From contig CAWBVY010000006.1 of the NCBI GenBank assembly GCA_963792415.1, forward strand, positions 320,001 through 384,000: a DNA stretch of 64,000 nt, read 5' to 3'. Both the position numbers and the translations under genes were made by a program. Below, one piece after another: positions 1 through 64,000 of the stretch (positions are counted from its first letter, which is position 1; every line of letters starts with the position of its first letter). The notes under the pieces are model-generated. The model was not told the origin of the DNA, searched no databases, and saw only the letters and a program-made list of their open reading frames with translations. Origin of the DNA: Candidatus Deferrimicrobiaceae bacterium. Its GTDB lineage: Bacteria; Desulfobacterota; Deferrimicrobia; Deferrimicrobiales; Deferrimicrobiaceae.

Positions 1-72
1 TGAAACCGGAAGCGATCAACGTTTTTATCAGTTCAAAATAAAAGATCTTCGCCCGCCAGCCATGCTCCCCCT

Positions 73-813
73 TCAGGCAATTTCCGCCCTTGCGGCCGGA
101 TTGAAGGGATTCGTTCGCACCGCCAGGGAAAAGAGGTAGGGGTAGTTCTCCTGGAGGTGTCTCATGTACGACAGCCATTCCGCCCCGAGCAGGACGTAAA
201 CCCGCTTGATGTCTCCGATCAGGTGGTCATAGTCGGATTGCGGCAGAGAGGAAACGTCCCGCCGATTCCCCAGCTCCTCGGCAAGGTGGAACACCGCCCA
301 CAGCAGCTCGGTGAACGCTTCGTGCTCCAGCAGGTTGGGATTTCCCAGCAGGCTCAACAGGAACTGCTTCTTCGCCATCAGAAAGGAGCACAGCTTTTCC
401 CAGTCGATATCCGCGCGTGCAACGTTGTGGTCGAAATCCTGGAGGTCGCCCCGGGCCTGCTGGTATTCGGCCTCCCCCTATTCCGCACTTACCAGCAAGC
501 GCTTCAGGGGCGCCTCCGCCTTCGGCTTCCTTTTCGAGAAGAGCCGGATCAGCTCGGTGCCGACCTCGCTGAAGAAGCTGCCGATCACCATGTTGAGTTT
601 TTTCAGCATCGACTGTTTTTCACGGCGGCCCAGGAGTTCGTTGATGACCACCGTGACGAGGTACACGGAGACCGGCAGGAAAGCGAGCTGGACGAGCATG
701 GTCTTGAAGATGTAATCGGCGTCCCGGAACACAAAGTAGTGGAAGAGGCTGAAAGCGACGGCGAACATCAGAAAGATCGCCGCCATCCGGCCTCGCCACG
801 GAAGAAATTTCAT
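73..813 (-). pseudogene. Conserved hypothetical membrane protein interrupted by one in-frame TAG (478-480)
   Basis: ORFs 478..870 and 73..378 share a frame and the 33 codons between them are open (GEAEYQQARGDLQDF...). ATG at 813 follows a GAGGAG RBS. Confidence 0.7.
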
Positions 814-1078
814 TATCGCCCCCTCCTCGAAGGAGATTTTCTCCAACTTTAAAACCGATCCTCCGTTCACAAGACGTCCACAAACTCCATCCGGGGAACC
901 GGCATTTTATCAGTTACGATGTGTTGGCGATATGAACCTCAAGGATGCGCGAAGAAAAAAGGGGGCAGAGGAAACGCGTTCCCCGGAAGTAGCGGTCGTC
1001 GCATGCAAAGCTTCGTGAAGCGCGTTCCACCTGCGGAGCATCTATTCTTCATCACCGAAAGAGAATGGGGGAAGGGAC

Positions 1079-2149
1079 ATGATCAAAACCGTCGGATATG
1101 CCGCTCAAGGTGCGACCACGCCGCTGGAAACCTTCCGTTTCGAGCGCAGGGAACCGGGGGAAAACGACGTCCGCATCGAGATCCTCCACTGCGGAGTCTG
1201 CCACTCCGACCTGCATACAGCGCGGAACGAGTGGAAGGGATCGACCTACCCCGTCGTACCGGGCCACGAGATCGTCGGGCGGGTGTCGCAGGTGGGCTCC
1301 GGGGTGAAGGGGTTCCGGCGGGGCGATCTTGCCGCTGTCGGCTGCATGGTCGACTCGTGCCGGAGCTGTCCCGACTGCATGGAAGGGTTGGAACAGTACT
1401 GCCGCAACGAGATCGTCTTCACCTACAACAGCAACGATCGGCACACCGGCGGAATGACCTACGGCGGCTACTCGGGCTGCATCGTCGTCGACGAGAGGTT
1501 CGTCCTGCGGGTGCCGGCGAACCTCGACCTCCCCGCGGTAGCCCCGCTTCTGTGCGCGGGCATCACGACGTACTCCCCGCTGCGCCACTGGAAGGTCGGG
1601 AAGGGCGACACGGTCGGCGTGGTCGGCCTCGGGGGGCTGGGGCACATGGCGGTCAAGCTGGCCAACGCTTTCGGCGCGACCGTGGTGATGTTCACCACCA
1701 CTCCGGGCAAGGCCGCCGACGCGAAGCGGCTGGGTGCCCATGAGGTAGTCATATCGAAGAACCCCGACGAGATGAGAAAGCAGGCGAACCGGTTCGACTT
1801 CCTCCTGAACACGGTGGCCGCGCCGCACGATCTCGACGCGTTCCTCAACCTGCTCCGGCGCGACGGCACGATGTGCATGGTCGGCGCCCCCGCACTGCCG
1901 CACCCGTCGCCCAACGTCTTCAACCTGATCTTCGGGCGTCGGAAGCTTTCCGGTTCGCTGATCGGTGGGATCCAGGAGACCCAGGAGATGCTCGATTTCT
2001 GCGGGGAGCATGAAATCGTGTCCGACATCGAGCAGATTCCGATCCAGAGGATCAATGAGGCTTACGAGCGGATGCTCCGGAGCGACGTGAAATACCGCTT
2101 CGTCATCGACATGGCGTCCTTGCAGAAGGAGAAGCAAGAAAGGCAATAA
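1079..2149 (+). CDS. Zn-dependent NAD(P)-dependent alcohol dehydrogenase (cinnamyl-ADH/YahK-like)
   Basis: CGVCHSD, GHEIVG, structural-Zn CxxCxxC cluster, GLGGLGH Rossmann motif, C-terminal DVKYRFVID. Confidence 0.95.
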   Translation: MIKTVGYAAQGATTPLETFRFERREPGENDVRIEILHCGVCHSDLHTARNEWKGSTYPVVPGHEIVGRVSQVGSGVKGFRRGDLAAVGCMVDSCRSCPDCMEGLEQYCRNEIVFTYNSNDRHTGGMTYGGYSGCIVVDERFVLRVPANLDLPAVAPLLCAGITTYSPLRHWKVGKGDTVGVVGLGGLGHMAVKLANAFGATVVMFTTTPGKAADAKRLGAHEVVISKNPDEMRKQANRFDFLLNTVAAPHDLDAFLNLLRRDGTMCMVGAPALPHPSPNVFNLIFGRRKLSGSLIGGIQETQEMLDFCGEHEIVSDIEQIPIQRINEAYERMLRSDVKYRFVIDMASLQKEKQERQ

Positions 2150-2212
2150 GATAAGGGCGGACCGATCGGGGGGAGGCTGGTCCGCCCTATCCACTGAGAA
2201 CCAGGAGGAAGA

Positions 2213-2575
2213 TTACCATTCCCGGTAATTATAATTTCTCAACCTCCCGGTATTGCGGTCAAAGAGACAATTCAGTTCTTCACCCGTTTCCGTAGGTGTC
2301 GTCATCCCCATGCCCAAAAACCCCATTGAGACACCCCCGGAGACCGTCCCGAAATTCACTTTTCGCCATGTGTGCCATATGCCTTCCGGAGTCTCGATGG
2401 ATTGTTGCGGTGGCCCCATCGTCGGTATCAAATCGTCGAGAGTTGCTATGCCGATGTTCGAGGAGAGCCATTCATCAGATGCTTTGCGCTGAGCCGCTTT
2501 CCCTCCGCCGCACGAAAAAAACAGCAGGGGTATCAGGGTGCAGAGCATCAGGATAAGCTTCGGCCGAGGAGGCAT
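2213..2575 (-). CDS. Hypothetical lipoprotein
   Basis: Hydrophobic N-terminus with lipobox-like FFSC. Start chosen at MPPRPK. Confidence 0.55.
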   Translation of the reverse strand: MPPRPKLILMLCTLIPLLFFSCGGGKAAQRKASDEWLSSNIGIATLDDLIPTMGPPQQSIETPEGIWHTWRKVNFGTVSGGVSMGFLGMGMTTPTETGEELNCLFDRNTGRLRNYNYREW

Positions 2576-2679
2576 AGGGAACGGCAACTTGCCCACAGAT
2601 GCCTTCTTTAACAAGGGGTTAGGAGCGGGTTCTCTCACTTTTCAACCCATATCGAAATGCCCGTATCGCACCTCGCCTC

Positions 2680-2750
2680 GGTCGTAATCCGTGAGTTCGA
2701 CATCGTAGGCATCCCCATTTTCAAATCGGAAACAAATGCACAAAGTGTAA
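2680..2750 (-). pseudogene. C-terminal remnant of a HigB-type toxin
   Basis: Translation CICFRFENGDAYDVELTDY resembles the HigB C-terminus (RICFRWxxGxAYDVEIxDYH). The N-terminal part is absent. Confidence 0.6.
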
Positions 2751-2880
2751 TCCGTCTCGTGACACATGTCAGCAGGAGCGTGCAATTGACGCGTAAGATG
2801 GAATCTCCGCGTATAATATATAATTGGATTACGAAACCTGCCACGCAGCACCATGGTTTGATTTTCATTCGGAGGGACAC

Positions 2881-3579
2881 ATGATCGACGCGGAAAACAG
2901 GGTGCGGCGGAGCGTAAAAATCACCGGGGCGGTGCTTGTGGGGGCCCTGCTGCTGTCGGCCGGATGTGCGACGAACCCCGACGGGACCACGGAGTACAAA
3001 CGCACGGCGACCGGGGCCCTGGGAGGCGCCGCGGTGGGCGCGGGCGTCGGGGCGCTGATCGCGGGCAGCGGGCACCGCGGAACGGGTGCTCTCATCGGCG
3101 GCGTCGTGGGAGCTGCCGGAGGGGGCGCAATCGGAAACTACATGGACAGGCAGGCGGCGGAGATGAAACGGAAGCTCCCCGAAGCCGCCGTCGCCCGCGA
3201 GGGAGACAAGCTGTACGTCGCTCTCCCCTCGGGCATACTGTTCGACGTCGACAAAACGGAGGTCAAGCCCGCGGCCAGGGATTCGATCGCGAAGGCGGCG
3301 GAGGTGCTGCTGAAATATCCGGACACCTACATCACGGTGGAGGGGCACACCGACTCCACCGGGACGGCGGAACACAATCAGAAGCTCAGCGAACGGCGAG
3401 CCGACGCGGTCCGGGACCAGCTCCTGAGGGACGGCGTCCCCGCGTCGAGAATGAGCATCAAGGGGTACGGGGAATCCAATCCCGTCGCCGACAACTCCAC
3501 TCCGGAAGGACGGCAGTCGAATCGGCGGGTTCAGCTCGAGATCCGGCCGAACGAGAAACTGAAGGCCCAGCAGGGCTGA
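2881..3579 (+). CDS. OmpA-family lipoprotein with glycine zipper (YiaD-like)
   Basis: Lipobox SAGC, Gly-zipper, VEGHTDSTG...NQKLSERRA...NRRVQL. GGAGG RBS before ATG 2881. Confidence 0.92.
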   Translation: MIDAENRVRRSVKITGAVLVGALLLSAGCATNPDGTTEYKRTATGALGGAAVGAGVGALIAGSGHRGTGALIGGVVGAAGGGAIGNYMDRQAAEMKRKLPEAAVAREGDKLYVALPSGILFDVDKTEVKPAARDSIAKAAEVLLKYPDTYITVEGHTDSTGTAEHNQKLSERRADAVRDQLLRDGVPASRMSIKGYGESNPVADNSTPEGRQSNRRVQLEIRPNEKLKAQQG

Positions 3580-3774
3580 ACGGTAAAATCGATGGCAAAC
3601 CGTCAGCAAGAGGCCCAAATATGGTCAGAACATAAACGGGGAGACAATCGGCTGCGTCCTGTTCGTCGAAAACGGTGCTTCCCTTCATTTCTGGAACTCC
3701 ACGTCTGTTACGGCAACCTTGACCTTCTTCGCCCAATCTGATGGTGCTCCGACAATCGGCACGAATCATGGTTC

Positions 3775-3920
3775 AATGCCTGGTTCGCCTCATTCCACGC
3801 CTTGCTGACTTCATCGAGACCGTTCCTTGCGCTTTCCAGTTTCGCCTTGTCCAGATTCTTCGAAAGCTTCTCGCTCCTCTTGGGGACAGGGAGTCGATGC
3901 GGCTCTGGATGTCGGCGATC
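3775..3920 (-). pseudogene. Degenerate, frameshifted partial paralog of the adjacent coiled-coil lipoprotein
   Basis: Encodes KLSKNLDKAKLESARNGLDEVSKAWNEA versus KLPKNLDKAKLESAKSDLAEVSKSWDEA in 3919..4560. DNA is similar to ~4085-4220. Confidence 0.75.
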
Positions 3921-4560
3921 ATCTTCCCCCGGCGGCAGGAGTCTCAACCGAATATTCCCGTCCTCGGAGGGTTCCTTCCGATGGGGGAGCCGACATCCCG
4001 AGGGAGGACATGATCTGGGCGGCCTTCTCCCTGGCACCATTCCCCTTCGCGAGGGCGTCCGCAAGGCTGCCTTCCTTGTAGGCCTTGCCCGCCTCGTCCC
4101 ACGACTTGCTGACTTCGGCCAAGTCGCTCTTGGCGCTTTCCAGTTTCGCCTTGTCCAGATTCTTCGGAAGCTTCTTGCTGTTGGACAGGGCATCGACGCG
4201 GCTCTGAATGGCGAAGATCGTCATCGGCATCCCGGCGTTCAGCTCCTCCCAATCCTTCGTCAGTTCGGCCTTCTTGGCCGCCGACGCGGAAACAAGATCC
4301 TTCGCTTGGGCGGTGACGGCGGTCGCGGCGGAAGTGGCTCCCGCGTAATCCCCCTTGGCGAAGGTGTCCTTCGCCGCTTTCAGGGCTTCTTCCACGGTCT
4401 TCACCTGGTCCGGGACGTACTTCATCGCCTCGGCCTTTGTGGAGTTCAGGGCCTCTTCCGCCGCCTTGAGCGCCTGCTCGGCGGGGGCCTTCTGGTTGGA
4501 GCACGCGGCGAGCGCGACGGCGAACAGGAAGCATGCGACGACCGAAAGAATTCTTTTCAT
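3919..4560 (-). CDS. Alanine/lysine-rich coiled-coil lipoprotein
   Basis: Signal peptide with LAAC lipobox, helical AK-rich body, GGAGGAGG RBS. Confidence 0.85.
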   Translation of the reverse strand: MKRILSVVACFLFAVALAACSNQKAPAEQALKAAEEALNSTKAEAMKYVPDQVKTVEEALKAAKDTFAKGDYAGATSAATAVTAQAKDLVSASAAKKAELTKDWEELNAGMPMTIFAIQSRVDALSNSKKLPKNLDKAKLESAKSDLAEVSKSWDEAGKAYKEGSLADALAKGNGAREKAAQIMSSLGMSAPPSEGTLRGREYSVETPAAGGR

Positions 4561-5035
4561 GATGGCATTCCCTCCTCCAGGGACGTTTACAGAGCGGGAA
4601 CGGAATGCGTCTATATGAAAAATGTACTACTTAATGTGGGGAAGAAGCAATATCCCAAGGGGCAAACGCCCCCCTGCTCTGCTTTCCCCTGAAACCCCTC
4701 CAACGTCGCAAGGGATTTACCCCTTCAAAGCGGCCTGCTTCCCAAAAACCGAAAACGGATCAATGGAGGAGTTCCCCTCGTCAACAGCGTCCCAGTGAAA
4801 CCCCCTGTCCCTCCCCCCCCGAAAAAAAGTTTGTTCACAATGGGTTAGCAGTCCGAGCGGCTTCTCCCTCGCTTGTCCACTACTACGCCACCTGGCGCGG
4901 GAAGATTGCCGAAAAGGGCGAGTTCCCTTTCCGGCCGCGACAAGCGAAAAAGGAATTTTTTATCTGGATTGCTTTTCCCGGGGGATTACCCGGATAATGA
5001 GCTAATGTCTGCGACTGGAGCCTGCGTTGCCATCG

Positions 5036-5515
5036 ATGGTCATCGTGTGCAGGAGCTGCGGAGCCCGCTTCCGCATGACCCACGCGCTTTTTCAGGATGC
5101 GAAAGGGGCCCGCATCCGTTGCCGCAAGTGCGGCGGGCACATCGAGGTGCGGCACCCCGAGGCATCACCGGTCCCCCCTGCTCTTGAGGTGCCCGGCACA
5201 CTCGCGTACGAGCCTGCCCCAACCGCTTTTCCCGAAATACCGGAAGTCGTCCCCAAGGAAGGTCCTGTGACGGCCCCCGCGTTGCCCACCGAAAATCCGC
5301 TTGCTCACGCACCGTCGAGCGACGCCCTGGTGCCACCCGAAAAACCGGGGCCGGAAAAGGAAGCTCCCATGCCGGAGGAGGACGTCTTTTCCCCCTCCCC
5401 CCCACCTTCGAGCCGGGCGATACCGAACCGGAAGAAGAATCGAAGCACGCACCGCACGCCCCGGGGATGGAAACCGTTCCGCCTATGGACGCGCCGGATG
5501 CCGAATCCGCCATAA
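5036..5515 (+). CDS. Zinc-ribbon (MJ0042-like) protein with Pro-rich tail
   Basis: N-terminal MVIVCRSC...IRCRKC. The remainder is low complexity. Confidence 0.65.
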   Translation: MVIVCRSCGARFRMTHALFQDAKGARIRCRKCGGHIEVRHPEASPVPPALEVPGTLAYEPAPTAFPEIPEVVPKEGPVTAPALPTENPLAHAPSSDALVPPEKPGPEKEAPMPEEDVFSPSPPPSSRAIPNRKKNRSTHRTPRGWKPFRLWTRRMPNPP

Positions 5516-5751
5516 ACGGCACCAGGGATGGTGTGAATGGGAAAATCTACGCTGTCTATCGTCTCGGTTACTGGAACAACAAGCTCGAACTCGTGGGGAA
5601 GGTGGTGGAACGTCGGAAGGAAGAGCGGAAGAACAATGCCGCGGATATGTTGCAATGGGCCCAAAAAATTTACGCAGCTTCGTCGATTGATTCAAGCATA
5701 TTCATCGTCAAGGAAGGCTCCCCTGGGGGGGCGATCTTCGGGGGCGCATAG
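5467..5751 (+). CDS. Hypothetical protein
   Basis: 94-aa ORF with plausible composition that overlaps the end of the zinc-ribbon ORF. The two may be one frameshifted gene. Confidence 0.5.
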   Translation: METVPPMDAPDAESAINGTRDGVNGKIYAVYRLGYWNNKLELVGKVVERRKEERKNNAADMLQWAQKIYAASSIDSSIFIVKEGSPGGAIFGGA

Positions 5752-6030
5752 GCCATCCTCGACCCTGTGAGGAGTATTGCTATACGCTAATCGATCTCCG
5801 ATTGTCATCTGTCAGGGACGCGAGGGAGAGCGTTCAACCCCTACTGTCCGACTGCTCCGCCCCACTATTGGGGGGAGATGATCGCAGTACCCTGATCCCT
5901 TATCTGGTGCGCGAAAGAGGACGGAGCCGGAGGGCCCCGTCCTCACTCCCATATGGGTGCGGATTTACCGCTATTTCCCTCATGCTCGATCCATCGGAAC
6001 CGGGGAGGGCACGCCCCGTCGTCTTTTCCT

Positions 6031-6135
6031 CTAAGGAAGCCCCTTGAGGATCTGGTCCATCTCCTGAGCCGAAAAGGCCTTGAGCGTCTCCGTCTTGGCG
6101 TTTCCCAACATCCCCAAGCCCAACGCCACGCGGGG
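6031..6135 (-). pseudogene. C-terminal remnant of a GYD-domain-like protein
   Basis: Translation VALGLGMLGNAKTETLKAFSAQEMDQILKGLP* resembles GYD-family C-termini. No intact 5' part. Confidence 0.55.
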
Positions 6136-6220
6136 AGTTCTCACATCAGAAAGTGAATGCCGAACGGCCAGCACCGACCGACTCCGCCGGTACTGGCCCC
6201 CCGAGCTTTCGTTTGCCGGG

Positions 6221-6424
6221 TTACTTCAGGATAAATCCGCCTGTCCCACGGACCTCCCGAGCAACCTCCGCCATTTCCTGCTTCGAGACGCGCCTCCCGC
6301 TTTGCACGATGTGGCTCAATTTGCACGCCTTATCGACGACACCGCTCCAGGTATGCTGCGTCGCTGTGTCCCGATCCGTGGCCTTTCCGTTCGCCGATCC
6401 CGTCCCGGGTTTTCCTTTTTCCAT
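6221..6424 (-). CDS. Small hypothetical protein
   Basis: 67-aa ORF with a strong AAAGGAGG RBS. Confidence 0.5.
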   Translation of the reverse strand: MEKGKPGTGSANGKATDRDTATQHTWSGVVDKACKLSHIVQSGRRVSKQEMAEVAREVRGTGGFILK

Positions 6425-6628
6425 GGCGCGCCTCCTTTCCGCTGTTTGTTGTTTGCTCTCAACAACAGCATTACGAATGCCAATAGGAGCAGTAATTGGA
6501 GTTGGCCCCTAAGTAGCTATCTTTTAACAGTAAATACGGACAGCATGTTCGCGGGACGAATCACTCCTTTCCTGCGTGGTGGTGATATATGGTCTACATG
6601 TCAACATGTCGACATTTTACCCATTAGT

Positions 6629-6784
6629 GGTTACCGGAGACGCGCGGAACCCCGGGGCGAGCTCGTGGACCGAGACGATCTCTCTCACCGCCACAGCAAC
6701 TTACGGGCGCCTGCTCGGGACTTGCAGCCTCCAACGTCCGCGAACGCTCCCGCCCCGAGGGGGATCGTGGCGCGTCAGGGAACC
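6629..6784. ncRNA. Candidate structured RNA (long interrupted hairpin)
   Basis: Nested complementary segments GGTT/AACC, GACGCGC/GCGCGTC, CGGGGCG/CGCCCCG and TCGTGGAC/GTCCGCGA in an intergenic gap. Confidence 0.45.
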
Positions 6785-6856
6785 TCCTGAAGATTTCACC
6801 CGCATCTTCCGATATACCGTACTGCCTCGTTTTTCGCCTGGGACAAGGAGGAGATT

Positions 6857-7105
6857 ATGGATAAACGAGAGGCGGAATACTGGCGCGGGTACGGTGAGGG
6901 GATCAATTACCGCATTCGGCAAAGGATGGGAGAATCCATCCGCGCGCATTATCGCCCGTCCGAAAAAGCCGCAGGTGAAAACGGCGATTCCTTTGTCGAT
7001 GCCTATGCCGAGGGGTACCGCGACGGTTGCAAAGAAGAAACCTTTTGTTTGGTGCTCCCCGAAAGGGATCCATCCGGCCGCCAACGATGGAACGGCGCAG
7101 CGTGA
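6857..7105 (+). CDS. Hypothetical protein with two YxxGY motifs
   Basis: AAGGAGG RBS. Similar to the ORF at 26841..27146. Confidence 0.6.
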   Translation: MDKREAEYWRGYGEGINYRIRQRMGESIRAHYRPSEKAAGENGDSFVDAYAEGYRDGCKEETFCLVLPERDPSGRQRWNGAA

Positions 7106-7266
7106 CGGCGACCATTCGCCGATGGCTTACCCCTGGCGATTCATGAACAGATCGTGAATACCCGGAGGACACCCCTCACGCGAGCGAGGTTCCCCCGGGA
7201 CGCGACGAAAGGGGAAAAGCCGGGGTTGGGTGGGGGGTATGCGTACCGGATAGGTTTTACGGTCTT

Positions 7267-8277
7267 CTACGGCCGTATCTCAACAATCGTCCCATTCGGC
7301 GCCAACTTGCTAATTTCCTCTATTTCTTCGTCTGTTACGGCAATACACCCTTTCGTCCAGTCGACCTCCGTGTGAGCATCCCCTACCCAAGAGAAACCAT
7401 TCTTGATACCGTGGATCATGATGTCTCCGCCCGGAGAAACACCGAGTTCTTTTGCGCGATTTTTGTCCCTCTCGTTTGGATAGGAAATATGCAGAGAGAG
7501 GTGAAACCGGCTGTCCTTGTTTCTTCCATCGATGACATAGGTCCCCTCGGGGGTCTTGTTATCCCCTTGCCGTTCCTTTGGGCCGATTGGGTTCCCCCCC
7601 AGTGCGATATTGTAGGATTTCAGCACTTCACCCTGTGAGATCAACATCAATCGGCGTGCATTTTTTTCTATCAGGATCCTGTCTACCGATCCCTTCTGAA
7701 TCGCATAGGCGACAAACTTTTTTTCGAGCGCTTCAATCTTTTTTCCCAGCGTGACGATCTCATTCTCCTTGCCTTGGGCCTCGTGCCGGAGCGTTTCGAT
7801 CTGCATCTGCTGCGCGGCTATCGTCTTCTCCTTGCCTTGGACCTCGTGCTGGAGAGTTTCGATCTGCATCTGCTGCGCAGCTATCGTCTTATCCTTGAGA
7901 GCGACATTCCTGAAATTAAATATCATCATCTCGCTGTTCTGCCGATACTCGCTCCCCGGGTAATCCTTGACGAGTTTCTGAAAACATTCCAGGGATTTCT
8001 GATAATCTTTTTGCTCGTTCTTCGAATGGGCATAAACAATACCCATCTCGAACAGAGCCCTGTCTGCCGTCGCGGGATATTTATCGATTATTTCCGAATA
8101 CTTGTCCAGAGAGGCCGCGTAGTTTCCCTGATGATACAGATCATTCGCCTCTGCGAAGGTCGTCTTGGCGTGCCGCCCGTCGTTATAGTGACTGCAACCG
8201 GATAGGAGCATCGGTGCCATTATGAGGCAGATACAGAACGTGAATGGTCCGATGTGAAAGATTCTCGGCTTCCTCAT
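7267..8277 (-). CDS. Lipoprotein with TPR-like region, coiled coil and C-terminal YkuD domain (LdtF/DpaA-like subfamily)
   Basis: LSGC lipobox; GDNKTPEGTY, HLSLHISYPN, GGDIMIHG, WTKGCIAV; internal 63-bp tandem duplication (KTIAAQQMQIETL x2). Confidence 0.88.
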   Translation of the reverse strand: MRKPRIFHIGPFTFCICLIMAPMLLSGCSHYNDGRHAKTTFAEANDLYHQGNYAASLDKYSEIIDKYPATADRALFEMGIVYAHSKNEQKDYQKSLECFQKLVKDYPGSEYRQNSEMMIFNFRNVALKDKTIAAQQMQIETLQHEVQGKEKTIAAQQMQIETLRHEAQGKENEIVTLGKKIEALEKKFVAYAIQKGSVDRILIEKNARRLMLISQGEVLKSYNIALGGNPIGPKERQGDNKTPEGTYVIDGRNKDSRFHLSLHISYPNERDKNRAKELGVSPGGDIMIHGIKNGFSWVGDAHTEVDWTKGCIAVTDEEIEEISKLAPNGTIVEIRP

Positions 8278-8325
8278 TTTCCTAATCCCTTGGCAGAATC
8301 ATCGGGACAATCTCATATGATATGT

Positions 8326-8356
8326 AAAGAAATGGCAGGGGCGTAAGCCCCTGCCA
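8326..8356 (-). terminator. Rho-independent terminator after the Lpp-like gene
   Basis: TGGCAGGGGC-GTAA-GCCCCTGCCA hairpin followed by TTTCTTT on the minus strand. Confidence 0.8.
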
Positions 8357-8408
8357 CCTGTTTGTCCTGAGCTTTGAAGCGAACGTTGACGACAGCCGTA
8401 CAAGTGAC

Positions 8409-8774
8409 TTACTTCTTCATCGACTTCTCGAAGGCGGCTTCCGCCTTTTTCGCTTTTTCATCGGCGATCCTTTCCTTTTCCGCTGCCACCCTTTCCCTTT
8501 CCTCTGCCTCCTTAATAGCATTTTCGGCGCGGACCGATGTTTCATCTGCCTTTACCTTGGCCGCATCTGCATTTACCTTGGCCGCATCCGCATTAACCTT
8601 GGCCGCATCCGCTGCAGTCTTGGCGGCTTGCGCATCCTTCAATGCCTGGTCCGCTTTCGCATCGATCATTTTCTGCTCCGCCTGCACTTTCTCGAGGTCA
8701 CCGGTTGTTGCGCAACTGAACATCAGAGTCGGGAGAACAAGCATCATCGTGATCAGGAACAGGTTTTTCTTCAT
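8409..8774 (-). CDS. Lpp/OprI-like alanine-zipper lipoprotein
   Basis: MFSC lipobox, heptad AAKVNAD repeats, C-terminal ...EKSMKK, AAAGGAGGT RBS, next to an L,D-transpeptidase. Confidence 0.85.
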   Translation of the reverse strand: MKKNLFLITMMLVLPTLMFSCATTGDLEKVQAEQKMIDAKADQALKDAQAAKTAADAAKVNADAAKVNADAAKVKADETSVRAENAIKEAEERERVAAEKERIADEKAKKAEAAFEKSMKK

Positions 8775-8795
8775 CTCTCTTCACCTCCTTTCCGT

Positions 8796-10115
8796 TCAGT
8801 CTACTTTAACAGGTTCCATTACGATACCGTCGATCTCCAGATCTATTTTCAGGCGTTTCGCTGCCTTTTTGGCTTCACTGCGATCATGGAACGGGCCGGC
8901 GATAACACGGTAGCTGTCGCTCCTTTGGAACACCCGGGCCGGGATGGGTGGCCCCTGGTGATTGATGATGGCGGCAATCCTCTGAGCTTCAATCCTGTCA
9001 CGCCCATCGGCAGCCAAAACATACCATGCTTCCAGTTTCAGTGCCGGTATTTCCGGTTTGCCGTACAACGTCTCCGGGTGCTCGACTTCTACAGGTTTCG
9101 CGACCTCTTTTTCACTTCCCTGAATCAACTCGAAGATGGGAACCGGAATCCCCCGGGCCTCGGCCTGTGCTTCCTTGACCTTTTTCCAGTCGAGCGTGCG
9201 CCGGGCTTTCTTTTCAACCGTTCTCAATTTTTTATAGAGTTTCTCCGACTCATGAGCGTCCGACCCTTCCATGGGCGCATGCGCTTCCAGGTAAAGTACG
9301 CCATTGCGTTGCCCTATGAGATATGGCTGGTTGACAATGAGTACCGGTGTTTTCACCGGAGTGTCATCGAAGAGCGTCTTCACGTTTTCCGGATAGAGCC
9401 TCAGGCAGCCATTGGTTGCCGTAAGGCCGATGCTGGCCGGTTTATTGGTGCCATGGATCAAATAGCCCGATTTGCTCAAGTAGAGCGCGTATTCCCCCAG
9501 GGGATTTTCAGGCCCCGGCGGGACGGCTTTGGGGAGGATATCCCCTTTCTTGCGATGGTCCTCGGCAATCGAAGCAGGAACATGCCAGGTAGGCCGGGCC
9601 GCCTTGCGCGCCACATGCATCTTGCCCGTGGGGGTAGGCCGCTCGTCGGTGCCGACACCGACCGGGTAGGTCGTCACCGACAGGGACGTGCCATCCTCTT
9701 TATACTGAAAGAGCCTCATGGTGGCCAGGTTGATCACAATCCCTTTTCTGGGAGTGTCCGGCAGGAGAAAACTCAGGGGCAACAGGATACGCTCTCCGGC
9801 CTCAGGAACCCATACGTCTACCCCGGGATTCGCCGCACTGATTGCGTTGATCCCCAGACTGAAGTGTCGAGCAATATCCGGGAGCGTATCTCCCTTTTCA
9901 AGCCTGATAACCGCCAACCGGCCGATGACGTCTTCTCCTCGTGCAACCGGAAACCTGTTTCGCTCGATCTCCTTTTCACGGTGGCCTGGAAAAGAGTCTG
10001 CTGTCTCCTGGACACTTTTCATTGCGGCACATCCAGAGAGAGAGAAGATGAATATGCAGAGAGCCGCCAAACGAAACCGGTTGCAGGAGAGTGATCGATC
10101 ACGGGTTCGTAACAT
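8796..10115 (-). CDS. L,D-transpeptidase (LysM-like + YkuD, ErfK/YbiS-like) with C-terminal SPOR-like domain
   Basis: LSGC lipobox; GDTLPDIARHF, GIVINLATMRL, PPGPENPLG, YLIHGTN, GCLRL; C-terminal YRVIAGPF...EAKKAAKRL. Start uncertain (10115 or 10139). Confidence 0.9.
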   Translation of the reverse strand: MLRTRDRSLSCNRFRLAALCIFIFSLSGCAAMKSVQETADSFPGHREKEIERNRFPVARGEDVIGRLAVIRLEKGDTLPDIARHFSLGINAISAANPGVDVWVPEAGERILLPLSFLLPDTPRKGIVINLATMRLFQYKEDGTSLSVTTYPVGVGTDERPTPTGKMHVARKAARPTWHVPASIAEDHRKKGDILPKAVPPGPENPLGEYALYLSKSGYLIHGTNKPASIGLTATNGCLRLYPENVKTLFDDTPVKTPVLIVNQPYLIGQRNGVLYLEAHAPMEGSDAHESEKLYKKLRTVEKKARRTLDWKKVKEAQAEARGIPVPIFELIQGSEKEVAKPVEVEHPETLYGKPEIPALKLEAWYVLAADGRDRIEAQRIAAIINHQGPPIPARVFQRSDSYRVIAGPFHDRSEAKKAAKRLKIDLEIDGIVMEPVKVD

Positions 10116-10244
10116 GGGTTCAGCAAGCACCTTTCTCATCGGCGACCCGGCGGTCTCAGCGAGATCCTGCAGGCGTTCCACCCCGCCTGACCTGACCCCT
10201 GTGATCGGTCTATCTATATCGTAGTGCAAAAATCCTCCGGAGCT

Positions 10245-10386
10245 GACCTGATCCCCGATATTTGACCAACTGGAGACGGGGATTTTCCCCTGCCGACCAC
10301 AAGACGGTCACAAGCTCCAGTCGCTGACTGGAAATTCTTCCAGACAAGGGAACTTATAGGATTCGACCTTCGGGGTGGTTTCCCGA
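10245..10386 (+). repeat. Boundary repeat copy A: IS3-like end, GGTCACAA-type tandem repeat and tRNA-Met-derived core site
   Basis: About 130 bp aligns with 24705..24834. Ends GACCTTCGGG-GTGGTTT-CCCGA, matching the tRNA anticodon arm layout (GACCTTCGGG-TTATGAG-CCCGA). Confidence 0.8.
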
Positions 10387-10417
10387 CCAGGTGTCTGCGA
10401 AACCAGGGGAAGTCCAC

Positions 10418-12196
10418 CTATTCATCCTTGACGCAGCGAACGGATCGACCGGTCGTGATGGACGTCCAGAAATACGATCCATCAACGCCGCTATAGTTGA
10501 CATCCAGCCCTCTTCTCCATGCCTCGACGTTATTGCCGTTGAGACTGGAAGTCCAGAACGATGCCTGAACCTCGACGGAGAAGAAAACCACGTTATCCCC
10601 GCTGGGATAAAAGCCCCCGCCCGGAAGACCTTCGAAACCGGAGTCGCCGCACGGAGTCCTCCCCTGGCACAGGCCTGCCGATTTCAGCCGATCGCCGGCC
10701 GGAGCGCCGCAGAAAGTATCCGGATAATTGCCCCCCGGATACGGGGAGCAGCCACCGGGCCCGAGAGCATTCGCCAGCGTGACGTACTCGGGGTCGCTCG
10801 GGATGTGCCAACCGGAGGGACAGATGCCCCGGGACTTCTCGGTTTGCGCCCCGCACATCGCCTGGTTCCAGGTATACAGGCCTCCGTAGGTCTCACAATT
10901 GCTCCCCGAATCTTCATAGCAGAATTTCTTTATGGAGGCACAGGACGTGCCTTGCCCATCCGCAGAGGGAGTTGCGGTTCCGACATCGAGATTCCTCGCG
11001 ATCCAGCACTGGGTCCCGATCTGAACCGTGGGATAGCCCTCGCCCGCATACGTCAACACGTCGCCGCAGACCTCCCAGGGGGCCACGACGACCGTCACCG
11101 TGTACTCCTGCGTCGAGGCGTCCGCGGCCGTGACCGTGTAGACAACGGGGTTCGTGAAGTCTTGCGCCACTCCCGATGCCGGGGCGATGCTTGTCCCCGT
11201 GTGGACGATCGTCGGGACGAGCGCCGTGACAACCGTGCCCGCGGGGAGCGTCGCGTCGATCGTATGCGATGCCTCCAAGATGGTTCCCTCCGCGCCAGGA
11301 GCGGCGAAGTTGAACGTCGTAATCTCCTTGCTGCTGCTCGGCGCTACCGTGACCGTCACCGTGTAATCCTGCGTCGAGGCGTCCGCGGCCGTGACCTTGT
11401 AGACAACGGGATTCGTGAAGTCTTGCGCCACTCCCGATGCCGGGGCGATGATTGTCCCCGTGTGGATGATCGTCGGGACAAGTGCGGTGACTGCCGTGCC
11501 GAACGGCACCGTCACGGCAATCGTATGCGATGTCTCCGTAACGGTTCCCACCGCATTGTAATTTGCAAAACTGAACGCCGTAATGGCTTTGGCGGTTCTC
11601 GGCGCCACGGTGACCGTCACCGTGTACTCCTGCGTCGAGGTGTCTGCCGCAGTCACCGTATACACGACCGGATTCGTGAAGTCCTGTGCAACCCCCGTTG
11701 CGGGAAGGATGCCTGCTCCCGTATGGAGTATCGTCGGGACAAGCGCCGAGACATCCGTGCCGGACGGCACCGTCACGGCAATCGCATGCGATATCTCCGT
11801 AATGGTTCCCACCGCGTCGTAACCTGCAAAACCGAACGCCGTAATGGCTTTGGCGGTGCTCGGCGCCACCGTGACCGTCACCGTGTAATCCTGCGTTGAG
11901 GCGTCCGCGGCCGTCACCGTATATATCACCGCATCCGTAAAATCCTCCGCGACTCCGGTCGCGGGACTAATGCTTGCTCCGGTGTGGATGATCGTCGGGA
12001 CGAGCGTCGTGACATCCGTGCCGAACGGCACCGTCACGGCAATCGTGTGCGATGCCTCCGAAATGGTTCCCTGAGCAGCAGGATTTTCGAAGCTGAACGC
12101 CGTAACGGATTTGGCGTTACTCAGCGACGAATCCGAACAACCTGTCAACGTCATTCCCAGGGCCACAAAGAGAACCCCCAACAACATCCGTTTCAT
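10418..12196 (-). CDS. Lipoprotein with four ~87-aa beta-sandwich (DUF5018-like) repeats and a C-terminal FISUMP (Fibrobacter major paralogous) domain
   Basis: LTGC lipobox; repeats ending DFTNPVVYTVTAADASTQxYTVTVTVAP; YPTVQIGTQCWIARNL, YGGLYTW, GICPSGWHIPS, GRSVRCVKD. AGGAG RBS before 12196. Confidence 0.9.
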   Translation of the reverse strand: MKRMLLGVLFVALGMTLTGCSDSSLSNAKSVTAFSFENPAAQGTISEASHTIAVTVPFGTDVTTLVPTIIHTGASISPATGVAEDFTDAVIYTVTAADASTQDYTVTVTVAPSTAKAITAFGFAGYDAVGTITEISHAIAVTVPSGTDVSALVPTILHTGAGILPATGVAQDFTNPVVYTVTAADTSTQEYTVTVTVAPRTAKAITAFSFANYNAVGTVTETSHTIAVTVPFGTAVTALVPTIIHTGTIIAPASGVAQDFTNPVVYKVTAADASTQDYTVTVTVAPSSSKEITTFNFAAPGAEGTILEASHTIDATLPAGTVVTALVPTIVHTGTSIAPASGVAQDFTNPVVYTVTAADASTQEYTVTVVVAPWEVCGDVLTYAGEGYPTVQIGTQCWIARNLDVGTATPSADGQGTSCASIKKFCYEDSGSNCETYGGLYTWNQAMCGAQTEKSRGICPSGWHIPSDPEYVTLANALGPGGCSPYPGGNYPDTFCGAPAGDRLKSAGLCQGRTPCGDSGFEGLPGGGFYPSGDNVVFFSVEVQASFWTSSLNGNNVEAWRRGLDVNYSGVDGSYFWTSITTGRSVRCVKDE

Positions 12197-12520
12197 CCGT
12201 TGGCTCCTTGAATGGTTACTTGGCAACGATTTCCGAAAAAACCGTGCAGGTTCCATTGTCACGAATCCAGGGATCCCGGCCGTTCCACATTGCCATTGAC
12301 GTTGCTTATCGCGCTCACCCGTTCCTTTCTTCATTTAATTCTCCCGCCCGGATGACCTACCTGCCCTGAATCCATACCAGTTGCGAAAGGGATCTCTTCG
12401 GGTACAGGGAACTTGGCACAGGGCCAAAGTCCAGAAAACTTTCATTTGTGGCATGTTCCAACAAGAAAGGGGATGCCGGATTGTACCGGACTCTCCTGTG
12501 TTTCCACAATGTTGCCGAAG

Positions 12521-12573
12521 TAACCTGCCCCCCGTCTTATACCAAATGGACGAGGAAATCGGGGACGAGGTCA
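12521..12573. mobile_element. Collapsed mini-element with IS3-like inverted ends
   Basis: Left end TAACCTGCCCCCCG, right end CGGGGACGAGGTCA (reverse complement TGACCTCGTCCCCG). Both resemble the IS end at 32939. Confidence 0.5.
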
Positions 12574-12586
12574 AAGGCCAACAAGG

Positions 12587-13189
12587 TCACCCAGGTGGAA
12601 GATCGTAGGAAACCTTCGATTCATTTCCTTTAACAATGCCCTTCTTGATGAGCTCCGCAATGATGCGCTCTACCTCCGCCTCGGAAAGGGGGGGCTTCCG
12701 AAACCATGAGTTGATCGTGGCAGCCAGGGTTTTCCGTGTTCTGGGTTTGGCGGCGCCACTCTTCGCCAAATTGGCGATTACTGCCGAAACCCGATCAGGC
12801 GCGGACTTCGAGGTTGCCAGCTTAACAAGCGGCAACTCCAGGATGGTTTTGACTCGACTGGAGGCAATCTTCTTGCTCTTCAAGTACTGAATCAGAGGAT
12901 CAAAGCCGGTATCTTTTGAAACGATATAAAAGTTAGCGTCCGGCTCTTTTGCGGAAAGCTGACCGATGTAATAGGCGATGTGGAAATCAAGAGCGTTACC
13001 GCCGGTTCCCGCGATCTTGATGTATTTGGCTCGATCGCCCAATCGCTGCAACACCGAAGCAACCTCGTACGTCACCTTGGCCTGATTTGCGCCCACAAAA
13101 ACGATGACGCTGAAATGTTCACGCTCCAGCGCAGCCATTGCCTGAGGCTGAACATTTTCATAATCGATTAAGACGTAGGTATTTTTCAC
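12587..13189 (-). CDS. PIN-like (NYN/PIN7-type) domain protein
   Basis: VLIDYENVQ, NALDFHIAYYIG, IVSKDTGFDPLI. GTG start overlaps the upstream stop (GTGA). Confidence 0.85.
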   Translation of the reverse strand: MKNTYVLIDYENVQPQAMAALEREHFSVIVFVGANQAKVTYEVASVLQRLGDRAKYIKIAGTGGNALDFHIAYYIGQLSAKEPDANFYIVSKDTGFDPLIQYLKSKKIASSRVKTILELPLVKLATSKSAPDRVSAVIANLAKSGAAKPRTRKTLAATINSWFRKPPLSEAEVERIIAELIKKGIVKGNESKVSYDLPPG

Positions 13190-13626
13190 CGCGCAACGCT
13201 CCTCGTGGGCTCTAATTTTGTAATATCCGAGAGGAAATCTCGGGCGGCTTGCACCACTATCCCCATCGTATCCTTCGGTTTGTTCCTGTACGGGCCGAAA
13301 TGGCGTCGATCCCCCGCGAGAAAATGCGTTGCCTTGCACCGCTGTGCCGAGGCGAACACAGGCCGATCCTTCTCAGGGAGTGAAATCGTGCACCGCTCTC
13401 CAGCAACATCAGGAACAAGGTGGACTGTCTCCAGAATCTCGGCCAACCGGCCAAGAGCTGCCGGATGCTTCCTATCCAGGTTCCGTCGTGCCTCCGCAAG
13501 GCAATACGCGCTGGTCACGACCTCCCAACTCCCCGCCGCAGCCAGATCGATCACAAGCGACGCCTTCCCTTCCGGGTTGCGAGCGGCGGTGAACAGCACG
13601 TCCGAGTCCAGGAAAAGGCGTATCAA
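13186..13626 (-). CDS. VapC-like PIN-domain toxin
   Basis: RLFLDSDVL, EARRNL, KDRPVF, GDRRHF. TTG start overlaps the antitoxin stop. Confidence 0.85.
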   Translation of the reverse strand: MIRLFLDSDVLFTAARNPEGKASLVIDLAAAGSWEVVTSAYCLAEARRNLDRKHPAALGRLAEILETVHLVPDVAGERCTISLPEKDRPVFASAQRCKATHFLAGDRRHFGPYRNKPKDTMGIVVQAARDFLSDITKLEPTRSVAR

Positions 13627-13874
13627 CGCTTCCGTCCAAGCCTCTTCAGGATCCTGGACCGCTCGCCGGGAGCAAGCCGGTCTTCCCGCTCCCATCGGCC
13701 GATCTCTTCGTCCGTATAGGTGTCCAACTCCACAACGGCAGCAGGCCGAAGCACCAGTTCCCCTTTCCGGTCCTCGACAACCAGGACCCCGCCCGGCTTG
13801 ATCCCGAGGCGCCTCCGCATGGACGCAGGCAAGGTAATCTGCCCCCTCCCGGAAACGACGACATTCCCTTTCAT
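13623..13874 (-). CDS. AbrB/MazE/SpoVT-family antitoxin
   Basis: VSGRGQITLPASMRRRLGIKPGG...ELVLRP; GGAGG RBS. Confidence 0.9.
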   Translation of the reverse strand: MKGNVVVSGRGQITLPASMRRRLGIKPGGVLVVEDRKGELVLRPAAVVELDTYTDEEIGRWEREDRLAPGERSRILKRLGRKR

Positions 13875-13890
13875 AACGCGCCTCCCATCC

Positions 13891-13934
13891 GATATTCCGT
13901 AATGCAGTCTAACTGATATTCCGTATTTATGCAA
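13891..13934 (-). promoter_or_regulatory. Sigma70-type promoter of the TA operon with two direct-repeat operators
   Basis: TTGCAT-17 bp-TAGACT. TACGGAATATC occurs twice (13891-13901, 13915-13925), on either side of the -10 box. Confidence 0.7.
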
Positions 13935-14063
13935 CTGACCTGCCTGACCTGCTTCCCGGTAATCGTCCAGCTGGTCGAGGGAATTTGCGCTGGAATCCGT
14001 ACAGCTGGCAAACCTCGTGCAAACAACAATCGAGTTTTGTAACCCTATTGGTATACTTCCACC

Positions 14064-14366
14064 ATGCGTCGCCTCCTCCTGGCCCTCCTTTTTCTCCTGC
14101 CTCTCGCGCTTCCTTTGTCATGCGGCGACTCATCTGATACATCGACCATCACAGGAGATTTTGTGGTCCGCTTCGAGCAAATTGGGGGTGGATGTTGGAA
14201 CCTTGTGGCGACGGACAATACCCTCTATTTCCCCATCAACCTTGACAATGTTTATCAAATCGACGGACTTCGCGTGGCGGCATCTCTTCAGTTGCCGACC
14301 GCCCCATTCGGGACCTTTTGTCCCGGCCAACCGATGGTTGTCATCAAAATCGCACCGCTGCCTTGA
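14064..14366 (+). CDS. Hypothetical secreted protein or lipoprotein
   Basis: Hydrophobic signal peptide with PLSC; GGCW...PINL...DGLRV small beta domain. Confidence 0.7.
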   Translation: MRRLLLALLFLLPLALPLSCGDSSDTSTITGDFVVRFEQIGGGCWNLVATDNTLYFPINLDNVYQIDGLRVAASLQLPTAPFGTFCPGQPMVVIKIAPLP

Positions 14367-14651
14367 ACGCAGCCAAACCCGTTCCCTCCCAATAGGACTA
14401 TCCGAGCGGGGGACATATCTTCGGACGCCACACGGACCGTAAACCCCGTGCGTTATCTGGCCTGCTTGAGGAGTAATAGAGACATCGCCGGCAGGGTGTT
14501 GAAGAGTGAAACCCCTGATGCGGGTGGAACGATCACGGGGGCTGGTCATTCCCCTGCCCCTGGAAGCAGGTGATCGCAAGCGAGAACTGCTCGTGCGGTA
14601 CATCCACGGAACGAAGGAAACGGAATCGCACCTACGGCGGGGAGGTTGCAG

Positions 14652-15050
14652 ATGAGGCGACGGGCTTGCGTGGTGATCCTCACGGCGATCCTCGCCTGGC
14701 CGTGTCTTCAGGGGTGCGCTGAAACCGTCATAGTTGGTGGTGGTGGGAAGATTGGATCGGCAAAGGATCGTGCGCCGGTACTCGTTACGGAGAACGGAAA
14801 AGATGTGGTTGGTTGCGAGTTCATGATGAACTTTGAGCAAAGCAGGCCGTGGGGCGGGTTACTCCTTCAAGAGGATGCCATGGAAAGAGTCATCACAGAC
14901 CTTACATATGAAACAGTCGATGCGGGTGGGAACGTATTGCTCATACGGAAGAAACAAAAGGGTTTCAATGGATCATCCGCTTCAGGGGATGTCTATCGTT
15001 GCCCGGACAACAATGCTCCTGCTCCTCCCCCGCAACCGACCCCAAAATAA
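14652..15050 (+). CDS. Hypothetical lipoprotein (DUF4156-like)
   Basis: LQGC lipobox; GC..., AGGNVLLI, GDVYRCP; GGAGGT RBS. Confidence 0.65.
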   Translation: MRRRACVVILTAILAWPCLQGCAETVIVGGGGKIGSAKDRAPVLVTENGKDVVGCEFMMNFEQSRPWGGLLLQEDAMERVITDLTYETVDAGGNVLLIRKKQKGFNGSSASGDVYRCPDNNAPAPPPQPTPK

Positions 15051-15064
15051 TCGTCCCCTCACAT

Positions 15065-15131
15065 CCACCGGACAGCGGACAGCCCCGCTGGGGTGCCGTT
15101 CGAGTCCGTCCGGTTGAGCCGCGGGTTAGGC
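15065..15131 (-). other. Partial or degenerate attC site after the cupin cassette
   Basis: Minus strand GCCTAAC-CCGCG-GCTCAACCGGACGG (R'' and L''-like). The R' end is lost. Confidence 0.6.
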
Positions 15132-15159
15132 CCGACCGTGTTGGATGTCGGGCCTGAGC

Positions 15160-15504
15160 TCACTCTTGCCTGACGATATCGACCGAGATCTCCACCGCCG
15201 GAATCGTTCCCCTGTTCTCAAGCCAGTGTGTGGTGTTCCTATCCTCGGGCCAGCCCACTCCCGGCCCATAGTCCGTAGCGACTCCATTTCGATGGTCAGT
15301 GATCGTTCCTTGCAGTATATAGACGGTGCCTGGTCTGCCTTTGTGGTCGTGAATCGGGCCGAAGACGCCTCCAGGCTCGAAGGTCACCATACGCATTCGA
15401 AGTTGGCGCCCTGCCATGCCCTCGATCTCAGGGCCAAGGTCAACCGATGCAAGCAACTTCACCGTTACACCTTTCGTCTCAGGTGCCACCTGTTCGTTGC
15501 TCAT
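15160..15504 (-). CDS. Cupin domain protein (integron cassette gene)
   Basis: EPGG...HDH...GTVYILQG...THWLENRG. The RBS lies just after the GTTAGGC core site. Confidence 0.9.
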   Translation of the reverse strand: MSNEQVAPETKGVTVKLLASVDLGPEIEGMAGRQLRMRMVTFEPGGVFGPIHDHKGRPGTVYILQGTITDHRNGVATDYGPGVGWPEDRNTTHWLENRGTIPAVEISVDIVRQE

Positions 15505-15530
15505 CGTGCTCTCCTCTCTGTAGTTCCAGG

Positions 15531-15605
15531 GCCTAACGCTCAGGCTGAGCTGCGGGCGCTCAGCGAAACTCACGGCGAGCCGTCAGCTTCAGCCTGTGGT
15601 TAGAC
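15531..15605 (-). other. Complete integron attC recombination site (75 bp)
   Basis: Minus strand GTCTAAC-CACAG-GCTGAAGC-TGACGG...CCGCA-GCTCAGC-CTGAGC-GTTAGGC: RYYYAAC/GTTRRRY boxes, 5/6-nt spacers and two unpaired bases on the left arm. Confidence 0.9.
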
Positions 15606-15681
15606 AGCTTTGTTATGATCTGAAATTGTCACCTGCATGCCAAAGCCGGGAAACTGCAGCGTACAGACTGTCCACTCACCT

Positions 15682-16053
15682 TCACCAGGTTTGAGTAGCA
15701 GAATCGATGGTAACGGCCAACGTGGCTCGCAGCCAACTGTATTTTGCTTTCATGAAATCAAAATCAGGTCCGGATGTTATAAAGGTCCCCTTTCCCTTGA
15801 TCAAAAAGCCGGCACCTGCTCCGTGCAAGCCCTTGACCTTGCTGCTTCCCAGCGTAATCAGCACATCAGGGTTGTGGGCAACGTTAACCTCTGTCTTATT
15901 CATGTATCCCGCAGGAATGAACAACCGCCCGTCCGGTGATATCCTGAGGTAGCTATTCCAGGTGTTGACCATATGCGGCCCATCCTTTCCCAATGTCGCA
16001 ATGGCAACAACCCCATCCTGTTTCATGATTTCCAGCAGCTTTTCCGGGATCAC
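15682..16053 (-). CDS. FMN-binding pyridoxamine 5'-phosphate oxidase family protein (cassette gene)
   Basis: GVVAIAT...PHMVNTWNSY...IPAGYM...G.GFLIKG. GTTAGAC core site at 16092-16086 upstream of the RBS. Confidence 0.88.
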   Translation of the reverse strand: MIPEKLLEIMKQDGVVAIATLGKDGPHMVNTWNSYLRISPDGRLFIPAGYMNKTEVNVAHNPDVLITLGSSKVKGLHGAGAGFLIKGKGTFITSGPDFDFMKAKYSWLRATLAVTIDSATQTW

Positions 16054-16162
16054 CGTGACTACCTCCCTTTTTCGTTTGTTGTTCTGTCTAACAGTTGATC
16101 AGACAAATGAACGTGAATTCTCGTGGTCACAATTTGGACAGAAAAAAGTCACAAGAATTTTC

Positions 16163-16205
16163 AAAAATAAAACACCCACCGGGTTGTGGATAACCCGGTG
16201 GGTGT
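16163..16205 (-). terminator. Rho-independent terminator
   Basis: 14-bp perfect stem ACACCCACCGGGTT/AACCCGGTGGGTGT followed by a T-rich tract on the minus strand. Confidence 0.75.
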
Positions 16206-16307
16206 ATTCTCCTCTTCCAATCGACGGACGATGTAACCCCGAGGTATCCCAAGAACCGATATCCTGGCGCCCCCGAAATTCTCGAATCCTTCGCTTGAAT
16301 AGAACGT

Positions 16308-16613
16308 TTATGCTGTTCCTCCTACCGGGAGATCCCGGAAGGCTTCGTCCGTGATGCGGTCCAATCTCGTCACCTGCATCCCCGATTGCGCTGCCGTCAA
16401 CCGGGCGAGGATCTCCGGGTTCTGCGTGTGGATTGAGTCCAGCAGCCCGCACAACTCCGGCAACTTCCCGGAGACGACTTGCGCGATGCTGCCGCCGCAG
16501 TCGAGCGAGATGATGATGGAGTGCCCGCTGTCGGGCGCGACGGTGCTGACGGTCCCATCCTTGTGTGTTATGACGATCTTCTCGATGGATTTATTTTTCG
16601 TCATGATTTGCAT
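16308..16613 (-). CDS. Hypothetical protein
   Basis: 101-aa ORF with a purine-rich RBS and a downstream terminator. Confidence 0.55.
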   Translation of the reverse strand: MQIMTKNKSIEKIVITHKDGTVSTVAPDSGHSIIISLDCGGSIAQVVSGKLPELCGLLDSIHTQNPEILARLTAAQSGMQVTRLDRITDEAFRDLPVGGTA

Positions 16614-16876
16614 CCTTTCCTCTCAATTTCTCGCGCTATTTGGATGCTCTGCTCATACTTATGGTTCCGCCTGCAGCAGAACCCGTCCCATCTATCGAAG
16701 AAGAACTCGATTGAGATGATGGAGCGGTTGTCGGACCGCAAGTGGCGCGAACCGCTCGGGCGGGACATCTTCGGAAGGAAGGAAGGAAGCGGAACAGCCC
16801 CCAAAATACCATGAGCGCCGTCTCTATCGCTGCCGCGACGATCAGGAGAGGAAATATAACGGTGGGTGGAAAACGA

Positions 16877-16908
16877 GGCGAGCCGTCGGCTTCAGCCTGT
16901 TGTTGGGC
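16877..16908 (-). other. Truncated attC site (left half only)
   Basis: GCCCAACAACAGGCTGAAGCCGACGGCTCGCC is nearly identical to the left half of attC 15531-15605. Confidence 0.8.
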
Positions 16909-16955
16909 GGCAATTATTACGGCTTTGAAAAATTAGGGGCCGCATATTGACGACT

Positions 16956-17963
16956 CTAGGAAGCGATTATGCCTTGGCCAGAACTTAGTATTCGTGCGGC
17001 CTCTTCGGCCATTGTATGCACAATTTCTGCGGCTGGTTGGATACGGGACGCCAAACCGACGCTCTGTCCGGCATATAAACACATGGACTCCAACTGTCCG
17101 ATCGCACCCGGTTCCGGATAGGATGCTTCGTAGCGTCTTATTAAGTTTCCATCACCATAAGTTCCTATCACTTCGCTTTCATTTGGACGGTGGCCTCTCG
17201 GCGGATTTCCAGCTGCCTCCCATTGCTCAATCGTGTCATTACGCAGCGATCGATGGGGAGAATCGGGCCATCCAATGTCAAATAAAGTCGAATACACTGC
17301 ATCGGTTTCTGCGGCTTGTAAGAGCTTCTGTTGATATACAGTGTGAATTACAGCTTCTTCGCTCAACAAGAAGCGTGTACCCACCCATACGCCGGCTGCT
17401 CCCAGCATCAACGCGGCAGCAACACCGCGTCCATCAGCGATACCACCTGCGGCAATGACGGGTTTCGGGGCGACCGCATCCACCACGCGGGGCACCAACG
17501 GGAAGGTAGCCACCTTTCCCCATACATGTCCGCCCGCCTCCCAACCTTGAGCGACAAGAATGTCCACCCCTGCCTCACTGGCAAGGCAAGCCTCGGCTGC
17601 GCTTCCAATCGTGTGCATGACCAATGCCCCCGCAGCATGAACACGCTCGATATATTTTGATGAGTCACCATAGAAAAAAGAAATGATGGGCACGCCTTCT
17701 TCCAAACATATCGCCAGTCGTTCATCTTGCGGCCATGCCAACACCAGATTGACTCCGAAAGGACGACTGGTTAACGAACGGGTCTTGCGGATAACTTGGC
17801 GAGTGCTTTCCAGATCGCGCCATGTTGCGGACAGCATCCCTAACCCACCCGCATTGGAAACAGCCGCCGCCAATTCCGGACTTACGGCATTCGACATCGG
17901 GGCCAGGATGATCGGTATGTCGATATTCAGTAAACGAGTCAAGGAGGTCTGAAATTTCAGCAT
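16956..17963 (-). CDS. Nitronate monooxygenase / 2-nitropropane dioxygenase family flavoprotein (cassette gene)
   Basis: PIILAPM, AAVSNAGGLG, AQGWEAGGH, AAGGIADGRG, GTRF, YAGQSVG. GTTGGGC core site at 18010-18004. Confidence 0.92.
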   Translation of the reverse strand: MLKFQTSLTRLLNIDIPIILAPMSNAVSPELAAAVSNAGGLGMLSATWRDLESTRQVIRKTRSLTSRPFGVNLVLAWPQDERLAICLEEGVPIISFFYGDSSKYIERVHAAGALVMHTIGSAAEACLASEAGVDILVAQGWEAGGHVWGKVATFPLVPRVVDAVAPKPVIAAGGIADGRGVAAALMLGAAGVWVGTRFLLSEEAVIHTVYQQKLLQAAETDAVYSTLFDIGWPDSPHRSLRNDTIEQWEAAGNPPRGHRPNESEVIGTYGDGNLIRRYEASYPEPGAIGQLESMCLYAGQSVGLASRIQPAAEIVHTMAEEAARILSSGQGIIAS

Positions 17964-18074
17964 TGCGTGTATCCTTTCACGATAAAGGTGATTTTACGCA
18001 GCGGCCCAACGAAATTCAGACTGCCTGCTGGTCTGCCGAATTACCAACCCGAAGGTCTTGATCCGAGACTCAAC

Positions 18075-18145
18075 GACGAACGCTCCGGCTTAGCTGCGGG
18101 CACTCGGGAATTTCGCCATGTGAGCCGTCAGTTCCACGGCGATGA
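18075..18145 (-). other. Degenerate attC site
   Basis: CTGACGGCTC...GCCCGCAGCTAAGCCGGAGCGTTCGTC aligns with the complete attC. The R'' box is eroded. Confidence 0.7.
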
Positions 18146-18185
18146 CCCGATCGTGCCCAATCAATGTTGCTCGATCAAGCAAGGG

Positions 18186-19274
18186 TCAGGCTGCAAAACG
18201 GCGCACCGCGTCTTCGTTCCAGTCCACTCCTGTGCCGATGGCGTCGCCGACAATCGCCAAGCCCTTCTCGACCCGCAGCGGCTCCGCGAGGATGGGGTTC
18301 CACCAGTCCGCATATTCAAGCCAATGCGCCGTCGGAGTGCAACACAGGAGGCGCGCACTGATCTCCGGCCAGAGGTGGTTCGAAACGAGAATACCTTTCG
18401 CGTGCGCGAGCGTCGCGGCCCTGAGCCAGCCAGTCACTCCGCCAATCTTCATCACGTCGGGCATGACAAAATCAGATGCTTGCGCCTCGATGGCGTGCTG
18501 CATGTCCAGCGTTCCCCACCAGTTCTCTCCGCACTGGATTGGGGTTCGTGCCTCGCGCGCGACGAGCGCGTGCCCGGCGTAGTCGTGGGCGAGCGTCGGT
18601 TCTTCAACCCACGTGAGGCCTTCGTCGTCGAGAACCCGCAGTCGCTCTACGGCCTCTATCGGAGTGAGGCACTGGTTGTAGTCCACCATGATGGCCATGT
18701 CGTTACCAGCGGCCTTGCGCATGGCCCGCACAACGGCGACGTCCTCTTGCACAGTGGGGTAGCCGATCTTTGCTTTGATGCCCGTGAACCCTTGCGTCGC
18801 CCAACGTTCGGCGGCCTTCGCGCAACCTTCCACGCCATCGTACCCGACTGCACCGTAGGGGCGCACGGGCTTCTCCACCCCGCCCAGCAACCGCACCAGC
18901 GGCATGCCGTGAACGCGGGCCAGCGCATCCCACAGTGCCATGTCTATCGCAGCGAGCGCGATACCGACAAGGCCTTGCGTCCCAAGCAAGCGGAATCGCT
19001 TGGCGAGTCTTTGCTCGATATCGGCAGGAGCCAGCACTTCACCTTTCACCAGGGCCTCAAAATTCCGAATCAACTCGGCAGTCGGCTTGAGCGCGGCGGG
19101 CGTGTAGGTGAACACGATGCTGTGCCCGCTGATTCCGGTATCGGTGACAACGTCCGTCAAGACCAGGGGCGACTCGGTAATCACGCCGCCCGCGGTCCGA
19201 TGGGGTTCCGTCATTGGCACGCGGACCGCCCGCACTCTGAAGCCTTGAATCGTCGGCGACGAATCCCCCGGCAT
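18186..19274 (-). CDS. Mandelate racemase / muconate lactonizing enzyme family protein (mandelate racemase-like)
   Basis: KAKIG, IMVDYNQ, WVEEP, GENW, MPDVMKIGGVTGW, SNHL catalytic motifs; GAGGAGG RBS. Confidence 0.92.
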   Translation of the reverse strand: MPGDSSPTIQGFRVRAVRVPMTEPHRTAGGVITESPLVLTDVVTDTGISGHSIVFTYTPAALKPTAELIRNFEALVKGEVLAPADIEQRLAKRFRLLGTQGLVGIALAAIDMALWDALARVHGMPLVRLLGGVEKPVRPYGAVGYDGVEGCAKAAERWATQGFTGIKAKIGYPTVQEDVAVVRAMRKAAGNDMAIMVDYNQCLTPIEAVERLRVLDDEGLTWVEEPTLAHDYAGHALVAREARTPIQCGENWWGTLDMQHAIEAQASDFVMPDVMKIGGVTGWLRAATLAHAKGILVSNHLWPEISARLLCCTPTAHWLEYADWWNPILAEPLRVEKGLAIVGDAIGTGVDWNEDAVRRFAA

Positions 19275-19513
19275 ATTCTCCTCCTCAGATCAGTACGCCC
19301 AATGCTCCTGCTTGGCAGCGGGATTATGGTCTTTTCTTGGGGTAGTTGATAACTCCAATTCCCGTTATTCGAAACACTTGGTTTCACATTGTAGTGGAAT
19401 ATCGATTCCTGCGGGGAAGGAGATGGGGGGGTATCGGCGGAGCAGATTTTTTCCTGCCGGACTTATACATCGCTTTTAGAATTGTTCATTGTCGCTCGAT
19501 TGAAACTCGGGAG

Positions 19514-21142
19514 TCACCCGGGCCGTCTGGGCAAATTTTTGAATAACGCCTTCCCCCGATCGGTCCATCCGTCAAGTGAAGCCCCGGCGGTTGCCGTCAT
19601 CACGACCACCCCGAAATCGCTTACAAGAGACCACACGATCCACCAAAAGGGAGATCGATCAGGATTCGGCATGAATGGATAAAAGGGACCGAGGAAAATC
19701 CCGGAAAACAGAAAAACCAACACCGCGAACCCCAGAGCACGCGGTCCGGCCGATCCCCTCTTCCGTGCCGAGAATCCGGCAGCCAGAGCAGCCGCCGGGC
19801 TAACCGGCGGCATGATCATCTCGATCCGATTATAGCCACCTGAACCAAAGAACAGGAATGCGCAATTCGCCGTCGTCAAGACCGCAATGGCAACCGTTCC
19901 CACAGCAATTCCATAGAGGGATGAGTCAAGAAAGCCGACTCCCGGCTTTTCATTCGATACCGTGGTATCCTCTGTCGGCGTTCCCGGAAAGACGGGTAGG
20001 CCACGGGGTGCATCGCCCTCCTCCGCCTCCTCTCCCTCCATGACCCCGGGAAGAATCCCGTCCCCCATCCCCGCCAGCAGTTCGATCCGCTGACGGACAG
20101 TAGGATGGGCGGACCATATTCCTTCCCACCACCTCCCTGACCCCGGCGGATCAACGATGAACAGGTGAGCCATTGCATGGGATCCCCTCAATGATCCTTT
20201 CCCCGTTCCGGCGATCTTCGCCAGCGCCGAGGCCAGGGAGGGTGGATTCAGGGTCAAACGCGCCGCGTCCGCGTCCGCGAGCAACTCCCGCTGACGGGAA
20301 ATGGCCAGCGGAAACAGCAATCCGATCACGGGCGCGACGAAGAAAGCGTAGAGGACCACGCCGGCCTGAACCAGCACCCAGGTGCGCAACTGACCGGTCG
20401 GATCGAGTTCGTCAAAGCTCGAAAGGCCTCCCGCGTAGTAGAAAGACAGCAGGAACATCTGGCCGACAAAGAAAAGGGCACCGGCACCCAGCAGCCAGTG
20501 AACGTGGTACAGGAAACGGATCGGGGCGGTCAGCAACCGGAACGGCAGCCGCAGGATGGCCCCCATCGCCGCAACCATCGTGTTCAACCGTATATCCTGG
20601 TTCCCGATGTGCGAGATTTCATGGGCAAGGACCCCCTCCAGTTCCCGGGGGGTCAGGAGGGACAGCAGCCCCCGGGTGACCACGATCGAGGAGCGATCTG
20701 GGATAAGGCCAACGGAAAAGGCGTTGGGAACTTCCGTCTCGACGACGTATAGCTTCGGGAGGGGCAGTCCGGTGCCAATGCAAAGGTCCTCCACGGTATC
20801 CCACAGTCTCTTCTCCCGGTCGCGTCCCAGCGGCCTGGCCTTTGCCATCCGCAACGCGAGCCGGTCCGCATAACGGTACTGGACGTACAGCGCCGCCGCC
20901 AGAAGAACCGGGGTTATGGCCCCCGCAAGCACCAAATATGCAGTGAGTCCTTTGCGGGCTTCCTGCATGAAATCCATCAGGCCGGGCAGGAACATCACGA
21001 ACCAGATGGGGAGATAGGAGGAGAACCACCCGACGACCGGAAGCAGCGCCAATCCGAAGATTCCGAGCATGAGACGAGTGTTCCTGCGGTTCGCGTCGAT
21101 CCTGTCGAAGACGACCACTCTACGCGGCGCGGTCCCGGGCAT
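19514..21142 (-). CDS. M48-family (HtpX-like) membrane zinc metalloprotease with extra C-terminal transmembrane region
   Basis: PNAF, ELEGVLAHEISH, SRQRELLAD, HPTVRQRI. Start uncertain. Confidence 0.88.
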   Translation of the reverse strand: MPGTAPRRVVVFDRIDANRRNTRLMLGIFGLALLPVVGWFSSYLPIWFVMFLPGLMDFMQEARKGLTAYLVLAGAITPVLLAAALYVQYRYADRLALRMAKARPLGRDREKRLWDTVEDLCIGTGLPLPKLYVVETEVPNAFSVGLIPDRSSIVVTRGLLSLLTPRELEGVLAHEISHIGNQDIRLNTMVAAMGAILRLPFRLLTAPIRFLYHVHWLLGAGALFFVGQMFLLSFYYAGGLSSFDELDPTGQLRTWVLVQAGVVLYAFFVAPVIGLLFPLAISRQRELLADADAARLTLNPPSLASALAKIAGTGKGSLRGSHAMAHLFIVDPPGSGRWWEGIWSAHPTVRQRIELLAGMGDGILPGVMEGEEAEEGDAPRGLPVFPGTPTEDTTVSNEKPGVGFLDSSLYGIAVGTVAIAVLTTANCAFLFFGSGGYNRIEMIMPPVSPAAALAAGFSARKRGSAGPRALGFAVLVFLFSGIFLGPFYPFMPNPDRSPFWWIVWSLVSDFGVVVMTATAGASLDGWTDRGKALFKNLPRRPG

Positions 21143-21664
21143 GGCGGGAATCCTCACGGGGCTTCGGACAGTGCTCGGGTCCCCGTTTGTCCAGAGTAGT
21201 GGAAAAAAAGACGGGGGAAAACAACAAACCAACCAGGCGGCGCTGACCGCCCGCCTGAAACTTCTCCAACCGCACAAGGGGTTTCTCCCTGAGGTGGTCC
21301 AGTCCTCAACAATCGAAACCGAATCAATGAAAAGATTCCGCCCCAATGTCTTCCGCATGAACGGACGGAAATCCAGTCACCAACTTCATTAAGCGGAGAT
21401 GGAGCAATCATCACCCGATATCCTTATAGGCATAGGCAAAATCCGAGTCGAAAGAATGATTACATTGTCTTTGCGGTCCGTGCGGACTCTGACGGAATTC
21501 CCTCTACACAGAAGGAAGGGTTGGGAGGAGCAGGTCAAGGCTCTTGGCCGATCTTTCTTCGCCTCTTCGTGATTCCCGGAATCCAGCGGAATCGGGAATC
21601 CCATTAACGGCAGGGAGAATCCAAGCCTTAACTCCTGCACTGAAAAGGAGAAGAGGAGGTTTTT

Positions 21665-21850
21665 ATGGCGAAGGTCATAAGTTGTCGGGACGCGGGCGTG
21701 GATTGTGATTTCGTGGCTCGGGGGGAGACGGAAGAGGAACTGTTTCGTAACGCCTTTGAGCACGGAAGGAAATTCCACGGCATGAAGGAAATTCCAAAAG
21801 ACCTCCAGGAAAAGATGCGAACGCTCATTCGGGAGGAGAAAGCGGCGTAG
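21665..21850 (+). CDS. Small metal-binding protein (DUF1059-like)
   Basis: SCRDAGVDCDFVARGETEEEL...EH...HG; GAGGAGG RBS. Confidence 0.88.
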   Translation: MAKVISCRDAGVDCDFVARGETEEELFRNAFEHGRKFHGMKEIPKDLQEKMRTLIREEKAA

Positions 21851-22003
21851 GAGAGGCCCGGCGAAAACGATCACGCCTTCCTTCAAGCAAGGGCCCGGGG
21901 TACTTCACGGGCCCTTTTCTCAAAATCGAGCCGGAAACATTACGCCCGGAAGGTTCAAGTCCCCTCCCGGCAGTGATACCCCTCTTCCCGCCTTCCCCGT
22001 CGT

Positions 22004-22582
22004 CTATTTCGGGGGGATCGGGGCCGGCACCATGTTGCGGACGGGGGGAAGGGACATGAGATAGGCGAACATGGCTTTCAGGTCTTTGTCGCTCGCCTGC
22101 TGGATGCCCTGCCAAGGCATTGGAGGCAACAAGGGGCGACCACCGGGTGTTTTTCCCGTCCGAAGGGATTTGATGAATGTATCCTCTGTCCATGCGCCGA
22201 TTCCGGTTTCCTTGTCGGGGGTGAGGTTCGACGCGAAGCTGATTCCCCAGGGACCAGCCCAACCGGTCAGGTCGTTGGTGCACAAACCGCCCCAGGAGTT
22301 CGGCCCGATGACGCCCTCCGGGATTGCGGGAACCTTCTCCGAAGAAGGGAATCCTGAAAGAAGCCGCTTCGTGTCCAGTGCGGGACCTTTCCCGGTCATC
22401 ACTTTCGGCGTGTGACAGTCGTGGCACCCTCCGAGGGTCATCAGATATTTTCCACGTGCAAGGGTCGCAGAAACGGGCTTCGACGCAGGATCCTTCCCCA
22501 TCAGGGGCTCCGCCGCCAGTGCGCTCGCAACGAAGCAACATGCCAACACCGGCACACCGATAAATTTCCGCAGCGTGTTCAC
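22004..22582 (-). CDS. Periplasmic c-type cytochrome
   Basis: Signal peptide; RGKYL...GGCHDCHTP; SNLTPDKETGIG.W; PPMPW. Confidence 0.9.
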   Translation of the reverse strand: MNTLRKFIGVPVLACCFVASALAAEPLMGKDPASKPVSATLARGKYLMTLGGCHDCHTPKVMTGKGPALDTKRLLSGFPSSEKVPAIPEGVIGPNSWGGLCTNDLTGWAGPWGISFASNLTPDKETGIGAWTEDTFIKSLRTGKTPGGRPLLPPMPWQGIQQASDKDLKAMFAYLMSLPPVRNMVPAPIPPK

Positions 22583-22699
22583 CCCGCACCTCCTCGCGAT
22601 GATGTTCGCCCTATGGAGTAACGCTCTCCGTTTGTGGGGTGTATGTCAAAATAAATGCGCAAAGGAAATCCAGCGTCAACCGCGTATCCGAAGAACCCC

Positions 22700-22747
22700 T
22701 TTTTCACCCCGAAAAAGCGAGTTGTTTGCACGGGGTTTGCAGTCCGT
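22700..22747 (+). repeat. Boundary repeat family B, copy 1 (GTTTGCA tandem motif)
   Basis: TTTTTCACCCCGAAA...TTGTTTGCAcGGGGTTTGCAGTCCGT matches 32799..32845. Confidence 0.75.
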
Positions 22748-22814
22748 TTGGCTTACCCTTTTAATAACCGAGGTACGTCCGTACGATTTTCACACGAAAA
22801 TACGGGTGGACCGT

Positions 22815-23183
22815 TCATTGAATCTCCATGGGCGTCACGAGCTGGAAATAATTATTGTCCGGATCGGCGAAGGTCGCGATCATCATTTTCGGATCTTCCT
22901 CCGGAGGGTAAGGCTCCGCGACTACCGCTGCCCCGAGCTTTTTGATTCTTTCGAATTCTCCCTCTACATCCTTGGTCTCGAAATTGAACATCATCCTTTC
23001 GGGGTTCGCGTTCCTGCCTTGGATTTTGTCATGCGGGCCAACAATGATGAATCCCTTGCCGACCATGAATCCGTTGTAATCGCCTTCCGACCACTCGGGA
23101 TCCTTCTGAAAAACCCGCTTGTAAAAATCCGCGAGTTTTTTTGGATCCTTCGAAAAAACCAGGATGGAATTGAAATCCAACAT
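22815..23183 (-). CDS. VOC/glyoxalase family protein
   Basis: DPKKLADFY...F.T.DV...LGA...ATFADPDNNYFQL. Confidence 0.9.
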   Translation of the reverse strand: MLDFNSILVFSKDPKKLADFYKRVFQKDPEWSEGDYNGFMVGKGFIIVGPHDKIQGRNANPERMMFNFETKDVEGEFERIKKLGAAVVAEPYPPEEDPKMMIATFADPDNNYFQLVTPMEIQ

Positions 23184-23351
23184 GATCTTCACCCCCTTTT
23201 CACATTTTGATGCGTCGAGAACACGGCATCGTTTCCCCCGCCGGGGATTTGTCCGCTGCAAGCAGTGGGATCAGATTGCGAATGCCCGCTGCCATCCCCG
23301 CATCTAATTACCAACGAGATGTGCGGTCAGTCAGAGAGGGAGGGCAATCCC

Positions 23352-23684
23352 ATGGAACTTTCGGATAAGCGGTGCGTTCCATGCCGGGGAGGAGTTCCGG
23401 TGTTGGGAGCGGAGGAGGCGGAAAGGCTGGTTGCCCAGGTCCCCGGTTGGTCTCTCGAGGAGGATGCAAAAGGTATCCGCCGGGAATTCCGGTTCCGGAA
23501 TTTTGCAGAGGCAATGATGTTCTCCAGGCAGGTCGGAGAACTCGCGGAGGTCGAGGGGCACCACCCGGATCTGTCCATCGGTTGGGGTTACTGCACGGTA
23601 CGGTTCCGGACCCACGCGATCGGGGGTTTGCACGAAAACGATTTCATCATGGCGGCCAAAGTGAACCGCCTTGTCCCCTCTTAG
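23352..23684 (+). CDS. phhB: Pterin-4-alpha-carbinolamine dehydratase
   Basis: CVPCRGG, F.F.NF, EGHHPD, THAIGGLHENDFIMAAK. Confidence 0.92.
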   Translation: MELSDKRCVPCRGGVPVLGAEEAERLVAQVPGWSLEEDAKGIRREFRFRNFAEAMMFSRQVGELAEVEGHHPDLSIGWGYCTVRFRTHAIGGLHENDFIMAAKVNRLVPS

Positions 23685-23734
23685 GCCTCCCCTTCCTGGT
23701 CCCAATCCCCAACAGGGCATTGAATTCCAGACAA

Positions 23735-23813
23735 GAAAAAGGGGGTCACGATTTCTCGTAACCCCCTGATTTTATATGGTAGCTTGGCCAGGATTTGAAC
23801 CTGGGACCTTCGG
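23735..23813 (-). repeat. att-like direct repeat: 3' half of tRNA-Met plus its downstream hairpin
   Basis: 79 bp, four mismatches against 34322..34400. Confidence 0.93.
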
Positions 23814-24038
23814 CTAGAGTTGTTCCTTTCTCAGAAATTTTCCGTTTGCCGCATCGAATTTATAGAATGAATCCCCTTCCTGAACCGTCCATTCGGCGTT
23901 GGTTTTCTTGCCGAGGGACATCTTCGTTCCGTACTTGTTGGGCTTTAGTCCGTTTTTTTTCGCCTCGGTCATGATCTTGTTGCTGTCCGCGAATTCACCG
24001 ACGGGATGAAGATCAATTAAAGGATTCGCCTGGATCCA
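23814..24038 (-). pseudogene. 5'-truncated gene fragment ending at the att repeat
   Basis: Open frame WIQANPLIDL...YKFDAANGKFLRKEQL* with no convincing start. Its TAG abuts the att copy. Confidence 0.45.
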
Positions 24039-24057
24039 CTCAGTGAGGTTCTCTGTT

Positions 24058-24528
24058 TCACCTTTTCTTTTCCTTCTTGGGTGGCGTGCAAACCTCTTCT
24101 AACAGTGCATCATTTGCGGTTTCTGGTTCAATATTCTCCCATTTCGCGGGAGAAATGAATTTTTTATACTCATCTTTCATGGATATATAATTAAATTCGA
24201 TAGTTTTCATTAAATGAGCGCTGCAGTCTATTTCTAATAATGCCGTTGCTTCCTTATAAATACGTGTATCTTTTTTATCGTTAACTGGTTCTCCGAATTT
24301 TATCCACACCTTTACATTGTTGTTTCTTTTTATTATACTTTTAGTATCGTAAAAATATATCGTATCATCAATAAAATCTATTGCATAATTATTCCATCTG
24401 CTACGATCAGGAGAAAAGCCATATACAACATTATCTTCTATCGTATTGTCGGTACTTTTCGACATTGCCATGGCGTGCAGGAAGATTAAAAATAGGAAAA
24501 AAAATATCAAAAGCCCTGCGCGTCTCAA
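24058..24528 (-). CDS. Secreted protein, surface-adhesin E-like family (low GC)
   Basis: YFYDTKSI...VKVWIK...EIDC...WENIEPET...VC. TTG start with AGGAG RBS and signal peptide. Confidence 0.7.
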   Translation of the reverse strand: MRRAGLLIFFFLFLIFLHAMAMSKSTDNTIEDNVVYGFSPDRSRWNNYAIDFIDDTIYFYDTKSIIKRNNNVKVWIKFGEPVNDKKDTRIYKEATALLEIDCSAHLMKTIEFNYISMKDEYKKFISPAKWENIEPETANDALLEEVCTPPKKEKKR

Positions 24529-24704
24529 AATCGTCTCCTGTCCCTCAGCCCATTTCAACAGCAAGACTTCGAACTGCCACCAGAACATCTCAAAAGATGA
24601 AAACCCCACTTCCAAGTTCGATACACTTACAAAAACATTTCGTATTCTCATCGGCAATACCACGGGACTTCTTCAACAGTTCCGGCTCGCCCCGGATGTA
24701 AGGC

Positions 24705-24843
24705 GACCTGATCCCCGATTTTAGGCCAACTGGACGCGGGGATTTTCGCTTGGTCACAAGACGGTCACAAACTTCAATCGAGGATTGGAAATTCTTTCAG
24801 CCAAGAGAACTTATTGGAATCGACCTTCGGGGTGCGCCCCGGG
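24705..24843 (+). repeat. Boundary repeat copy A' (homolog of 10245..10386)
   Basis: GACCTGATCCCCGAT...GGTCACAAGACGGTCACAA...GACCTTCGGGGTG. Confidence 0.8.
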
Positions 24844-24859
24844 GATGATCCGTTACCCC

Positions 24860-25606
24860 CTACCCCATTCGCCGCTGGACCGCCTCCCAGGATTTTGTAA
24901 TGAGAAAACTCTCGTCCATGTTGTTGATCATGGCGGCGAACTTGTTCATCGGCATGGCGAAGCTCAGCGTCGAGCCTGGGACAAAGGGCCTGGCGGAAAC
25001 GTCGAACATCCCGAGAACGGCCCTCGGGTGGGACGCACCGATCTCGAGGAAAGGGAATTTCACGATGGAGCCGCAGCCAGCGCAGAAAGGGCAAACCACG
25101 GCATTCAGGTCGGCCTCTTCGAAGCCGGCCAGCGTGTAGAGTCCCGAAAGAACATCCGGAGGGGCGAAGAAGACGGCCACCTGAGGTGCATCGGCTTCCC
25201 GCAGTCTGTCCCATCTCTTGAAAACGATGTGGCGGGCCGGCGCCGTGAAGGAAGGCGAACGCGCTTCGAACTCCTTCACCAGCTCGGGAGATTTTTTGTA
25301 CCGTATGCCCTCCAGCATCCCCGGGATGCCGCACGAGAGAAAGTGTTCGAAATCCGGAGGGACGCCCTGCGTGAAGCCCAGGTAGCGCTTCCCACCGCTG
25401 CAGCCGATCGCAGCAACGTCGAACAGCAGGCTTTCCCCCTTGCGGATCTTCGCAAGGTCCGCGATAAAGCACCGGTGGCCTTTCGCCGGCTCCGCCCGAA
25501 CGGCCGCCCCTTCATCGTCGGTATACCAGCAGGTGATGGGCAGCTCGGCACCGCCGAAATATCTCTTCCACCGATCCAGGAAGTCTTCTTTGAGTCTCAT
25601 GTCCAT
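24860..25606 (-). CDS. DUF169-like protein
   Basis: RCFI...GCSGG..YLGF...FLSCG...GCGSIV...GMFDVSARP; GGAGGAGG RBS. Confidence 0.8.
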   Translation of the reverse strand: MDMRLKEDFLDRWKRYFGGAELPITCWYTDDEGAAVRAEPAKGHRCFIADLAKIRKGESLLFDVAAIGCSGGKRYLGFTQGVPPDFEHFLSCGIPGMLEGIRYKKSPELVKEFEARSPSFTAPARHIVFKRWDRLREADAPQVAVFFAPPDVLSGLYTLAGFEEADLNAVVCPFCAGCGSIVKFPFLEIGASHPRAVLGMFDVSARPFVPGSTLSFAMPMNKFAAMINNMDESFLITKSWEAVQRRMG

Positions 25607-25724
25607 ATTCCCTCCTCCTCCATCAATGCATCGAAGCGGAGATGAACGGAAAATGCATTACCACCCATAGGGTACAATGGAATCACTCAATGTCGGCGTG
25701 GGAACTCACGAGGGGGAAATACCC

Positions 25725-26300
25725 ATGAAGAAGTCCTTTGGCGCAAAGACGCTTGCATTCCCCACCCCGGTTTGGGTGGTGGGGACTTATGACCGGAATG
25801 GAAAACCAAACGTGATGACTGCGGCATGGGGCGGAATCTGCTGTTCCAGCCCTCCATGTTTGGCCGTCTCGCTCCGGAAGGCCACCTACACATACGGGAA
25901 CATCGTGGAGCGGAAGGCATTCACGATCAGCGTCCCCTCCGAGAGCCATGCCCGGGAGGCGGATTACATCGGCATGGTTTCAGGAAAGAACGTAGACAAG
26001 TTCGTTGCCGCCAAGCTCACCCCCGTCCGGGGCTCCCTTGTGGACGCGCCGTATATCGGGGAGTTTCCCCTCGTCATCGAATGTCGACTTCTCCATACCA
26101 TCGAGATCGGCCTGCACACCCAGTTCGTCGGGGAAATCCTGGATGTCAAAGCGGAAGATTCCGTCTGCGACGAGAAGGGATTTGTCGATATCGAAAAAGT
26201 GAAGCCGATCCTCTTCGCTCCGGAGATCAATACCTACCACGGGGTCGGCAGGCTTCTTGGTCACGCCTTCTCTATCGGAAAGGATATTCGAGCGAGGTAG
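25725..26300 (+). CDS. Flavin reductase family protein (flavoredoxin-like)
   Basis: [11 protein letters not shown]...[11 protein letters not shown]...DYIG..SG...ECRL...[10 protein letters not shown]. Confidence 0.92.
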
Positions 26301-26542
26301 GCTTCAACGAAGGGACCGCTCGGTCAATCCCTGAGGATAGGATGCTTCACCTGCCCGTCATGGGTGGCGGCAATTCCATCATCTGGATCTCCCACTCGTC
26401 CCGGGAACGGCCATAACGGAGGATGTAGCGGGCGCCGTCGGAACCGTCGAGCTTTACGCACTCGTGGTCCTCCCCCCGCCTTTGGCTCCCTTCGGCTCCA
26501 TCGCCGCCGCACGCCAAGCGGCTTGAGACGGCGGAGGCAGAT

Positions 26543-26791
26543 TCAGCCCACCACCTGTTTTCCCACACCCATTTCATTTAATATTGATTCCATCTGTTCT
26601 TCCGTTATCCAGTTATTTTCCAGAAGAATATCTCCGAGGAGCCTGTGAGGCTTTTGCGTGACGTTATCCTCCATCTGCTCCGCGAGTGCGAGTTGGACCT
26701 GTTCAAGGGTTACATACTTTCGATTGAAGGCGATTCTCCCGAACCGGAAGGTCATCATGTTCGGGGATATTTTCATATTGTCCTTTTCCAT
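26543..26791 (-). CDS. Small stand-alone MshEN-like protein
   Basis: RFGRIA...VT.EQV..AL.EQ followed by LLGDILLE..WIT.EQ...IL; AAGGAGGT RBS. Confidence 0.7.
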   Translation of the reverse strand: MEKDNMKISPNMMTFRFGRIAFNRKYVTLEQVQLALAEQMEDNVTQKPHRLLGDILLENNWITEEQMESILNEMGVGKQVVG

Positions 26792-26840
26792 ATCTACCTC
26801 CTTTTTTTATCCGCTCCCTCGGCGGGTACGAGCAAAACCG

Positions 26841-27146
26841 TTAGACGATAAAGGCAATGTTGAGTGATTCGGAAGATTCGGAATACAAGGGAGGACTTTC
26901 TGGTGTCTTTCCCTTGAAACCGTGACAATATCCTCGTGAGTACGAATCGATGTAAGAATCTCCGCTGTCGCCAATAGAGTAGCCGATAAGCATGCGGTGC
27001 TCCTCGATCCATTCATCCGAAACACCGAAAACCTGAGCCTCTATTCCCTGGTGGTATCCTCGGAAATAATCAACCCACGGCGATTCCGAAGAATCAATCA
27101 GCGGGTCGATGATACTGAAATGCGATTTGCGTTCATTCTTGTCCAT
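26841..27146 (-). CDS. Hypothetical protein with two YxxGY motifs
   Basis: DYFRGYHQGI...GDSYIDSYSRGYCHGF. Similar to 6857..7105. Confidence 0.65.
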   Translation of the reverse strand: MDKNERKSHFSIIDPLIDSSESPWVDYFRGYHQGIEAQVFGVSDEWIEEHRMLIGYSIGDSGDSYIDSYSRGYCHGFKGKTPESPPLYSESSESLNIAFIV

Positions 27147-27347
27147 CCTTATCCCCCTTACCGTTCAATTCTCACCTGAACGAATTCTTCGGCAGGTACG
27201 GACAATATCTTTATGGGAAATTCAGCGGGGTTTGCGGTGGAAGTGGCGGTGGAAATGATCGTGGTTCGGAGGTGCTGGAATTAACGGATGCATGAAGGTG
27301 GGTGAATCCGCAACCTTCGGGGCGGGTACAACCCCATCAGGATAAGG

Positions 27348-28088
27348 TCAAACGAACATCTGCGACTGCGATGATTTCAATACTTCAAAAATCTTCTCCG
27401 CATCGCCGGCACTTATGCGGTTCGGCAATCGCTTCAGGTAAGCGGGAAAATATCGCCGGCGGATGACCTCTACACCTCTCACCTGCTGTCGTACTTGTAC
27501 ATTGGCATTGGCAAACAAGATGACCGGTTGTGGCTTAGGTGCCGATATATTTTGGCGAGCGATAATATCCTGGATATAAATTGCCTGCACCAATGCCTGC
27601 CTGATAAAGTCCTTTTCGAACGGTTTCTCGTCGCGTTGCAACAGAGCCCCTTCACAGGTAACGACTCCTCGGTGGCTTTTCGTCTCAACGGTGAGGATCC
27701 CTTTCGTGGAAATGACGATGTGGTCGATGTTCCCCCTCTTAGATACGAAATCATGCACGACAAAATATCCCGCAGCCAGTTCCCCCTGCAGGTTCCCAAC
27801 CGCCTCTTCTGCCACCGCTCCGTGGCGGGCATCCAGGACCCGATCAGCGTACGCATCCGCCTTGGCACCCATCGCTTTTATCCAATATATAATGCCGACG
27901 AAGACCACGAGTGCGACTGGGATTCCCAGGGTTGCGATCGCCTTGCTGTTCTTGCTGTACAGGTAGATGCCCGCGAACATGATGATCAAGACGAAGAGCG
28001 CTGCCATCCACCGGGCGGCTTCCATCCTGCGGACCCCCACCCCGGCCTTGTTGTACACCGTCGCTCTTGTGGAATTCAATTCCGCCAT
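27348..28088 (-). CDS. Membrane-anchored NERD (nuclease-related domain) protein
   Basis: Two N-terminal TM helices; G..AE, VVHD, NIDHIVI..KGI..VETKS. Confidence 0.85.
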   Translation of the reverse strand: MAELNSTRATVYNKAGVGVRRMEAARWMAALFVLIIMFAGIYLYSKNSKAIATLGIPVALVVFVGIIYWIKAMGAKADAYADRVLDARHGAVAEEAVGNLQGELAAGYFVVHDFVSKRGNIDHIVISTKGILTVETKSHRGVVTCEGALLQRDEKPFEKDFIRQALVQAIYIQDIIARQNISAPKPQPVILFANANVQVRQQVRGVEVIRRRYFPAYLKRLPNRISAGDAEKIFEVLKSSQSQMFV

Positions 28089-28362
28089 CCCCTTCCCTTT
28101 CCCCGAATACGGAATACACCCTCCATGGGGGAAAAACCGAAGCCACATTCTGGGCGCATAAAACCTTGCGGCCAGGCCTTTTCCTCCGAATCTCTTTTCG
28201 GAAGGAGGGGTTACGAAGTTTAGGGGGCAAAAGACCTTCGGGTGGGATGCCTATAGGTCTAGTGACCTTCGGGGAACGGACCCTCTCTATAAGCCCAAGG
28301 CCGGCGGATCCTTCGCCGGTCCTAGCCCCCTGCCCCTCGAGAACCGCGCTACTTGTGGATCC

Positions 28363-28432
28363 TGACCTGCCCCCCTCAAATCGGTCCGAGGTGTGTTAAT
28401 GCTTTTCAGACCGATTTGAGGGGGGCAGGTCA
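28363..28432. mobile_element. 70-bp MITE-like element with perfect 24-bp terminal inverted repeats (TG...CA)
   Basis: TGACCTGCCCCCCTCAAATCGGTC, 22-nt spacer, GACCGATTTGAGGGGGGCAGGTCA. Confidence 0.8.
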
Positions 28433-28622
28433 GGGATTCCGTCGCTTGGCGCGAACTGCTCGGGCAGTACATCTTCGGATTCCAAGGAATCGAATAACCC
28501 CTCAACGGCGGCGCACTTCCACCGAAATTCCATCGCAGGTTTTCTCTCTAATTGCCGATAATAAAAGGAATGATGGAGCGGTTATCGAGTCGGAAGTTGA
28601 ATTCTCGCCAATGAGGTGGCAT

Positions 28623-29435
28623 ATGCGAAGACCTACCGCCGCCTTGATACTGATCGCCTCGATACTTTCCTTCCTGATGGCTTGTCCGATACTCGCGGGT
28701 CCTGTCGAGGACTCGTTAAAAGCATACCGGCGTGGCGACTACAAGACAGCATATCAACTCATTAAGCCGGAGGCTGAGAAGGGGGACGACGTCGCCCAGT
28801 TTACCCTCGGCTACATGTATGACGAAGGGAAAGGTGTTCCTCAGGATTACGCCGAGGCGGCGAAGTGGTACAGAAGAGCGGCAAAACAAGGGAATAAAGC
28901 CGCCCAGCACAACCTCGGTCTAATGGATGACCAAAGCCAAGTTTCGAAAGACCGCGCCGAGATGAAGAAGTGGCATCAAAGGGCAACAGAACCGCAAAAC
29001 GTCGCCACCCAGCCTGACCCCCGCCCTGTGGAGGGACGCTCCGAGCAGGAGAAGTGGCACCGAGGGGCAACGGAACCGCGAAACGTCGCCACCCAGCCTG
29101 ACCCCCGCCCTGTGGAGGGACGCTCCGAGCAGGAGAAGTGGCACCGAGGGGCAACAGAACCGCAAAACGTCGCCACCCAGCCTGACCCCCGCCCTGTGGA
29201 AGGACGCTCCGAGCAGGAGAAGTGGCACCGAGGGCTAACAGAACCGCAAAACGTCGCCACCCAGCCTGACCCCCGCCCTGTGGAGGAACGCTCCGAGCAG
29301 GAGAAGTGGCACCGAGGGGCAACAGAACCGCGAAACGTCGCCACCCAGCCTGACCTCGGTCTAATGGATGACCAAAACCAAGTTTCGAAAGACCGCGCCG
29401 AGATGAAGAAGTGGCACCGAGGGGCAACGGAATAG
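28623..29435 (+). CDS. Secreted Sel1-repeat protein with expanded degenerate repeats; probably truncated by a premature TAG
   Basis: AEKGDDVAQFTLGYMYDEGKGVPQDYAEAAKWYRRAAKQG. After the TAG the frame stays open to TAA at 29507 (GDVSAHISEAQKLAR...). Confidence 0.8.
   Translation: MRRPTAALILIASILSFLMACPILAGPVEDSLKAYRRGDYKTAYQLIKPEAEKGDDVAQFTLGYMYDEGKGVPQDYAEAAKWYRRAAKQGNKAAQHNLGLMDDQSQVSKDRAEMKKWHQRATEPQNVATQPDPRPVEGRSEQEKWHRGATEPRNVATQPDPRPVEGRSEQEKWHRGATEPQNVATQPDPRPVEGRSEQEKWHRGLTEPQNVATQPDPRPVEERSEQEKWHRGATEPRNVATQPDLGLMDDQNQVSKDRAEMKKWHRGATE
28967..29355 (+). repeat. Coding tandem repeat, 84-bp period (about 4.6 copies)
   Basis: GAAGTGGCA recurs at 28967, 29051, 29135, 29219 and 29303; unit EKWHRGATEPxNVATQPDPRPVEGRSEQ. 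Confidence 0.95.
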
Positions 29436-29518
29436 GGTGACGTCTCCGCACACATATCCGAAGCGCAAAAGTTAGCGAGGATGCTGAAGCCGAAGAAGGA
29501 ACTGTAAAGGCAGGTAGG

Positions 29519-29592
29519 CGCGAACGGCTCGGTGAAACGAGCGATCCGTAAGGATCCAGCGTCCACAGGATCGAAGCCCGCGTCGCGGAAAC
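29519..29592 (-). pseudogene. Fragment of an F420-dependent NADP oxidoreductase-like gene
   Basis: Translation RDAGFDPVDAGSLRIARFTEPFA resembles the family C-terminus. Isolated fragment. Confidence 0.55.
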
Positions 29593-29614
29593 GGATGTCG
29601 ATGTCCCGGTCGGA

Positions 29615-30514
29615 CTAGACCAGCGAATCCTTGTCGAATCCGATCCGCACGATCTCGATCTTCGCCGGATCCGCCGTTCCCAGATGGTGCCGCGTATCCG
29701 CCAGCGCGATGTGCTTGGCCGGAGGCGCCAACGGCCGCTCCTCGCCGAAGACCGCCCGGCGCTTGGCTTCGATGATGCGCAGTCCCACCGAATCGCATGC
29801 CACCGGGTCGAAACCGACAATGAGTCCGTGGTAGTTCCAAACGTACTTCGGGTTGAAACTATGAGGCCCCACACCGTGGAACTGCGGGGAGAGCATGACC
29901 AGCACGTTCAGGCGGGTCTTGCCTTTCACAATGGGGAGGCTCCAGACCCCGCCGAGGTCGGCGCAGGAGTCGTCGTGCCAGGAAGAGGGGATCGGCGAGA
30001 AGAGGATGTAGTTCTTGATGAGCGAGCCCACGCCGGACCAGTGGTGTGTGCGCATGGGCCGGGTGTTGATCAGGGCCGTGGCGCGCTGGAATACCGGATT
30101 ATCCAGCACGCCGCGGTCGTTGATGGCGACGTTCTGCGCCTTGACGCCCACTTCGCGCACGCGCTGCTCGAGCGCCGATTCCACGGCCGCAGGCGTGGGG
30201 AGATACGACCAGGAGTTGCTCTTGATGCCGACGATGTCGCTGGGCTTCAGGAAGGTCTTCCATCCGTCGACGCCTTTCTTGCCGGTGAGCGATCCCACGG
30301 CGGCGTCGAGCATCTTCAGTACGATGTCCTTCCTGGCCTTTCCATTCTCGTCGAGGGCCATCTGGTCGCGGACCAGGATCACCCTCGTCTTGGCGGGAGT
30401 GGCAGCTTCCGCGGCAATTGCGTCGTGCATCCGGCCGGGAAAAAGCGCCGCGCCGCCCAACGCGACCATCGAGAGGTTGAACTGCCGGCGCGTCAGTCCT
30501 TTTTTCGAATTCAT
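29615..30514 (-). CDS. Tat-exported DUF362-like protein
   Basis: TRRQF Tat signal; D.VGIK.N, .THHW.G....KN, FDPVACD. Confidence 0.8.
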   Translation of the reverse strand: MNSKKGLTRRQFNLSMVALGGAALFPGRMHDAIAAEAATPAKTRVILVRDQMALDENGKARKDIVLKMLDAAVGSLTGKKGVDGWKTFLKPSDIVGIKSNSWSYLPTPAAVESALEQRVREVGVKAQNVAINDRGVLDNPVFQRATALINTRPMRTHHWSGVGSLIKNYILFSPIPSSWHDDSCADLGGVWSLPIVKGKTRLNVLVMLSPQFHGVGPHSFNPKYVWNYHGLIVGFDPVACDSVGLRIIEAKRRAVFGEERPLAPPAKHIALADTRHHLGTADPAKIEIVRIGFDKDSLV

Positions 30515-31401
30515 GGCACCTCCAAGAGCACCCGGTCCACGATCTGTCGAGACGATGCATCCAGTGCGATGACGATTCTTTTCCCGCTTCTCTTGAGTCC
30601 CGCCCAACGCTCGCCCATCCTTGCCGAAGCCGTACCGCCCAGCACGGTTTCGGTGAAGGCGCGCTGTGCCTTCTCGGCGTCGTCTTCGGTCGGGTAGTCG
30701 ACCAGCATCAGGACGTGCCGCTCGCCCTGCCGGACGTAGCGGGCCAGTACCGCCTCCGTTTCCTTCCCGATCCCCAGCGGGTTCTCATGGGAAACGGTGA
30801 CGTAGTCGTTCTGCAACAGGGGGTGGTGGAATGTGCGGGCGCTGGCCTCAACGATTCCCGTTCCTGGAAGCGCGGCGAGGATGGGGGGCAGCGAGCCGGT
30901 TTCGGGGATGAGCGCGGCGATCGACCGTCCCAGTTCGTAGATGGCCTTGCGCTTGGTCTCTGTTTCGGGGTAGCCCAAGATCGAGACGTACCAGCGGTGC
31001 TTCCAGAAGGTCAGCAGACCGCCGCCGTAATCCGACCCCTGCCCGACCTCATCGGCCAGGGTCTCGCGGCCGTGGGCGAAAGCGCCGAACGCGCCGCGCG
31101 GGCTTCCCATGTCGAAGATGTCGACCTTGATCGTGTCGTCCTCGCCCGCGGCGTATTCAAAGGTGATTGCGCCCACGAAGTCGAAAGCGAGGTAGAGTTC
31201 CGATCCGCCGTCGATGTAGCTGTAGAGCGTATCGCGGCTGTAGAGCGCCGGTTTGTCCGGCTTCTTCCATTGGCCGACCCGGGTGGGCAGCCCGGCGGCA
31301 AAGTCGGGTTTCGGTTCGTCGGCGAAAGCCATGGTCCACACCAGCGTCAATGACATCGCCGTGGCGAAAGCCACGGGAAGTATCCCGTTCCCTTTACGCA
31401 T
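30511..31401 (-). CDS. Secreted hypothetical protein (DUF6599-like)
   Basis: Signal peptide; LYSYIDGGSELY...DIFDMGSPRGAFG. Coupled to the DUF362-like gene. Confidence 0.75.
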   Translation of the reverse strand: MRKGNGILPVAFATAMSLTLVWTMAFADEPKPDFAAGLPTRVGQWKKPDKPALYSRDTLYSYIDGGSELYLAFDFVGAITFEYAAGEDDTIKVDIFDMGSPRGAFGAFAHGRETLADEVGQGSDYGGGLLTFWKHRWYVSILGYPETETKRKAIYELGRSIAALIPETGSLPPILAALPGTGIVEASARTFHHPLLQNDYVTVSHENPLGIGKETEAVLARYVRQGERHVLMLVDYPTEDDAEKAQRAFTETVLGGTASARMGERWAGLKRSGKRIVIALDASSRQIVDRVLLEVP

Positions 31402-31591
31402 TTTTCCCCATCTCGTACGCCTGTTCCATCGCCGGACGTCCCTTGATGTCGCCTATATTCCAGGCCCCGGTCCCGCAGATGACCCCCTGATGTCCCGCCT
31501 CCCTGGCCCCGAGCAGGAACTGGTCGCACAGCAGGTCGGAATTCCCCCCTTTCCTCGGGCTTGCCGACAGGACCAACATTTTTTTCGCCAT
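31394..31591 (-). pseudogene. Flavodoxin-family (NADPH-dependent FMN reductase-like) gene with a large in-frame internal deletion
   Basis: N-terminus SASPRKGGNSDLLCDQF..GA.EAGH is joined directly to the C-terminus GTGAWNIGDI...AYEMGK. Only 65 aa. Confidence 0.75.
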
Positions 31592-31628
31592 CTTATCATC
31601 CTCTTCTTTTTGAAAATTTGCTCTTCTG

Positions 31629-32585
31629 TCAAAAATCAAGCAGCAGCCTGCCGCCGCCAACCAGCGGACTCGTGAATCCGTTCTCTCGAAGGGCATACCA
31701 GAGGGTCACTGTATTGATGCCGAGGATCGGAATTCCGATGATTGGCTCGAGTTTTTCGCAGAGGTTGATCAGGCTCATATTCGTACCGCACTGAACAATT
31801 GCATCCAATTTGTTGTCCGCGGTCGCAAGCAGCTCCATGATGGCCTTTTCTTTCGCCCAGTCCGGGATATGGGCAATGTGAAGTGCATTGGCGCAGGAAA
31901 AGCCTGCTGTTGAAACCACCCGAAAACCCAAATCCTCGAACATCCGCGCGGCGCTCTCATTCCCCAGTTTGTCAAATGGTGTTAAGAGTCCGATTCGTCT
32001 TGCGCCGAATTTTTTCAGAGCCGCCGGGGCCGCATCATGCCAAGTGGCCCAAGACAGGCCGGAGTAGGCCTCAATGTCCACCATCGGCGCTCTTATTTCA
32101 TCGATGCCCACAAGGATATGCTCCAGGCTCATGCCCATGATCATGTATTGCGGCTCCGCCAACAAAGCCGCACCCACCGCTGACCTTAGCCCGCCCAAGA
32201 ACTGATTCTTGTACTCCATCAGATCTTCTTCGGTCTCCAACTTCGGCTTCGGCGTCAAAACGTTGGTGGTGTGAAGGCCGACCCCTCTTAGCCCGTGTGG
32301 TCCTTGGTTCTTGAAGATGATGCTCCAAAGTTCGTGCTCCATGCTGGTATTCGTAGCGGGAATAAGAAGCCCAAACTTTCTTCTGAAACTCCTCACGTCG
32401 GGATATCCCCTGGAAGAGTTGATCTCGCCGAAGTTCTCGGCTTTCTTACCATTGTGAACGACGCCGGGAGGCGCCAGAGCGGGCATGGGCGGGACATTTA
32501 CATTGGGAATGGTGATTTTTCCCCCGGACAATTCACCAATAATAGTCTGTGCTCCTATGTAGTTTATTTTCTCGTGTTCATTCAT
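31629..32585 (-). CDS. Maleate isomerase / arylmalonate decarboxylase (Asp/Glu racemase-like) family protein
   Basis: FGLLIPATNTSME, RIGLLTP, DAIVQCGTN, E..IGIPILGIN...W.ALR. Confidence 0.8.
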   Translation of the reverse strand: MNEHEKINYIGAQTIIGELSGGKITIPNVNVPPMPALAPPGVVHNGKKAENFGEINSSRGYPDVRSFRRKFGLLIPATNTSMEHELWSIIFKNQGPHGLRGVGLHTTNVLTPKPKLETEEDLMEYKNQFLGGLRSAVGAALLAEPQYMIMGMSLEHILVGIDEIRAPMVDIEAYSGLSWATWHDAAPAALKKFGARRIGLLTPFDKLGNESAARMFEDLGFRVVSTAGFSCANALHIAHIPDWAKEKAIMELLATADNKLDAIVQCGTNMSLINLCEKLEPIIGIPILGINTVTLWYALRENGFTSPLVGGGRLLLDF

Positions 32586-32798
32586 TCCCTTGCTCCTCGT
32601 GGGTTTACAAGGATTTTCTCAAACTAAATCGTGGCAACCCAATCCAAAATTGCCATCCCGGATTTTTCGATTCCGATGGTTTCGCCAATATGCCCCTATA
32701 TAAAACAAGGCCTCTCGGTTCCTGATTGAAGTCTGTTGCAGGTAGGATGTTCCGCCAGACCCTTTCGTTCTCTCATTGGCGCACAAAGGGAAACCCCG

Positions 32799-32845
32799 TT
32801 TTTCACCCCGAAACGACCATTGTTTGCAAGGGGTTTGCAGTCCGT
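32799..32845 (+). repeat. Boundary repeat family B, copy 2
   Basis: Matches 22700..22747. Confidence 0.75.
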
Positions 32846-32871
32846 GCGGACTTTCCCCATCAAACCTTCCA

Positions 32872-32934
32872 CCGCCTCGAATCGGCCTGAAAAGCATTAA
32901 CACACCTCGGACGGATCTGATGGGGGCAGATCCA
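32872..32934 (-). mobile_element. Degenerate inverted copy of the 70-bp MITE
   Basis: The reverse complement contains the same spacer CGAGGTGTGTTAATGCTTTTCA with eroded arms. It abuts the IS3 left end. Confidence 0.75.
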
Positions 32935-33018
32935 CGGTTGACCTGATCCCCATTTCTTAGACACTTCCAGGGTTATACTTCCGGCTGACTTTTCCGGTCC
33001 CGACCCTAGGAGGGCACG

Positions 33019-33282
33019 ATGAAGAAGCGGTTCACGGAGGAGCAGATCGCCTTTGCCTTGCGCCAGGCGGAAGGAGGCACCCCGGTTACCGAGGTGTGCC
33101 GCAAGATGGGGGTCAGCGAGCAATCGTTTTACCGTTGGAAGCGCAAGTACGATGGGATGGGTGTCGCCGAGCTCCGCCGCTTGCGGCAACTCGAGGAGGA
33201 GAACCGGAAGCTGAAGAAGTTGGGGGCGGATCTGGCGCTGGACAAGCACATTCTCCAGGAGGTGCTGCAAAAAAAAGTATAA
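33019..33282 (+). CDS. IS3 transposase OrfA (HTH)
   Basis: MKKRFTEEQI...VCRKMGVSEQSFYRWKRKY...LRQLEEENRKLK; A8G slippery site at 33269-33277. Confidence 0.95.
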   Translation: MKKRFTEEQIAFALRQAEGGTPVTEVCRKMGVSEQSFYRWKRKYDGMGVAELRRLRQLEEENRKLKKLGADLALDKHILQEVLQKKV

Positions 33283-34127
33283 GGCCGGCACGCAAGCGGT
33301 CCCTGGTTCAGGATGTACGGGCCGCGTACAAGCTCACGATGAGGCGTGCGTGCCGGCTGATCCAGATCCCGCGGCCGACGGCGTATTACCGGAGCCGGAA
33401 GAAGACGTGGAACGAATTGCGGATCCGGATGAGAGACCTGGCGGCGGTTCGAATTCGTTACGGCTATCGTCGATTGCACGTCCTGCTTCATCGGGAGGGA
33501 TGGAAGGTCAATCATAAGCTTGTTTGGCGAATATATCGGGAGGAAGGGCTCTCCATACGGACGAAGGGGAGGAAGAAGAAGATCAGCCGGCTCCGGGTTG
33601 TTCTTCCGGAGGCAAAGGCACCAAATGAGCGCTGGAGCATGGATTTTGTCTCCGATGGGCTCTTCACTAGTCGCCGATTCCGGGTCTTTACGTTAGTGGA
33701 TCACTTTACGCGTGAGAGTCCGGCGATCGTGGTGGACCATTCGATCCCCGGGAGCAAGGTCGTCGAGGTTCTGGACCGCCTGGCGGGACTTGGAATCAAG
33801 CCCAAGGTCATCACGGTGGATAACGGCCCGGAGTTCTCGGGCAGGGTCTTGGACGAGTGGGCACATCGCAACGGAGTGAAATTGGACTTTATCCGGCCGG
33901 GCAAGCCGGTGGAGAATGCATACATCGAAAGCTTCAACGGGAAGCTGCGGGAAGAATGTCTGAATCTGCATTGGTTCAAGATGATCGAGGAAGCCAAGGA
34001 AAAGATCGAATCTTGGCGGGTCGACTACAACGAGCACCGCCCGCATAGCGCATTGAACGACCAAACACCGTCGGAGTTCGCCGAGAACTTCGACCTATCC
34101 CGGGCCGTCGAAAAGGTCGGATTTTAA
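33270..34127 (+). CDS. IS3 transposase OrfB (DDE), expressed by -1 frameshift
   Basis: YGYRR, WSMDF, DNGPEF, PGKPVENAYIESFNG, YNEHRPHSAL. Confidence 0.95.
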   Translation, partial: KKSIRPARKRSLVQDVRAAYKLTMRRACRLIQIPRPTAYYRSRKKTWNELRIRMRDLAAVRIRYGYRRLHVLLHREGWKVNHKLVWRIYREEGLSIRTKGRKKKISRLRVVLPEAKAPNERWSMDFVSDGLFTSRRFRVFTLVDHFTRESPAIVVDHSIPGSKVVEVLDRLAGLGIKPKVITVDNGPEFSGRVLDEWAHRNGVKLDFIRPGKPVENAYIESFNGKLREECLNLHWFKMIEEAKEKIESWRVDYNEHRPHSALNDQTPSEFAENFDLSRAVEKVGF

Positions 34128-34321
34128 CCTTGGAAAGTGTCGAAGAACGGGGGGACCCTCAATCCCAACGTTGATTCCTCTTTTATTGGCCGTCATAGGG
34201 GGCGCGATGCTCCCAATTCCATAACCTAGGATTTTCTGCCAAACCCCAATTGGGAAATATGAGATGCCTGGGACTTCGATTGCTGTTGGGGATATTGTTG
34301 GGGGTGAAGTATTTCGGACAT

Positions 34322-34361
34322 GAAAAAGGGGGTCACGATTTCTCGTAACCCCCTGTTTTTA
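34322..34361 (-). terminator. Hairpin terminator after tRNA-Met
   Basis: GGGGGTCACGA-TTTC-TCGTAACCCCC stem flanked by A and T tracts. Confidence 0.75.
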
Positions 34362-34363
34362 TT

Positions 34364-34440
<77 letters not shown>

Positions 34441-34453
34441 TCATGAACGAATA

Positions 34454-34482
34454 AATATACTCCTCACACACCACAGTGTCAA
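34454..34482 (-). promoter_or_regulatory. Sigma70 promoter of tRNA-Met
   Basis: TTGACA-17 bp-TATATT just upstream of the tRNA. Confidence 0.85.
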
Positions 34483-34534
34483 CCTCGGTTTAGGAGCAGA
34501 GAAGACGTGTAGGTGCTCATGAATGATTCCATCC

Positions 34535-34951
34535 TCATTCCTGAGCGCCGGCACCTCCACGAACCATGGTCCAGAAACCACGCGGATCCACGATCGGAAT
34601 CGGCGACTGTGATGCCACTTCCAACAGATCGGAATCGCCGGTCACGATAACATCCGCTTTCCCCGCCACAGCCGAAGCAAGGACCCATCGATCATCTGGG
34701 TCCCGAACCGGTAAGGGATGCGGCTCCGATGGCTTTGGGACGACGATCTGATCCCGTAATAATTGCTCGATAGCCGTAACCACAGGAGCTGGAACTTTGA
34801 TGCGGTCTCGCAGAACCCGGCGGAGCTCAATGATAACGACCTCACCGGTGATCAGGTCGTGCTCCGCCAGGATATGTCGAAGGACATCCGCGCACAAGCC
34901 GCGAGTGGCGAAAGCGCTCACAAGGACATTCGTGTAGAGAAAGACCCTCAC
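34535..34951 (-). CDS. PIN-domain toxin with the first catalytic Asp replaced by Tyr
   Basis: VRVFLYTNVLVSA (family consensus LDTNVLVSA), EL..VL, RDPDD, IVTGDSDLL. GTG start overlaps the antitoxin stop. Confidence 0.85.
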   Translation of the reverse strand: MRVFLYTNVLVSAFATRGLCADVLRHILAEHDLITGEVVIIELRRVLRDRIKVPAPVVTAIEQLLRDQIVVPKPSEPHPLPVRDPDDRWVLASAVAGKADVIVTGDSDLLEVASQSPIPIVDPRGFWTMVRGGAGAQE

Positions 34952-35169
34952 GAAAGGGCCTTGTTCACATCCTCGTCCGTGAGATATCCCCGCGCTTCCG
35001 CAAAAGGCAGGACCTGCCGGCGCAGTTGCTCGAAACGGATGATCGACAAATGGCGCTTGAGCGAGTCGCGGACTATGTCGCTTCTCGTACGGCCCGACTG
35101 CTTGCAAACCTTGTCGAGCAGCTTCTGGAGGTCCGGCTCTATGCGAATTGTAACGGCTGAAGTTTTCAT
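34948..35169 (-). CDS. Ribbon-helix-helix (CopG-like) antitoxin
   Basis: VTIRI...LLDKVCKQSGRTRSDIVRDSL...GYLTDEDV. Confidence 0.88.
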   Translation of the reverse strand: MKTSAVTIRIEPDLQKLLDKVCKQSGRTRSDIVRDSLKRHLSIIRFEQLRRQVLPFAEARGYLTDEDVNKALS

Positions 35170-35287
35170 GTCATACATTGTATGTCGTACATCGACAGCA
35201 TGCAAGAGGCTAATTATCACCACGGTTTAGGAACACCCCATTCCGAAACCGGGATAGACGGGCACGGTAATTGAACTTTTCAACGGC

Positions 35288-35716
35288 ATGATCGAGAAAT
35301 CGGATCCGCAATCCGACACATCGTTGTCACGCCTTCAGGTGGAATATATTCCCGGTCGGATTCTCACCATCCGTGGCCATCGGGTGATGCTGGACGTTGA
35401 TCTTGCGAAACTCTTCGGTGTCACAACCAAACGGCTAAACGAAGCAGTTCGAAGGAACACGTCTCGATTCCCGCATGATTTCATGTTTCAGCTGGCCCCC
35501 GGTGAATCCGAATCTTTGAGGTCGCAATTTGCGACCTCAAACGGGCGAGGCGGACGCGGCGAAATTCGATGGGCGCACACAAGGAATTCGCTAGGACGTT
35601 GGAAGGATCTTGAACGGAAATACGCGGCGCACGACACACAGATCAAGGGAATCTTCGACGCGCTACGAGCACTCATGGAACCCCCGAAGACGCCGCGGAG
35701 GCGGATCGGATTCTGA
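35288..35716 (+). CDS. ORF6N-domain protein, apparently internally deleted
   Basis: IRGHRVMLDVDLAKLFGVTTKRLNEAVRRN..RFP.DFMFQL and C-terminal RRRIGF. The usual PYAFTEQG segment is missing. Confidence 0.8.
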   Translation: MIEKSDPQSDTSLSRLQVEYIPGRILTIRGHRVMLDVDLAKLFGVTTKRLNEAVRRNTSRFPHDFMFQLAPGESESLRSQFATSNGRGGRGEIRWAHTRNSLGRWKDLERKYAAHDTQIKGIFDALRALMEPPKTPRRRIGF

Positions 35717-35752
35717 TCGTTTCCCGAATGAACCTGGTCCGAAATCCGGAGG

Positions 35753-36775
35753 GTGGCGGCAATGCGTATCGATCAACGCGGGAAATCGAATTCCATCAAG
35801 GATCTGCTGGTCAAGATCGCCAGGCGGGAGCACTTGGAGATCTTCGAAGGGGACTCTACTCCCTTTTCCGTTTACGCATCGGCCTGGCTGGAGAGGAAGA
35901 AGGCGACCCTTGCCCGCTCCACCTATGGCGATTATCGTTCGATCTGGAAGAAATATGTCCTCCCCCACTTCGGGAACATTCCGCTATGCCGGGTGACGAG
36001 GCGCGACGTGGAAGCGTTCCTCGACAACCTCCCGGAGATCTCCGCGAAGCGGAAGAACAACATCATGGTTCCGCTGAAGTGTCTCTTCAACGACGCCAGC
36101 CGGCGCGGAGAGATCGACGAGCCCCCCTCCGAGAACATCCGGCGCTTAAAGGAAATAAAGCCGTTCATCGATCCCTTCTCCTTCAGTGAAATGAAGCTTC
36201 TCCTGGAACACGTCGATCCCCATTACGGGGCGTATTTCACGACCGCGTTCCTGACGGGGATGCGGCCCAACGAGATGATCGCGCTCAAATGGTCCCAGGT
36301 GGATTTCGAAATGCGGTGCATCACCGTTCGGGAAGGCCGCGTCCTTGGAATCGAAGGACCGCCCAAGACGATGTCTTCCTATCGCGACATCGACATGCTC
36401 GATCCCCTCTTCGAGGCGCTGCGGAAGCATCAAGAGGGGGCTCGACCGGGATCGACGTACGTTTTCCCGGGGAAAACCGGCAGGCCGGTCGAAGTCAACA
36501 ACCTTCGGAAACGGGTCTGGTATCCCGCGATCGCCGCGGCCGGGTTGCGCCGGCGCACGATGTACCAGACGCGGCACACCTTCGCGTCGCTCATGCTTGG
36601 CCACGGCGAGGATCCGCTCTGGGTGGCGCGCATGCTGGGACACGCCGGCCTGGACATGATCTTCAAACATTACGGGAAGTTCATACGGAACCGCTCCCGG
36701 AAGGACGGTGGAAGGTTTCTGGAGGGGCTGAAGGAGGCGGAGGCTTTCCTGCAATCGGGCAGGCGGACAACCTAA
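35753..36775 (+). CDS. Phage/ICE-type tyrosine integrase
   Basis: TGMRPNE (R), PPKT (K), YQTRHTFAS, MLGH, KHY catalytic set; SAM-like core-binding domain; short N-terminus. Confidence 0.93.
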   Translation: MAAMRIDQRGKSNSIKDLLVKIARREHLEIFEGDSTPFSVYASAWLERKKATLARSTYGDYRSIWKKYVLPHFGNIPLCRVTRRDVEAFLDNLPEISAKRKNNIMVPLKCLFNDASRRGEIDEPPSENIRRLKEIKPFIDPFSFSEMKLLLEHVDPHYGAYFTTAFLTGMRPNEMIALKWSQVDFEMRCITVREGRVLGIEGPPKTMSSYRDIDMLDPLFEALRKHQEGARPGSTYVFPGKTGRPVEVNNLRKRVWYPAIAAAGLRRRTMYQTRHTFASLMLGHGEDPLWVARMLGHAGLDMIFKHYGKFIRNRSRKDGGRFLEGLKEAEAFLQSGRRTT

Positions 36776-36897
36776 CAGTCCGATATCATAATGCAATTCC
36801 ATTCCGACAACGGATGAGACTGGAAAAGGGATATCGGTTATATTGGCCTCATCGACCACGTACCGGGAGGCGATCGGTGGCCGTGCGCAAGGTCCCC

Positions 36898-37620
36898 ATG
36901 GCACTTCTTTCCACCCTTACCTGCCTCTTCCTGATCACCGCGCAGGCGAACGCCGGTTCCGAAGGATTCCTGGACCTGTATATCGGGACGGCCAGTAACT
37001 GGAGGGCGGACGTCAGCGTCTCCGAGACCACGTCCTCGGGTACGACATCCGCGGCCGCCTCGATCGATCTCCCTTCCTCGACGGAGTTCGGGATCCGTTT
37101 CGGCGCATGGTTCCCGACGTACAACTGGGTCGGGTTGGGGATCGACCTGGGGTACGCGCATGCGGAAGGACCCGGGGTGGACATAAACGCGTATCCGATG
37201 ACTCTCCTCCTCGCCCTCAGGGCGCCGCTCTTCCCGACCACGGATCGCCCCGGGGGAAGGCTGCAGCCGTACGCCATGGCCGGCGTGTCGTTTTACATTA
37301 CCGACGTGTCGATACAGCTCGAAGGGATGGGGGGGGACTCCAACCAGATGAGCTGGCCCTGGCCGTACGCCGCCAACTCGACAAATTATGTGTTCGGTCC
37401 TTACCTTGCCGCGGGGCTCGCGTGGCAGCCGACGAAGAGCTTCGCCATCTTCGGCGAATACCGGCACACGAGCTTCGACGTGGGATACGACACGACGAAC
37501 TCGTGGATCTGGCCGACGGCGAACGGGAGGGTGGACACGACGGTGAAGGCCGACCGGGCCCTTTTCGGGGTCTCCTACCGGTTCGGTGCGGACGCCCCGA
37601 AAAAAGAGGCGCAGCCGTGA
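36898..37620 (+). CDS. Outer-membrane beta-barrel protein
   Basis: Signal peptide, alternating beta strands, LQPYAMAGV, C-terminal GVSYRF. Confidence 0.8.
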   Translation: MALLSTLTCLFLITAQANAGSEGFLDLYIGTASNWRADVSVSETTSSGTTSAAASIDLPSSTEFGIRFGAWFPTYNWVGLGIDLGYAHAEGPGVDINAYPMTLLLALRAPLFPTTDRPGGRLQPYAMAGVSFYITDVSIQLEGMGGDSNQMSWPWPYAANSTNYVFGPYLAAGLAWQPTKSFAIFGEYRHTSFDVGYDTTNSWIWPTANGRVDTTVKADRALFGVSYRFGADAPKKEAQP

Positions 37621-37695
37621 ACGCGGCGCTCCCGTGCGGGCCGCTCTTTCGGATATAGTTGTTCCATCGACAATGCTTTCCAGGGGGGATAAAGA

Positions 37696-38619
37696 ATGGC
37701 GGCGAACGTGAGCTTCAAGGGGGTCTTCCCGATCCTGGTGACCCCGTTCGACGAGAAGGAGAACATCGACCTCGAGTCGTTCGACCGCGTGGTCCGCTTC
37801 ATGGCGAATATCGGCGTGGACGGCGTGACCATCCTGGGGGTTCTGGGCGAATCGAACCGGCTGGTCGATTCCGAACGGGAGGAACTGATCAAGGCGGCGG
37901 TGGCGGCGGCGGACGGGCGGATCCCCGTCGTCGTCGGGACCAGCCACAAGGGGACGCAGGCGACCCTGTACCTCAGCCTGGTGGCGGAGTCCCTCGGGGC
38001 GGCCGCCGTCATGGTGACCCCGTCGAAGGAGGCGGTTCCCAACGAGGAGCGGATCTTCGAGTATTTCCGGAAGGCGGCCCAGGAGATCACCATCCCGATC
38101 GTCCTGCAGGACCACCCCGGCTCGACGGAAGTCCACATGTCCGTGCCGCTGATCCTGCGGATGGTGAACGAGATCCCGCGGATCGCGTGCATCAAGCAGG
38201 AGGCGCCGCCGACCCCCGCCAGGATCGCCGCGCTGATCGCGGGAATGAAGGACCGGCGGGTGCCGATCCTGACCGGCCTCGGGGCCCTCTACGGGATGTT
38301 CGACCTGGAACGCGGCAGCGACGGGTACATGACGGGGTTCGCCTTCCCCGAGGTGCTGATCGCCATGGTGAAGTCGGTCCGGGAGGGCCGGATGGAGGAC
38401 GCTTGGGAGCTGTACCGCCGCTTCCTCCCCCTGATCGTCTTCGAGCAGCAGCCGGGAATCGCCATCCGCAAGGAGATCTATCGCCTCCGGGGACTCATCC
38501 GGAGCAACCGCGTGCGCCACCCCGGAGCGCCGCTGGTCGCCTCCGCAGGCGAGCAGCTCCGGTCGGTGATGGCACGCGTCCTCCCCGGCGTCGACATCAC
38601 GAGGCCGCTGGCGCTTTGA
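37696..38619 (+). CDS. Dihydrodipicolinate synthase (DapA-like) family aldolase
   Basis: GVFPILVTPF, G..GE, PVVVGT, IKQE Schiff-base Lys. Lacks the GTTGE motif of true DapA. Confidence 0.88.
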   Translation: MAANVSFKGVFPILVTPFDEKENIDLESFDRVVRFMANIGVDGVTILGVLGESNRLVDSEREELIKAAVAAADGRIPVVVGTSHKGTQATLYLSLVAESLGAAAVMVTPSKEAVPNEERIFEYFRKAAQEITIPIVLQDHPGSTEVHMSVPLILRMVNEIPRIACIKQEAPPTPARIAALIAGMKDRRVPILTGLGALYGMFDLERGSDGYMTGFAFPEVLIAMVKSVREGRMEDAWELYRRFLPLIVFEQQPGIAIRKEIYRLRGLIRSNRVRHPGAPLVASAGEQLRSVMARVLPGVDITRPLAL

Positions 38620-38677
38620 GCCGGACGCCGCTCCCGGAGGCGCGGCGACGAAAGCGGTGCGGAGGATCCGGGGGCGG

Positions 38678-39685
38678 CTACCGCTTCTTGAACGGTCCCC
38701 GGGGCTTCGGGGGGGACTTCTTCTTCCCGGGGTGTTTCGCGCCCCGCTTCCAGGCGGGCTTCGGCTGGCGCGGCCCCTTGCGCTCGGCGTCCCTGGCCGC
38801 GATCGCCGCCTTCTCCTTCTCGACCTCTTTTTTTCGCGCCGCCTCGTTGATCGACTGCTTGATCACCTTCCGCTTCCCGCGGTCGGCGGGAGTCTCGAAC
38901 CGCTTCGGCCGGCGCGGCACGTCGGCGGGGGGCTTCTGGCCGGCCACTTCCACCTCCCGGCGGTCCATGTAGGCGTTCATCTCGCGGACTTCCTTCGACG
39001 TGAGGTAGCGCCACTCCCCCGGCTCGACGCCGGCGAGCTCCAGCGGCCCGATCGCGACGCGCCGCAGCTTGGTGACCCGGTGGCCGATGGCGTCGAACAT
39101 CTTCCGGACCTGGTGGTACCGGCCTTCCGCGATGCGCATCATCACCCACGCCTTGCCGCCCTTCTTCTCGATGAAGTTGATCTGGGCGGGGGTCGTCATC
39201 TTCCCCTCGATCGCCACGCCGCGGCGCAGGACGTTCAGCTCCGCCGGGCGGGGGACGCTCTGCAGCTTGGCGATGTACGTCTTCTCGACGCCGAACCGCG
39301 GGTGCGTGAGCCGGTAGGCGAACTCGCCGTCGTTCGTGAGCAGGAGCAGCCCGGTCGTGTGGAAGTCGAGGCGGCCGACGGGGAAGACGCGGGAGGAGAG
39401 CTCGCCGACGAGCGACGGGGCGGTCTTGCGTCCCTCGCGGTCCTTCATCGTGGTCACGACGTTGTCGGGCTTGTACAGCATGATGTAGATCTTCTCTTCC
39501 TGGACGGGAACGAGGGTGCGGCCGTCGAGGCGCACCTCCTGCGTGGCCGGGTCCCACAGCGTGCCGGGGTCCAGGACGGGAACGCCGCCCACGGTGACGC
39601 GGCCGTTGCGGACCATCTCGTCGGCCACGCGGCGGGAGACGCTCGCGGCCAGCGAGAGGTACCGGTTCAGGCGCTCAGTCGCCAT
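38678..39685 (-). CDS. rluB: Pseudouridine synthase, RluB/RsuA family (in frame with upstream scpB as assembled)
   Basis: S4 domain ERLNRYL...SRR, FPVGRLD, LTNDG, HPRF.VEKTY, EGRYHQVRKM. Confidence 0.9.
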   Translation of the reverse strand: MATERLNRYLSLAASVSRRVADEMVRNGRVTVGGVPVLDPGTLWDPATQEVRLDGRTLVPVQEEKIYIMLYKPDNVVTTMKDREGRKTAPSLVGELSSRVFPVGRLDFHTTGLLLLTNDGEFAYRLTHPRFGVEKTYIAKLQSVPRPAELNVLRRGVAIEGKMTTPAQINFIEKKGGKAWVMMRIAEGRYHQVRKMFDAIGHRVTKLRRVAIGPLELAGVEPGEWRYLTSKEVREMNAYMDRREVEVAGQKPPADVPRRPKRFETPADRGKRKVIKQSINEAARKKEVEKEKAAIAARDAERKGPRQPKPAWKRGAKHPGKKKSPPKPRGPFKKR

Positions 39686-40594
39686 TTTTTGGCTCGCTCC
39701 CCCCCCTCCCGCCTTCGAGGCGGCGTCCGACAGCTCGGCCTCGGTCACGTCCGGCGGGATCTCCCTTTCCGGCGCGGAGCCCCCTTCCGCCGCCGGCCCG
39801 GCTTCGGCCAGGCTCGCGGCGAGCTCGTCCCCGCCCTGGTCGATGGCACCGTCGGAGATCGCCGGCAGGTGCATCGTCGGGCGGCTTTCCTCGACCGGCG
39901 TGCCGGTGGAGGCGGCGAGGAAGTCCTCGATATCCCGCATCGACGGCAGCTCGGAGAGGGAGCCGAGGCTGAACGTCTCCATGAACTCCCGGGTGGTTCC
40001 GAAGAGGAACGGCTTTCCGGGGACGTCCTTCTTCCCCATCACCTTGACGAGCCGCCGGTCCATCAGGGTCTTCAAGGATCCGGCGCAATCCACCCCGCGG
40101 ATCTGTTCGATCTCCTGCCGGGTCAGCGGCTGCTTGTAGGCGATGATCGCCAGCGTCTCCAGCGCGGCCCGGGAGAAGCGCGGCGGCTTCACGTCGAAGA
40201 GACGGCGCACGTGCTCCTGGTTCGCCGGGCTGGTGCGGAACTGAAACCCCTTTGCCACCTCTTCCACGAGGATGCCCGAGGAATCCGCGGGGTATTTCGC
40301 CCGGAGGAGGGCGAGCACCTCACGCACCTGTGCCCGGTTGAGGCCGCCCAGCAGCTGGCGCGCCTTGTCGAGGGAAATCGGCTCGGTGGAAACGAGGAGG
40401 AGGCTCTCCAGGATCGATGCGGCGCGCGGAAGATCGGCGTCCGGCTCCGGCGGCTCCGGCTCCGCCCCGGGGGCGGGGCGCAGCAGCTCGTCGACGGTGA
40501 TCGACTCCCCGGACGCCGGCGGCACCGTCGGAGGGTCGGCGGACGCCGGCGGATCACTCCCCGTCGACGGATTCGGTTTCGGTGTCTCTTCCAT
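39686..40594 (-). CDS. scpB: SMC-Scp complex subunit ScpB (no stop before rluB in this sequence)
   Basis: SRAALETLAIIAYKQPLTRQEIEQIRGV...PGKPFLFGTT.EF...LSELP. Confidence 0.9.
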
Positions 40595-41303
40595 TTTCGG
40601 TCTCCCGGACGGCGGGCACGATGCTGATCAGCCCCAGCGGGTTCGCCTGGTACACGCGAATCGTCTTGAGGCGGACCAGCTCGAGGATGCCCAGAAAAAA
40701 GGATACGATCTCGTTCCTCGACTGGCAATGCGCAACGATGTCCTCGAAGCGGATGGACCCCTCCTCCTTCAGGCGATCGAGGAGGAAAGCGATGGCGTCG
40801 GCGATGGTGAGCCGATCGACGGAGAACTCCGCGGCGGCGTCGACGGGCATCCGCGCCAGGGCGTCCTTGAAGGCCGTGATGAGGTCCGCCATCGAAAGCT
40901 CCGTGATGAGGAGCTCCTCGCCCGGGATCTCCTCCCCGAGGAAATCGCGTACGAAGACGTCCCGCCCCAGCACCGGGCGGTCGCCCAGGCGCGCCGCCGC
41001 CTCCTTGAACCGCTCGTACTCGATCAGGCGCCGGGACAGCTCCTGGCGCATCACCTCGGGGTCCTCCTCTTCCTCCTCGTCCCCGTGTCGCGGCAGGAGC
41101 GACTTCGACTTGATGTGGACGAGGGTGGAGGCCATCACCAGGAACTCGCCCGCGACATCGAGGTTCAGCGCCTGCATCAGGTCGAGGTAGGCCAGGTACT
41201 GCTCGGTGATCTTCGCGATCGGGATGTCGTTGATGTCGAGCTTCTGATCGCGGACCAGGTGCAGCAGGATGTCGAGGGGGCCCTCGAAGACGTCGAGGCG
41301 CAA
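40554..41303 (-). CDS. scpA: Segregation and condensation protein A
   Basis: FEGPLDILLHL...IDI.I..IT.QYL...AGEFLVMA..L..IKS..LLP. Start uncertain (TTG 41303 or CTG 41381). Confidence 0.92.
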   Translation of the reverse strand: MRLDVFEGPLDILLHLVRDQKLDINDIPIAKITEQYLAYLDLMQALNLDVAGEFLVMASTLVHIKSKSLLPRHGDEEEEEDPEVMRQELSRRLIEYERFKEAAARLGDRPVLGRDVFVRDFLGEEIPGEELLITELSMADLITAFKDALARMPVDAAAEFSVDRLTIADAIAFLLDRLKEEGSIRFEDIVAHCQSRNEIVSFFLGILELVRLKTIRVYQANPLGLISIVPAVRETENGRDTETESVDGE

Positions 41304-41367
41304 CGGGACCTCCCCGACGGGGCTTGTCGGGGGGGCGCCGGCGTGCCGGGCGGGATCCGGCCTTTCG

Positions 41368-42348
41368 TCAGATCCGGACAGCGTCCCGGACCTCCGCCAT
41401 CTTGGCGCCCGCCACCTCCCGCGCGCGGCGCGTGCCGTCGGCCAGGATGTCGCGCACGGAGACGCCGCTTTCGAGGACCTGCAGGCGCTTCTCGCGAACC
41501 GGGGCGAGGACCTTCTCCATCCCTTCGAACATCCACTTCTTGCACTCGATGCACCCGATGCCCGCGGTGCGGCACCCCACGTCCACCTTCGCGACCGTCG
41601 CATCGTCCGAAAAGATCTTGTGGTAGGAGAATATGTTGCAGATCTCGGGATTCCCGCAGTCGGTGCGCCGCTGCCGCGCCGGGTCGGTGACCATCGTCTT
41701 CACCTTCCCCCACGCCTCCTCCGACGTGTCGGAGAGGAGGATCGCGTTGCCGTAGCTCTTGCTCATCTTCCGGGTGTCGGTCCCCATCATCTTCGACGTC
41801 TCGGTCAGGTACGCCTCGGGGACGGTCAGGCACTCCCTGTACAGGAAGTTGAACCGCCGGGCGATCTCGCGGGTGAGCTCGAGGTGCGGGACCTGGTCGA
41901 TGCCGACGGGGACGAGCGTGGCGTCGTACATCAGGATGTCGGCCGCCTGGAGGACCGGGTAGCCGAGGAAGCCGTACGTCTGCAGGTCGCGCGTGGTCTG
42001 CTCCCGGAGCTGCTCCTTGTAGGTCGGGTTCCGCTCCAGCCACGGCAGCGGCGTGATCATGGAGAGGAGCAGGTGCAGCTCGGCGTGCTCGGGGACGTGG
42101 CTCTGGATGAAGAGCGTCGCCCTTTGCGGGTCGATCCCGGAGGCCAGCCAGTCGATGACCATGTCGTCGATGCTCTCGCGGATCACGGCGGTGCGGTCGT
42201 ACTCGGTGGTCAGCGCGTGCCAGTCGGCGACGAAGAAGAAGCAGTCGTTCTCCTCCTGGAGCTTCTTCCAGTTGACCAGGACCCCGAGGTAGTGCCCCAG
42301 GTGAAGCTGACCGCTCGGCCGCATGCCGCTCAAGACCCGTTTCCGCAA
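41368..42348 (-). CDS. trpS: Tryptophan--tRNA ligase
   Basis: SGMRPSG.LHLGH, YPVLQAADIL, VPVG.DQ, KMSKS. Confidence 0.97.
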   Translation of the reverse strand: MRKRVLSGMRPSGQLHLGHYLGVLVNWKKLQEENDCFFFVADWHALTTEYDRTAVIRESIDDMVIDWLASGIDPQRATLFIQSHVPEHAELHLLLSMITPLPWLERNPTYKEQLREQTTRDLQTYGFLGYPVLQAADILMYDATLVPVGIDQVPHLELTREIARRFNFLYRECLTVPEAYLTETSKMMGTDTRKMSKSYGNAILLSDTSEEAWGKVKTMVTDPARQRRTDCGNPEICNIFSYHKIFSDDATVAKVDVGCRTAGIGCIECKKWMFEGMEKVLAPVREKRLQVLESGVSVRDILADGTRRAREVAGAKMAEVRDAVRI

Positions 42349-42372
42349 CGCCTCGCCTCCGCCGGTGATGGG

Positions 42373-43071
42373 TTATCCGCCCAGGATGAATGTCGAGAGA
42401 GTGCCGACGAACCGCCAGATTACACCAAGCGGGCCGACCATGAGAAGCAGAAGAACGATCAGCATGCCGTAGCGCTCCACCGACGCCAGCGCCATCGAGG
42501 GACCGGGCGGCAGCAGGCCCACGGCGATCCGTCCGCCGTCCAGGGGAGGGACCGGGATCAGGTTGAAGACGGCCAGGAGCACGTTGAACTGCACGGAGAC
42601 GACGCACATGAGCGTCAGGGGGATTAGGACGGCGCGTGCCGGGGTGGTCGTCAGGGGGGCGGCGCCGTGCGTCATCGCCTCGAGCAGGAGGGCCGGGTCG
42701 ATGGTGGTGAGGATGCGGAACAGGATGCCGGAGAGGGCGGCCAGGCCGAGGTTCGTGACGACCCCCGCGGCGGCGACGAAGATCGGGTCCCGCTTCTGGT
42801 CGCGCAGCAGGCGAAAGTTGACGGGGACCGGCTTGGCCCACCCGAACACGACCCCCGTGCCCAGCAGGAGCATCATGGCCGGGAGGAGGATCGTCCCGAA
42901 CGGATCGATGTGGGGAAGCGGGTTGAGCGTCACCCGCCCCAGCATCTTCGCCGTGGGATCCCCCTTCCTGTACGCGGCCCAGCCGTGCGCCGCCTCGTGG
43001 AAGGTGATCGCAAGGATGACGGGGATCGCATATACGGAAAGTTTGTGAAGGAACTGTGCTATGTCGGGCAA
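42373..43071 (-). CDS. Site-2 protease (M50) family
   Basis: HEAAH, TLNP..HIDP.GT, FNLIPVPPLDG. Confidence 0.93.
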   Translation of the reverse strand: MPDIAQFLHKLSVYAIPVILAITFHEAAHGWAAYRKGDPTAKMLGRVTLNPLPHIDPFGTILLPAMMLLLGTGVVFGWAKPVPVNFRLLRDQKRDPIFVAAAGVVTNLGLAALSGILFRILTTIDPALLLEAMTHGAAPLTTTPARAVLIPLTLMCVVSVQFNVLLAVFNLIPVPPLDGGRIAVGLLPPGPSMALASVERYGMLIVLLLLMVGPLGVIWRFVGTLSTFILGG

Positions 43072-43099
43072 ACCGTCATCCTTTCTGTTCGGGAGGGTC

Positions 43100-45751
43100 T
43101 TATTCTACCACCGAAGAGGGTGTCGGGGGAGCGTGGGAGAGGAGGTAGGCGATCTCCTCCTTCTTGTTGCGGAGTTCGCCGGCCAGCCGTCGCTCGAGGA
43201 GGAGGTCGAAGATCTCCTTGAAGCGCGGGCCGGGAGAATACCCGAGCTCGAGGAGGTCCTGCCCGTTCAGATGGAGGCGGACGTTTTTCAACTGGGTGTA
43301 ATACAGGGAAATATATCTTTTTATATCGGGATGTTTCGCTCGTGCCATCAAGTAAAGAATCACTTCGGTCGGCAAGGGGGAGAGTACGTCGTGGATCAAC
43401 TTCCGGGAGACGGAAGGCGTCGAAATCAGCCGCAGGATCACGCTCTCCCCCTCGTCCTTGCAGATCCTGACCCACTCGCGCACCCGGGAGCGCACTCCGA
43501 AATCCTTCGCCAGCTTCTTCGCGTCGTCCGCGGGAAGGGGGTCGAGGATCGCGAGGAACGACACCGCCCACCTCTCGACCTTCTCCTCGAGGAAGAGGAG
43601 GGAGAACCAGGCGAGCACCTTCTGCACCTCGCCGAGGAGCGCCAGGTGCGGCTTGTCGAGCGTCAGGGCGGGATGGATCGACGTCCCGAGGCCGAGTTCG
43701 GAGAGGCGCCGGATGATCCAAACCGGATCCTTCTCTTTAAGTATCAGCTCCAACTCACTGTATAATCTTGGCTTTGGAATCCTGGCCAAAAGGTCCAGCC
43801 GGACGGCGTTCCGGATGAGGTTCAACGTGTGCCGGCCGACAGTGAAGCCGAACCGCCGCTCGAAGCGCATCGCCCGGAGGATCCGCGTCGGGTCCTCGAC
43901 AAACGACAGGGAGTGGAGCACCCGGATGACCTTCTCCTTGATGTCCCGCTGTGCGCCGAAGAAGTCGACCACCTCCCCGAACCCCTCGGGGGAAAGCCGC
44001 ACGGCCAGGGTATTGATGACGAAATCCCGGCGATACATGTCCTGCTTGAGGGAGCTGTACTCCACCGTGGGGAGGGCTGCCGGCTTGAGGTAATATTCTA
44101 CGCGCGCGGTGGCGACGTCGATCTTGAAGTCGTCCTGGAAGACCAGCACCGCGGTGCCGAACTTGTGGTGCGGCCGGACGCGGGCGCCCTGCTCCTCGGC
44201 GAACTCCTCGGCGAACCGGATCCCGTCCCCCTCCACCACGATGTCCACGTCGAGGTTGTCGACCCGCATCACGAGGTCGCGAACGAACCCCCCGACGGCG
44301 AACGCCTTCATCCCCAGCCGTTCCGCGCACTCCCCCGCCGCCCGCAGCAGGGACAGCACGCGCGCGGGAAGACGATCCCGCATCAGGTTCCCGACGTTCT
44401 TGCGGGGCGCCATCGCCCCTTCCGCGTCGACATCCTCCTCGATTCCGGGATGCTCCACGTCCCGAAGGTCGTAGAGGAAGAGGAGCAGCCCCGTCCGGGT
44501 GATGACTCCGAGGAGCTCCTTCCCCCGAACCACCGGGACCAGCCGCTGGTTCTTCCCGATGATGATCTCCTCGATCCGCTCGATCTCGGTTTCGGGCGTC
44601 GCCGTCTCGTAGTCGGCGTTCATGTACTCCCCCGCCCGCTCCCCGCCCAGGCCGTGGTAGACGGCCTTCTCCACCACCTGCCGGGTAAGGATCCCCACCA
44701 CCTTCCCGCCTCGCATCACCGGAACGGCGTTGATGTTGGACCGGGTGAGCGCGTGGTGCACCTCGAGGATCGTATCCCCGGCGTCGACGGTGCGCGCGGG
44801 GGACGCCATCACGTCCGCTGCCGAGCGCCTGGGGATCACTTTCTCCTCGAGCACGCGCAGGATCTTCTCCCGGACCTGGAACGTCGTCATCTCCTTCACC
44901 GTCGCCGAGGCGGCGTAGGCGTGCCCGCCGCCGCCGAATTCCCGCATCACCGCGGCCGCGTCCACCTCCGGCTTCCGGCTGCGGCCCACCAGCACGACCC
45001 GATCCCCCATCTGGCAGATGGCGAAGAGGATGCTCACCCCCTCCATGTCGCGCAATTTGTGCACAAGGAGCGCCAGGTCCCCGACGTACTCCTCCCGTCG
45101 CGCCTCGGCGATCACCACCTCGACCCCGCGGATCTTGTACTCCCGCGTCCCCTGGAGCAGGTCGTACAGCAGGGAGATCTGCCCGGAGGTCAGATCCTTG
45201 GCGAGGATATCGGACACCTGGGTGAGCATCGCCCCGCAGGAGAGCAGGTGCGCCGCGGCGAGATAGTCTTCCACCGTGGTCGACGGGAATCCGAGCGAGC
45301 CGGTGTCCTCGTAGATCCCCAGCATCATCACCGTCGCCTCGTCCGGCGTGATGGGGATCCCGCGCTCCTTGAGGATATGGACGAGGATCGTCGTGGTCGA
45401 ACCGACGCGCCGGATCACCTCGAGGTCGCCCTTGACGTCGGCATCCTCGTCGGGATGGTGGTCGTAGACGTGGACGAGGACACCCGGGCGCCCGATCAGT
45501 TCCCCGAAGATCCCGATGCGGGAGCGGGTGCGGATGTCGACCAGGATCAGGCGGGTCACCTTGTCGAGGTCGATCTCGCGGGGCTTTCGCATCGGCAGGT
45601 TGTAGAAGGCGGACTGGACGAGGAACCCCTTGACCGTCTCTTCCTGCGACCCTGGCAGGACGCAGATCGCCTCGGGGTAAAGTTTGCACGCCGCGAGCAT
45701 CGACCCGATGGTGTCGAAGTCGGCGTTCAGGTGGGTGGTGATGACGTCCAT
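43100..45751 (-). CDS. DHH/CBS-domain tRNA nucleotidyltransferase (probable A-adding enzyme)
   Basis: TTHLNADFD, DHH, CBS pair, VGGFVRDL, DVDIVVEG, RRDF.IN, SFVEDPTRILRA.RF. Confidence 0.9.
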   Translation of the reverse strand: MDVITTHLNADFDTIGSMLAACKLYPEAICVLPGSQEETVKGFLVQSAFYNLPMRKPREIDLDKVTRLILVDIRTRSRIGIFGELIGRPGVLVHVYDHHPDEDADVKGDLEVIRRVGSTTTILVHILKERGIPITPDEATVMMLGIYEDTGSLGFPSTTVEDYLAAAHLLSCGAMLTQVSDILAKDLTSGQISLLYDLLQGTREYKIRGVEVVIAEARREEYVGDLALLVHKLRDMEGVSILFAICQMGDRVVLVGRSRKPEVDAAAVMREFGGGGHAYAASATVKEMTTFQVREKILRVLEEKVIPRRSAADVMASPARTVDAGDTILEVHHALTRSNINAVPVMRGGKVVGILTRQVVEKAVYHGLGGERAGEYMNADYETATPETEIERIEEIIIGKNQRLVPVVRGKELLGVITRTGLLLFLYDLRDVEHPGIEEDVDAEGAMAPRKNVGNLMRDRLPARVLSLLRAAGECAERLGMKAFAVGGFVRDLVMRVDNLDVDIVVEGDGIRFAEEFAEEQGARVRPHHKFGTAVLVFQDDFKIDVATARVEYYLKPAALPTVEYSSLKQDMYRRDFVINTLAVRLSPEGFGEVVDFFGAQRDIKEKVIRVLHSLSFVEDPTRILRAMRFERRFGFTVGRHTLNLIRNAVRLDLLARIPKPRLYSELELILKEKDPVWIIRRLSELGLGTSIHPALTLDKPHLALLGEVQKVLAWFSLLFLEEKVERWAVSFLAILDPLPADDAKKLAKDFGVRSRVREWVRICKDEGESVILRLISTPSVSRKLIHDVLSPLPTEVILYLMARAKHPDIKRYISLYYTQLKNVRLHLNGQDLLELGYSPGPRFKEIFDLLLERRLAGELRNKKEEIAYLLSHAPPTPSSVVE

Positions 45752-45758
45752 GTCGGTG

Positions 45759-46652
45759 TTACCCGCGGGGGTGGTGCTTGCCGTGGATGTCCCGCAGCCG
45801 CTCCGGGGTGACGTGCGTGTAGATCTGGGTGGTGGCGATGTCGGCGTGACCGAGCATCGCCTGGACCGCGCGCAGGTCCGCGCCCCCGGCCAGCAGGTGG
45901 CTGGCGAACGAGTGGCGCAGCGTGTGCGGGGAGATCCGCTGCTCGATCCCCGCCGCCAGCGCCCAGCGCCGGATCCGGTTCCACAACGTCTGCCGGGTGA
46001 TCGCCTTTCCGCGCCGCGAGAGGAACAGGTCGCTCGAATACCGCTTCCCCAGGAACGACTGCCGCGCGGTGGCGGTGTACTCCCCGAGAGCGGTCAGGGC
46101 GACGTCCGCCACCGGCACCACCCGCTCCTTGCCGCCCTTTCCCAGAACGTACAGGAAACCGGCGTTCGCGTCGACGTTCTGGAGCCGGAGGGTCACCACC
46201 TCGGAGGCGCGCAGCCCCGAGGCGTACATGATCGTCAGCATCGCCCGGTCGCGGATCCCCTCCGGGGTGCTCCCGTCCGGCGCGGCCAGGAGCCGGTCCA
46301 CCTGCGTGAGGGTGAGGTATTTCGGCAGCGGCCGCCCGAGCCGGGGCGCCTTGACCCCGGTGATGGGGGACGCGTCGAGAACCCCCTCGCGCACGAGGAA
46401 CCGGAAGAAGGAGCGCAGCGTCGAGACGTGCCGGGCGGTGGAACGGGCCGAGAGGCCTCCGTCCCGGAGCGATGTGAGGTGGTCGAGGAGGTCGGGGCGG
46501 GCGAATTCTCTCGCATCGATCGCGCGTTCCGAGAGAAAGACGGAAAAGCGGTGCATGTCGGCGCCATACGCCGACAGCGTGTTTCCCGAGAGACGCCGCT
46601 CCGTCTTCAGGTGGAGGAGAAATGCGTCGAGGAGGGCGTCGTTGTCCATCAT
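45759..46652 (-). CDS. xerD: Tyrosine recombinase XerD
   Basis: LPKYLT, RDRAML, YASGLR.SE, GKGGKERVVP, SPHTLRHSFASHLL.GGADLR.VQ.MLGHADI.TTQIYTHV. Confidence 0.95.
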   Translation of the reverse strand: MMDNDALLDAFLLHLKTERRLSGNTLSAYGADMHRFSVFLSERAIDAREFARPDLLDHLTSLRDGGLSARSTARHVSTLRSFFRFLVREGVLDASPITGVKAPRLGRPLPKYLTLTQVDRLLAAPDGSTPEGIRDRAMLTIMYASGLRASEVVTLRLQNVDANAGFLYVLGKGGKERVVPVADVALTALGEYTATARQSFLGKRYSSDLFLSRRGKAITRQTLWNRIRRWALAAGIEQRISPHTLRHSFASHLLAGGADLRAVQAMLGHADIATTQIYTHVTPERLRDIHGKHHPRG

Positions 46653-47149
46653 CCGGCCTCCGGGAGGGGGATCTCCACGATCCGCGGCTCCATCGTGGAC
46701 AGGTCGACGATCGCGCACGTGTGCTTCCCCCGCATGAGACCGCACGACTCCCCCGGATTCAACACCACCGCCTTCCCCACCCGCATCGTGAGCGGCCGGT
46801 GCGTGTGGCCGAAGAGAACGAGGTCGAACCGCCCCCGCCCGGAGAGCTCCGCCTGCAGCTGGTCGTAGGAGTGCGCGAGCAGGATCGCCCGCCCGTCCAC
46901 CGTTTCGATGTGCGGCCCTTGCCGGAACGCCCCGCCGGTCGCCTCCTGCAGCCCGTCGCGGTCGGAGTCGTTGTTGCCGAAGACCCCGCGCAGCGGGACC
47001 GCCGGATCCGCGTACCCCGCGAGGACGGCCGGCGAGCAGACATCCCCGAGATGGAGCACCATCCCCACCCCCTCGGCGCGAAACAGCAGGAGCGCGCCTG
47101 CTGCGGCGCCCCGGTGGTCGTGGGAGTCGGAAAGGATCCCCACCTTCAC
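46649..47149 (-). CDS. YfcE/MJ0936-family metallophosphoesterase
   Basis: SDSH, HLGD, GNND, GHTH, NPGE motifs. Confidence 0.92.
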   Translation of the reverse strand: MKVGILSDSHDHRGAAAGALLLFRAEGVGMVLHLGDVCSPAVLAGYADPAVPLRGVFGNNDSDRDGLQEATGGAFRQGPHIETVDGRAILLAHSYDQLQAELSGRGRFDLVLFGHTHRPLTMRVGKAVVLNPGESCGLMRGKHTCAIVDLSTMEPRIVEIPLPEAG

Positions 47150-47160
47150 GGGCGCATGCC

Positions 47161-49836
47161 CTAGGCGCCGATCGACGCGAGGAGCACCTGACGGATCTCC
47201 TCCTGGCGGTCGGGGGCCGAGATCTTCCGCCCGTCCCGGTCCACGATGTAGAAGACGTCGGCCACCTGGTCCGCTTTCGTGGAGATCTTGGAGAGCGCGA
47301 TGTCGATCCCCAGCGCCGTCAGGGCGCTCGTGATGTCGTAGAGGAGCCCGATCCGGTCGTAGGTGAAGATGTCCACCACGGTGCAGCGCGAGGAGACCGA
47401 GTTGTCGAAGACGACGCGGGTGGGCCGGTACCGGGGGACGCGGTCCCGGACGTACTTCCCCGCCCGCGGCTCGGCCATGAGCGCCTCCACGGTGGTCTCC
47501 CCCCGGAGTACGCGCGAAAGGTCCGCGATGACGCGCTCCTTCTTCGGGTCCCCCTGCAGGGACATGCCGCGATAATTGGCGTAGAACGTGTCGAGCGCCA
47601 CGGCGTCCACGGTGGTGGCGATCGAGGCGTTGAGGATGTTCATGGAGTTGGCCGACAGCGCCCCCGCGATCTTCGCGAAGAGGCCGCGCTCGTCGGGGCA
47701 GACGACGAGGAACTCCGTGGTCCCCGATTCCGGCAGGTCGATCACCACGATGACGGGCGTCTTCCCGTCGAACGCCGCGAGGGTGCGGCAATGCTCGACG
47801 AACCGGCCGTCGGGCGTCGCCAGGAGATACCGGTCGTCCACGCGGGCGAGGAAAAGGTCCACCGTCGCCCGGGACTCGCCGGCGAGAAACTCGCGCACCT
47901 GCTCCCGCCGCAGGTGCCCCCGCTCCTCGAACGGGCGCTTGAGCGCCCCCTGGTCCAGAACGTTGCGTCCCTTCTCGTACAGTTCGGTCAGGAGCATCGC
48001 CTTCCACTGGGTCCAGACTTCCGGGGCCACCTCCTTCATGTCCGCGTAGGTGAGGAGGTAGAGCATGTCCAGCCGGGAGGCCGTTCCCACGGTGTCCGCG
48101 AAGGAAAGAATCAGCTCGATGTCGTGCAGGTCGCGCCGCTGCGATACGTTGGCCATCAGCAGGTGCTGCTCCACGAGGAAGACGAGGTCCGATACGTCCT
48201 GCTCCGGGAGCCCCCACCGGGCGCCGATGCGCGCCACGATCTCCGCGCCGATCCTGCTGTGGCCGTGCCCCTTCCCCTTCCCGATGTCGTGAAACAGGAT
48301 CGCGAGGTGGAACAGTCCGCGGTTCCGGACGGACGCGTGGATCCGGTGGAACGTGGCCTGCTCCTCCGTGCGGGAAGAGGAAGTCTCGATCTCCGCCAGT
48401 ACGCTCGCGCAGCGGATCGAATGGATGTCCACGGTGTAGACGTGATAGATGTCCCGCTGCACCTTGCAGTAGAGGGGGGCGAACTCCGGGATGTACCGTG
48501 CGAGGAAGCGGCTCTCGTTCATGGCGAGGAGTGTCTCCCTCAAGTGGACCGGGTCGGCGAGGATCTCGAGGAAGAGCACCGCGGCTTCCCGGTTCTCGCG
48601 GAACGCGGCCCCCACCGCGGGCAACGCCATCTGGATGTTGCGCCGGGCTTGCGGGGAGAGGTCCGATTTCGTCTTCTGCATCGACCGGAAGAATTCGAGG
48701 ATCCGGATCGGCTCCTTCTCGAAGGAGGCGCGGTCCTTGACCTGGAGCTTCCCCTTGTAGAGGATCCCCCCCTCGCCGACGAACTTCCGCTTCAGGAAGA
48801 AGAACGGCTTTCGTCCCTCCTCCTCCGGCAGGAACCGCCCCACCTCCTCGAGGAGTTCGTCGGAAAGCCGGGCCGCCGAGGCCGCGTGGAGGTAGTAGGC
48901 CCGCATGAACCGCTCGACGGCCTGGTTCGACCCGAGCTGCCGGTAGCGGAAACTCTCCGCCAATCGCTCCTGCGCTTCGAAGCCGAGGACGTCGGCTTTC
49001 TTCCCCTGCAGGTAGTGGAGCTCGTTCCGCACGCGGAGAAGGTAGTCGAGGACGTGCCGGATCGCCTCGACGGTCCGGGCCCCCACCACGCCCTTCTTCC
49101 GCAGTTCCTCCAGGTCGTCGCACTTGTACTTGATCCGCGCGCCCCAGACCGCCGTCTGCAGGTCGCGCAGCCCCCCGCGCCCCTCCTTGACGTTCGGCTC
49201 CAGCAGGTAGACCGTCGAACCTACCTTGGCGTGCCGGGAGCGCATCTCCCCGATCTTCTTCCCGATGAACTTGTCGCCACCCTGAAAGTAGAGGAACCGG
49301 TCCAGCTCTTGGGCCGAATCGCGGTACAGGGAGTCGTCCCCGGTGACGAGGCGGTGGTCGAGGAGCGACGTGCGGATCGAATCGTCCCCGCCGGCGAGCC
49401 GGATCGTCTCCTTGATGTTCCGGACGCTGTGCCCGACCTCGAGGCCGAGATCCCACAGCGGATAGAGCATCCACTCGGTCATCGCCTCGACGAACCGGTC
49501 GACCTTGTACGCGTGAAGGAAAAGAAGGTCCACGTCGGAGCGGGGGCACAGTTCGCGGCGCCCGTAGCCGCCAACCGCGACGACCGACATCCGGTACGAC
49601 TTGTCCAGCGCCGAGGAACTGAACCGCCCGCGGGCGCGGTCGTAAAGAGCCGACAGGACGGCGTCCATGGCGCCGGAGAGGATCCGGCACGCCTCGGATC
49701 CGTCGCAGAGGAATTGCCGTTGCTTCTCGCGCACCGCGACGTGGGTGCCGGCGAGGAACTCCCTCAACTGGTCGAGGAAGTCCCGATCGGGGAGGTCGGT
49801 CCGCAGGTGGTCTCGGGAAAGGGATGGGTGCGACAC
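47161..49836 (-). CDS. glnD: [Protein-PII] uridylyltransferase
   Basis: AVGGYGR.EL.P.SDVDL, EPNVKEG.GGLRD, YHVYTVD.H, FHDIGKG, two ACT domains. Confidence 0.96.
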   Translation of the reverse strand: MSHPSLSRDHLRTDLPDRDFLDQLREFLAGTHVAVREKQRQFLCDGSEACRILSGAMDAVLSALYDRARGRFSSSALDKSYRMSVVAVGGYGRRELCPRSDVDLLFLHAYKVDRFVEAMTEWMLYPLWDLGLEVGHSVRNIKETIRLAGGDDSIRTSLLDHRLVTGDDSLYRDSAQELDRFLYFQGGDKFIGKKIGEMRSRHAKVGSTVYLLEPNVKEGRGGLRDLQTAVWGARIKYKCDDLEELRKKGVVGARTVEAIRHVLDYLLRVRNELHYLQGKKADVLGFEAQERLAESFRYRQLGSNQAVERFMRAYYLHAASAARLSDELLEEVGRFLPEEEGRKPFFFLKRKFVGEGGILYKGKLQVKDRASFEKEPIRILEFFRSMQKTKSDLSPQARRNIQMALPAVGAAFRENREAAVLFLEILADPVHLRETLLAMNESRFLARYIPEFAPLYCKVQRDIYHVYTVDIHSIRCASVLAEIETSSSRTEEQATFHRIHASVRNRGLFHLAILFHDIGKGKGHGHSRIGAEIVARIGARWGLPEQDVSDLVFLVEQHLLMANVSQRRDLHDIELILSFADTVGTASRLDMLYLLTYADMKEVAPEVWTQWKAMLLTELYEKGRNVLDQGALKRPFEERGHLRREQVREFLAGESRATVDLFLARVDDRYLLATPDGRFVEHCRTLAAFDGKTPVIVVIDLPESGTTEFLVVCPDERGLFAKIAGALSANSMNILNASIATTVDAVALDTFYANYRGMSLQGDPKKERVIADLSRVLRGETTVEALMAEPRAGKYVRDRVPRYRPTRVVFDNSVSSRCTVVDIFTYDRIGLLYDITSALTALGIDIALSKISTKADQVADVFYIVDRDGRKISAPDRQEEIRQVLLASIGA

Positions 49837-51094
49837 TCAGTAGTCCGAGTGGGCGAGGATCCCGTTCTGCCCGTAGTAGCGCACCGCCTCCACCACGCCG
49901 TCGGCGATCCCGTCGCGGTACGAGGGTTCCCGCAGGCGAGCCTCTTCGCGGGCGTTGCTGATGAAGGAGGCCTCGACCAGGACGGCCGTCATCCTGGCGC
50001 CCACGAGGACGTAGAACGGGGCCTGCTTCAGCCCGATGCTCTGCGCCCCCGGATAGCGGGTGGAGACGTTGCGGACGACGGCGTCGTTCACCGTCTTTCC
50101 CAGGCGCAACGACTCGTTCTTGCGGGCCCCGGTGAACATGTCATCGACGATGAACTTGACCCCCTGGAGTTTGGCGATCGGCACACCGTTCTCGCGGGCG
50201 GCCAGTTCGAGGTCCTCGCGGTTCGACGCGCCGCGGGAAAGAACGTAGGTGGAGAACCCCTCCGCCTTCCGGTTCCGGCTGGCGTTGATGTGGATGGAGA
50301 CGAAGATGTCGGCGCCCCCCTTGTTCGCCATCGCCGTGCGCTCCTCCAGCGGGATGAAGACGTCCTCGTCCCGGGTCAACCGCACGTCGAACTCCCCGGA
50401 GCGCGACAGCTTATCGCGGATCCTCCGGCCGATATCCAGTACAACGTCCTTCTCTTTCAACCCGCTGCGTCCGATCGCCCCCGGATCCTTCCCGCCGTGG
50501 CCCGGGTCGATCATCACCCGGACGCGGGGCTTTCGGGCGGCGGGGGGGGGGGGTAGAAGCGGAGACGCGCGGCGATTCCACCGACGGCGGGGTCGCCGGA
50601 GATGCGGAAGGAGCCGCGGCGACAGGAACGGGGGAATTCGGGAGAGGGGGGACCTCTCCCTCCCCGTCGATGTCCACGATGACCCTGAACGGCCCCGGGA
50701 GCGCGAAGACGCGGTAGGTGCTCTCCCGCTCGAGGTCGATGACCACGCGCACCGTGTCGCGGTCGAAGCGACCCGCCCGGACCTGCCGAAGCAGTCCGTT
50801 GCGGACCTCGACCGGTTTGTGGAGAAATTCGTCCCGGATGCCGGCGCCGCGGATGTCGATGAAGATCCGGGGAGGAAGGCTGCGCTGCGGGTCGGCGGGA
50901 AGGGTGTTCGCCTGCCACGAGACCTCGTCGCCCGTGTAGATCGCAACGCGGGTGTAGATCTCGTTCGTCCAGGCCTGTATGTCGGAGACGCGGGAGACGG
51001 CGGGAGCGGCGGCAACCGGCGGGGGGGCAACCAGGGAACACGCCGCGCATAAGAGCAGGAGGAACGCGCCGAGGTGTCGCCGCAGTAGTGTCAA
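49837..51094 (-). CDS. amiC: N-acetylmuramoyl-L-alanine amidase (AMIN + Amidase_3), frameshifted at a C12 tract
   Basis: Signal peptide and AMIN domain in one frame; IDPGHGGKDPGA...EK...SIH.NA...QAPFYVL in another. The frames switch at G12 (50542-50553). Confidence 0.88.
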
Positions 51095-53679
51095 TTCGCC
51101 CCTTTCCCGAGCCTTCCCTTCCATTCCGCGAGCCGCATCAACGCGTCCATCGGGGAGAGCCGCTCCGGTTCGCACCGGCGGATCTGGTCCAGGACCGCGC
51201 CCTCGTCCCCGCGGGCGCGGCGGGAGAACAGCTCCATCTGGGCGTTGGCGGATTCGGTCGCGGCCCGCGGTCCCGCCAGCGTCGGAAGCCCGTACTCATT
51301 ATACTCGGCGGATTCGAGGTTTTTCAAAATATCCCGGGCCCGATCGATCAGGGAGGCCGGCAGGCCGGCGAGCCGCGCCACCTGGATCCCGTACGACTTG
51401 CTCGCGCTCCCGTCGTCGATCCGCCGAAGGAAGATGATCTCCCCCTGCCACTCGCGCACCGCCACGTGGAAGTTGCGAGCGTTCGCGCACGTCGACACGA
51501 TGTCGGTCAGCTCGTGGAAGTGGGTCGCGAAGAGGACCTTCGGCCGGGACGGGGAATCGTGAAGGTGTTCCGCCACCGCCCAGGCGATGCTCAGCCCGTC
51601 GTAGGTGCTGGTCCCGCGCCCCACCTCGTCCAGAACCACGAGCGTCCGGTCGGTGACGCCGTCCAGGATCCGCGCCGTCTCGCGCATCTCCACCATGAAG
51701 GTGCTCTCCCCCCGGGAAAGGTCGTCGGAGGCGCCGATGCGCGTGAAGATCCGGTCCACGAGGCCGATCTCCGCGCGGTCCGCGGGGACGAAGGAGCCCG
51801 CGTGCGCCAGCAGGACGATGAGGGCCGCCTGGCGGATGTACGTGGATTTCCCCGCCATGTTCGGGCCGGTGAGAATGGCGAGGCGCGTCCCGTCGGGCGA
51901 GAGGAGGCAGTCGTTCGGGACGAAGGCGTGCCGCCCGAGGATCTTCTCCACGACCGGGTGGCGCCCGTTCTCGATCAGGATCTCCTTCCCGCCGTTCACC
52001 TGCGGCCGCCCGTAACCGTTCTCCGCCGCGAGTTCCGCGAACGAGAGGAGGACGTCGAGCTCGGCCACCCCTTCCGCCGCCGTATAAACCGCCGGGAGGG
52101 TTTCCTTCAGTGCATCCCGCAGGGCGAGGAAGAGTTCCTCCTCCCGGGCGGCCCGCCCCTCCTGCGCGCGCAGCACCCGCCCCTCGAACTCCTTGAGCTC
52201 CGGCGTGATGTAGCGCTCCGCGTTGGCCAGGGTCTGCTTGCGGATGTAGTCGGGGGGGACCTTGTCGAGGTGGGTCCGGGTCACCTCGATGTAGTAGCCG
52301 AAGACGCGGTTGTAGCCGACCTTGAGGCCCCCGATCCCCGTGCGCTGCCGCTCCCGCGTCTCCATCTCCGCCAGCATCCCCTTGCCGTGGGTCAGGAGAT
52401 GGGTCAGCTCGTCGACCTGCGGGTCGTACCCCGGACGGAAGACGCCCCCGTCCTTGTACCCGGGAGGGGGCGGATCGGCCAGCGCCGCGGAGATCCTGGC
52501 GACCACCGCGGCGTGGTCCCCGAGGAGTTCCCTTACCGACCGAAGGCGCTTCGCGCGCGGCTCCCCGAGGGCGGCCCGGATCGCGGGAATCGCCGCCAGG
52601 TTGTCCCGCAGCGCCGCCACGTCGCGCGGGCCGGAACGGTCCTGCGCCAGGCGGGAGGCGAGCCGGGAGAGATCCCCCATCGCGTCGAACGGAGGGGAAA
52701 GGGACTTGCGGACCGCGTGCGCCTCGAGAAGCTCCCCCACCGCGTCGTGCCGCTCCCCGATCCGCTCGACGTCGAGAAGCGGCGCGGCGAGCCACGCGCG
52801 CAGCATGCGTGCCCCCATCGGGGTCCGCGTGCGGTCGACCGCCCAGAGAAGACTTCCCTTCCGCTCCCCCGACATGGTGGAGAAGATCTCCAGCGTCCGG
52901 ACGGCGGTCTCGTCCAACGCCAGGTAGCGCCGTCCTTCGCGCTCCGTCACCCGTCCGATCTCCGAGAGGGCCGCCGGCTGGTGCAGGAACAGGTAGTAGA
53001 GGGCCGCCCGGACGACGCCCCCCGACGGGTGGTCCGCGGGGGGGATCCCCCCGATCCCCGGCGGAGGCGGGAACGCCGCGACGGCCGTCGGGGAGAGAAG
53101 CGTGAGCAGCTTCCCTTCCAGGATCCGCTTCCCGCGGGAGGTGGTCGGGTTCCCCTCCCCCTCGAGTGCGACGAACTCCGCGGGCGCGATCCGGAACAGG
53201 GCGTCCGCGAGCGCCTCCTCCGTGTCGCACGCCTCGTGGAAAAACTCGCCGGTGGTGGCATCGAGCGCGGCGCAGGCGAACGGGGCGACGAACCGGACGG
53301 CGGCCAGGAAGTTGTTTCCCCGGGAATCGAGGCACTCCTCGCTGAAAACCAGTCCCGGGGTGACCACCTCGGTCACCTCCCGGCGGAAGATCCCCTTCTG
53401 GCCCGGCTCCTCGATCTGCTCGCAGATGGCCACCTTGCATCCCTGGCGGATCAGCTTCGACAGGTAGGCGTTCCGCGCGTGGTGGGGAACGCCGCACATC
53501 GGGATGTTCGACTCCTTGTCGCGCGAGGTCAGGGCGATGTCGAGAAGACGGGAGGCGCGCAGCGCGTCCTCGAAGAACATCTCGTAGAAATCTCCCATGC
53601 GGAAGAAGAGGATGCAGTCCCGGTAGCGGGACTTGATCTCCACGTACTGCCGCATCGCGGGGGTCAGCGGAAGGGTCAT
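51091..53679 (-). CDS. mutS: DNA mismatch repair protein MutS
   Basis: TPAMRQY, GDFYEMF, TGPNMAGKSTY, STFMVEM, DEVGRGTST, ATHFHEL. Confidence 0.98.
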   Translation of the reverse strand: MTLPLTPAMRQYVEIKSRYRDCILFFRMGDFYEMFFEDALRASRLLDIALTSRDKESNIPMCGVPHHARNAYLSKLIRQGCKVAICEQIEEPGQKGIFRREVTEVVTPGLVFSEECLDSRGNNFLAAVRFVAPFACAALDATTGEFFHEACDTEEALADALFRIAPAEFVALEGEGNPTTSRGKRILEGKLLTLLSPTAVAAFPPPPGIGGIPPADHPSGGVVRAALYYLFLHQPAALSEIGRVTEREGRRYLALDETAVRTLEIFSTMSGERKGSLLWAVDRTRTPMGARMLRAWLAAPLLDVERIGERHDAVGELLEAHAVRKSLSPPFDAMGDLSRLASRLAQDRSGPRDVAALRDNLAAIPAIRAALGEPRAKRLRSVRELLGDHAAVVARISAALADPPPPGYKDGGVFRPGYDPQVDELTHLLTHGKGMLAEMETRERQRTGIGGLKVGYNRVFGYYIEVTRTHLDKVPPDYIRKQTLANAERYITPELKEFEGRVLRAQEGRAAREEELFLALRDALKETLPAVYTAAEGVAELDVLLSFAELAAENGYGRPQVNGGKEILIENGRHPVVEKILGRHAFVPNDCLLSPDGTRLAILTGPNMAGKSTYIRQAALIVLLAHAGSFVPADRAEIGLVDRIFTRIGASDDLSRGESTFMVEMRETARILDGVTDRTLVVLDEVGRGTSTYDGLSIAWAVAEHLHDSPSRPKVLFATHFHELTDIVSTCANARNFHVAVREWQGEIIFLRRIDDGSASKSYGIQVARLAGLPASLIDRARDILKNLESAEYNEYGLPTLAGPRAATESANAQMELFSRRARGDEGAVLDQIRRCEPERLSPMDALMRLAEWKGRLGKGAN

Positions 53680-53713
53680 ATCGGAGCGGGAACGGGGAAG
53701 GCCCGGGGCCCTG

Positions 53714-54214
53714 CTAGGGGATCAGGGGGCCGAAGACCGCCGACAGGCGGCGGCGGGATTCGAGGAGCGACTCGGGAAGTACGCGGGTTTCCTGGACCGG
53801 GGTCATGAAATTCGTGTCGCCCGCCCAGCGGGGAACGAGGTGGACGTGGAGGTGGTCTGCGATCCCTGCGCCGGCGGCCTTTCCCAGGTTCATCCCGACA
53901 TTCATCCCTTCGGTTCGATATTCCATCGCAAGTGCCCGTGAACCGATGGAAACAAGGGAGAAAAGTTCGCGCAACTCCTCGCTCGAGAGGTCCCACAGGT
54001 TCGCCACGTGTCGACGGGGAGCGACCAGCACATGCCCGTTGTTGTAGGGGTATCGGTTCAGGATCGCCACGGTGCCGGGATAGAGTCCGACAAGGAGCCG
54101 CTCCGGGTCTTCGAGGTCGGCATCGAGGACACAGAAAACGCACGCCGCCTTCCCCCCGCCCCCGCCCGCCTGGCGGATATATTCCATCCGCCACGGAGAG
54201 AAGATCCGGTCCAC
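53714..54214 (-). CDS. HIT-family hydrolase
   Basis: PWRMEYI, CVFC, NRYPYNNGH, AAGAGI.DHLHVHLVPRW.GDTNF. Confidence 0.93.
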   Translation of the reverse strand: MDRIFSPWRMEYIRQAGGGGGKAACVFCVLDADLEDPERLLVGLYPGTVAILNRYPYNNGHVLVAPRRHVANLWDLSSEELRELFSLVSIGSRALAMEYRTEGMNVGMNLGKAAGAGIADHLHVHLVPRWAGDTNFMTPVQETRVLPESLLESRRRLSAVFGPLIP

Positions 54215-54225
54215 CGTGGAGGATC

Positions 54226-54504
54226 TCAGCCGTTGACCATTTCCCGCAGTTCCTTGCCGACCTTGAAGAAGGGGATCCGCTTCTCGGGAATGGCGACCTT
54301 CTCGCCCGTCTTCGGGTTGCGTCCCTCCTTCGCCCGACGGGTCCGCACGGTGAAGCTCCCGAACCCGCGGATCTCGATCTTCTCGCCGCGATGCAGGGCG
54401 TCCTTCATGTTGAGGAAGACCGTGTCGACGATGACCTCGCACTCCTTCTTCGTCAGGCTCGTAAGTGACTCGGACAGCTTCTCCACCAGGTCGCTCTTCG
54501 TCAT
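54226..54504 (-). CDS. ihfB: Integration host factor subunit beta
   Basis: MTKSDL, IEIRGFGSF, GRNPKTGE, PFFKVGKELRE; downstream of rpsA. Confidence 0.92.
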   Translation of the reverse strand: MTKSDLVEKLSESLTSLTKKECEVIVDTVFLNMKDALHRGEKIEIRGFGSFTVRTRRAKEGRNPKTGEKVAIPEKRIPFFKVGKELREMVNG

Positions 54505-54525
54505 TCCAGGGTCCCTCCGAAAGAT

Positions 54526-55425
54526 TTATTGGGTGAGTAGATCCACCCGCAGATGGTTTCCGGATATCTTCTCGTCGATCAGGCTGCGCGTCTCCTCCCG
54601 GAGCAGCTCGAGCAGGGAGATCTTCTTCTTCGGGGAGGTCACGACCTTCGGCTCCCCGGAGATCTTCCCGAGCTTCGCCGCGTCGGAGATCGCGTCTTCG
54701 AGGTTCCCGAGGACGTCGACCAGCCCCAGCTCCTTGGCCTGCTCCCCGGTGAAAATCCGTCCGTCCGCGATCCGTGCGACATCTTCCCGGTTCAGATTCC
54801 GGCCGTCCGCAACGGCGTTGACGAACTGGCGGTGGACGTTGTCGACCACCCCCTGGAGAAGCTCCCGCTCCTGCGGCGTCATGTCGCGCATCGGGGATCC
54901 CAGGTCCTTGAAGACGCCGCTTTTCACCGTCATCCCCTTGACGCCGATCTTCTCCACCAGGTCCTTCACGTTCATGAACGGCATGATGACGCCGATGGAG
55001 CCGGTGATCGTCCCGGGATTCGCGTACACCCGCTGCGTCGCGCAGGCGATGTAATAGCCGCCGGACGCCGCCAGCGCGCCCATGCTGGCGATGACCGGTT
55101 TTTTCGCCCGCGCCTTTTTCACTTCCTCGTAGATCTCCTGCGACGGGGCCACCCCGCCTCCCGGGGAGTTGATCCGAAGGACGATCGCCTTGACCGAGTC
55201 GTCCTTGACGAACTTCTTCAACTGCTCGTTCGTCGACTCGGAGTCGGAGATCAGGCCGGAGACCGAAATGACCGCAACCTTTTCCCCCCGTGCGAAGGGG
55301 AGATCGTCCATGCGCGAGACGATCAGCAGGAGAGCGAAGAATCCCCCGAGGACCAGCAGCACGGTGAGACACCCGCGCAGGAACGGTTTCCGGCGCACAG
55401 GCGCGGAGAGGTAGGTTTCAGCCAT
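54526..55425 (-). CDS. sppA: Signal peptide peptidase SppA (short form)
   Basis: LRINSPGG, AASGGYY, TGSIGV, ADGRIFTG.QA..LGLVD. Confidence 0.95.
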   Translation of the reverse strand: MAETYLSAPVRRKPFLRGCLTVLLVLGGFFALLLIVSRMDDLPFARGEKVAVISVSGLISDSESTNEQLKKFVKDDSVKAIVLRINSPGGGVAPSQEIYEEVKKARAKKPVIASMGALAASGGYYIACATQRVYANPGTITGSIGVIMPFMNVKDLVEKIGVKGMTVKSGVFKDLGSPMRDMTPQERELLQGVVDNVHRQFVNAVADGRNLNREDVARIADGRIFTGEQAKELGLVDVLGNLEDAISDAAKLGKISGEPKVVTSPKKKISLLELLREETRSLIDEKISGNHLRVDLLTQ

Positions 55426-55431
55426 TGGGGA

Positions 55432-57195
55432 TCAGGAATCCTGCTCCCCGTTGGCCTTGAACTTGGCCAGGAGCGCTTCGCCCAGGGCCCCGATGTTCTC
55501 GTTCGGGGCGTCGGCCTGTTTCCCCAGGTACGATTCCATGTTCTTCCGATCGAGTTCGTCGGCGTGTCCACGGATGCTGAGGGAAACTTTCTTGTTCGAC
55601 CGGTCCACGCCGAGGACGACCGCGCCGACCTCGTCGCCGACCTTGAGCACCGCGGCCGGGTTTTCGATCTTCTCCCGGGAGATCTCGGAGACGTGGACCA
55701 GCCCCTCGACCCCGTCGGCGATCTCGACGAACGCCCCGAAGTCGGCCACGCGGGTCACCTTCCCCGTGACGGTGTCGCCCTTCTTGAACCGCTTCTCGAC
55801 CCCCGCCCACGGGTCCTCCGCGAGCTGCTTGATGCCGAGGGAGAATTTCTGCGCCTCGGGGTCGATCTTGAGGACCTTGGCCCGGACGTGGTCCCCCTTC
55901 TTGAACAGCTCGGACGGGTTCTTCACCCGCGTGTTCCAGGAAAGGTCGGAGACGTGGACCAGGCCGTCGATGTCCTCTCCGACGTCCACGAAGACGCCGA
56001 AGTCGGCCACGTTTTTCACCACGCCCTCGACGATCGAGCCTTCGGGGTGCCGCGCCCGAAGCTCGTCCCACGGGTTCGAAAGGAGCTGCCTGTACCCGAG
56101 GGAGATCTTCTTGTTCGCCTTGTCGACCTTGAGGACCACCACCTCGACCGCGTCGCCCGCCTTCATCACCTCGGACGGGTCCTTCAGCCGCTTGCTCCAC
56201 GACATCTCGGAGATATGGAGCAACCCTTCCACCCCGTCCTCGATCTCGATGAACGCGCCATATTTCGTAGTGTTGGTGACTTTCCCGTGGACGCGCATCC
56301 CCGGATGGTACTTCTCGTCGAGATCGAGCCACGGGTCCGATTTCGTCTGCTTGAGGCCCAGGGAGATGCGGCCGCGCTCGCGGTCGAAGCGGATGACCCT
56401 CACCTTGTAAACCTCGCCCACCTTGCACAGGTCGGAAGGGTGCCCCACTTTCCCGTAGCTCATGTCGGTCACGTGCATCAGGCCGTCGAGCCCGCCGAGA
56501 TCCATGAAGACGCCGTAATCGGTGATGTTTTTTACCCGTGCCTCGACGACGTCCCCTTCCTTGATGTGGTCGAGGAGCCCGGAACGCTGGACCTCGCGCT
56601 CCTCCTCCATGAACGCGCGGCGGGAGACGACCACGTTCGCCTTCTTGCGGGAAAACTTTAGGATCTTGACCTTCCCGGAGATGCCGATCACCGGGTCGGT
56701 GTCCCGCACCGGCCGGAGATCCACCTGGCTGCCGGGGAGGAACGCCTTCACCCCGATGTCCACGGTGTAGCCGCCCTTGACCTTGGCGACGATCGTCCCC
56801 TGGACCGGCGTGCCGTCTTCGAACGCCTTCTGCAGGTCGTCCCACACCCGGATCTTCATCACCTTCGAACGGGAGAGGCGGATGGAGCCGAGGGACGCGT
56901 CGTACCCCTCGGTCATCACCTCGATCGGGTCGCCCGGGTTCAGCGCGCCACGCTCCTCCTCCGGGATGTCCTCGAGCGGAAGCATCCCCTCGGATTTCTT
57001 GTTGATGTCGACGGCGACGAAATCCTTCAGTACCTTGATGACCTTGCCGTGGATGACCTGCCCTTCCCCGGTGGACTGGAGACTGGCCGCGAACATCCGT
57101 GCGAAATCCTCCTCCCCTGCCGGCGCACCGGTGGAGGGGGATTCCAGGTCCGTCTCCTCGGGTAGGTCCGTCGGGTCGGGTTTGTTGTTGTCCAT
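55432..57195 (-). CDS. rpsA: 30S ribosomal protein S1
   Basis: Six S1 domains (FLPGSQVD, YGVF.DLGG.DGL.H, DFGAFVEI..GVEGL.HVSE). Confidence 0.97.
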   Translation of the reverse strand: MDNNKPDPTDLPEETDLESPSTGAPAGEEDFARMFAASLQSTGEGQVIHGKVIKVLKDFVAVDINKKSEGMLPLEDIPEEERGALNPGDPIEVMTEGYDASLGSIRLSRSKVMKIRVWDDLQKAFEDGTPVQGTIVAKVKGGYTVDIGVKAFLPGSQVDLRPVRDTDPVIGISGKVKILKFSRKKANVVVSRRAFMEEEREVQRSGLLDHIKEGDVVEARVKNITDYGVFMDLGGLDGLMHVTDMSYGKVGHPSDLCKVGEVYKVRVIRFDRERGRISLGLKQTKSDPWLDLDEKYHPGMRVHGKVTNTTKYGAFIEIEDGVEGLLHISEMSWSKRLKDPSEVMKAGDAVEVVVLKVDKANKKISLGYRQLLSNPWDELRARHPEGSIVEGVVKNVADFGVFVDVGEDIDGLVHVSDLSWNTRVKNPSELFKKGDHVRAKVLKIDPEAQKFSLGIKQLAEDPWAGVEKRFKKGDTVTGKVTRVADFGAFVEIADGVEGLVHVSEISREKIENPAAVLKVGDEVGAVVLGVDRSNKKVSLSIRGHADELDRKNMESYLGKQADAPNENIGALGEALLAKFKANGEQDS

Positions 57196-57246
57196 TCCGC
57201 ACTCCTGTGGTTGATTTCCGAACTATCTACTATACACCGTAACTCG

Positions 57247-58140
57247 TTACCGGTAAAAGGATACCTCAATTTCGTCGCCTTTCCAAAGTTCCTTCAGGCG
57301 CTCGAGAAACCCGGCGATGATCCACTGGGGGGTCGACGCCCCGGCGGTCACCCCCGCCACCGACGCTCCCTCGACCATCGACGGCGTCAACTCCCCTTCC
57401 GTCTCGATGTGGTGGGTGCGAGGGTTGATCGCCCTGCAGATCTCCGCCAGGCGGCGCGTGTTCGCGCTGTTGTACCCGCCGAGGATGAACATCACGTCGG
57501 CCATTCCCGCGAGGCCGGTCGACTCCTGCTGCCGCAGGGCGGTGGCGTTGCAGATCGTGTTGAAGACCCGGACTTCGGGGAACCGCTTCATCGCGGCGGA
57601 GACGAACGCCATGAGGTTTTCGAACGACTGCGTCGTCTGGGCAACGATCCCGGCCTTTCTCACCCCTTTCGCGGCCGAGAGTTCCGCGATCGAGGTGAAG
57701 ACGGAAACGCCCTTCTCGATGTAACTGATGATGCTTTTCACCTCCGGGTGGTTCGGGTCCCCCACGACGACGACGGCGTACCCGTCCCGGCTCAATGTCC
57801 TGGCGTGCTCCTGGGCCTTCGTCACGAAGGGGCAGGTGGCGTCGACGATCGTGACCCCTTTCCCCTCCAGCGCCGCCCGGTCGGAGCGGGTCACCCCGTG
57901 GGAGCGGATGATCACCTTCCCGCAGGTGATCTCGTCGACCGTGTCGACGACGCGCACCCCCTTGCCCTGCAGCCGCTCCACCGCCTGCGGGTTGTGGATG
58001 ATCGGGCCGAGCGACTGGATCGGGGCATCCTTTCCGTCCCCCGCCTCCCGTTTCCCGGCCGTCTCGTCGGCGATCGCGATGGCGCGCTTCACGCCGAAGC
58101 AGAAGCCCGCGCTCCTGGCGATCAGGACTTTCTTCGTCAC
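57247..58140 (-). CDS. ispH: 4-hydroxy-3-methylbut-2-enyl diphosphate reductase
   Basis: AGFCFGVKRA, IIHN, DATCPFV, HPEV, QTT, TICNAT, SANT, TAGASTP. Confidence 0.96.
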   Translation of the reverse strand: MTKKVLIARSAGFCFGVKRAIAIADETAGKREAGDGKDAPIQSLGPIIHNPQAVERLQGKGVRVVDTVDEITCGKVIIRSHGVTRSDRAALEGKGVTIVDATCPFVTKAQEHARTLSRDGYAVVVVGDPNHPEVKSIISYIEKGVSVFTSIAELSAAKGVRKAGIVAQTTQSFENLMAFVSAAMKRFPEVRVFNTICNATALRQQESTGLAGMADVMFILGGYNSANTRRLAEICRAINPRTHHIETEGELTPSMVEGASVAGVTAGASTPQWIIAGFLERLKELWKGDEIEVSFYR

Positions 58141-58808
58141 CGCGGGACCCCGGGGAGGCGTCGGAGCATCTCCCCCACCACCTCGTCGACCGTCATCGTC
58201 GTCGAGTCGATGTACACCGCCCCGTCGGCCACCCGCAGGGGGGAGTGCTCCCGCGTGCTGTCCTGCACGTCGCGACGGAGGACGTCGCGGAGGACCTCCT
58301 CGAACGACTGGGCGCCGGGGGGGGAAATCTCCAACTGTCGCCGCCGGGCACGCACGGCGGCGAGAGCATCGAGGAAGAACTTCGCCTCCGCGTCGGGGAA
58401 GACGACCGTGCCGATGTCCCGCCCCTCGAGGACGACGCCCCCGTCCCGCCCCATCTCCCGCTGCTTCGCCACCATCGCCTCGCGGACCGGGCCGTGGGCC
58501 GAGACCGCGGAGGCCCCCATGCTCATCTCCGGCTCGCGGAGAGCAACGCTCACGTCCTCTCCCGACAGGAAGACGCGCGGCGCCCCCGCGACAGTCCGGA
58601 ACGAAAGGTCCAGTTCCCGGGCCACCCCCCCGAGCCGAACCGGGTCGCCAAAGGGGATTCCGGCCCGGCGGGCCGCGAGGGCGACCGCCCGGTACATCGC
58701 GCCCGTGTCGACGCGGATCATCCCGGCGGCATCCGCGAGCCGTTTCGACACCGTGGTCTTCCCCGCCCCCGAGGGCCCGTCGATGGCGACGACCGGACGG
58801 ATCCTCAT
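58137..58808 (-). CDS. cmk: Cytidylate kinase
   Basis: AIDGPSGAGK, DTGAMYR, EGRDIGTVVFP. Confidence 0.97.
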   Translation of the reverse strand: MRIRPVVAIDGPSGAGKTTVSKRLADAAGMIRVDTGAMYRAVALAARRAGIPFGDPVRLGGVARELDLSFRTVAGAPRVFLSGEDVSVALREPEMSMGASAVSAHGPVREAMVAKQREMGRDGGVVLEGRDIGTVVFPDAEAKFFLDALAAVRARRRQLEISPPGAQSFEEVLRDVLRRDVQDSTREHSPLRVADGAVYIDSTTMTVDEVVGEMLRRLPGVPR

Positions 58809-60082
58809 CGCGTGAGTCCTTCAAGCAACGTTTGAAACCCGGGGAAGGACGTGTCGATGCAATCGACGTCCGTCACCTCGACCCGAACCCTCGCCGCCGC
58901 GCCGAGAATCCGCAGCGACATCGCGATCCGGTGGTCCCCCCGGCTGTCGCACGGACCGGCGGGGGACACCACGGCCGGTCCCTCCACCCACAGTCCGTCG
59001 GGGTATTCCCCGCATGGGATTCCGAGCGAGGAGAGACAGTCGACCATCGACGCGATCCGGTCCGACTCCTTGACGCGAAGCTCTTCCGCGCCGCGGATCT
59101 CCGTCCGGCCGGCGGCGAAGGCCGCCGCGACGCACAGGATCGGAATTTCGTCGATCAGGCCGGGGACCTCCTCCGGACCCACGCGCGCGGCCACGAGCTC
59201 CGCGCCCCGAACGACCAGGTCCGCCACCGGTTCCCCCCCTTCGACCCGCTCCCCGACCTGGCGGATGTCGGCCCCCATCGCGCGGAGAACGGCGAGGATT
59301 CCCGTGCGGAACGGGTTCACCCCCACGCCCCGGACAACGATCGACGAGCCCGGGGTCACGGCGGCAAGGACGAGGAAGAAGGCGGCCGAGGAGAGGTCGC
59401 CCGGAATCGTCATCACCAGAGGATCGAGGCGCTCGCACGGGGACACGGCGACCGCGTTCCCGTCCCGGGCAACCCTGGCCCCCATCGCGGACAGCATCCG
59501 CTCGGTGTGGTCCCGCGATCGCATCGGCTCCACCACCGTGACCGGGGAGTCGGCGTACAGCCCGGCGAGCAGCAGGGAGGACTTCACCTGCGCGGATGCC
59601 ACCGGCATTTCGTACCGGATCCCCCGGAGCGGCCCTCCGCGGATGCACAGGGGCGGGAGTCGGTTCCCGTCCCGCCCGAGGATGGACGCTCCCATCCGGG
59701 TCAGGGGGTCGATCACGCGGCCCATCGGGCGGCGGCGAAGGTACCGATCGCCCGTGATCACCGAAAGGAACGGCTGGGCGGCGAGGATTCCCGACCCGAT
59801 CCGGATCGTCGTGCCCGAGTTTCCGGCGTCGATCACGTCGGCGGGTTCGACAAGGCCGCGGAGCCCCCGCCCCTCGATCCGCAGCTCGGTGGGCGAAACT
59901 TCCTCGATCCGGGCGCCGAGGGCGCGCATCATCCCGGCGGTGGAGAGCGTATCCGCGGCGTGAAGGAACCCGCGGACGCGGCTCACCCCCGTCGCGAGCA
60001 CGGGAAACATCACGGCCCGGTGACTGATCGACTTGTCGCCGGGTACGGAAATCTCTCCGCGGACGACCGTTTTCCCGCTCAT
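58805..60082 (-). CDS. aroA: 3-phosphoshikimate 1-carboxyvinyltransferase
   Basis: PGDKSISHR, GNSGT, SAQVKS, RDHTE, ELRVKESDR, DHRIAM. Confidence 0.97.
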   Translation of the reverse strand: MSGKTVVRGEISVPGDKSISHRAVMFPVLATGVSRVRGFLHAADTLSTAGMMRALGARIEEVSPTELRIEGRGLRGLVEPADVIDAGNSGTTIRIGSGILAAQPFLSVITGDRYLRRRPMGRVIDPLTRMGASILGRDGNRLPPLCIRGGPLRGIRYEMPVASAQVKSSLLLAGLYADSPVTVVEPMRSRDHTERMLSAMGARVARDGNAVAVSPCERLDPLVMTIPGDLSSAAFFLVLAAVTPGSSIVVRGVGVNPFRTGILAVLRAMGADIRQVGERVEGGEPVADLVVRGAELVAARVGPEEVPGLIDEIPILCVAAAFAAGRTEIRGAEELRVKESDRIASMVDCLSSLGIPCGEYPDGLWVEGPAVVSPAGPCDSRGDHRIAMSLRILGAAARVRVEVTDVDCIDTSFPGFQTLLEGLTR

Positions 60083-60933
60083 GACGACAGCAGCCCGTCC
60101 CGCGTCCTCTTCGCGCGCCCGAAATATTCGAGGAGCCCGTCCGCGTCGCCCGCGGCGATCCGGCGTTCGAGGAGGGCGAGATTCCGGCGATAGTGCGAGA
60201 GCGCCCGAAGGATCTCGGCCCGGTTCTCAAGCACGATGTCCTTCCACATTTCCGGGTTGCTCGACGCGATCCGGGTAAAGTCCCGGAACCCCCCCGCGGA
60301 GTAGCCGAGCGGGACCCTGGAAGGCAGGGTCGCGACGGAGTGGACGAGGGCGTACGCCACCGCGTGCGGAAGATGGGAGACGTAGGCGAAGACGTGGTCG
60401 TGGACCTTCGGATCCATCCGGAGCAGAACCGCGGAGCCGGCGCGTTTCCAGATCCTCTCCACGCGGAGGATGGCGTCCGCGTCTGTCCGGGGGGTGGGGG
60501 TGACGACGAACGAGCGCCCCCGGAAAAGGTCCGGGTCGGCGGCGGAGAATCCGGACGCTTCCGTCCCGGCGATCGGGTGGCCGCCGACGAAGAAGGCGCC
60601 CCGCGCCGCGGCGCGCTCCCCTTCCCGGACGATCCGCGACTTCACGCTCCCCGCGTCCGTGAGAACCGTCCCCGGCCGCATCCGCGGACCGAGACGCCGG
60701 ATCGCCTCCACTTCGCCAAGGACCGGGACGCACACGATCACCACATCGCACGCGGAAAGCTGCGCCTCGGTGCAGCCCCGCGCGATCGCGCCGGCGGAAA
60801 GCGCCTTGCGGACGGTCTCCTTCCTGCGGTCGCACCCCCACACCTCGGGGGCGCCGCGCTTCCCCTTCAGGGCCAGCGCCAGGGAACCCCCGATCAGTCC
60901 GAGGCCGAGGATGCCTACCCGTTCCCGCGCCAC
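60079..60933 (-). CDS. tyrA: Prephenate/arogenate dehydrogenase
   Basis: GLGLIGGS, D.GSVK, GGHPIAG.E, HD...VSHLPH, FRDFTRIA. Confidence 0.95.
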   Translation of the reverse strand: MARERVGILGLGLIGGSLALALKGKRGAPEVWGCDRRKETVRKALSAGAIARGCTEAQLSACDVVIVCVPVLGEVEAIRRLGPRMRPGTVLTDAGSVKSRIVREGERAAARGAFFVGGHPIAGTEASGFSAADPDLFRGRSFVVTPTPRTDADAILRVERIWKRAGSAVLLRMDPKVHDHVFAYVSHLPHAVAYALVHSVATLPSRVPLGYSAGGFRDFTRIASSNPEMWKDIVLENRAEILRALSHYRRNLALLERRIAAGDADGLLEYFGRAKRTRDGLLSS

Positions 60934-60937
60934 GACG

Positions 60938-61951
60938 CTACAACGACCTCCCGACCGCCTCGGCGACCTTCCGCAGCCGCCCGATCATCTGCAGGAACGC
61001 GCCCGGTCGCAGCGACTGTGGACCGTCGGAAAGCGCCTTCTCCGGCTGGTGGTGGACCTCGATCATCAGGCCGTCCGCCCCCGCGGCGATCGCGGCCGCG
61101 GCGAGCGGCTCCACCAGCGCCATCTTCCCGGCGGCGTGGCTGGGGTCGGCGATCACGGGAAGGTGGGAGAGGGACTTCACCACCGGGATCGAGGAGACGT
61201 CGAAGGTGTTCCGGGTGGCGGTCTCGTACGTCCGGATCCCGCGCTCGCACAGGATGATCTTCTGGTTCCCCTCGGAGGCGATGTACTCCGCCGACATGAG
61301 CCATTCCTGGATCGTCGCGCTCATCCCGCGCTTGAGGATCACCGGCTTGTCGAGCTTCCCGACCTCGGTGAGGAGGCGAAAGTTCTGCATGTTCCGCGCA
61401 CCGATCTGGATGACGTCGGCGTACCGGGCGACGAGTTCGATGTCCCGCGGGTCCATCAACTCCGTCGCGACGGGAAGCCCGGTCCGGTCGCGGGCCTCCG
61501 CGAGGTATTTCAGCCCCTCCTCCCCCAATCCCTGGAAGGCGTACGGGGAGGTGCGCGGCTTGAACGCCCCGCCGCGCAGGAACGTGGCCCCCGCGGAGGC
61601 GACGCGCTCCCCGAGCCCCAGCATCATGTCGCGCCCTTCGACGGAGCAGGGACCGGCGAACAGGGCGAGGGCCTTTCCCCCCACCGTCTTCCCGTTCACC
61701 GTGATGACGGTGTCCTCTTTCCGGAATTCCCGGCTGACGAGCTTGAACGGGACGAGGATCCGCAGCACCTTCTCGACGACCGGCAATCCCTCGAACGCGT
61801 CCGGGTCGAGATTCCGCTCGTCGCCGATCGCCCCGATGATCGTGCGCTCCACCCCGCGCGAGATGTGCGCGGTCAGCCCCTTCCCCTTGATCGTCTCCTC
61901 GATCTGCCGGACGTCCTCGTCCGTGGCGCCTGCGCGCAGTACGATGATCAT
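60938..61951 (-). CDS. aroF: 3-deoxy-7-phosphoheptulonate (DAHP) synthase, type I-beta with N-terminal regulatory domain
   Basis: [43 protein letters not shown] 61951. Confidence 0.95.
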
Positions 61952-61995
61952 GCGTATATTCCTTTCCTTGTGTCGGATTCGCTCAAGAACGACCG

Positions 61996-63069
61996 CTATA
62001 TGGCCCGGGGGTAGGAGCCGAGGATCTTGATGTACTGGGCGCGCTCCTTGAGATCCTCGAGCGCCTGCGCGATCGGCGGGTCGGTGAGGTGCCCCGACAT
62101 GTCGAGGAAGAAGAGGTACTCCCACGCCTTCGTCTTGACCGGCCGGGACTCGATCTTGGTCAGATTCACGTTGTGCTTCGCGAACGGCTGCAGCATCAGG
62201 TAAAGCGCCCCGACCTCGTCCCGGCCGGAAAAGAGGATCGAGGTCTTGTCGTCCCCCGTCGGGGCCAACGCCTGCTTCCCGATAATGATGAACCGGGTGA
62301 AGTTGTTCGTGTTGTCCTGGATCCGCTTCCGGATCGCCTTCAACCCGTAGATCTTGGAGGCAGCCTCCCCGGCGATCGCCGCCGCCGCCGGGTCGTCCGC
62401 CGCGAGCTCCGCGGCACGCGCCGTGCTCTCGACGTCGAAGACCGGGATCTCGCGAAGGTTCCGCTCGAGCCAGCCGCGGCACTGTGCGATGGCGTGCGGG
62501 TGGGAGTAGACCTTCTTCACGTGGTCGATGTCGCCCGTGACGTTCAGGAGGTCGTGCGCCACCTCGACGAGGATCTCCCCGCAGATGAGCAGGTTGTGGT
62601 CGACGAACATGTCGAGGGTGTTGCTGACGATCCCCTCGCTGCTGTTCTCGATCGGTACCACGCCGAAGTCGGCCGCGTTCCGGTTCACCGCGTCGAAGAC
62701 CCCCGAGAGGTTGATCTGGGGAACGTACTCGGCGCTCTCGCCGAAATGCTTCAGGCACGCCAGGTGGGTGAAGGTGGCCTTGGGACCCAGGAACGCCACG
62801 GAGAGCGGCTTTTCGAGGGAGAGGGACGCGGAGATGATCTCGCGGTAGATCGCCTTCAACCCGTCGTTGGGGAACGGCCCCTGGTTCACGGAGGTCAGGC
62901 GCCGGAGGATCTCCATCTCCCGCTCGGGGACGTAGACGTTGAGGTTGCGATCCTTCTTGATCGTCCCGACCTCGATGGCCACCCTCGCGCGGCGGTTCAG
63001 CAGCTCGAGGATCCGGTCATCGATCGCGTCGATTTCGACGCGGAACTCCTTCAGGCGGTCCTGCGTCAA
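61996..63069 (-). CDS. pheA: Chorismate mutase / prephenate dehydratase
   Basis: [38 protein letters not shown]. Confidence 0.96.
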
Positions 63070-64000
63070 GCCGCTCCACCGGCCTTCCGCTTGATCGCCC
63101 CCATCTCCCGGAACTTCCGGTAGCGCCGCTCGAGGAGCTGAGGGATCGGCATGGACACGAGCGGAGGGAGAGTTTCCAGCAGCGCCGCCTTCAACGCGTC
63201 GCCGGCCGCCTTGTGGTCGCGGTGCGCGCCGCCCAGCGGCTCCGGGATGATCCGGTCGATGACCCCGAACTTCTTCAGGTCCGGGGCCGTGATCTTCATC
63301 ATCTCCGCCGCCACCTCGGCCTTGGCCGTGTCGCGCCAGAGGATCGAGGCGCACCCCTCGGGGGAGATGACGGAGTAGACGGAATATTCCATCATCAGGA
63401 TCTCGTCCCCCACGCCGATCGCCAGCGCCCCTCCGCTCCCCCCCTCGCCGATGACGGCCACGACGATCGGGGTCTTGAGGTGGGACATCTCCAGGAGGTT
63501 GCGCGCGATCGCCTCGGACTGGCCGCGCTCCTCGGCCCCGATCCCGGGGAAGGCACCGGGGGTATCGATGAAGGTGATGACCGGGAGGCGGAACTTCTCC
63601 GCCATCTTCATGACGCGGAGGGCCTTGCGGTACCCCTCCGGATTCGCCATGCCGAAGTTGCGCTGGATCTTCTCGTTCGTGTTGCGCCCCTTCTGCTGTC
63701 CGATGACGACGACCCGCTGACTCTCGAGCTCGGCGAAACCGCACACCAGGGGCGGATCGTCGCGGAACGCCCGGTCCCCGTGCAGTTCGACGAAATTCCT
63801 GAAGCAGAGGTTGATATAGTCGAGCAGGTACGGCCGGTTCGGATGGCGGGCGAGCTGGGTGATCTGCCAGCGCGTGAGGTTGGAGAAGACCTCCTTCCGG
63901 ATCTTCCCGATCTTCCGCTCCATCTTCCCGATCTCTTCCCTGACGCCCTTGTCCGTCCCGTCATCGAGGCGTTTCAGCTGCTCGAGGCGGTTTTCGAGGT
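63066..64000 (-). CDS. accA: Acetyl-CoA carboxylase carboxyltransferase alpha (5' end outside the window)
   Basis: [47 protein letters not shown]. Confidence 0.96.

Follow-up and report, generated by a model that had tools for sequence, protein, structure and literature searches.

What process leaves pieces of a tRNA between the gene modules of a bacterial chromosome? We met this question in a 64,000-nucleotide stretch of DNA (the window, to which all bare coordinates refer) from an uncultured sediment bacterium, whose sole initiator-tRNA gene adjoins a patchwork of small gene modules separated from one another by short pieces of tRNA-fMet, in the form of co-oriented copies of a core sequence. 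The tRNA terminates a hypervariable, low-GC region of ~64 kb (G000:C6:290000-354401), and the interval studied here is part of that region. We think it probable that the array was built as modules, most of them lacking an integrase, accreted in tandem at attachment (att) cores derived from the tRNA, and sequence comparisons support the view that integrase attachment sites share the 10-mer GACCTTCGGG as their core.

The tRNA core and its copies

Both the tRNA and the repeated motif lie where the original prediction had placed them (ARAGORN, Rfam, and exact-match search). Among the three CAT tRNAs in the genome, only the one in the window has initiator features; its plus-strand reading from 34392 is GACCTTCGGG-TTATGAG-CCCGA, with the 10-mer corresponding to the 3′ strand of the anticodon stem and the variable loop. 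Position 34408 is the end point of tRNA fragments in congeners, and public contigs diverge after 34401 (X2, n = 4; X12, n = 2).

34364-34440, minus strand: initiator tRNA-Met (CAT), a single call by ARAGORN and Rfam
34392-34408, plus strand: core GACCTTCGGG (34392-34401) and 7-nt anticodon loop TTATGAG, in the anticodon arm of tRNA-fMet
18048-18057, minus strand: inverted core copy, intergenic, with NMO and MR_MLE genes on either side

Exact copies of GACCTTCGGG are found in the window at 10365, 18048 (minus strand), 24822, 28233, 28264, 34392, and 44461 (minus strand), seven in all compared with a mean of 0.45 in 100 shuffles (the largest count was 3, and 0/100 reached 7); GACCTTCGG is found at 23805 and ACCTTCGGG at 27313, again as predicted. 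These copies all lie between Pfam-supported genes, the one at 44461 excepted, and the caution of the original prediction that the 9-mer occurs within tyrA is justified by a copy at 60403 inside this prephenate dehydrogenase gene. The genome-wide count that the prediction had proposed reveals strong enrichment: there are 56 copies in 2.84 Mb (1.26 per 64 kb), and G000:C6:290000-354401 contains 12, whereas the rate in the rest of the genome predicts 1.02 (Poisson P ~1e-9). Ten of these 12 are on the plus strand and two on the minus strand (binomial P 0.019). With one mismatch allowed, 15 co-oriented intergenic cores lie between G000:C6:305142 and the tRNA, and co-oriented cores extend beyond the interval and the window, leftwards to ~G000:C6:290,500. 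Outside the region there are 44 copies, few of them intergenic (C1:342296 and a cluster at C6:899247-900346; sequence context judged by eye). Short words do recur, and the 9-mer is also present within housekeeping genes; but chance recurrence of a short G+C-rich word is already refuted by the shuffles and the comparison with the genome rate, the copies share flanks, and we regard this explanation as close to impossible.

Two properties of the cores count against accretion. One strand holds most genes of the region, so any gene-linked repeat would look co-oriented too. In addition, the 7-nt spacers vary by site (TTATGAG, GTGCGCA, YGGGATG, and others), as had been described, and to our knowledge classical tyrosine integrases do not tolerate such differences.

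A tRNA-fragment repeat, its empty site, and sites with other arms

The copy at 23805 terminates a 90-nt direct repeat of the tRNA 3′ half and terminator, which the original prediction had missed. The repeat pair brackets a 10.6-kb insertion (23814-34310), and the empty site is seen in one public X2 contig, which joins 23699 to 34324.

34311-34400, plus strand: tRNA-proximal copy of the 90-nt direct repeat (terminator hairpin and tRNA 3′ half)
23724-23813, plus strand: distal copy, a tRNA 3′-half fragment ending in GACCTTCGG, 92% identical to 34311-34400
33096-34127, plus strand: IS3-family transposase, within the tRNA-proximal end of the island
23265-23684, plus strand: pterin-4a carbinolamine dehydratase gene, a conserved array neighbor in G011 and G035

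In a public contig, the pterin-4a carbinolamine dehydratase gene adjoins the tRNA; it also lies at the distal end of the congeners' own arrays, which measure 35 kb in G011 and 33 kb in G035. Modules had been proposed to be stacked behind the tRNA, but this conserved gene stands between the tRNA-proximal island and the half of the interval left of 23265, and insertion at the tRNA alone cannot account for the cores on the left side of the gene.

The remaining core copies sit at the ends of non-tRNA repeat elements, those at 10365 and 24822 each ending a 133-nt element.

24705-24834, plus strand: R-type site, with a hairpin, GGTCACAAGACGGTCACAA, a ~47-nt spacer, the core (24822-24831), then GTG
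10245-10377, plus strand: second R-type site in the window, 83% identical to 24705-24834, with the core (10365-10374), then GTGGTTT-CCCGA
27234-27321, plus strand: GCGGTGGAA twice, then the core variant AACCTTCGGG (27312-27321), 27 nt past the stop of the NERD gene
28152-28242, plus strand: S-type site, the conserved leader of the NERD gene, with the core (28233-28242) at its end
28264-28362, plus strand: core and right arm (GAACGGACCC...), 90% identical to the arm after a tRNA fragment in G011:C5

The short repeats upstream of the cores are as originally described (GGTCACAA-type at 10298-10320 and 24752-24770, and two copies of GCGGTGGAA at ~27234), and the proposal that they are arm-type repeats is plausible for GGTCACAA. 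This sequence occurs 22 times in the genome, eight of them within this 70-kb region and all eight on the plus strand; it lies at most 160 nt left of 7 of 94 distinct GACCTTCGG sites (0.007 expected per site); and the same tandem repeat is found at the bona fide integrase-tRNA junction of the congener G011, between the integrase gene int2 and a tRNA-fMet fragment. The other arms are also shared: the right arm of the site at 27234-27321 is common to G038 (80%), in several genomes the NERD module ends on its right at the S-type site, and the homology of 28264-28362 to the arm in G011:C5 begins at the core.

Modules and break points among congeners

As proposed, modules of one to three genes are found between co-oriented cores.

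8796-10229, minus strand: YkuD/SPOR gene, flanking the R-type site at 10245-10377
10418-12334, minus strand: DUF5018 surface-protein gene, flanking the same site
24058-24663, minus strand: Adhesin_E-domain gene, the sole gene between the cores at 23805 and 24822
24860-25606, minus strand: DUF169 gene
25677-26300, plus strand: flavin reductase gene, adjoining the DUF169 gene here
27348-28148, minus strand: NERD-domain gene, a one-gene module with two co-oriented cores around it
28353-29435, plus strand: Sel1-repeat gene, cargo of the tRNA-proximal module (28353-32585)
31629-32585, minus strand: Amdase-like gene, cargo of the same module

Congeners carry the modules in shuffled arrangements: those with the Adhesin_E, DUF169, flavin reductase, and NERD genes are separate and reordered in G038, G035, G011, and G002 (the DUF169 and flavin reductase genes are apart in G038 and G011), and a paralogous NERD module lies at G000:C6:307321-308232. 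G038:C1 has at least five tRNA 3′-half fragments, 0.9-15 kb apart, and nine exact cores in 80 kb (seven on one strand); G035:C2 has 10 cores in 60 kb (eight on one strand). Among 146 sites, 252 pairs share the left arm only, eight the right arm only, and 89 both; of 230 left-sharing pairs, 127 lose homology 0-3 nt past the 10-mer and 61 at 7 nt.

Synteny had been predicted to break at the sites. These one-sided homologies agree with that, but most homology end-points do not: 120/128 lie more than 5 nt from a core, and the 8/128 within 5 nt are an 11-fold excess over uniform placement that would shrink to perhaps 2-fold if only intergenic placement were allowed. Other observations also count against accretion. 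In G018, homology crosses the 24822 core and breaks 40 nt left of it; G011:C16 and G002:C4 contain many of the same modules with only one or two exact cores; and the core is absent at some module boundaries, for example between the DUF169 and flavin reductase genes at ~25620-25640. A search of public contigs for circular junctions found neither these nor an excised form of any small module, an absence that carries little weight because contigs drop rare forms.

The integrase int1 and the origin of the array

35753-36775, plus strand: tyrosine integrase int1, intact, located 5′ of the tRNA and not within the array
35288-35716, plus strand: ORF6N-domain protein, upstream of int1
34535-35107, minus strand: PIN-domain toxin-like gene, between the tRNA and int1

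int1 has a tyrosine-recombinase catalytic domain (by eye, its R, K, H-x-x-R, H, and Y align with those of solved integrases), and the genome has no other member of its family. int1 had been described as an integrase fixed across the tRNA. An int1-family integrase is indeed open at the same place, on the tRNA 5′ side, in 12 of 28 genus genomes, and eight open orthologues are under purifying selection (dN/dS 0.17-0.30), but at least 12 lack it or have a broken copy: it was not found in 9/28 (four of them at least 97% complete), and the copies of G038, G012, and G010 are broken or truncated, even though the G038 array is among the largest. ORF6N domains are typical of mobile-element DNA-binding proteins. 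One public contig (X12) skips the PIN gene, joining 34483 to 35259, and the int1-PIN-ORF6N block is absent between the tRNA and the flank in G006 and G009 (breakpoints 34498 and 37647); the block looks like an inserted mobile remnant.

int1 could be the enzyme of a resident capture platform, a double-strand analogue of an integron, in which it would actively insert and excise promoter-bearing modules of one to three genes and tolerate mismatched 7-nt overlaps. Its conserved place and purifying selection fit this reading, as do the differing spacers, the lack of any other integrase in the array or family member in the genome, and its position upstream of the tRNA, which departs from the ordinary layout (the tRNA starts at most 170 nt after the integrase gene in 18/32 loci of more distant homologues). 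Among the nearest solved structures is, at a weak E-value (3e-6), the integrase of Tn1549, which tolerates overlap heterology. Set against this are the genomes without an intact int1, the remnant-like block, the excised form not being seen in public contigs, and the element-borne int2 relatives of G011, G035, G032, and G002, which are in the ordinary position beside the tRNA, with arm repeats, and which suffice to explain accretion. The locus is not an integron, and int1 is not an integron integrase: it scores 38 bits with the integron-integrase model, for which the cut-off is 265. We consider a resident platform unlikely.

It is quite improbable, in our judgment, that the 10-mers other than those of the tRNA and the 90-nt fragment are the ends of ordinary intergenic repeats (leaders, promoters, hairpins, or REP-like elements), sharing a sequence that forms a stable hairpin and taking no part in recombination. 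R-type and S-type elements do lie directly upstream of the minus-strand genes YkuD, Adhesin_E, and NERD (twice), several copies form stem-loops of the form ACCTTCGGG-N7-CCCGAAGGT, the single strand of most genes would explain the co-orientation, synteny end-points are mostly off cores, and other unrelated repeat families are present in the region. However, R-type sites also follow plus-strand genes and are thus not consistent leaders; a promoter-like site occurs at no core, and a terminator-like site only inside the tRNA fragment; and intergenic copies are few outside the region. Moreover, the same 10-mer closes at least four left arms of unrelated sequence (the tRNA 3′ half, R-type, S-type, and GGGCACA-type) at the point where tRNA fragments end, right arms are exchanged from the core onwards, and the R-type arm repeats equal those beside the G011 integrase gene.

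Related systems share some of these features. Integrons have a recombinase gene at one end of co-oriented small modules, each ending in a recombination-site repeat; the recombinase at the array end, the repeated site-like module ends, and the differences between related genomes are similar here, whereas (by eye) no attC-type imperfect palindrome with AAC/GTT ends is present in the sites, a tRNA gene serves as the anchor, genes lie on both strands in some modules, and congeners carry ordinary element-borne integrases. For ICESt1-type elements, Pavlovic and colleagues reportedly described in 2004 site-specific accretion and cis-mobilizable elements (CIMEs), integrase-less DNA between functional att sites, which is said to be joined in tandem to an integrase-bearing element and possibly mobilized in trans; those are two to three large elements at the 3′ end of a protein gene, with mobility established by experiment, whereas ~15 small modules are seen here.

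In the ssrA islands of Dehalococcoides, as described in the account of McMurdie et al. (2011; PMC3146451), the 3′ end of an essential RNA gene present in a single copy recurs many times as direct repeats within ~100 kb downstream, the repeats bound tandem islands in a high-plasticity region, and several modules lack an integration module, for which the authors suggest cis-mobilizable elements joined by accretion. RNA-gene 3′-end repeats, tandem islands, and integrase-less modules are thus common to both; but the Dehalococcoides recombinase of that account is a serine recombinase (DsiB, CcrB-like), borne on the island next to attL, whereas the tyrosine integrase here has its only genome copy outside the array, across the tRNA, and each repeat there is the same 20-bp piece of ssrA, whereas those here are mostly 10 nt of tRNA with unrelated arms. 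Prochlorococcus tycheposons, as Hackl et al. describe them (bioRxiv 10.1101/2020.12.28.424599), integrate at the tRNA of an island's proximal end and push older material inwards, in islands with scattered partial tRNAs and degenerated elements, where neighboring elements are parted only by a partial tRNA. Growth at the tRNA and partial tRNAs between elements recur here, but tycheposons encode both an integrase of their own and hallmark replication genes, with circular forms detected by PCR; the modules here are smaller, and no counterpart of the R-type and S-type non-tRNA sites is described in that account.

In tandem accretion, tyrosine integrases would have recombined repeatedly with a crossover at the anticodon stem and loop of tRNA-fMet, GACCTTCGGG being common to all attachment sites and strand exchange falling inside the next 7 nt. 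Elements inserting at the tRNA would carry a tRNA 3′ half, so that the essential tRNA gene is rebuilt, and the far junction would keep a tRNA fragment, a pattern that the 10.6-kb insertion fits. R-type and S-type modules, whose sites have no tRNA part, would be harmless only in cores already within the array, and with insertion so limited the array could grow internally. The product would be a co-oriented string of modules of one to three genes, most without their own integrase, like cis-mobilizable remnants; the acting enzyme would be the resident int1 or its element-borne relatives, and modules may still be moving. The attachment-core behavior, arm repeats, modules, and shuffling of the original prediction are retained in this account, and the integron, the fixed integrase, and the placement of everything behind the tRNA are not. 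Most likely, the array records a large number of site-specific insertions, which are an established route to genomic islands.

Initiator tRNA and the recurrence of its anticodon-arm core

The window, G000:C6:320001-384000 of a source genome of 2.84 Mb in 11 contigs, contains one tRNA gene, a tRNA-Met(CAT). The genome has three CAT tRNAs, and only this one shows the features of an initiator, namely an unpaired first base pair and three G-C pairs at the base of the anticodon stem; it is thus the sole initiator tRNA. Read on the plus strand, the anticodon arm is GACCTTCGGG-TTATGAG-CCCGA from 34392, as the original prediction had it; we refer to the 10-mer GACCTTCGGG as the core. Its recurrence is real and not a product of chance, with seven copies in the window as compared to 0.45 in shuffled sequences (0 of 100 shuffles reached seven), and the 9-mer is found 11 times where 1.45 are expected. 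The whole genome has 56 copies of GACCTTCGGG (1.26 per 64 kb), and the genome-wide count upheld the enrichment: in the region G000:C6:290000-354401 of the source contig there are 12 copies, where the rate in the rest of the genome predicts 1.02 (P ~1e-9), and 10 of the 12 share the plus strand. Allowing one mismatch gives 15 co-oriented intergenic cores between C6:305142 and the tRNA (negative coordinates lie left of the window start).

Main features of the locus (cores with one mismatch allowed)
-14858, -13100, -11777, -10291, -6403, -3835, -476: co-oriented cores left of the window
5733, 10365, 23805, 24822, 27312, 28233, 28264, 34392: co-oriented cores inside the window
-28012 and 18048: inverted copies of the core
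23724-23813 and 34311-34400: direct repeat
34364-34440, minus strand: tRNA-Met(CAT), the initiator tRNA
35753-36775, plus strand: tyrosine integrase (int1)

The G+C content of the core-rich region is 51-62%, as compared to 65-70% in the flanks, and on the right the low-G+C region gives way to housekeeping genes (DHDPS, ScpB/RluB, XerD, MutS, aroA, and tyrA). Almost all other genomic copies of GACCTTCGGG are in G+C-rich coding DNA, judging by eye from their sequence context. Among the few low-GC, apparently intergenic cores outside the region is one at G000:C1:342296; 2 kb away, C1:344418-344884 resembles the ORF6N gene region upstream of int1, and this core may mark a second small island.

The tRNA-proximal island, tRNA fragments, and modules between cores

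The last 10.6 kb before the tRNA form an island with the tRNA at one end and a direct repeat of its 3′ portion at the other, as in islands of tRNA-targeting tyrosine integrases. The two repeat copies (90 nt, 92% identity) span the tRNA 3′ half together with the terminator hairpin that follows, which is the classical mark left when an element integrates into a tRNA gene. The core at 23805 was correctly located in the original prediction; it is the end of this 90-nt repeat, which had been missed, rather than an isolated half-site. The corresponding empty site is found in related DNA: a contig from one public sequencing run (X2) joins 23699 straight to 34324, and therefore in some DNA the pterin-4a dehydratase gene (23265-23684) is immediately next to the tRNA. 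The same gene is at the far end of different arrays, both starting at the tRNA, in two congener genomes, G011 (35 kb) and G035 (33 kb). In G035 it is directly followed by core-genome genes that sit at C6:271-279 kb in the source genome, so about 64 kb of the variable region of the source genome, including 10245-23200, lies beyond the pterin gene. The proposal that the modules were simply stacked behind the tRNA therefore fails for 10245-23200, which is not explicable by insertion at the tRNA alone.

Tandem fragments of the tRNA 3′ half recur across the genus (28 genomes); for example, G038:C1 has at least five, 0.9-15 kb apart, and G005:C59 has three within 5 kb. The fragments in congeners end uniformly at the position equivalent to 34408, the last base of the anticodon loop, and contigs in X2 (four) and in a second run, X12 (two), match the tRNA to 34401 and diverge after it. 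G011:C16 and G002:C4 contain many of the same modules, yet only one or two exact cores.

Intervals between cores hold one to three genes, most of them on the minus strand, and the core often lies 22-44 nt past a stop codon. The cargo (genes in the low-GC region were called with Pfam, scanning both ORFs where two overlap) includes enzymes of the cell envelope, NERD nucleases and PIN toxins, and the rest are small metabolic genes; no integrase was found within the array, either among the Pfam-scanned ORFs or by tblastn. Tandem accretion, or cis-mobilization of modules, implies at least three co-oriented tandem attachment sites with integrase-less DNA between them, and the 15 cores exceed this number. 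The Adhesin_E, DUF169, flavin reductase, NERD, and other segments are separate or reordered in G038:C1, G035:C2, G011:C16, and G002:C4, at 75-95% identity. Part of 23600-33500 is present in 20 of the 24 listed public runs (the best share of sampled words is 0.67). No circular or excised module, and no joint linking two non-tRNA cores, was found among the joints listed for contigs of four public runs; contigs drop rare forms, so the absence of circular joints is not evidence against excision.

Other repeats and variable elements are interspersed in the region. A repeat family, TGTTTGCA..GGGGTTTGCAGTCCGT, is found at 21457-21488, 22694-22754, and 32792-32852, and inverted at 14427-14451; X2 and X12 contigs join 21489 to 22696, skipping the 1206 nt between two copies. 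The family thus provides another type of module boundary, which has no relation to the tRNA core. At 28361-28434 and 32872-32932 lies a near-perfect palindrome (about 60-70 nt) that has many copies across the genus and the source genome, in a REP-like dispersal, and X12 contigs have joints at it (e.g., 28413 to 32822) as well as strand-switch joints. An element of 120-170 nt at 26312-26480, with a sharp right end at 26480, is present in at least ten genomes of the genus and again at G000:C6:306551-306692 (92% identical). In-frame tandem repeats are found in a DUF5018 surface-protein gene (four units of 261 nt, 11079-12161) and a Sel1-repeat gene (84-nt units, 28953-29372).

Non-tRNA sites and homology breaks at cores

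Many cores carry arms that do not derive from the tRNA. One arm type (R-type) is a 133-nt element whose copies end in the cores at 10365 and 24822, and consists of a hairpin, GGTCACAAGACGGTCACAA, a spacer of about 47 nt, the core, and then GTG; related sites are found at four more places in the source genome and in five congeners, and an additional R-type site with a two-mismatch core is at about -29496. The second arm type (S-type) precedes a NERD gene; its terminal core is the one at 28233, and there is another such site at C6:308223 and two in G035. The 7-nt spacer that follows the core varies with the site type: TTATGAG at the tRNA, YGGGATG in S-type sites, and GTGCGCA in 6 of 11 aligned R-type sites (24832-24838 in the window, with others in G005, G018, G016, and G011). 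GGTCACAA occurs 22 times in the genome, eight of them in the 70-kb region and all eight on the plus strand, and GGTCACA[AG] lies within 160 nt left of the core at 7 of 94 distinct core sites (0.007 expected per site). In G011 the tandem repeat TTGGTCACAATCTGGTCACAAAC lies between a tRNA fragment and the gene of an element-borne relative of int1 (int2, 71% identical), which is where arm-type sites of an integrase would be expected; G035 has TTGGGCACA twice at the corresponding place. Perfect palindromes, ACCTTCGGG-N7-CCCGAAGGT, are found at some congener sites. Judged by their layout, the non-tRNA copies of the core are attachment-site-like.

At G035:C2:79460, G005:C59 (locus L017, 8135 and 9834), and G011:C5 (locus L010, 18878), the core has TTTGGGCACAG on its left at a distance of about 10 nt, and in G035 and G005 the inverse of this motif, TGTGCCCAAA, follows about 30 nt to the right. 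The arrangement resembles an intact attachment site, symmetric in its arm sites, that belongs to a small element. At the R-type sites with GTGCGCA after the core, GGTGCGCA may resemble the start of the XerC arm of a dif site; a XerD gene is present in the window. A 48-nt hairpin (ATCCCCG ... CGGGGAT) is found at 10245-10292, 24705-24752, and 13946-13993, with further copies at G000:C6:316115-316155, C6:546318-546362, C9:49298-49344, and C1:189998-190044. Two of its copies are just upstream of envelope-protein genes (YkuD/SPOR and Adhesin_E), and in G038 it accompanies the Adhesin_E gene, not the remainder of the R-type site; a function as a leader of genes or in regulation is possible.

At Rfam gathering thresholds only the tRNA was detected, so no known RNA family accounts for the repeats, and AAC/GTT ends of the attC type were not seen, by eye, in the aligned R-type sites. 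Within 23600-28500, promoter-like sites (4 versus 3.4 in shuffles) and terminator-like sites (6 versus 6.7) are about as frequent as in shuffled sequence, and none falls at a core except the terminator within the tRNA fragment; a terminator function for the cores was rejected on this basis.

We compared the arms of 146 ACCTTCGG sites from the source region and the congener loci retrieved. Pairs of sites share only the left arm in 252 cases (mostly tRNA-like arms), only the right arm in eight, and both arms in 89. Of 230 left-sharing pairs, 127 lose homology 0-3 nt past the 10-mer and another 61 do so at 7 nt (188 of 230 together), positions that would fit strand exchange within the 7-nt anticodon-loop segment. 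Right arms are shared as well: 28264-28362 is 90% identical to the arm found behind one G011 tRNA fragment, the match beginning at the core with unrelated left sides, and the site at -476 and G011:C16:400754 have a common right arm from 7 nt past the core and unrelated left arms. The NERD module ends on its right inside the core or the adjoining 7-nt spacer in G035 (two copies), G018, G011, G015, and the second copy in the source genome; a core between the two genes of that second copy was looked for, and none was found.

Homology thus breaks at cores, as tandem accretion implies, with the caveat that only 8 of 128 distinct homology ends are within 5 nt of a core; 0.73 are expected under a uniform null, and an intergenic-only null would shrink this excess. 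Within 20 nt there are 13 of 128 (1.49 expected, uniform null). Most break points are not at cores: there is no core where the DUF169 and flavin reductase genes separate in other genomes, and in G018 homology continues through the 24822 core and stops 40 nt left of it. The expectation that gene content changes at these sites while the integrase stays was borne out in part: modules are shuffled and some breaks fall at cores, but most fall elsewhere, and int1 is not constant.

The resident integrase and the origin of the array

The integrase int1 has a PF00589 domain (69 bits, cut-off 27.1) and an N-terminal SAM-like domain, as expected of a tyrosine recombinase, and by eye its catalytic R, K, H-x-x-R, H, and Y align to those of solved integrases. 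The genome has no other member of this family; the other tyrosine recombinase of the window is XerD (45759-46745; 352 bits, cut-off 329.6). As an integron integrase int1 is ruled out, with scores far below the cut-offs for TIGR02249 (38 bits versus 265) and PRK15417 (18.4 versus 435). It lies 1.3 kb upstream of the tRNA 5′ end, with a PIN toxin-like gene and an ORF6N gene in between. The usual place of an integrase is inside the island at the tRNA-proximal attachment site, as is the case for int2 in G011 and G035; here the island has no integrase, and int1 is across the tRNA. Among more distant homologues, 18 of the 32 loci have an opposite-strand tRNA gene that begins no further than 170 nt past the integrase gene. 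We considered that int1 is in an ordinary position relative to a tRNA remnant at its 3′ side, but local alignment of 36776-37700 with the attachment region gave only noise (scores 24 and 27). One X12 contig skips 775 nt (34483-35259) that hold the PIN toxin-like gene, which is therefore variably present beside the tRNA.

Of the 28 genus genomes, 12 have an open int1 gene with at least 86% identity; the gene is cut by contig ends in three, broken or truncated in G038, G012, and G010, and not found in nine. In G006 and G009 the int1-PIN-ORF6N block is missing between the tRNA and the flank (breakpoints 34498 and 37647). The integrase is thus on the other side of the tRNA, as predicted, but is not a fixed presence there. 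The dN/dS of eight orthologues is 0.17-0.30; together with the catalytic domain and the aligned residues, this makes it probable that an intact int1 is functional.

The best-supported explanation is that the locus arose by tandem accretion, in which integrative modules were added one after another at attachment sites that descend from tRNA-fMet, and that most modules are now integrase-less. Tandem accretion is a known way of building islands. Tandem ssrA islands of Dehalococcoides have modules that the authors suggest to be cis-mobilizable (PMC3146451), and islands of Prochlorococcus grow through integration at a proximal tRNA and hold scattered partial tRNAs (bioRxiv 10.1101/2020.12.28.424599); Supplementary Doc. 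1 of this tycheposon preprint reportedly shows neighboring elements set apart by partial tRNAs and may contain closer parallels. Our comparison with tycheposons draws on this model of island growth only. What stands out here is the small size of the modules, the non-tRNA arms on a 10-nt core, and the integrase across the tRNA. Our literature searches returned no description of a tRNA-fMet array with an external integrase, and among the listed papers on 'Deferrimicrobium' none concerns this locus, judging from titles and the openings of abstracts.

The original prediction went further and suggested an integron-like array. In an extended form of this idea, which as a whole we regard as unlikely, a vertically kept tyrosine integrase beside the initiator tRNA would make up, with the tRNA anticodon arm, a chromosomal gene-capture platform in this genus. 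Sites of about 60 nt that end in GACCTTCGGG and a variable 7-nt overlap (R-type and S-type) would then stand in for attC, and an enzyme tolerant of overlap heterology would insert, excise, and reshuffle modules of one to three genes between any two cores. Such a double-strand, tRNA-anchored counterpart of the integron has a small chance of being correct. Arrays exist in genomes without an intact int1, and such a platform is not needed to explain the data.

With tandem accretion as the preferred explanation, the locus shows how much of the flexible gene pool of a little-known uncultured sediment genus is assembled at a single tRNA gene that is essential. The array offers concrete, testable site types (tRNA fragment, R-type, and S-type) and a candidate enzyme pair, the resident int1 and the element-borne int2. 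Should the resident integrase prove active on unlike overlaps, this would be a new gene-capture system outside integrons; if it is not, the locus would add a new lineage to those in which islands are known to grow by tandem accretion.

What the first reader, a model, noticed from the sequence alone, without database searches (positions are those of the whole stretch)
15065..19303. Integron cassette cluster without an integron integrase (CALIN-like), with three matching R-box pairs
Seen: one complete 75-bp attC (15531-15605) and three related partial sites (15065-15131, 16877-16908, 18075-18145), all oriented with the minus-strand genes. For three cassettes the GTTRRRY in front of the gene is the exact reverse complement of the RYYYAAC behind it: GTTAGGC/GCCTAAC (cupin), GTTAGAC/GTCTAAC (FMN-binding protein) and GTTGGGC/GCCCAAC (nitronate monooxygenase). 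The mandelate racemase gene has a degenerate ATTGGGC at 19303-19297. Known: this complementarity is the signature of cassettes that once existed as circles. No IntI is visible in the window. Inference: cassettes were inserted in trans or carried in as fragments, then interrupted by other elements. The cargo is metabolic or redox enzymes, not resistance genes.
Basis: partly seen in the sequence, partly recalled or inferred. Interest (0 to 1): 0.75.

Follow-up and report, generated by a model that had tools for sequence, protein, structure and literature searches.

The report
Decayed integron cassette cluster, no integrase
Four enzyme genes, at least three of them delivered as integron gene cassettes, sit largely frozen in a variable chromosome region without their integrase; this is a known kind of element, with the added detail that two cassettes still carry a worn copy of the site where the integrase docks them.

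Summary
15605-15531 (minus strand) is a full attC: a covariance model built only from 14 class 1 integron attC sites scores it 32.4 bits, E 1e-5, the only clear hit in the window. The three partial sites and three complementary R-box pairs are real, and neither tyrosine recombinase in the window is IntI. The same attC family forms a 24-site array behind a complete intI in a GTDB genome. The cupin cassette recurs at 95.6% identity in another genome between different neighbours, with identity starting exactly at the G|TT crossover.

Corrections: this is not one interrupted array. The GTT sites heading the NMO and FMN-binding cassettes are not attC remnants but resemble the attI core of related integrons (ranks 1 and 2 of 43 candidate sites). 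Only one attC is intact, so the cluster is largely frozen. The racemase gene is only a probable cassette. The 'NMO' is an NMO/FabK-family flavoprotein of unknown activity.

Relatives show whole, broken and absent intI beside such attI sites. Verdict: a new member of a common kind (small, decayed CALIN), with a speculative lead that tRNA-Met-type island junctions delivered the pieces.

The parts
19297..19323 (-). Possible 3' half of a decayed attC (L'-like, spacer, R'-like ATTGGGC) heading the racemase gene
   Evidence: Third-ranked position in the window with a 3'-half matrix, 5.1 against 3.1 for the next background site; weak
18186..19274 (-). Mandelate racemase-like enzyme, 362 aa, intact; probable cassette
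   Evidence: Pfam MR_MLE_N/C; E 3e-105 to solved mandelate racemases, KxK, DxN, EE, GEN, D, H and E motifs aligned (their catalytic roles are recalled); 52.6% to Burkholderia proteins annotated mandelate racemase
18155..18172 (+). Unexplained opposite-strand attI-like box pair (GCCCAAT, 4 nt, GTT) just before the damaged 5' end of the next attC
   Evidence: Rank 1 of 1498 GTT sites with the 7-nt matrix; one perfect match in the window is what chance could give
18075..18147 (-). Damaged attC: stem, L', spacer and GTT kept (18131-18079), R'' and L'' lost; R' is GTTCGTC, not GTTRRRY
   Evidence: R1 36.5 bits; 92% over 53 nt to an intact attC in L010; no hairpin above chance
18041..18068 (-). 28-nt segment behind the last attC, ending in ACCTTCGGGTTGGTAA (mirror of the tRNA-Met anticodon arm); probable island junction
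   Evidence: 89% identical to L014 4754-4781, which likewise follows an array's last attC and there runs into a tRNA-Met 3' fragment
18004..18021 (-). attI-like core a (GTCTGAA, 4 nt, G|TTGGGC); crossover after G18010
   Evidence: Same spacing as the attI of L020, L008, L015, L006, L005; rank 2 or 1 of 43 GTTRRRY sites, score below all 7 training sites
16956..17963 (-). NMO/FabK-family flavoprotein, 335 aa, intact; cassette
   Evidence: PF03060; FabK model 243 against cut-off 453; best PDB hits FabK-like; R pair GTTGGGC/GCCCAAC
16869..16908 (-). 5' half of attC (R'', L'', stem), cut off in the terminal loop
   Evidence: R1 23.8 bits; 5'-half matrix 36.7; 88% over 50 nt to L025 attC
16105..16868 (.). 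Non-cassette spacer: hypothetical ORF 16613-16308(-), terminator-like hairpin 16205-16172(-), two GTCACAA repeats at about 16127-16156, a 33-40 nt repeat at 16743-16784 found also at 14580 and 28447
   Evidence: no Pfam or NCBIfam hit, Atlas hits below 0.9
16086..16104 (-). attI-like core b (GTCTGAT, CAACT, G|TTAGAC); crossover after G16092
   Evidence: 14 of 15 nt identical to the attI core of L016 and L025 through GTT, including the spacer; rank 1 or 2 of 43; no similarity further upstream
15682..16053 (-). FMN-binding protein (Desulfovibrio FMN-bp type), 123 aa, intact; cassette
   Evidence: PF01243; E 8e-40 to solved FMN-binding proteins; R pair GTTAGAC/GTCTAAC
15531..15605 (-). Complete 75-bp attC, the only intact one
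15160..15504 (-). Cupin_2 protein, 114 aa, intact; cassette shown in two contexts
   Evidence: PF07883; 95.6% over 431 nt to L014 3554-3984, identity starting at G15537; 9 silent and 5 replacement changes, pN/pS 0.17
15065..15131 (-). attC with R'', L'' and stem but degraded L' and no R'
   Evidence: not found by either covariance model

Best explanation
A small, mostly frozen mosaic of integron array pieces lying in an accretion zone of mobile DNA downstream of tRNA-Met. Step 1 (shown by sequence): the cupin, FMN-binding and NMO-family genes were circular cassettes opened at G|TT and inserted by an integron integrase. Step 2 (inferred): the NMO and FMN cassettes were first in their arrays, inserted at attI sites of the lineage type RYCYAAT-N4/5-GTT, and they kept only the core of that attI, like the truncated-attI junctions known from class 1 and 2 arrays. 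Step 3 (inferred from relatives): intI was lost or left behind, and two or three pieces (racemase; attI-NMO; attI-FMN-cupin) were joined here by deletion or island-type recombination. Step 4 (shown as damage, consequence inferred): three attC sites then decayed, fixing intact enzyme genes in place. If IntI is supplied in trans, only the 75-bp attC, and perhaps the two worn attI cores, could still recombine; the FMN cassette is the one excisable unit.
For: attC validated by an independent model and by covariation of the family stem (96% paired, 26 two-sided changes, 0 of 500 shuffles). Family arrays sit behind IntI (457.7 and 458.6 bits); 18 of 24 cassettes of the CSP1-8 array show the same R-box complementarity, including the first one against its attI. 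Seven array heads in other genomes define the attI core; a matrix from these seven ranks the two window heads first and second of 43 GTTRRRY sites (1 in 903 if random). Of 22 distinct places among the 25 loci, 2 have whole intI plus attI, 3 have intI fragments plus attI (L006, L015, L016), 4 have an attI-type head without intI (L005 after dnaB, L025 after gyrB, L014, L001 with an imperfect R pair). The cupin cassette sits behind an attC here and behind an attI-type site in L014. Cargo GC differs: 50.5, 53.7, 57.1, 63.5% against 67% for 37-64 kb.
Against: The two window heads are degenerate: scores 7.8 and 2.6 (or 2.9 and 5.7) against 6.2-12.7 (or 8.6-15.5) for left-out training sites; among all 1498 GTT sites they rank only 3 and 19 (or 13 and 5). 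Neither shows similarity to real attI regions upstream of the core. No intI remnant lies near them. 13 of the 22 places gave no clear attI head: 7 had at least 2.6 kb upstream, 5 lie near contig ends, and L023 was not examined. The four distant plasmid homologues inspected have no attC. No empty-site genome was available.
Confidence: 0.55

Rival explanations
1. In-place insertion in trans: IntI encoded elsewhere in the genome inserted cassettes at secondary (attG-type) sites here, and hot spots were used that happen to resemble the attI core.
For: Loot et al. (10.1101/2022.09.11.507474, passages and section 33 read) show insertion at GWT sites and propose it for small CALINs. R' of the 18075 site is GTTCGTC, as expected for a non-attI right flank. 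Relatives carry whole intI at a larC locus. No attI context beyond the core.
Against: attG needs only GWT, yet both heads match a 7-nt left box at the right distance, and head b shares the 5-nt spacer CAACT with two real attI sites. The same paper reports attG sites as unlike attI.
Confidence: 0.24
2. Nested shuttle: small non-autonomous modules (island core site, short arm, attI, cassettes, about 22 nt, core site) are loaded by IntI and then integrated in tandem at tRNA-Met-type sites by a second tyrosine recombinase.
For: In L014 an attI and two cassettes lie between two direct copies of ACCTTCGGGTTGG, the second abutting a tRNA-Met 3' fragment. The window has the same 28-nt segment at the same distance behind an attC, and head a follows 30 nt later. 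ACCTTCGGG occurs 8 times in the window against 1.12 expected, 0 of 100 shuffles; 7 of the 8 lie at or below the tRNA.
Against: Two genomes only. The window junction is not followed by a tRNA fragment, and none was found below 23.7 kb. Five of the 8 copies, leaving aside the tRNA itself, one coding-region match and the 18056 site, face the other way. No such core was found around the FMN-cupin piece. No recombinase was tied to the sites.
Confidence: 0.12
3. One reading: one continuous array that was later split by inserted elements.
For: All sites and genes are on one strand within 4.3 kb; foreign repeats lie in the 16105-16868 spacer.
Against: An insertion would leave the 3' half of the 16908 attC in front of the FMN cassette; it is absent (3'-half matrix). 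No transposase or intron-type ORF was recognised in the spacers. The heads look like attI, not attC.
Confidence: 0.08
4. Chance or a non-integron repeat family.
For: Three of four sites do not fold and one is missed by both models.
Against: Independent model hit, IntI-linked arrays of the same family, and a cassette boundary exact to the base.
Confidence: 0.01

Closest known systems
CALIN (Cury et al. 2016, PMC4889954; passages read)
   Same: Several same-strand attC-type sites within 4 kb, no nearby intI or intI pseudogene, small size, non-resistance cargo.
   Different: Only one site is intact; the cluster holds two internal attI-like cores, which IntegronFinder does not look for outside classes 1-3.
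SALIN / attG insertions (Loot et al., 10.1101/2022.09.11.507474; passages and section 33 read)
   Same: Functionally one working attC; non-consensus right flank behind one attC; possible in-trans origin.
   Different: Heads carry a left box and spacer matching lineage attI, more than the GWT that defines attG.
Truncated-attI (delta-attI) junctions of class 1 and 2 arrays (PMC12901181; abstract and section 5 read)
   Same: An attI core of about 8-12 nt before the crossover sits inside an array in place of an attC.
   Different: Here no intI is present, the cores are mutated, and the host is an environmental lineage.
Complete integron of Deltaproteobacteria bacterium CSP1-8 (LDXO01000008.1; loci L020, L003)
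   Same: Same 74-77 bp attC family and same attI core.
   Different: It has an intact intI, oriented with the cassettes, and 24 attC sites; none of the four window cargo proteins was found in it.

Membership tests
attC site (15531-15605) | R''-5 nt-L''...L'-5/6 nt-R' boxes with RYYYAAC and GTTRRRY | tested here: met
attC site (15531-15605) | Bottom-strand hairpin with extrahelical bases | tested here: met
   z -3.06; second bulge as in the family; first bulge is C with a G-T pair or a shifted T, not the G of class 1 sites (class 1 rule recalled)
attC site (15531-15605) | Scores with an attC covariance model | tested here: met
   32.4 bits with a class-1-only model of my own; 11 of 16 CSP1-8 sites in L020 scored 14-35 bits with it. 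IntegronFinder's own model was not available
attC site (15531-15605) | Recombined by IntI as bottom strand | not testable with these tools
   Needs a conjugation assay
CALIN | At least two attC sites on one strand within 4 kb | tested here: inconclusive
   Three sites with the family model, one with the class-1 model; depends on counting damaged sites
CALIN | No neighbouring intI | tested here: met
   window covers 15 kb on one side and 44 kb on the other
Gene cassette (cupin, FMN-bp, NMO-family) | Start GTTRRRY complementary to end RYYYAAC | tested here: met
   3 of 3
Gene cassette (cupin, FMN-bp, NMO-family) | Found in another array context with the same boundary | tested here: inconclusive
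   Met for cupin; no close copy of the other two in 25 loci or plasmids
Gene cassette (racemase) | Complementary R pair and downstream attC | tested here: inconclusive
   Downstream attC remnant present, R'' lost, so the pair cannot be read
attI site (two heads) | Left box plus spacer plus GTTRRRY matching cognate attI | tested here: met
   With 2 and 1 mismatches; ranks 1 and 2 of 43
attI site (two heads) | Adjacent intI and extended upstream region with promoter | tested here: not met
   No intI, no upstream similarity, no sigma-70-like site before either head; so attI-like cores, not full attI
Complete integron | intI with its extra domain next to the array | tested here: not met
attG insertion | GWT at the crossover in pre-existing host DNA (empty site known) | tested here: inconclusive
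   GTT present; no empty-site genome at hand

The most novel reading that the evidence does not exclude
In this lineage attI travels without intI in minimal modules bounded by a 9-7-9 palindromic core that mimics the tRNA-Met anticodon arm. IntI loads cassettes into the module and an island-type tyrosine recombinase stacks modules at tRNA-Met, giving a two-recombinase route for spreading and fixing cassettes and a concrete origin for small CALINs.
Probability: 0.12. Interest if true: 0.7.

Novelty: new member of a known kind. Interest (0 to 1): 0.36.

Why it matters
CALINs are common (2961 in 21,105 genomes according to 10.1101/2022.09.11.507474, passage read), so the cluster itself is ordinary. 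Its use is as a test case for how small CALINs arise, which both CALIN papers read here leave open. A lineage attI core can be read from relatives, and it separates 'kept its attI, lost intI' from 'inserted at attG'. Standard tools do not look for such attI sites. If the module reading were true it would add a second recombination system to cassette spread.

Tried and rejected
Rfam found only the tRNA. blastn of the attC against plasmids gave 1 unrelated hit. tblastn of FMN-bp, NMO and racemase against plasmids gave only hits under 60%; four of these regions were fetched and none held an attC (best 10.9 bits), so distant homologues neither support nor refute cassette status. My regex-and-fold attC heuristic gave 4 window candidates; 3 are not backed by either model and were dropped. 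Both window integrases were rejected as IntI. A relaxed attI pattern fitted to the window gave 2 hits against 0.3 expected (8 of 200 resamplings reached 2); being post hoc, it was replaced by the matrix. Promoter and terminator scans were at chance level (2 against 2.9; 5 against 5.2), so no promoter is claimed. The idea that head a is a decayed tRNA 3' copy rests on a forced two-sequence alignment and is not adopted. An IS1111- or group II intron-type interruption of attC (recalled lead) found no matching ORF in the spacers. The spacer ORF stayed unnamed. Cluster sizes, sources and names for the cargo proteins could not be obtained, and metagenome and viral contig collections stayed unchecked. 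Literature searches for orphan, isolated or solo attI, attI with tRNA islands, inverted integrase with attI and integrons in MBNT15/Deferrimicrobium listed nothing describing these sites; I saw listings only for those, and subscription papers and supplements were not seen.
Full report
Observation. Four intact genes lie on the minus strand: mandelate racemase-like (19274-18186), NMO/FabK-family flavoprotein (17963-16956), FMN-binding protein (16053-15682) and cupin (15504-15160). Two attC half-patterns taken from the window hit 2 and 3 times against 0.00 and 0.18 expected; these patterns are circular and serve only to show that no further copies lie in the window.

Is the full site an attC? IntegronFinder's model was not available, so I built two. 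R2 uses 14 of the 17 candidate sites extracted from six class 1 integron plasmid regions (one non-cassette candidate and two duplicates dropped; the Gemmatirosa sites not used). It scores 15605-15531 at 32.4 bits, E 1.1e-5, on the expected strand; the next independent hit is 8.7 bits. For scale, 11 of 16 sites in the L020 part of a complete integron scored 14-35 bits. R1 uses 38 of 63 non-window candidate rows (overlapping copies and long or atypical rows dropped). Its stem covaries. It scores three window sites at 87.1, 36.5 and 23.8 bits and misses the fourth. R1 is biased, since its training set was found with a window-derived pattern.

The family. One GTDB scan returned 25 loci, 22 distinct places in 19 genomes. 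Four loci are titled Deferrimicrobium or Deferrimicrobiaceae and many others Deltaproteobacteria (that CSP1-8 belongs to the same MBNT15 lineage is recalled); Scalindua, Bacteroidota, Dadabacteria and others also occur. The window shares accessory DNA at 95% with L014, so its host is probably of that lineage (inference; core genes were not placed). CSP1-8 carries a whole IntI followed by 24 attC sites, 18 of which show start-end complementarity.

Mobility. The cupin cassette recurs in L014 at 95.6% over 431 nt. Identity begins at the G of GTT and ends 25 nt into the attC. There it is first in its array and is followed by a flavin reductase cassette; here it is second, behind the FMN cassette. 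Nine silent against five replacement changes (pN/pS 0.17) hint at purifying selection, on small numbers. The other three cargo genes had no match in the 25 loci, and four distant plasmid homologues are not cassettes.

The GTT sites before NMO and FMN-bp are not preceded by attC 3' halves. In seven other genomes the GTT that complements the first cassette's R'' is preceded by RYCYAAT and 4 or 5 nt; five of the seven have whole or broken intI beside it. The window heads read GTCTGAA-TTTC-GTT and GTCTGAT-CAACT-GTT, the second differing at 1 of 15 positions from L016 and L025. Matrices trained on the seven rank them first and second of 43 GTTRRRY sites. Against this, their scores lie mostly below those of left-out real sites, they rank only 3-19 among all 1498 GTT sites, and nothing upstream resembles real attI regions. 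I call them attI-like cores. Relatives show a series: whole intI (L020, L008, both after larC), fragments (L006, L015, L016) and none (L005 after dnaB, L025 after gyrB, L014, perhaps L001). Thirteen of 22 places gave no readable head.

Damage. The site at 18147-18075 keeps its 3' 53 nt (92% to an intact L010 site) but has lost R'' and L''. The site at 16908 stops in its loop. The site at 15131 has lost R' and part of L'. None folds above chance. From known attC anatomy only 15531-15605 should recombine. The racemase gene has a damaged attC 39 nt behind its stop codon and a weak attC 3'-half before it, but no readable pair, so it is a probable cassette only.

Context. tRNA-Met lies at 34364-34440(-) with a 3' copy at 23724-23813. 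The 37-64 kb part is housekeeping genes at 67% GC; 1-34 kb is a 57% GC patchwork with toxin-antitoxin pairs, an IS3-type transposase and repeated short junction-like sequences. Directly behind the 18075 attC lies a 28-nt segment 89% identical to the one behind the last attC in L014, ending in ACCTTCGGGTTGGTAA; in L014 this runs into a tRNA-Met 3' fragment and a second copy lies about 130 nt before the attI. ACCTTCGGG occurs 8 times in the window against 1.12 expected. This is the basis of the module reading. It rests on two genomes, and several features do not fit it.

Mechanism and odds. Shown: IntI-type insertion of three cassettes, mobility of one, absence of local intI, damage to three attC sites. 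Inferred: pieces of arrays that kept an attI core, lost intI and were joined here (0.55); in-place insertion at attI-like secondary sites (0.24); nested modules (0.12); one interrupted array (0.08); chance (0.01).

Literature seen. PMC4889954 (passages): CALIN defined as at least two attC without nearby intI, four proposed origins, attI searched only for classes 1-3. 10.1101/2022.09.11.507474 (passages and section 33): SALINs, GWT consensus, attG unlike attI. PMC12901181 (abstract and section 5): truncated attI inside mobile arrays. 10.1101/2025.06.18.660453 (passages): Xanthomonas CALINs at conserved loci. 10.1101/2022.02.06.479319 and PMC9892861 (passages): assay design. Searches listed no description of these attI sites or of the tRNA-bounded module; the library lacks most subscription papers and no supplements were read.

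Verdict. A real, small, decayed CALIN-like cluster: a new member of a common kind. The attI-like heads and the possible tRNA-Met junction link are modest extras worth a lineage-wide count. Interest 0.36.

Noticed in passing
window 10366, 18056(-), 24823, 27313, 28234, 28265, 34393, 44469(-); L014 399, 931, 3413, 4766, 19153, 19694: ACCTTCGGG, half of a 9-7-9 palindrome that mirrors the tRNA-Met anticodon arm, is over-represented (8 against 1.12 expected); the 7-nt centres differ between copies. Possibly scars of a tyrosine recombinase that stacks modules.
   Followed up: partly
window 10245-10377 and 24705-24834: 133-nt direct repeat (83%) with GGTCACAA doublets, ending in the ACCTTCGGG core; looks like an island end. 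Similar GTCACAA doublets lie beside attI-like core b.
   Followed up: partly
window 23724-23813 and 34311-34400: Duplicated 3' part of tRNA-Met with its downstream hairpin (92% over 90 nt), bounding a probable 10.5-kb island.
   Followed up: partly
window 35753-36775: Phage/island-type tyrosine integrase 1.3 kb from the 5' side of tRNA-Met, beside a PIN toxin-antitoxin pair and an ORF6N gene; candidate for the island junctions, untested.
   Followed up: no
window 22694-22752, 32792-32845, 14008-14027, 14427-14451; L007 6017-6098; L019 6320-6396: Repeated 20-55 nt element containing TTGCAxGGGGTTTGC, next to tRNA-Arg in L019; function unknown.
   Followed up: no
window 28363-28432 and 32872-32932; L014 10121-10182: About 70-nt inverted-repeat element, in L014 about 48 nt behind a lone attC.
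   Followed up: no
window 14580-14640, 16743-16784, 28447-28511: 33-60 nt dispersed repeat, one copy inside the spacer that follows the truncated attC.
   Followed up: no
window 18155-18172 (+): Perfect attI-type box pair on the opposite strand, close to where the next attC loses its 5' end; may be chance.
   Followed up: partly
window 33019-34127: IS3-family-like transposase in two overlapping frames just downstream of tRNA-Met.
   Followed up: no
window 28353-29432: Sel1-containing ORF with 84-nt tandem repeats.
   Followed up: no
L005 9671-9951; L025 7837-8071; L006 10417-10748; L015 8500-9279; L016 6411-7650: Integron arrays at several different housekeeping loci (dnaB, gyrB, radical SAM gene, cysG, ABC transporter) with intI absent or broken but attI kept; whole intI only after larC in L020 and L008, oriented with the cassettes.
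   Followed up: partly
L005 9951-11882: DnaB carries an intein signature.
   Followed up: no
L026 21631-40428: Gemmatirosa megaplasmid holds an array of more than 35 homogeneous 94-130 bp attC sites behind an IntI-like gene, in a record without annotation here.
   Followed up: no
L007 374-4554 against window 21385/21386: A relative has about 4.2 kb of extra DNA, with two attC sites of this family, between two segments that are adjacent in the window.
   Followed up: partly
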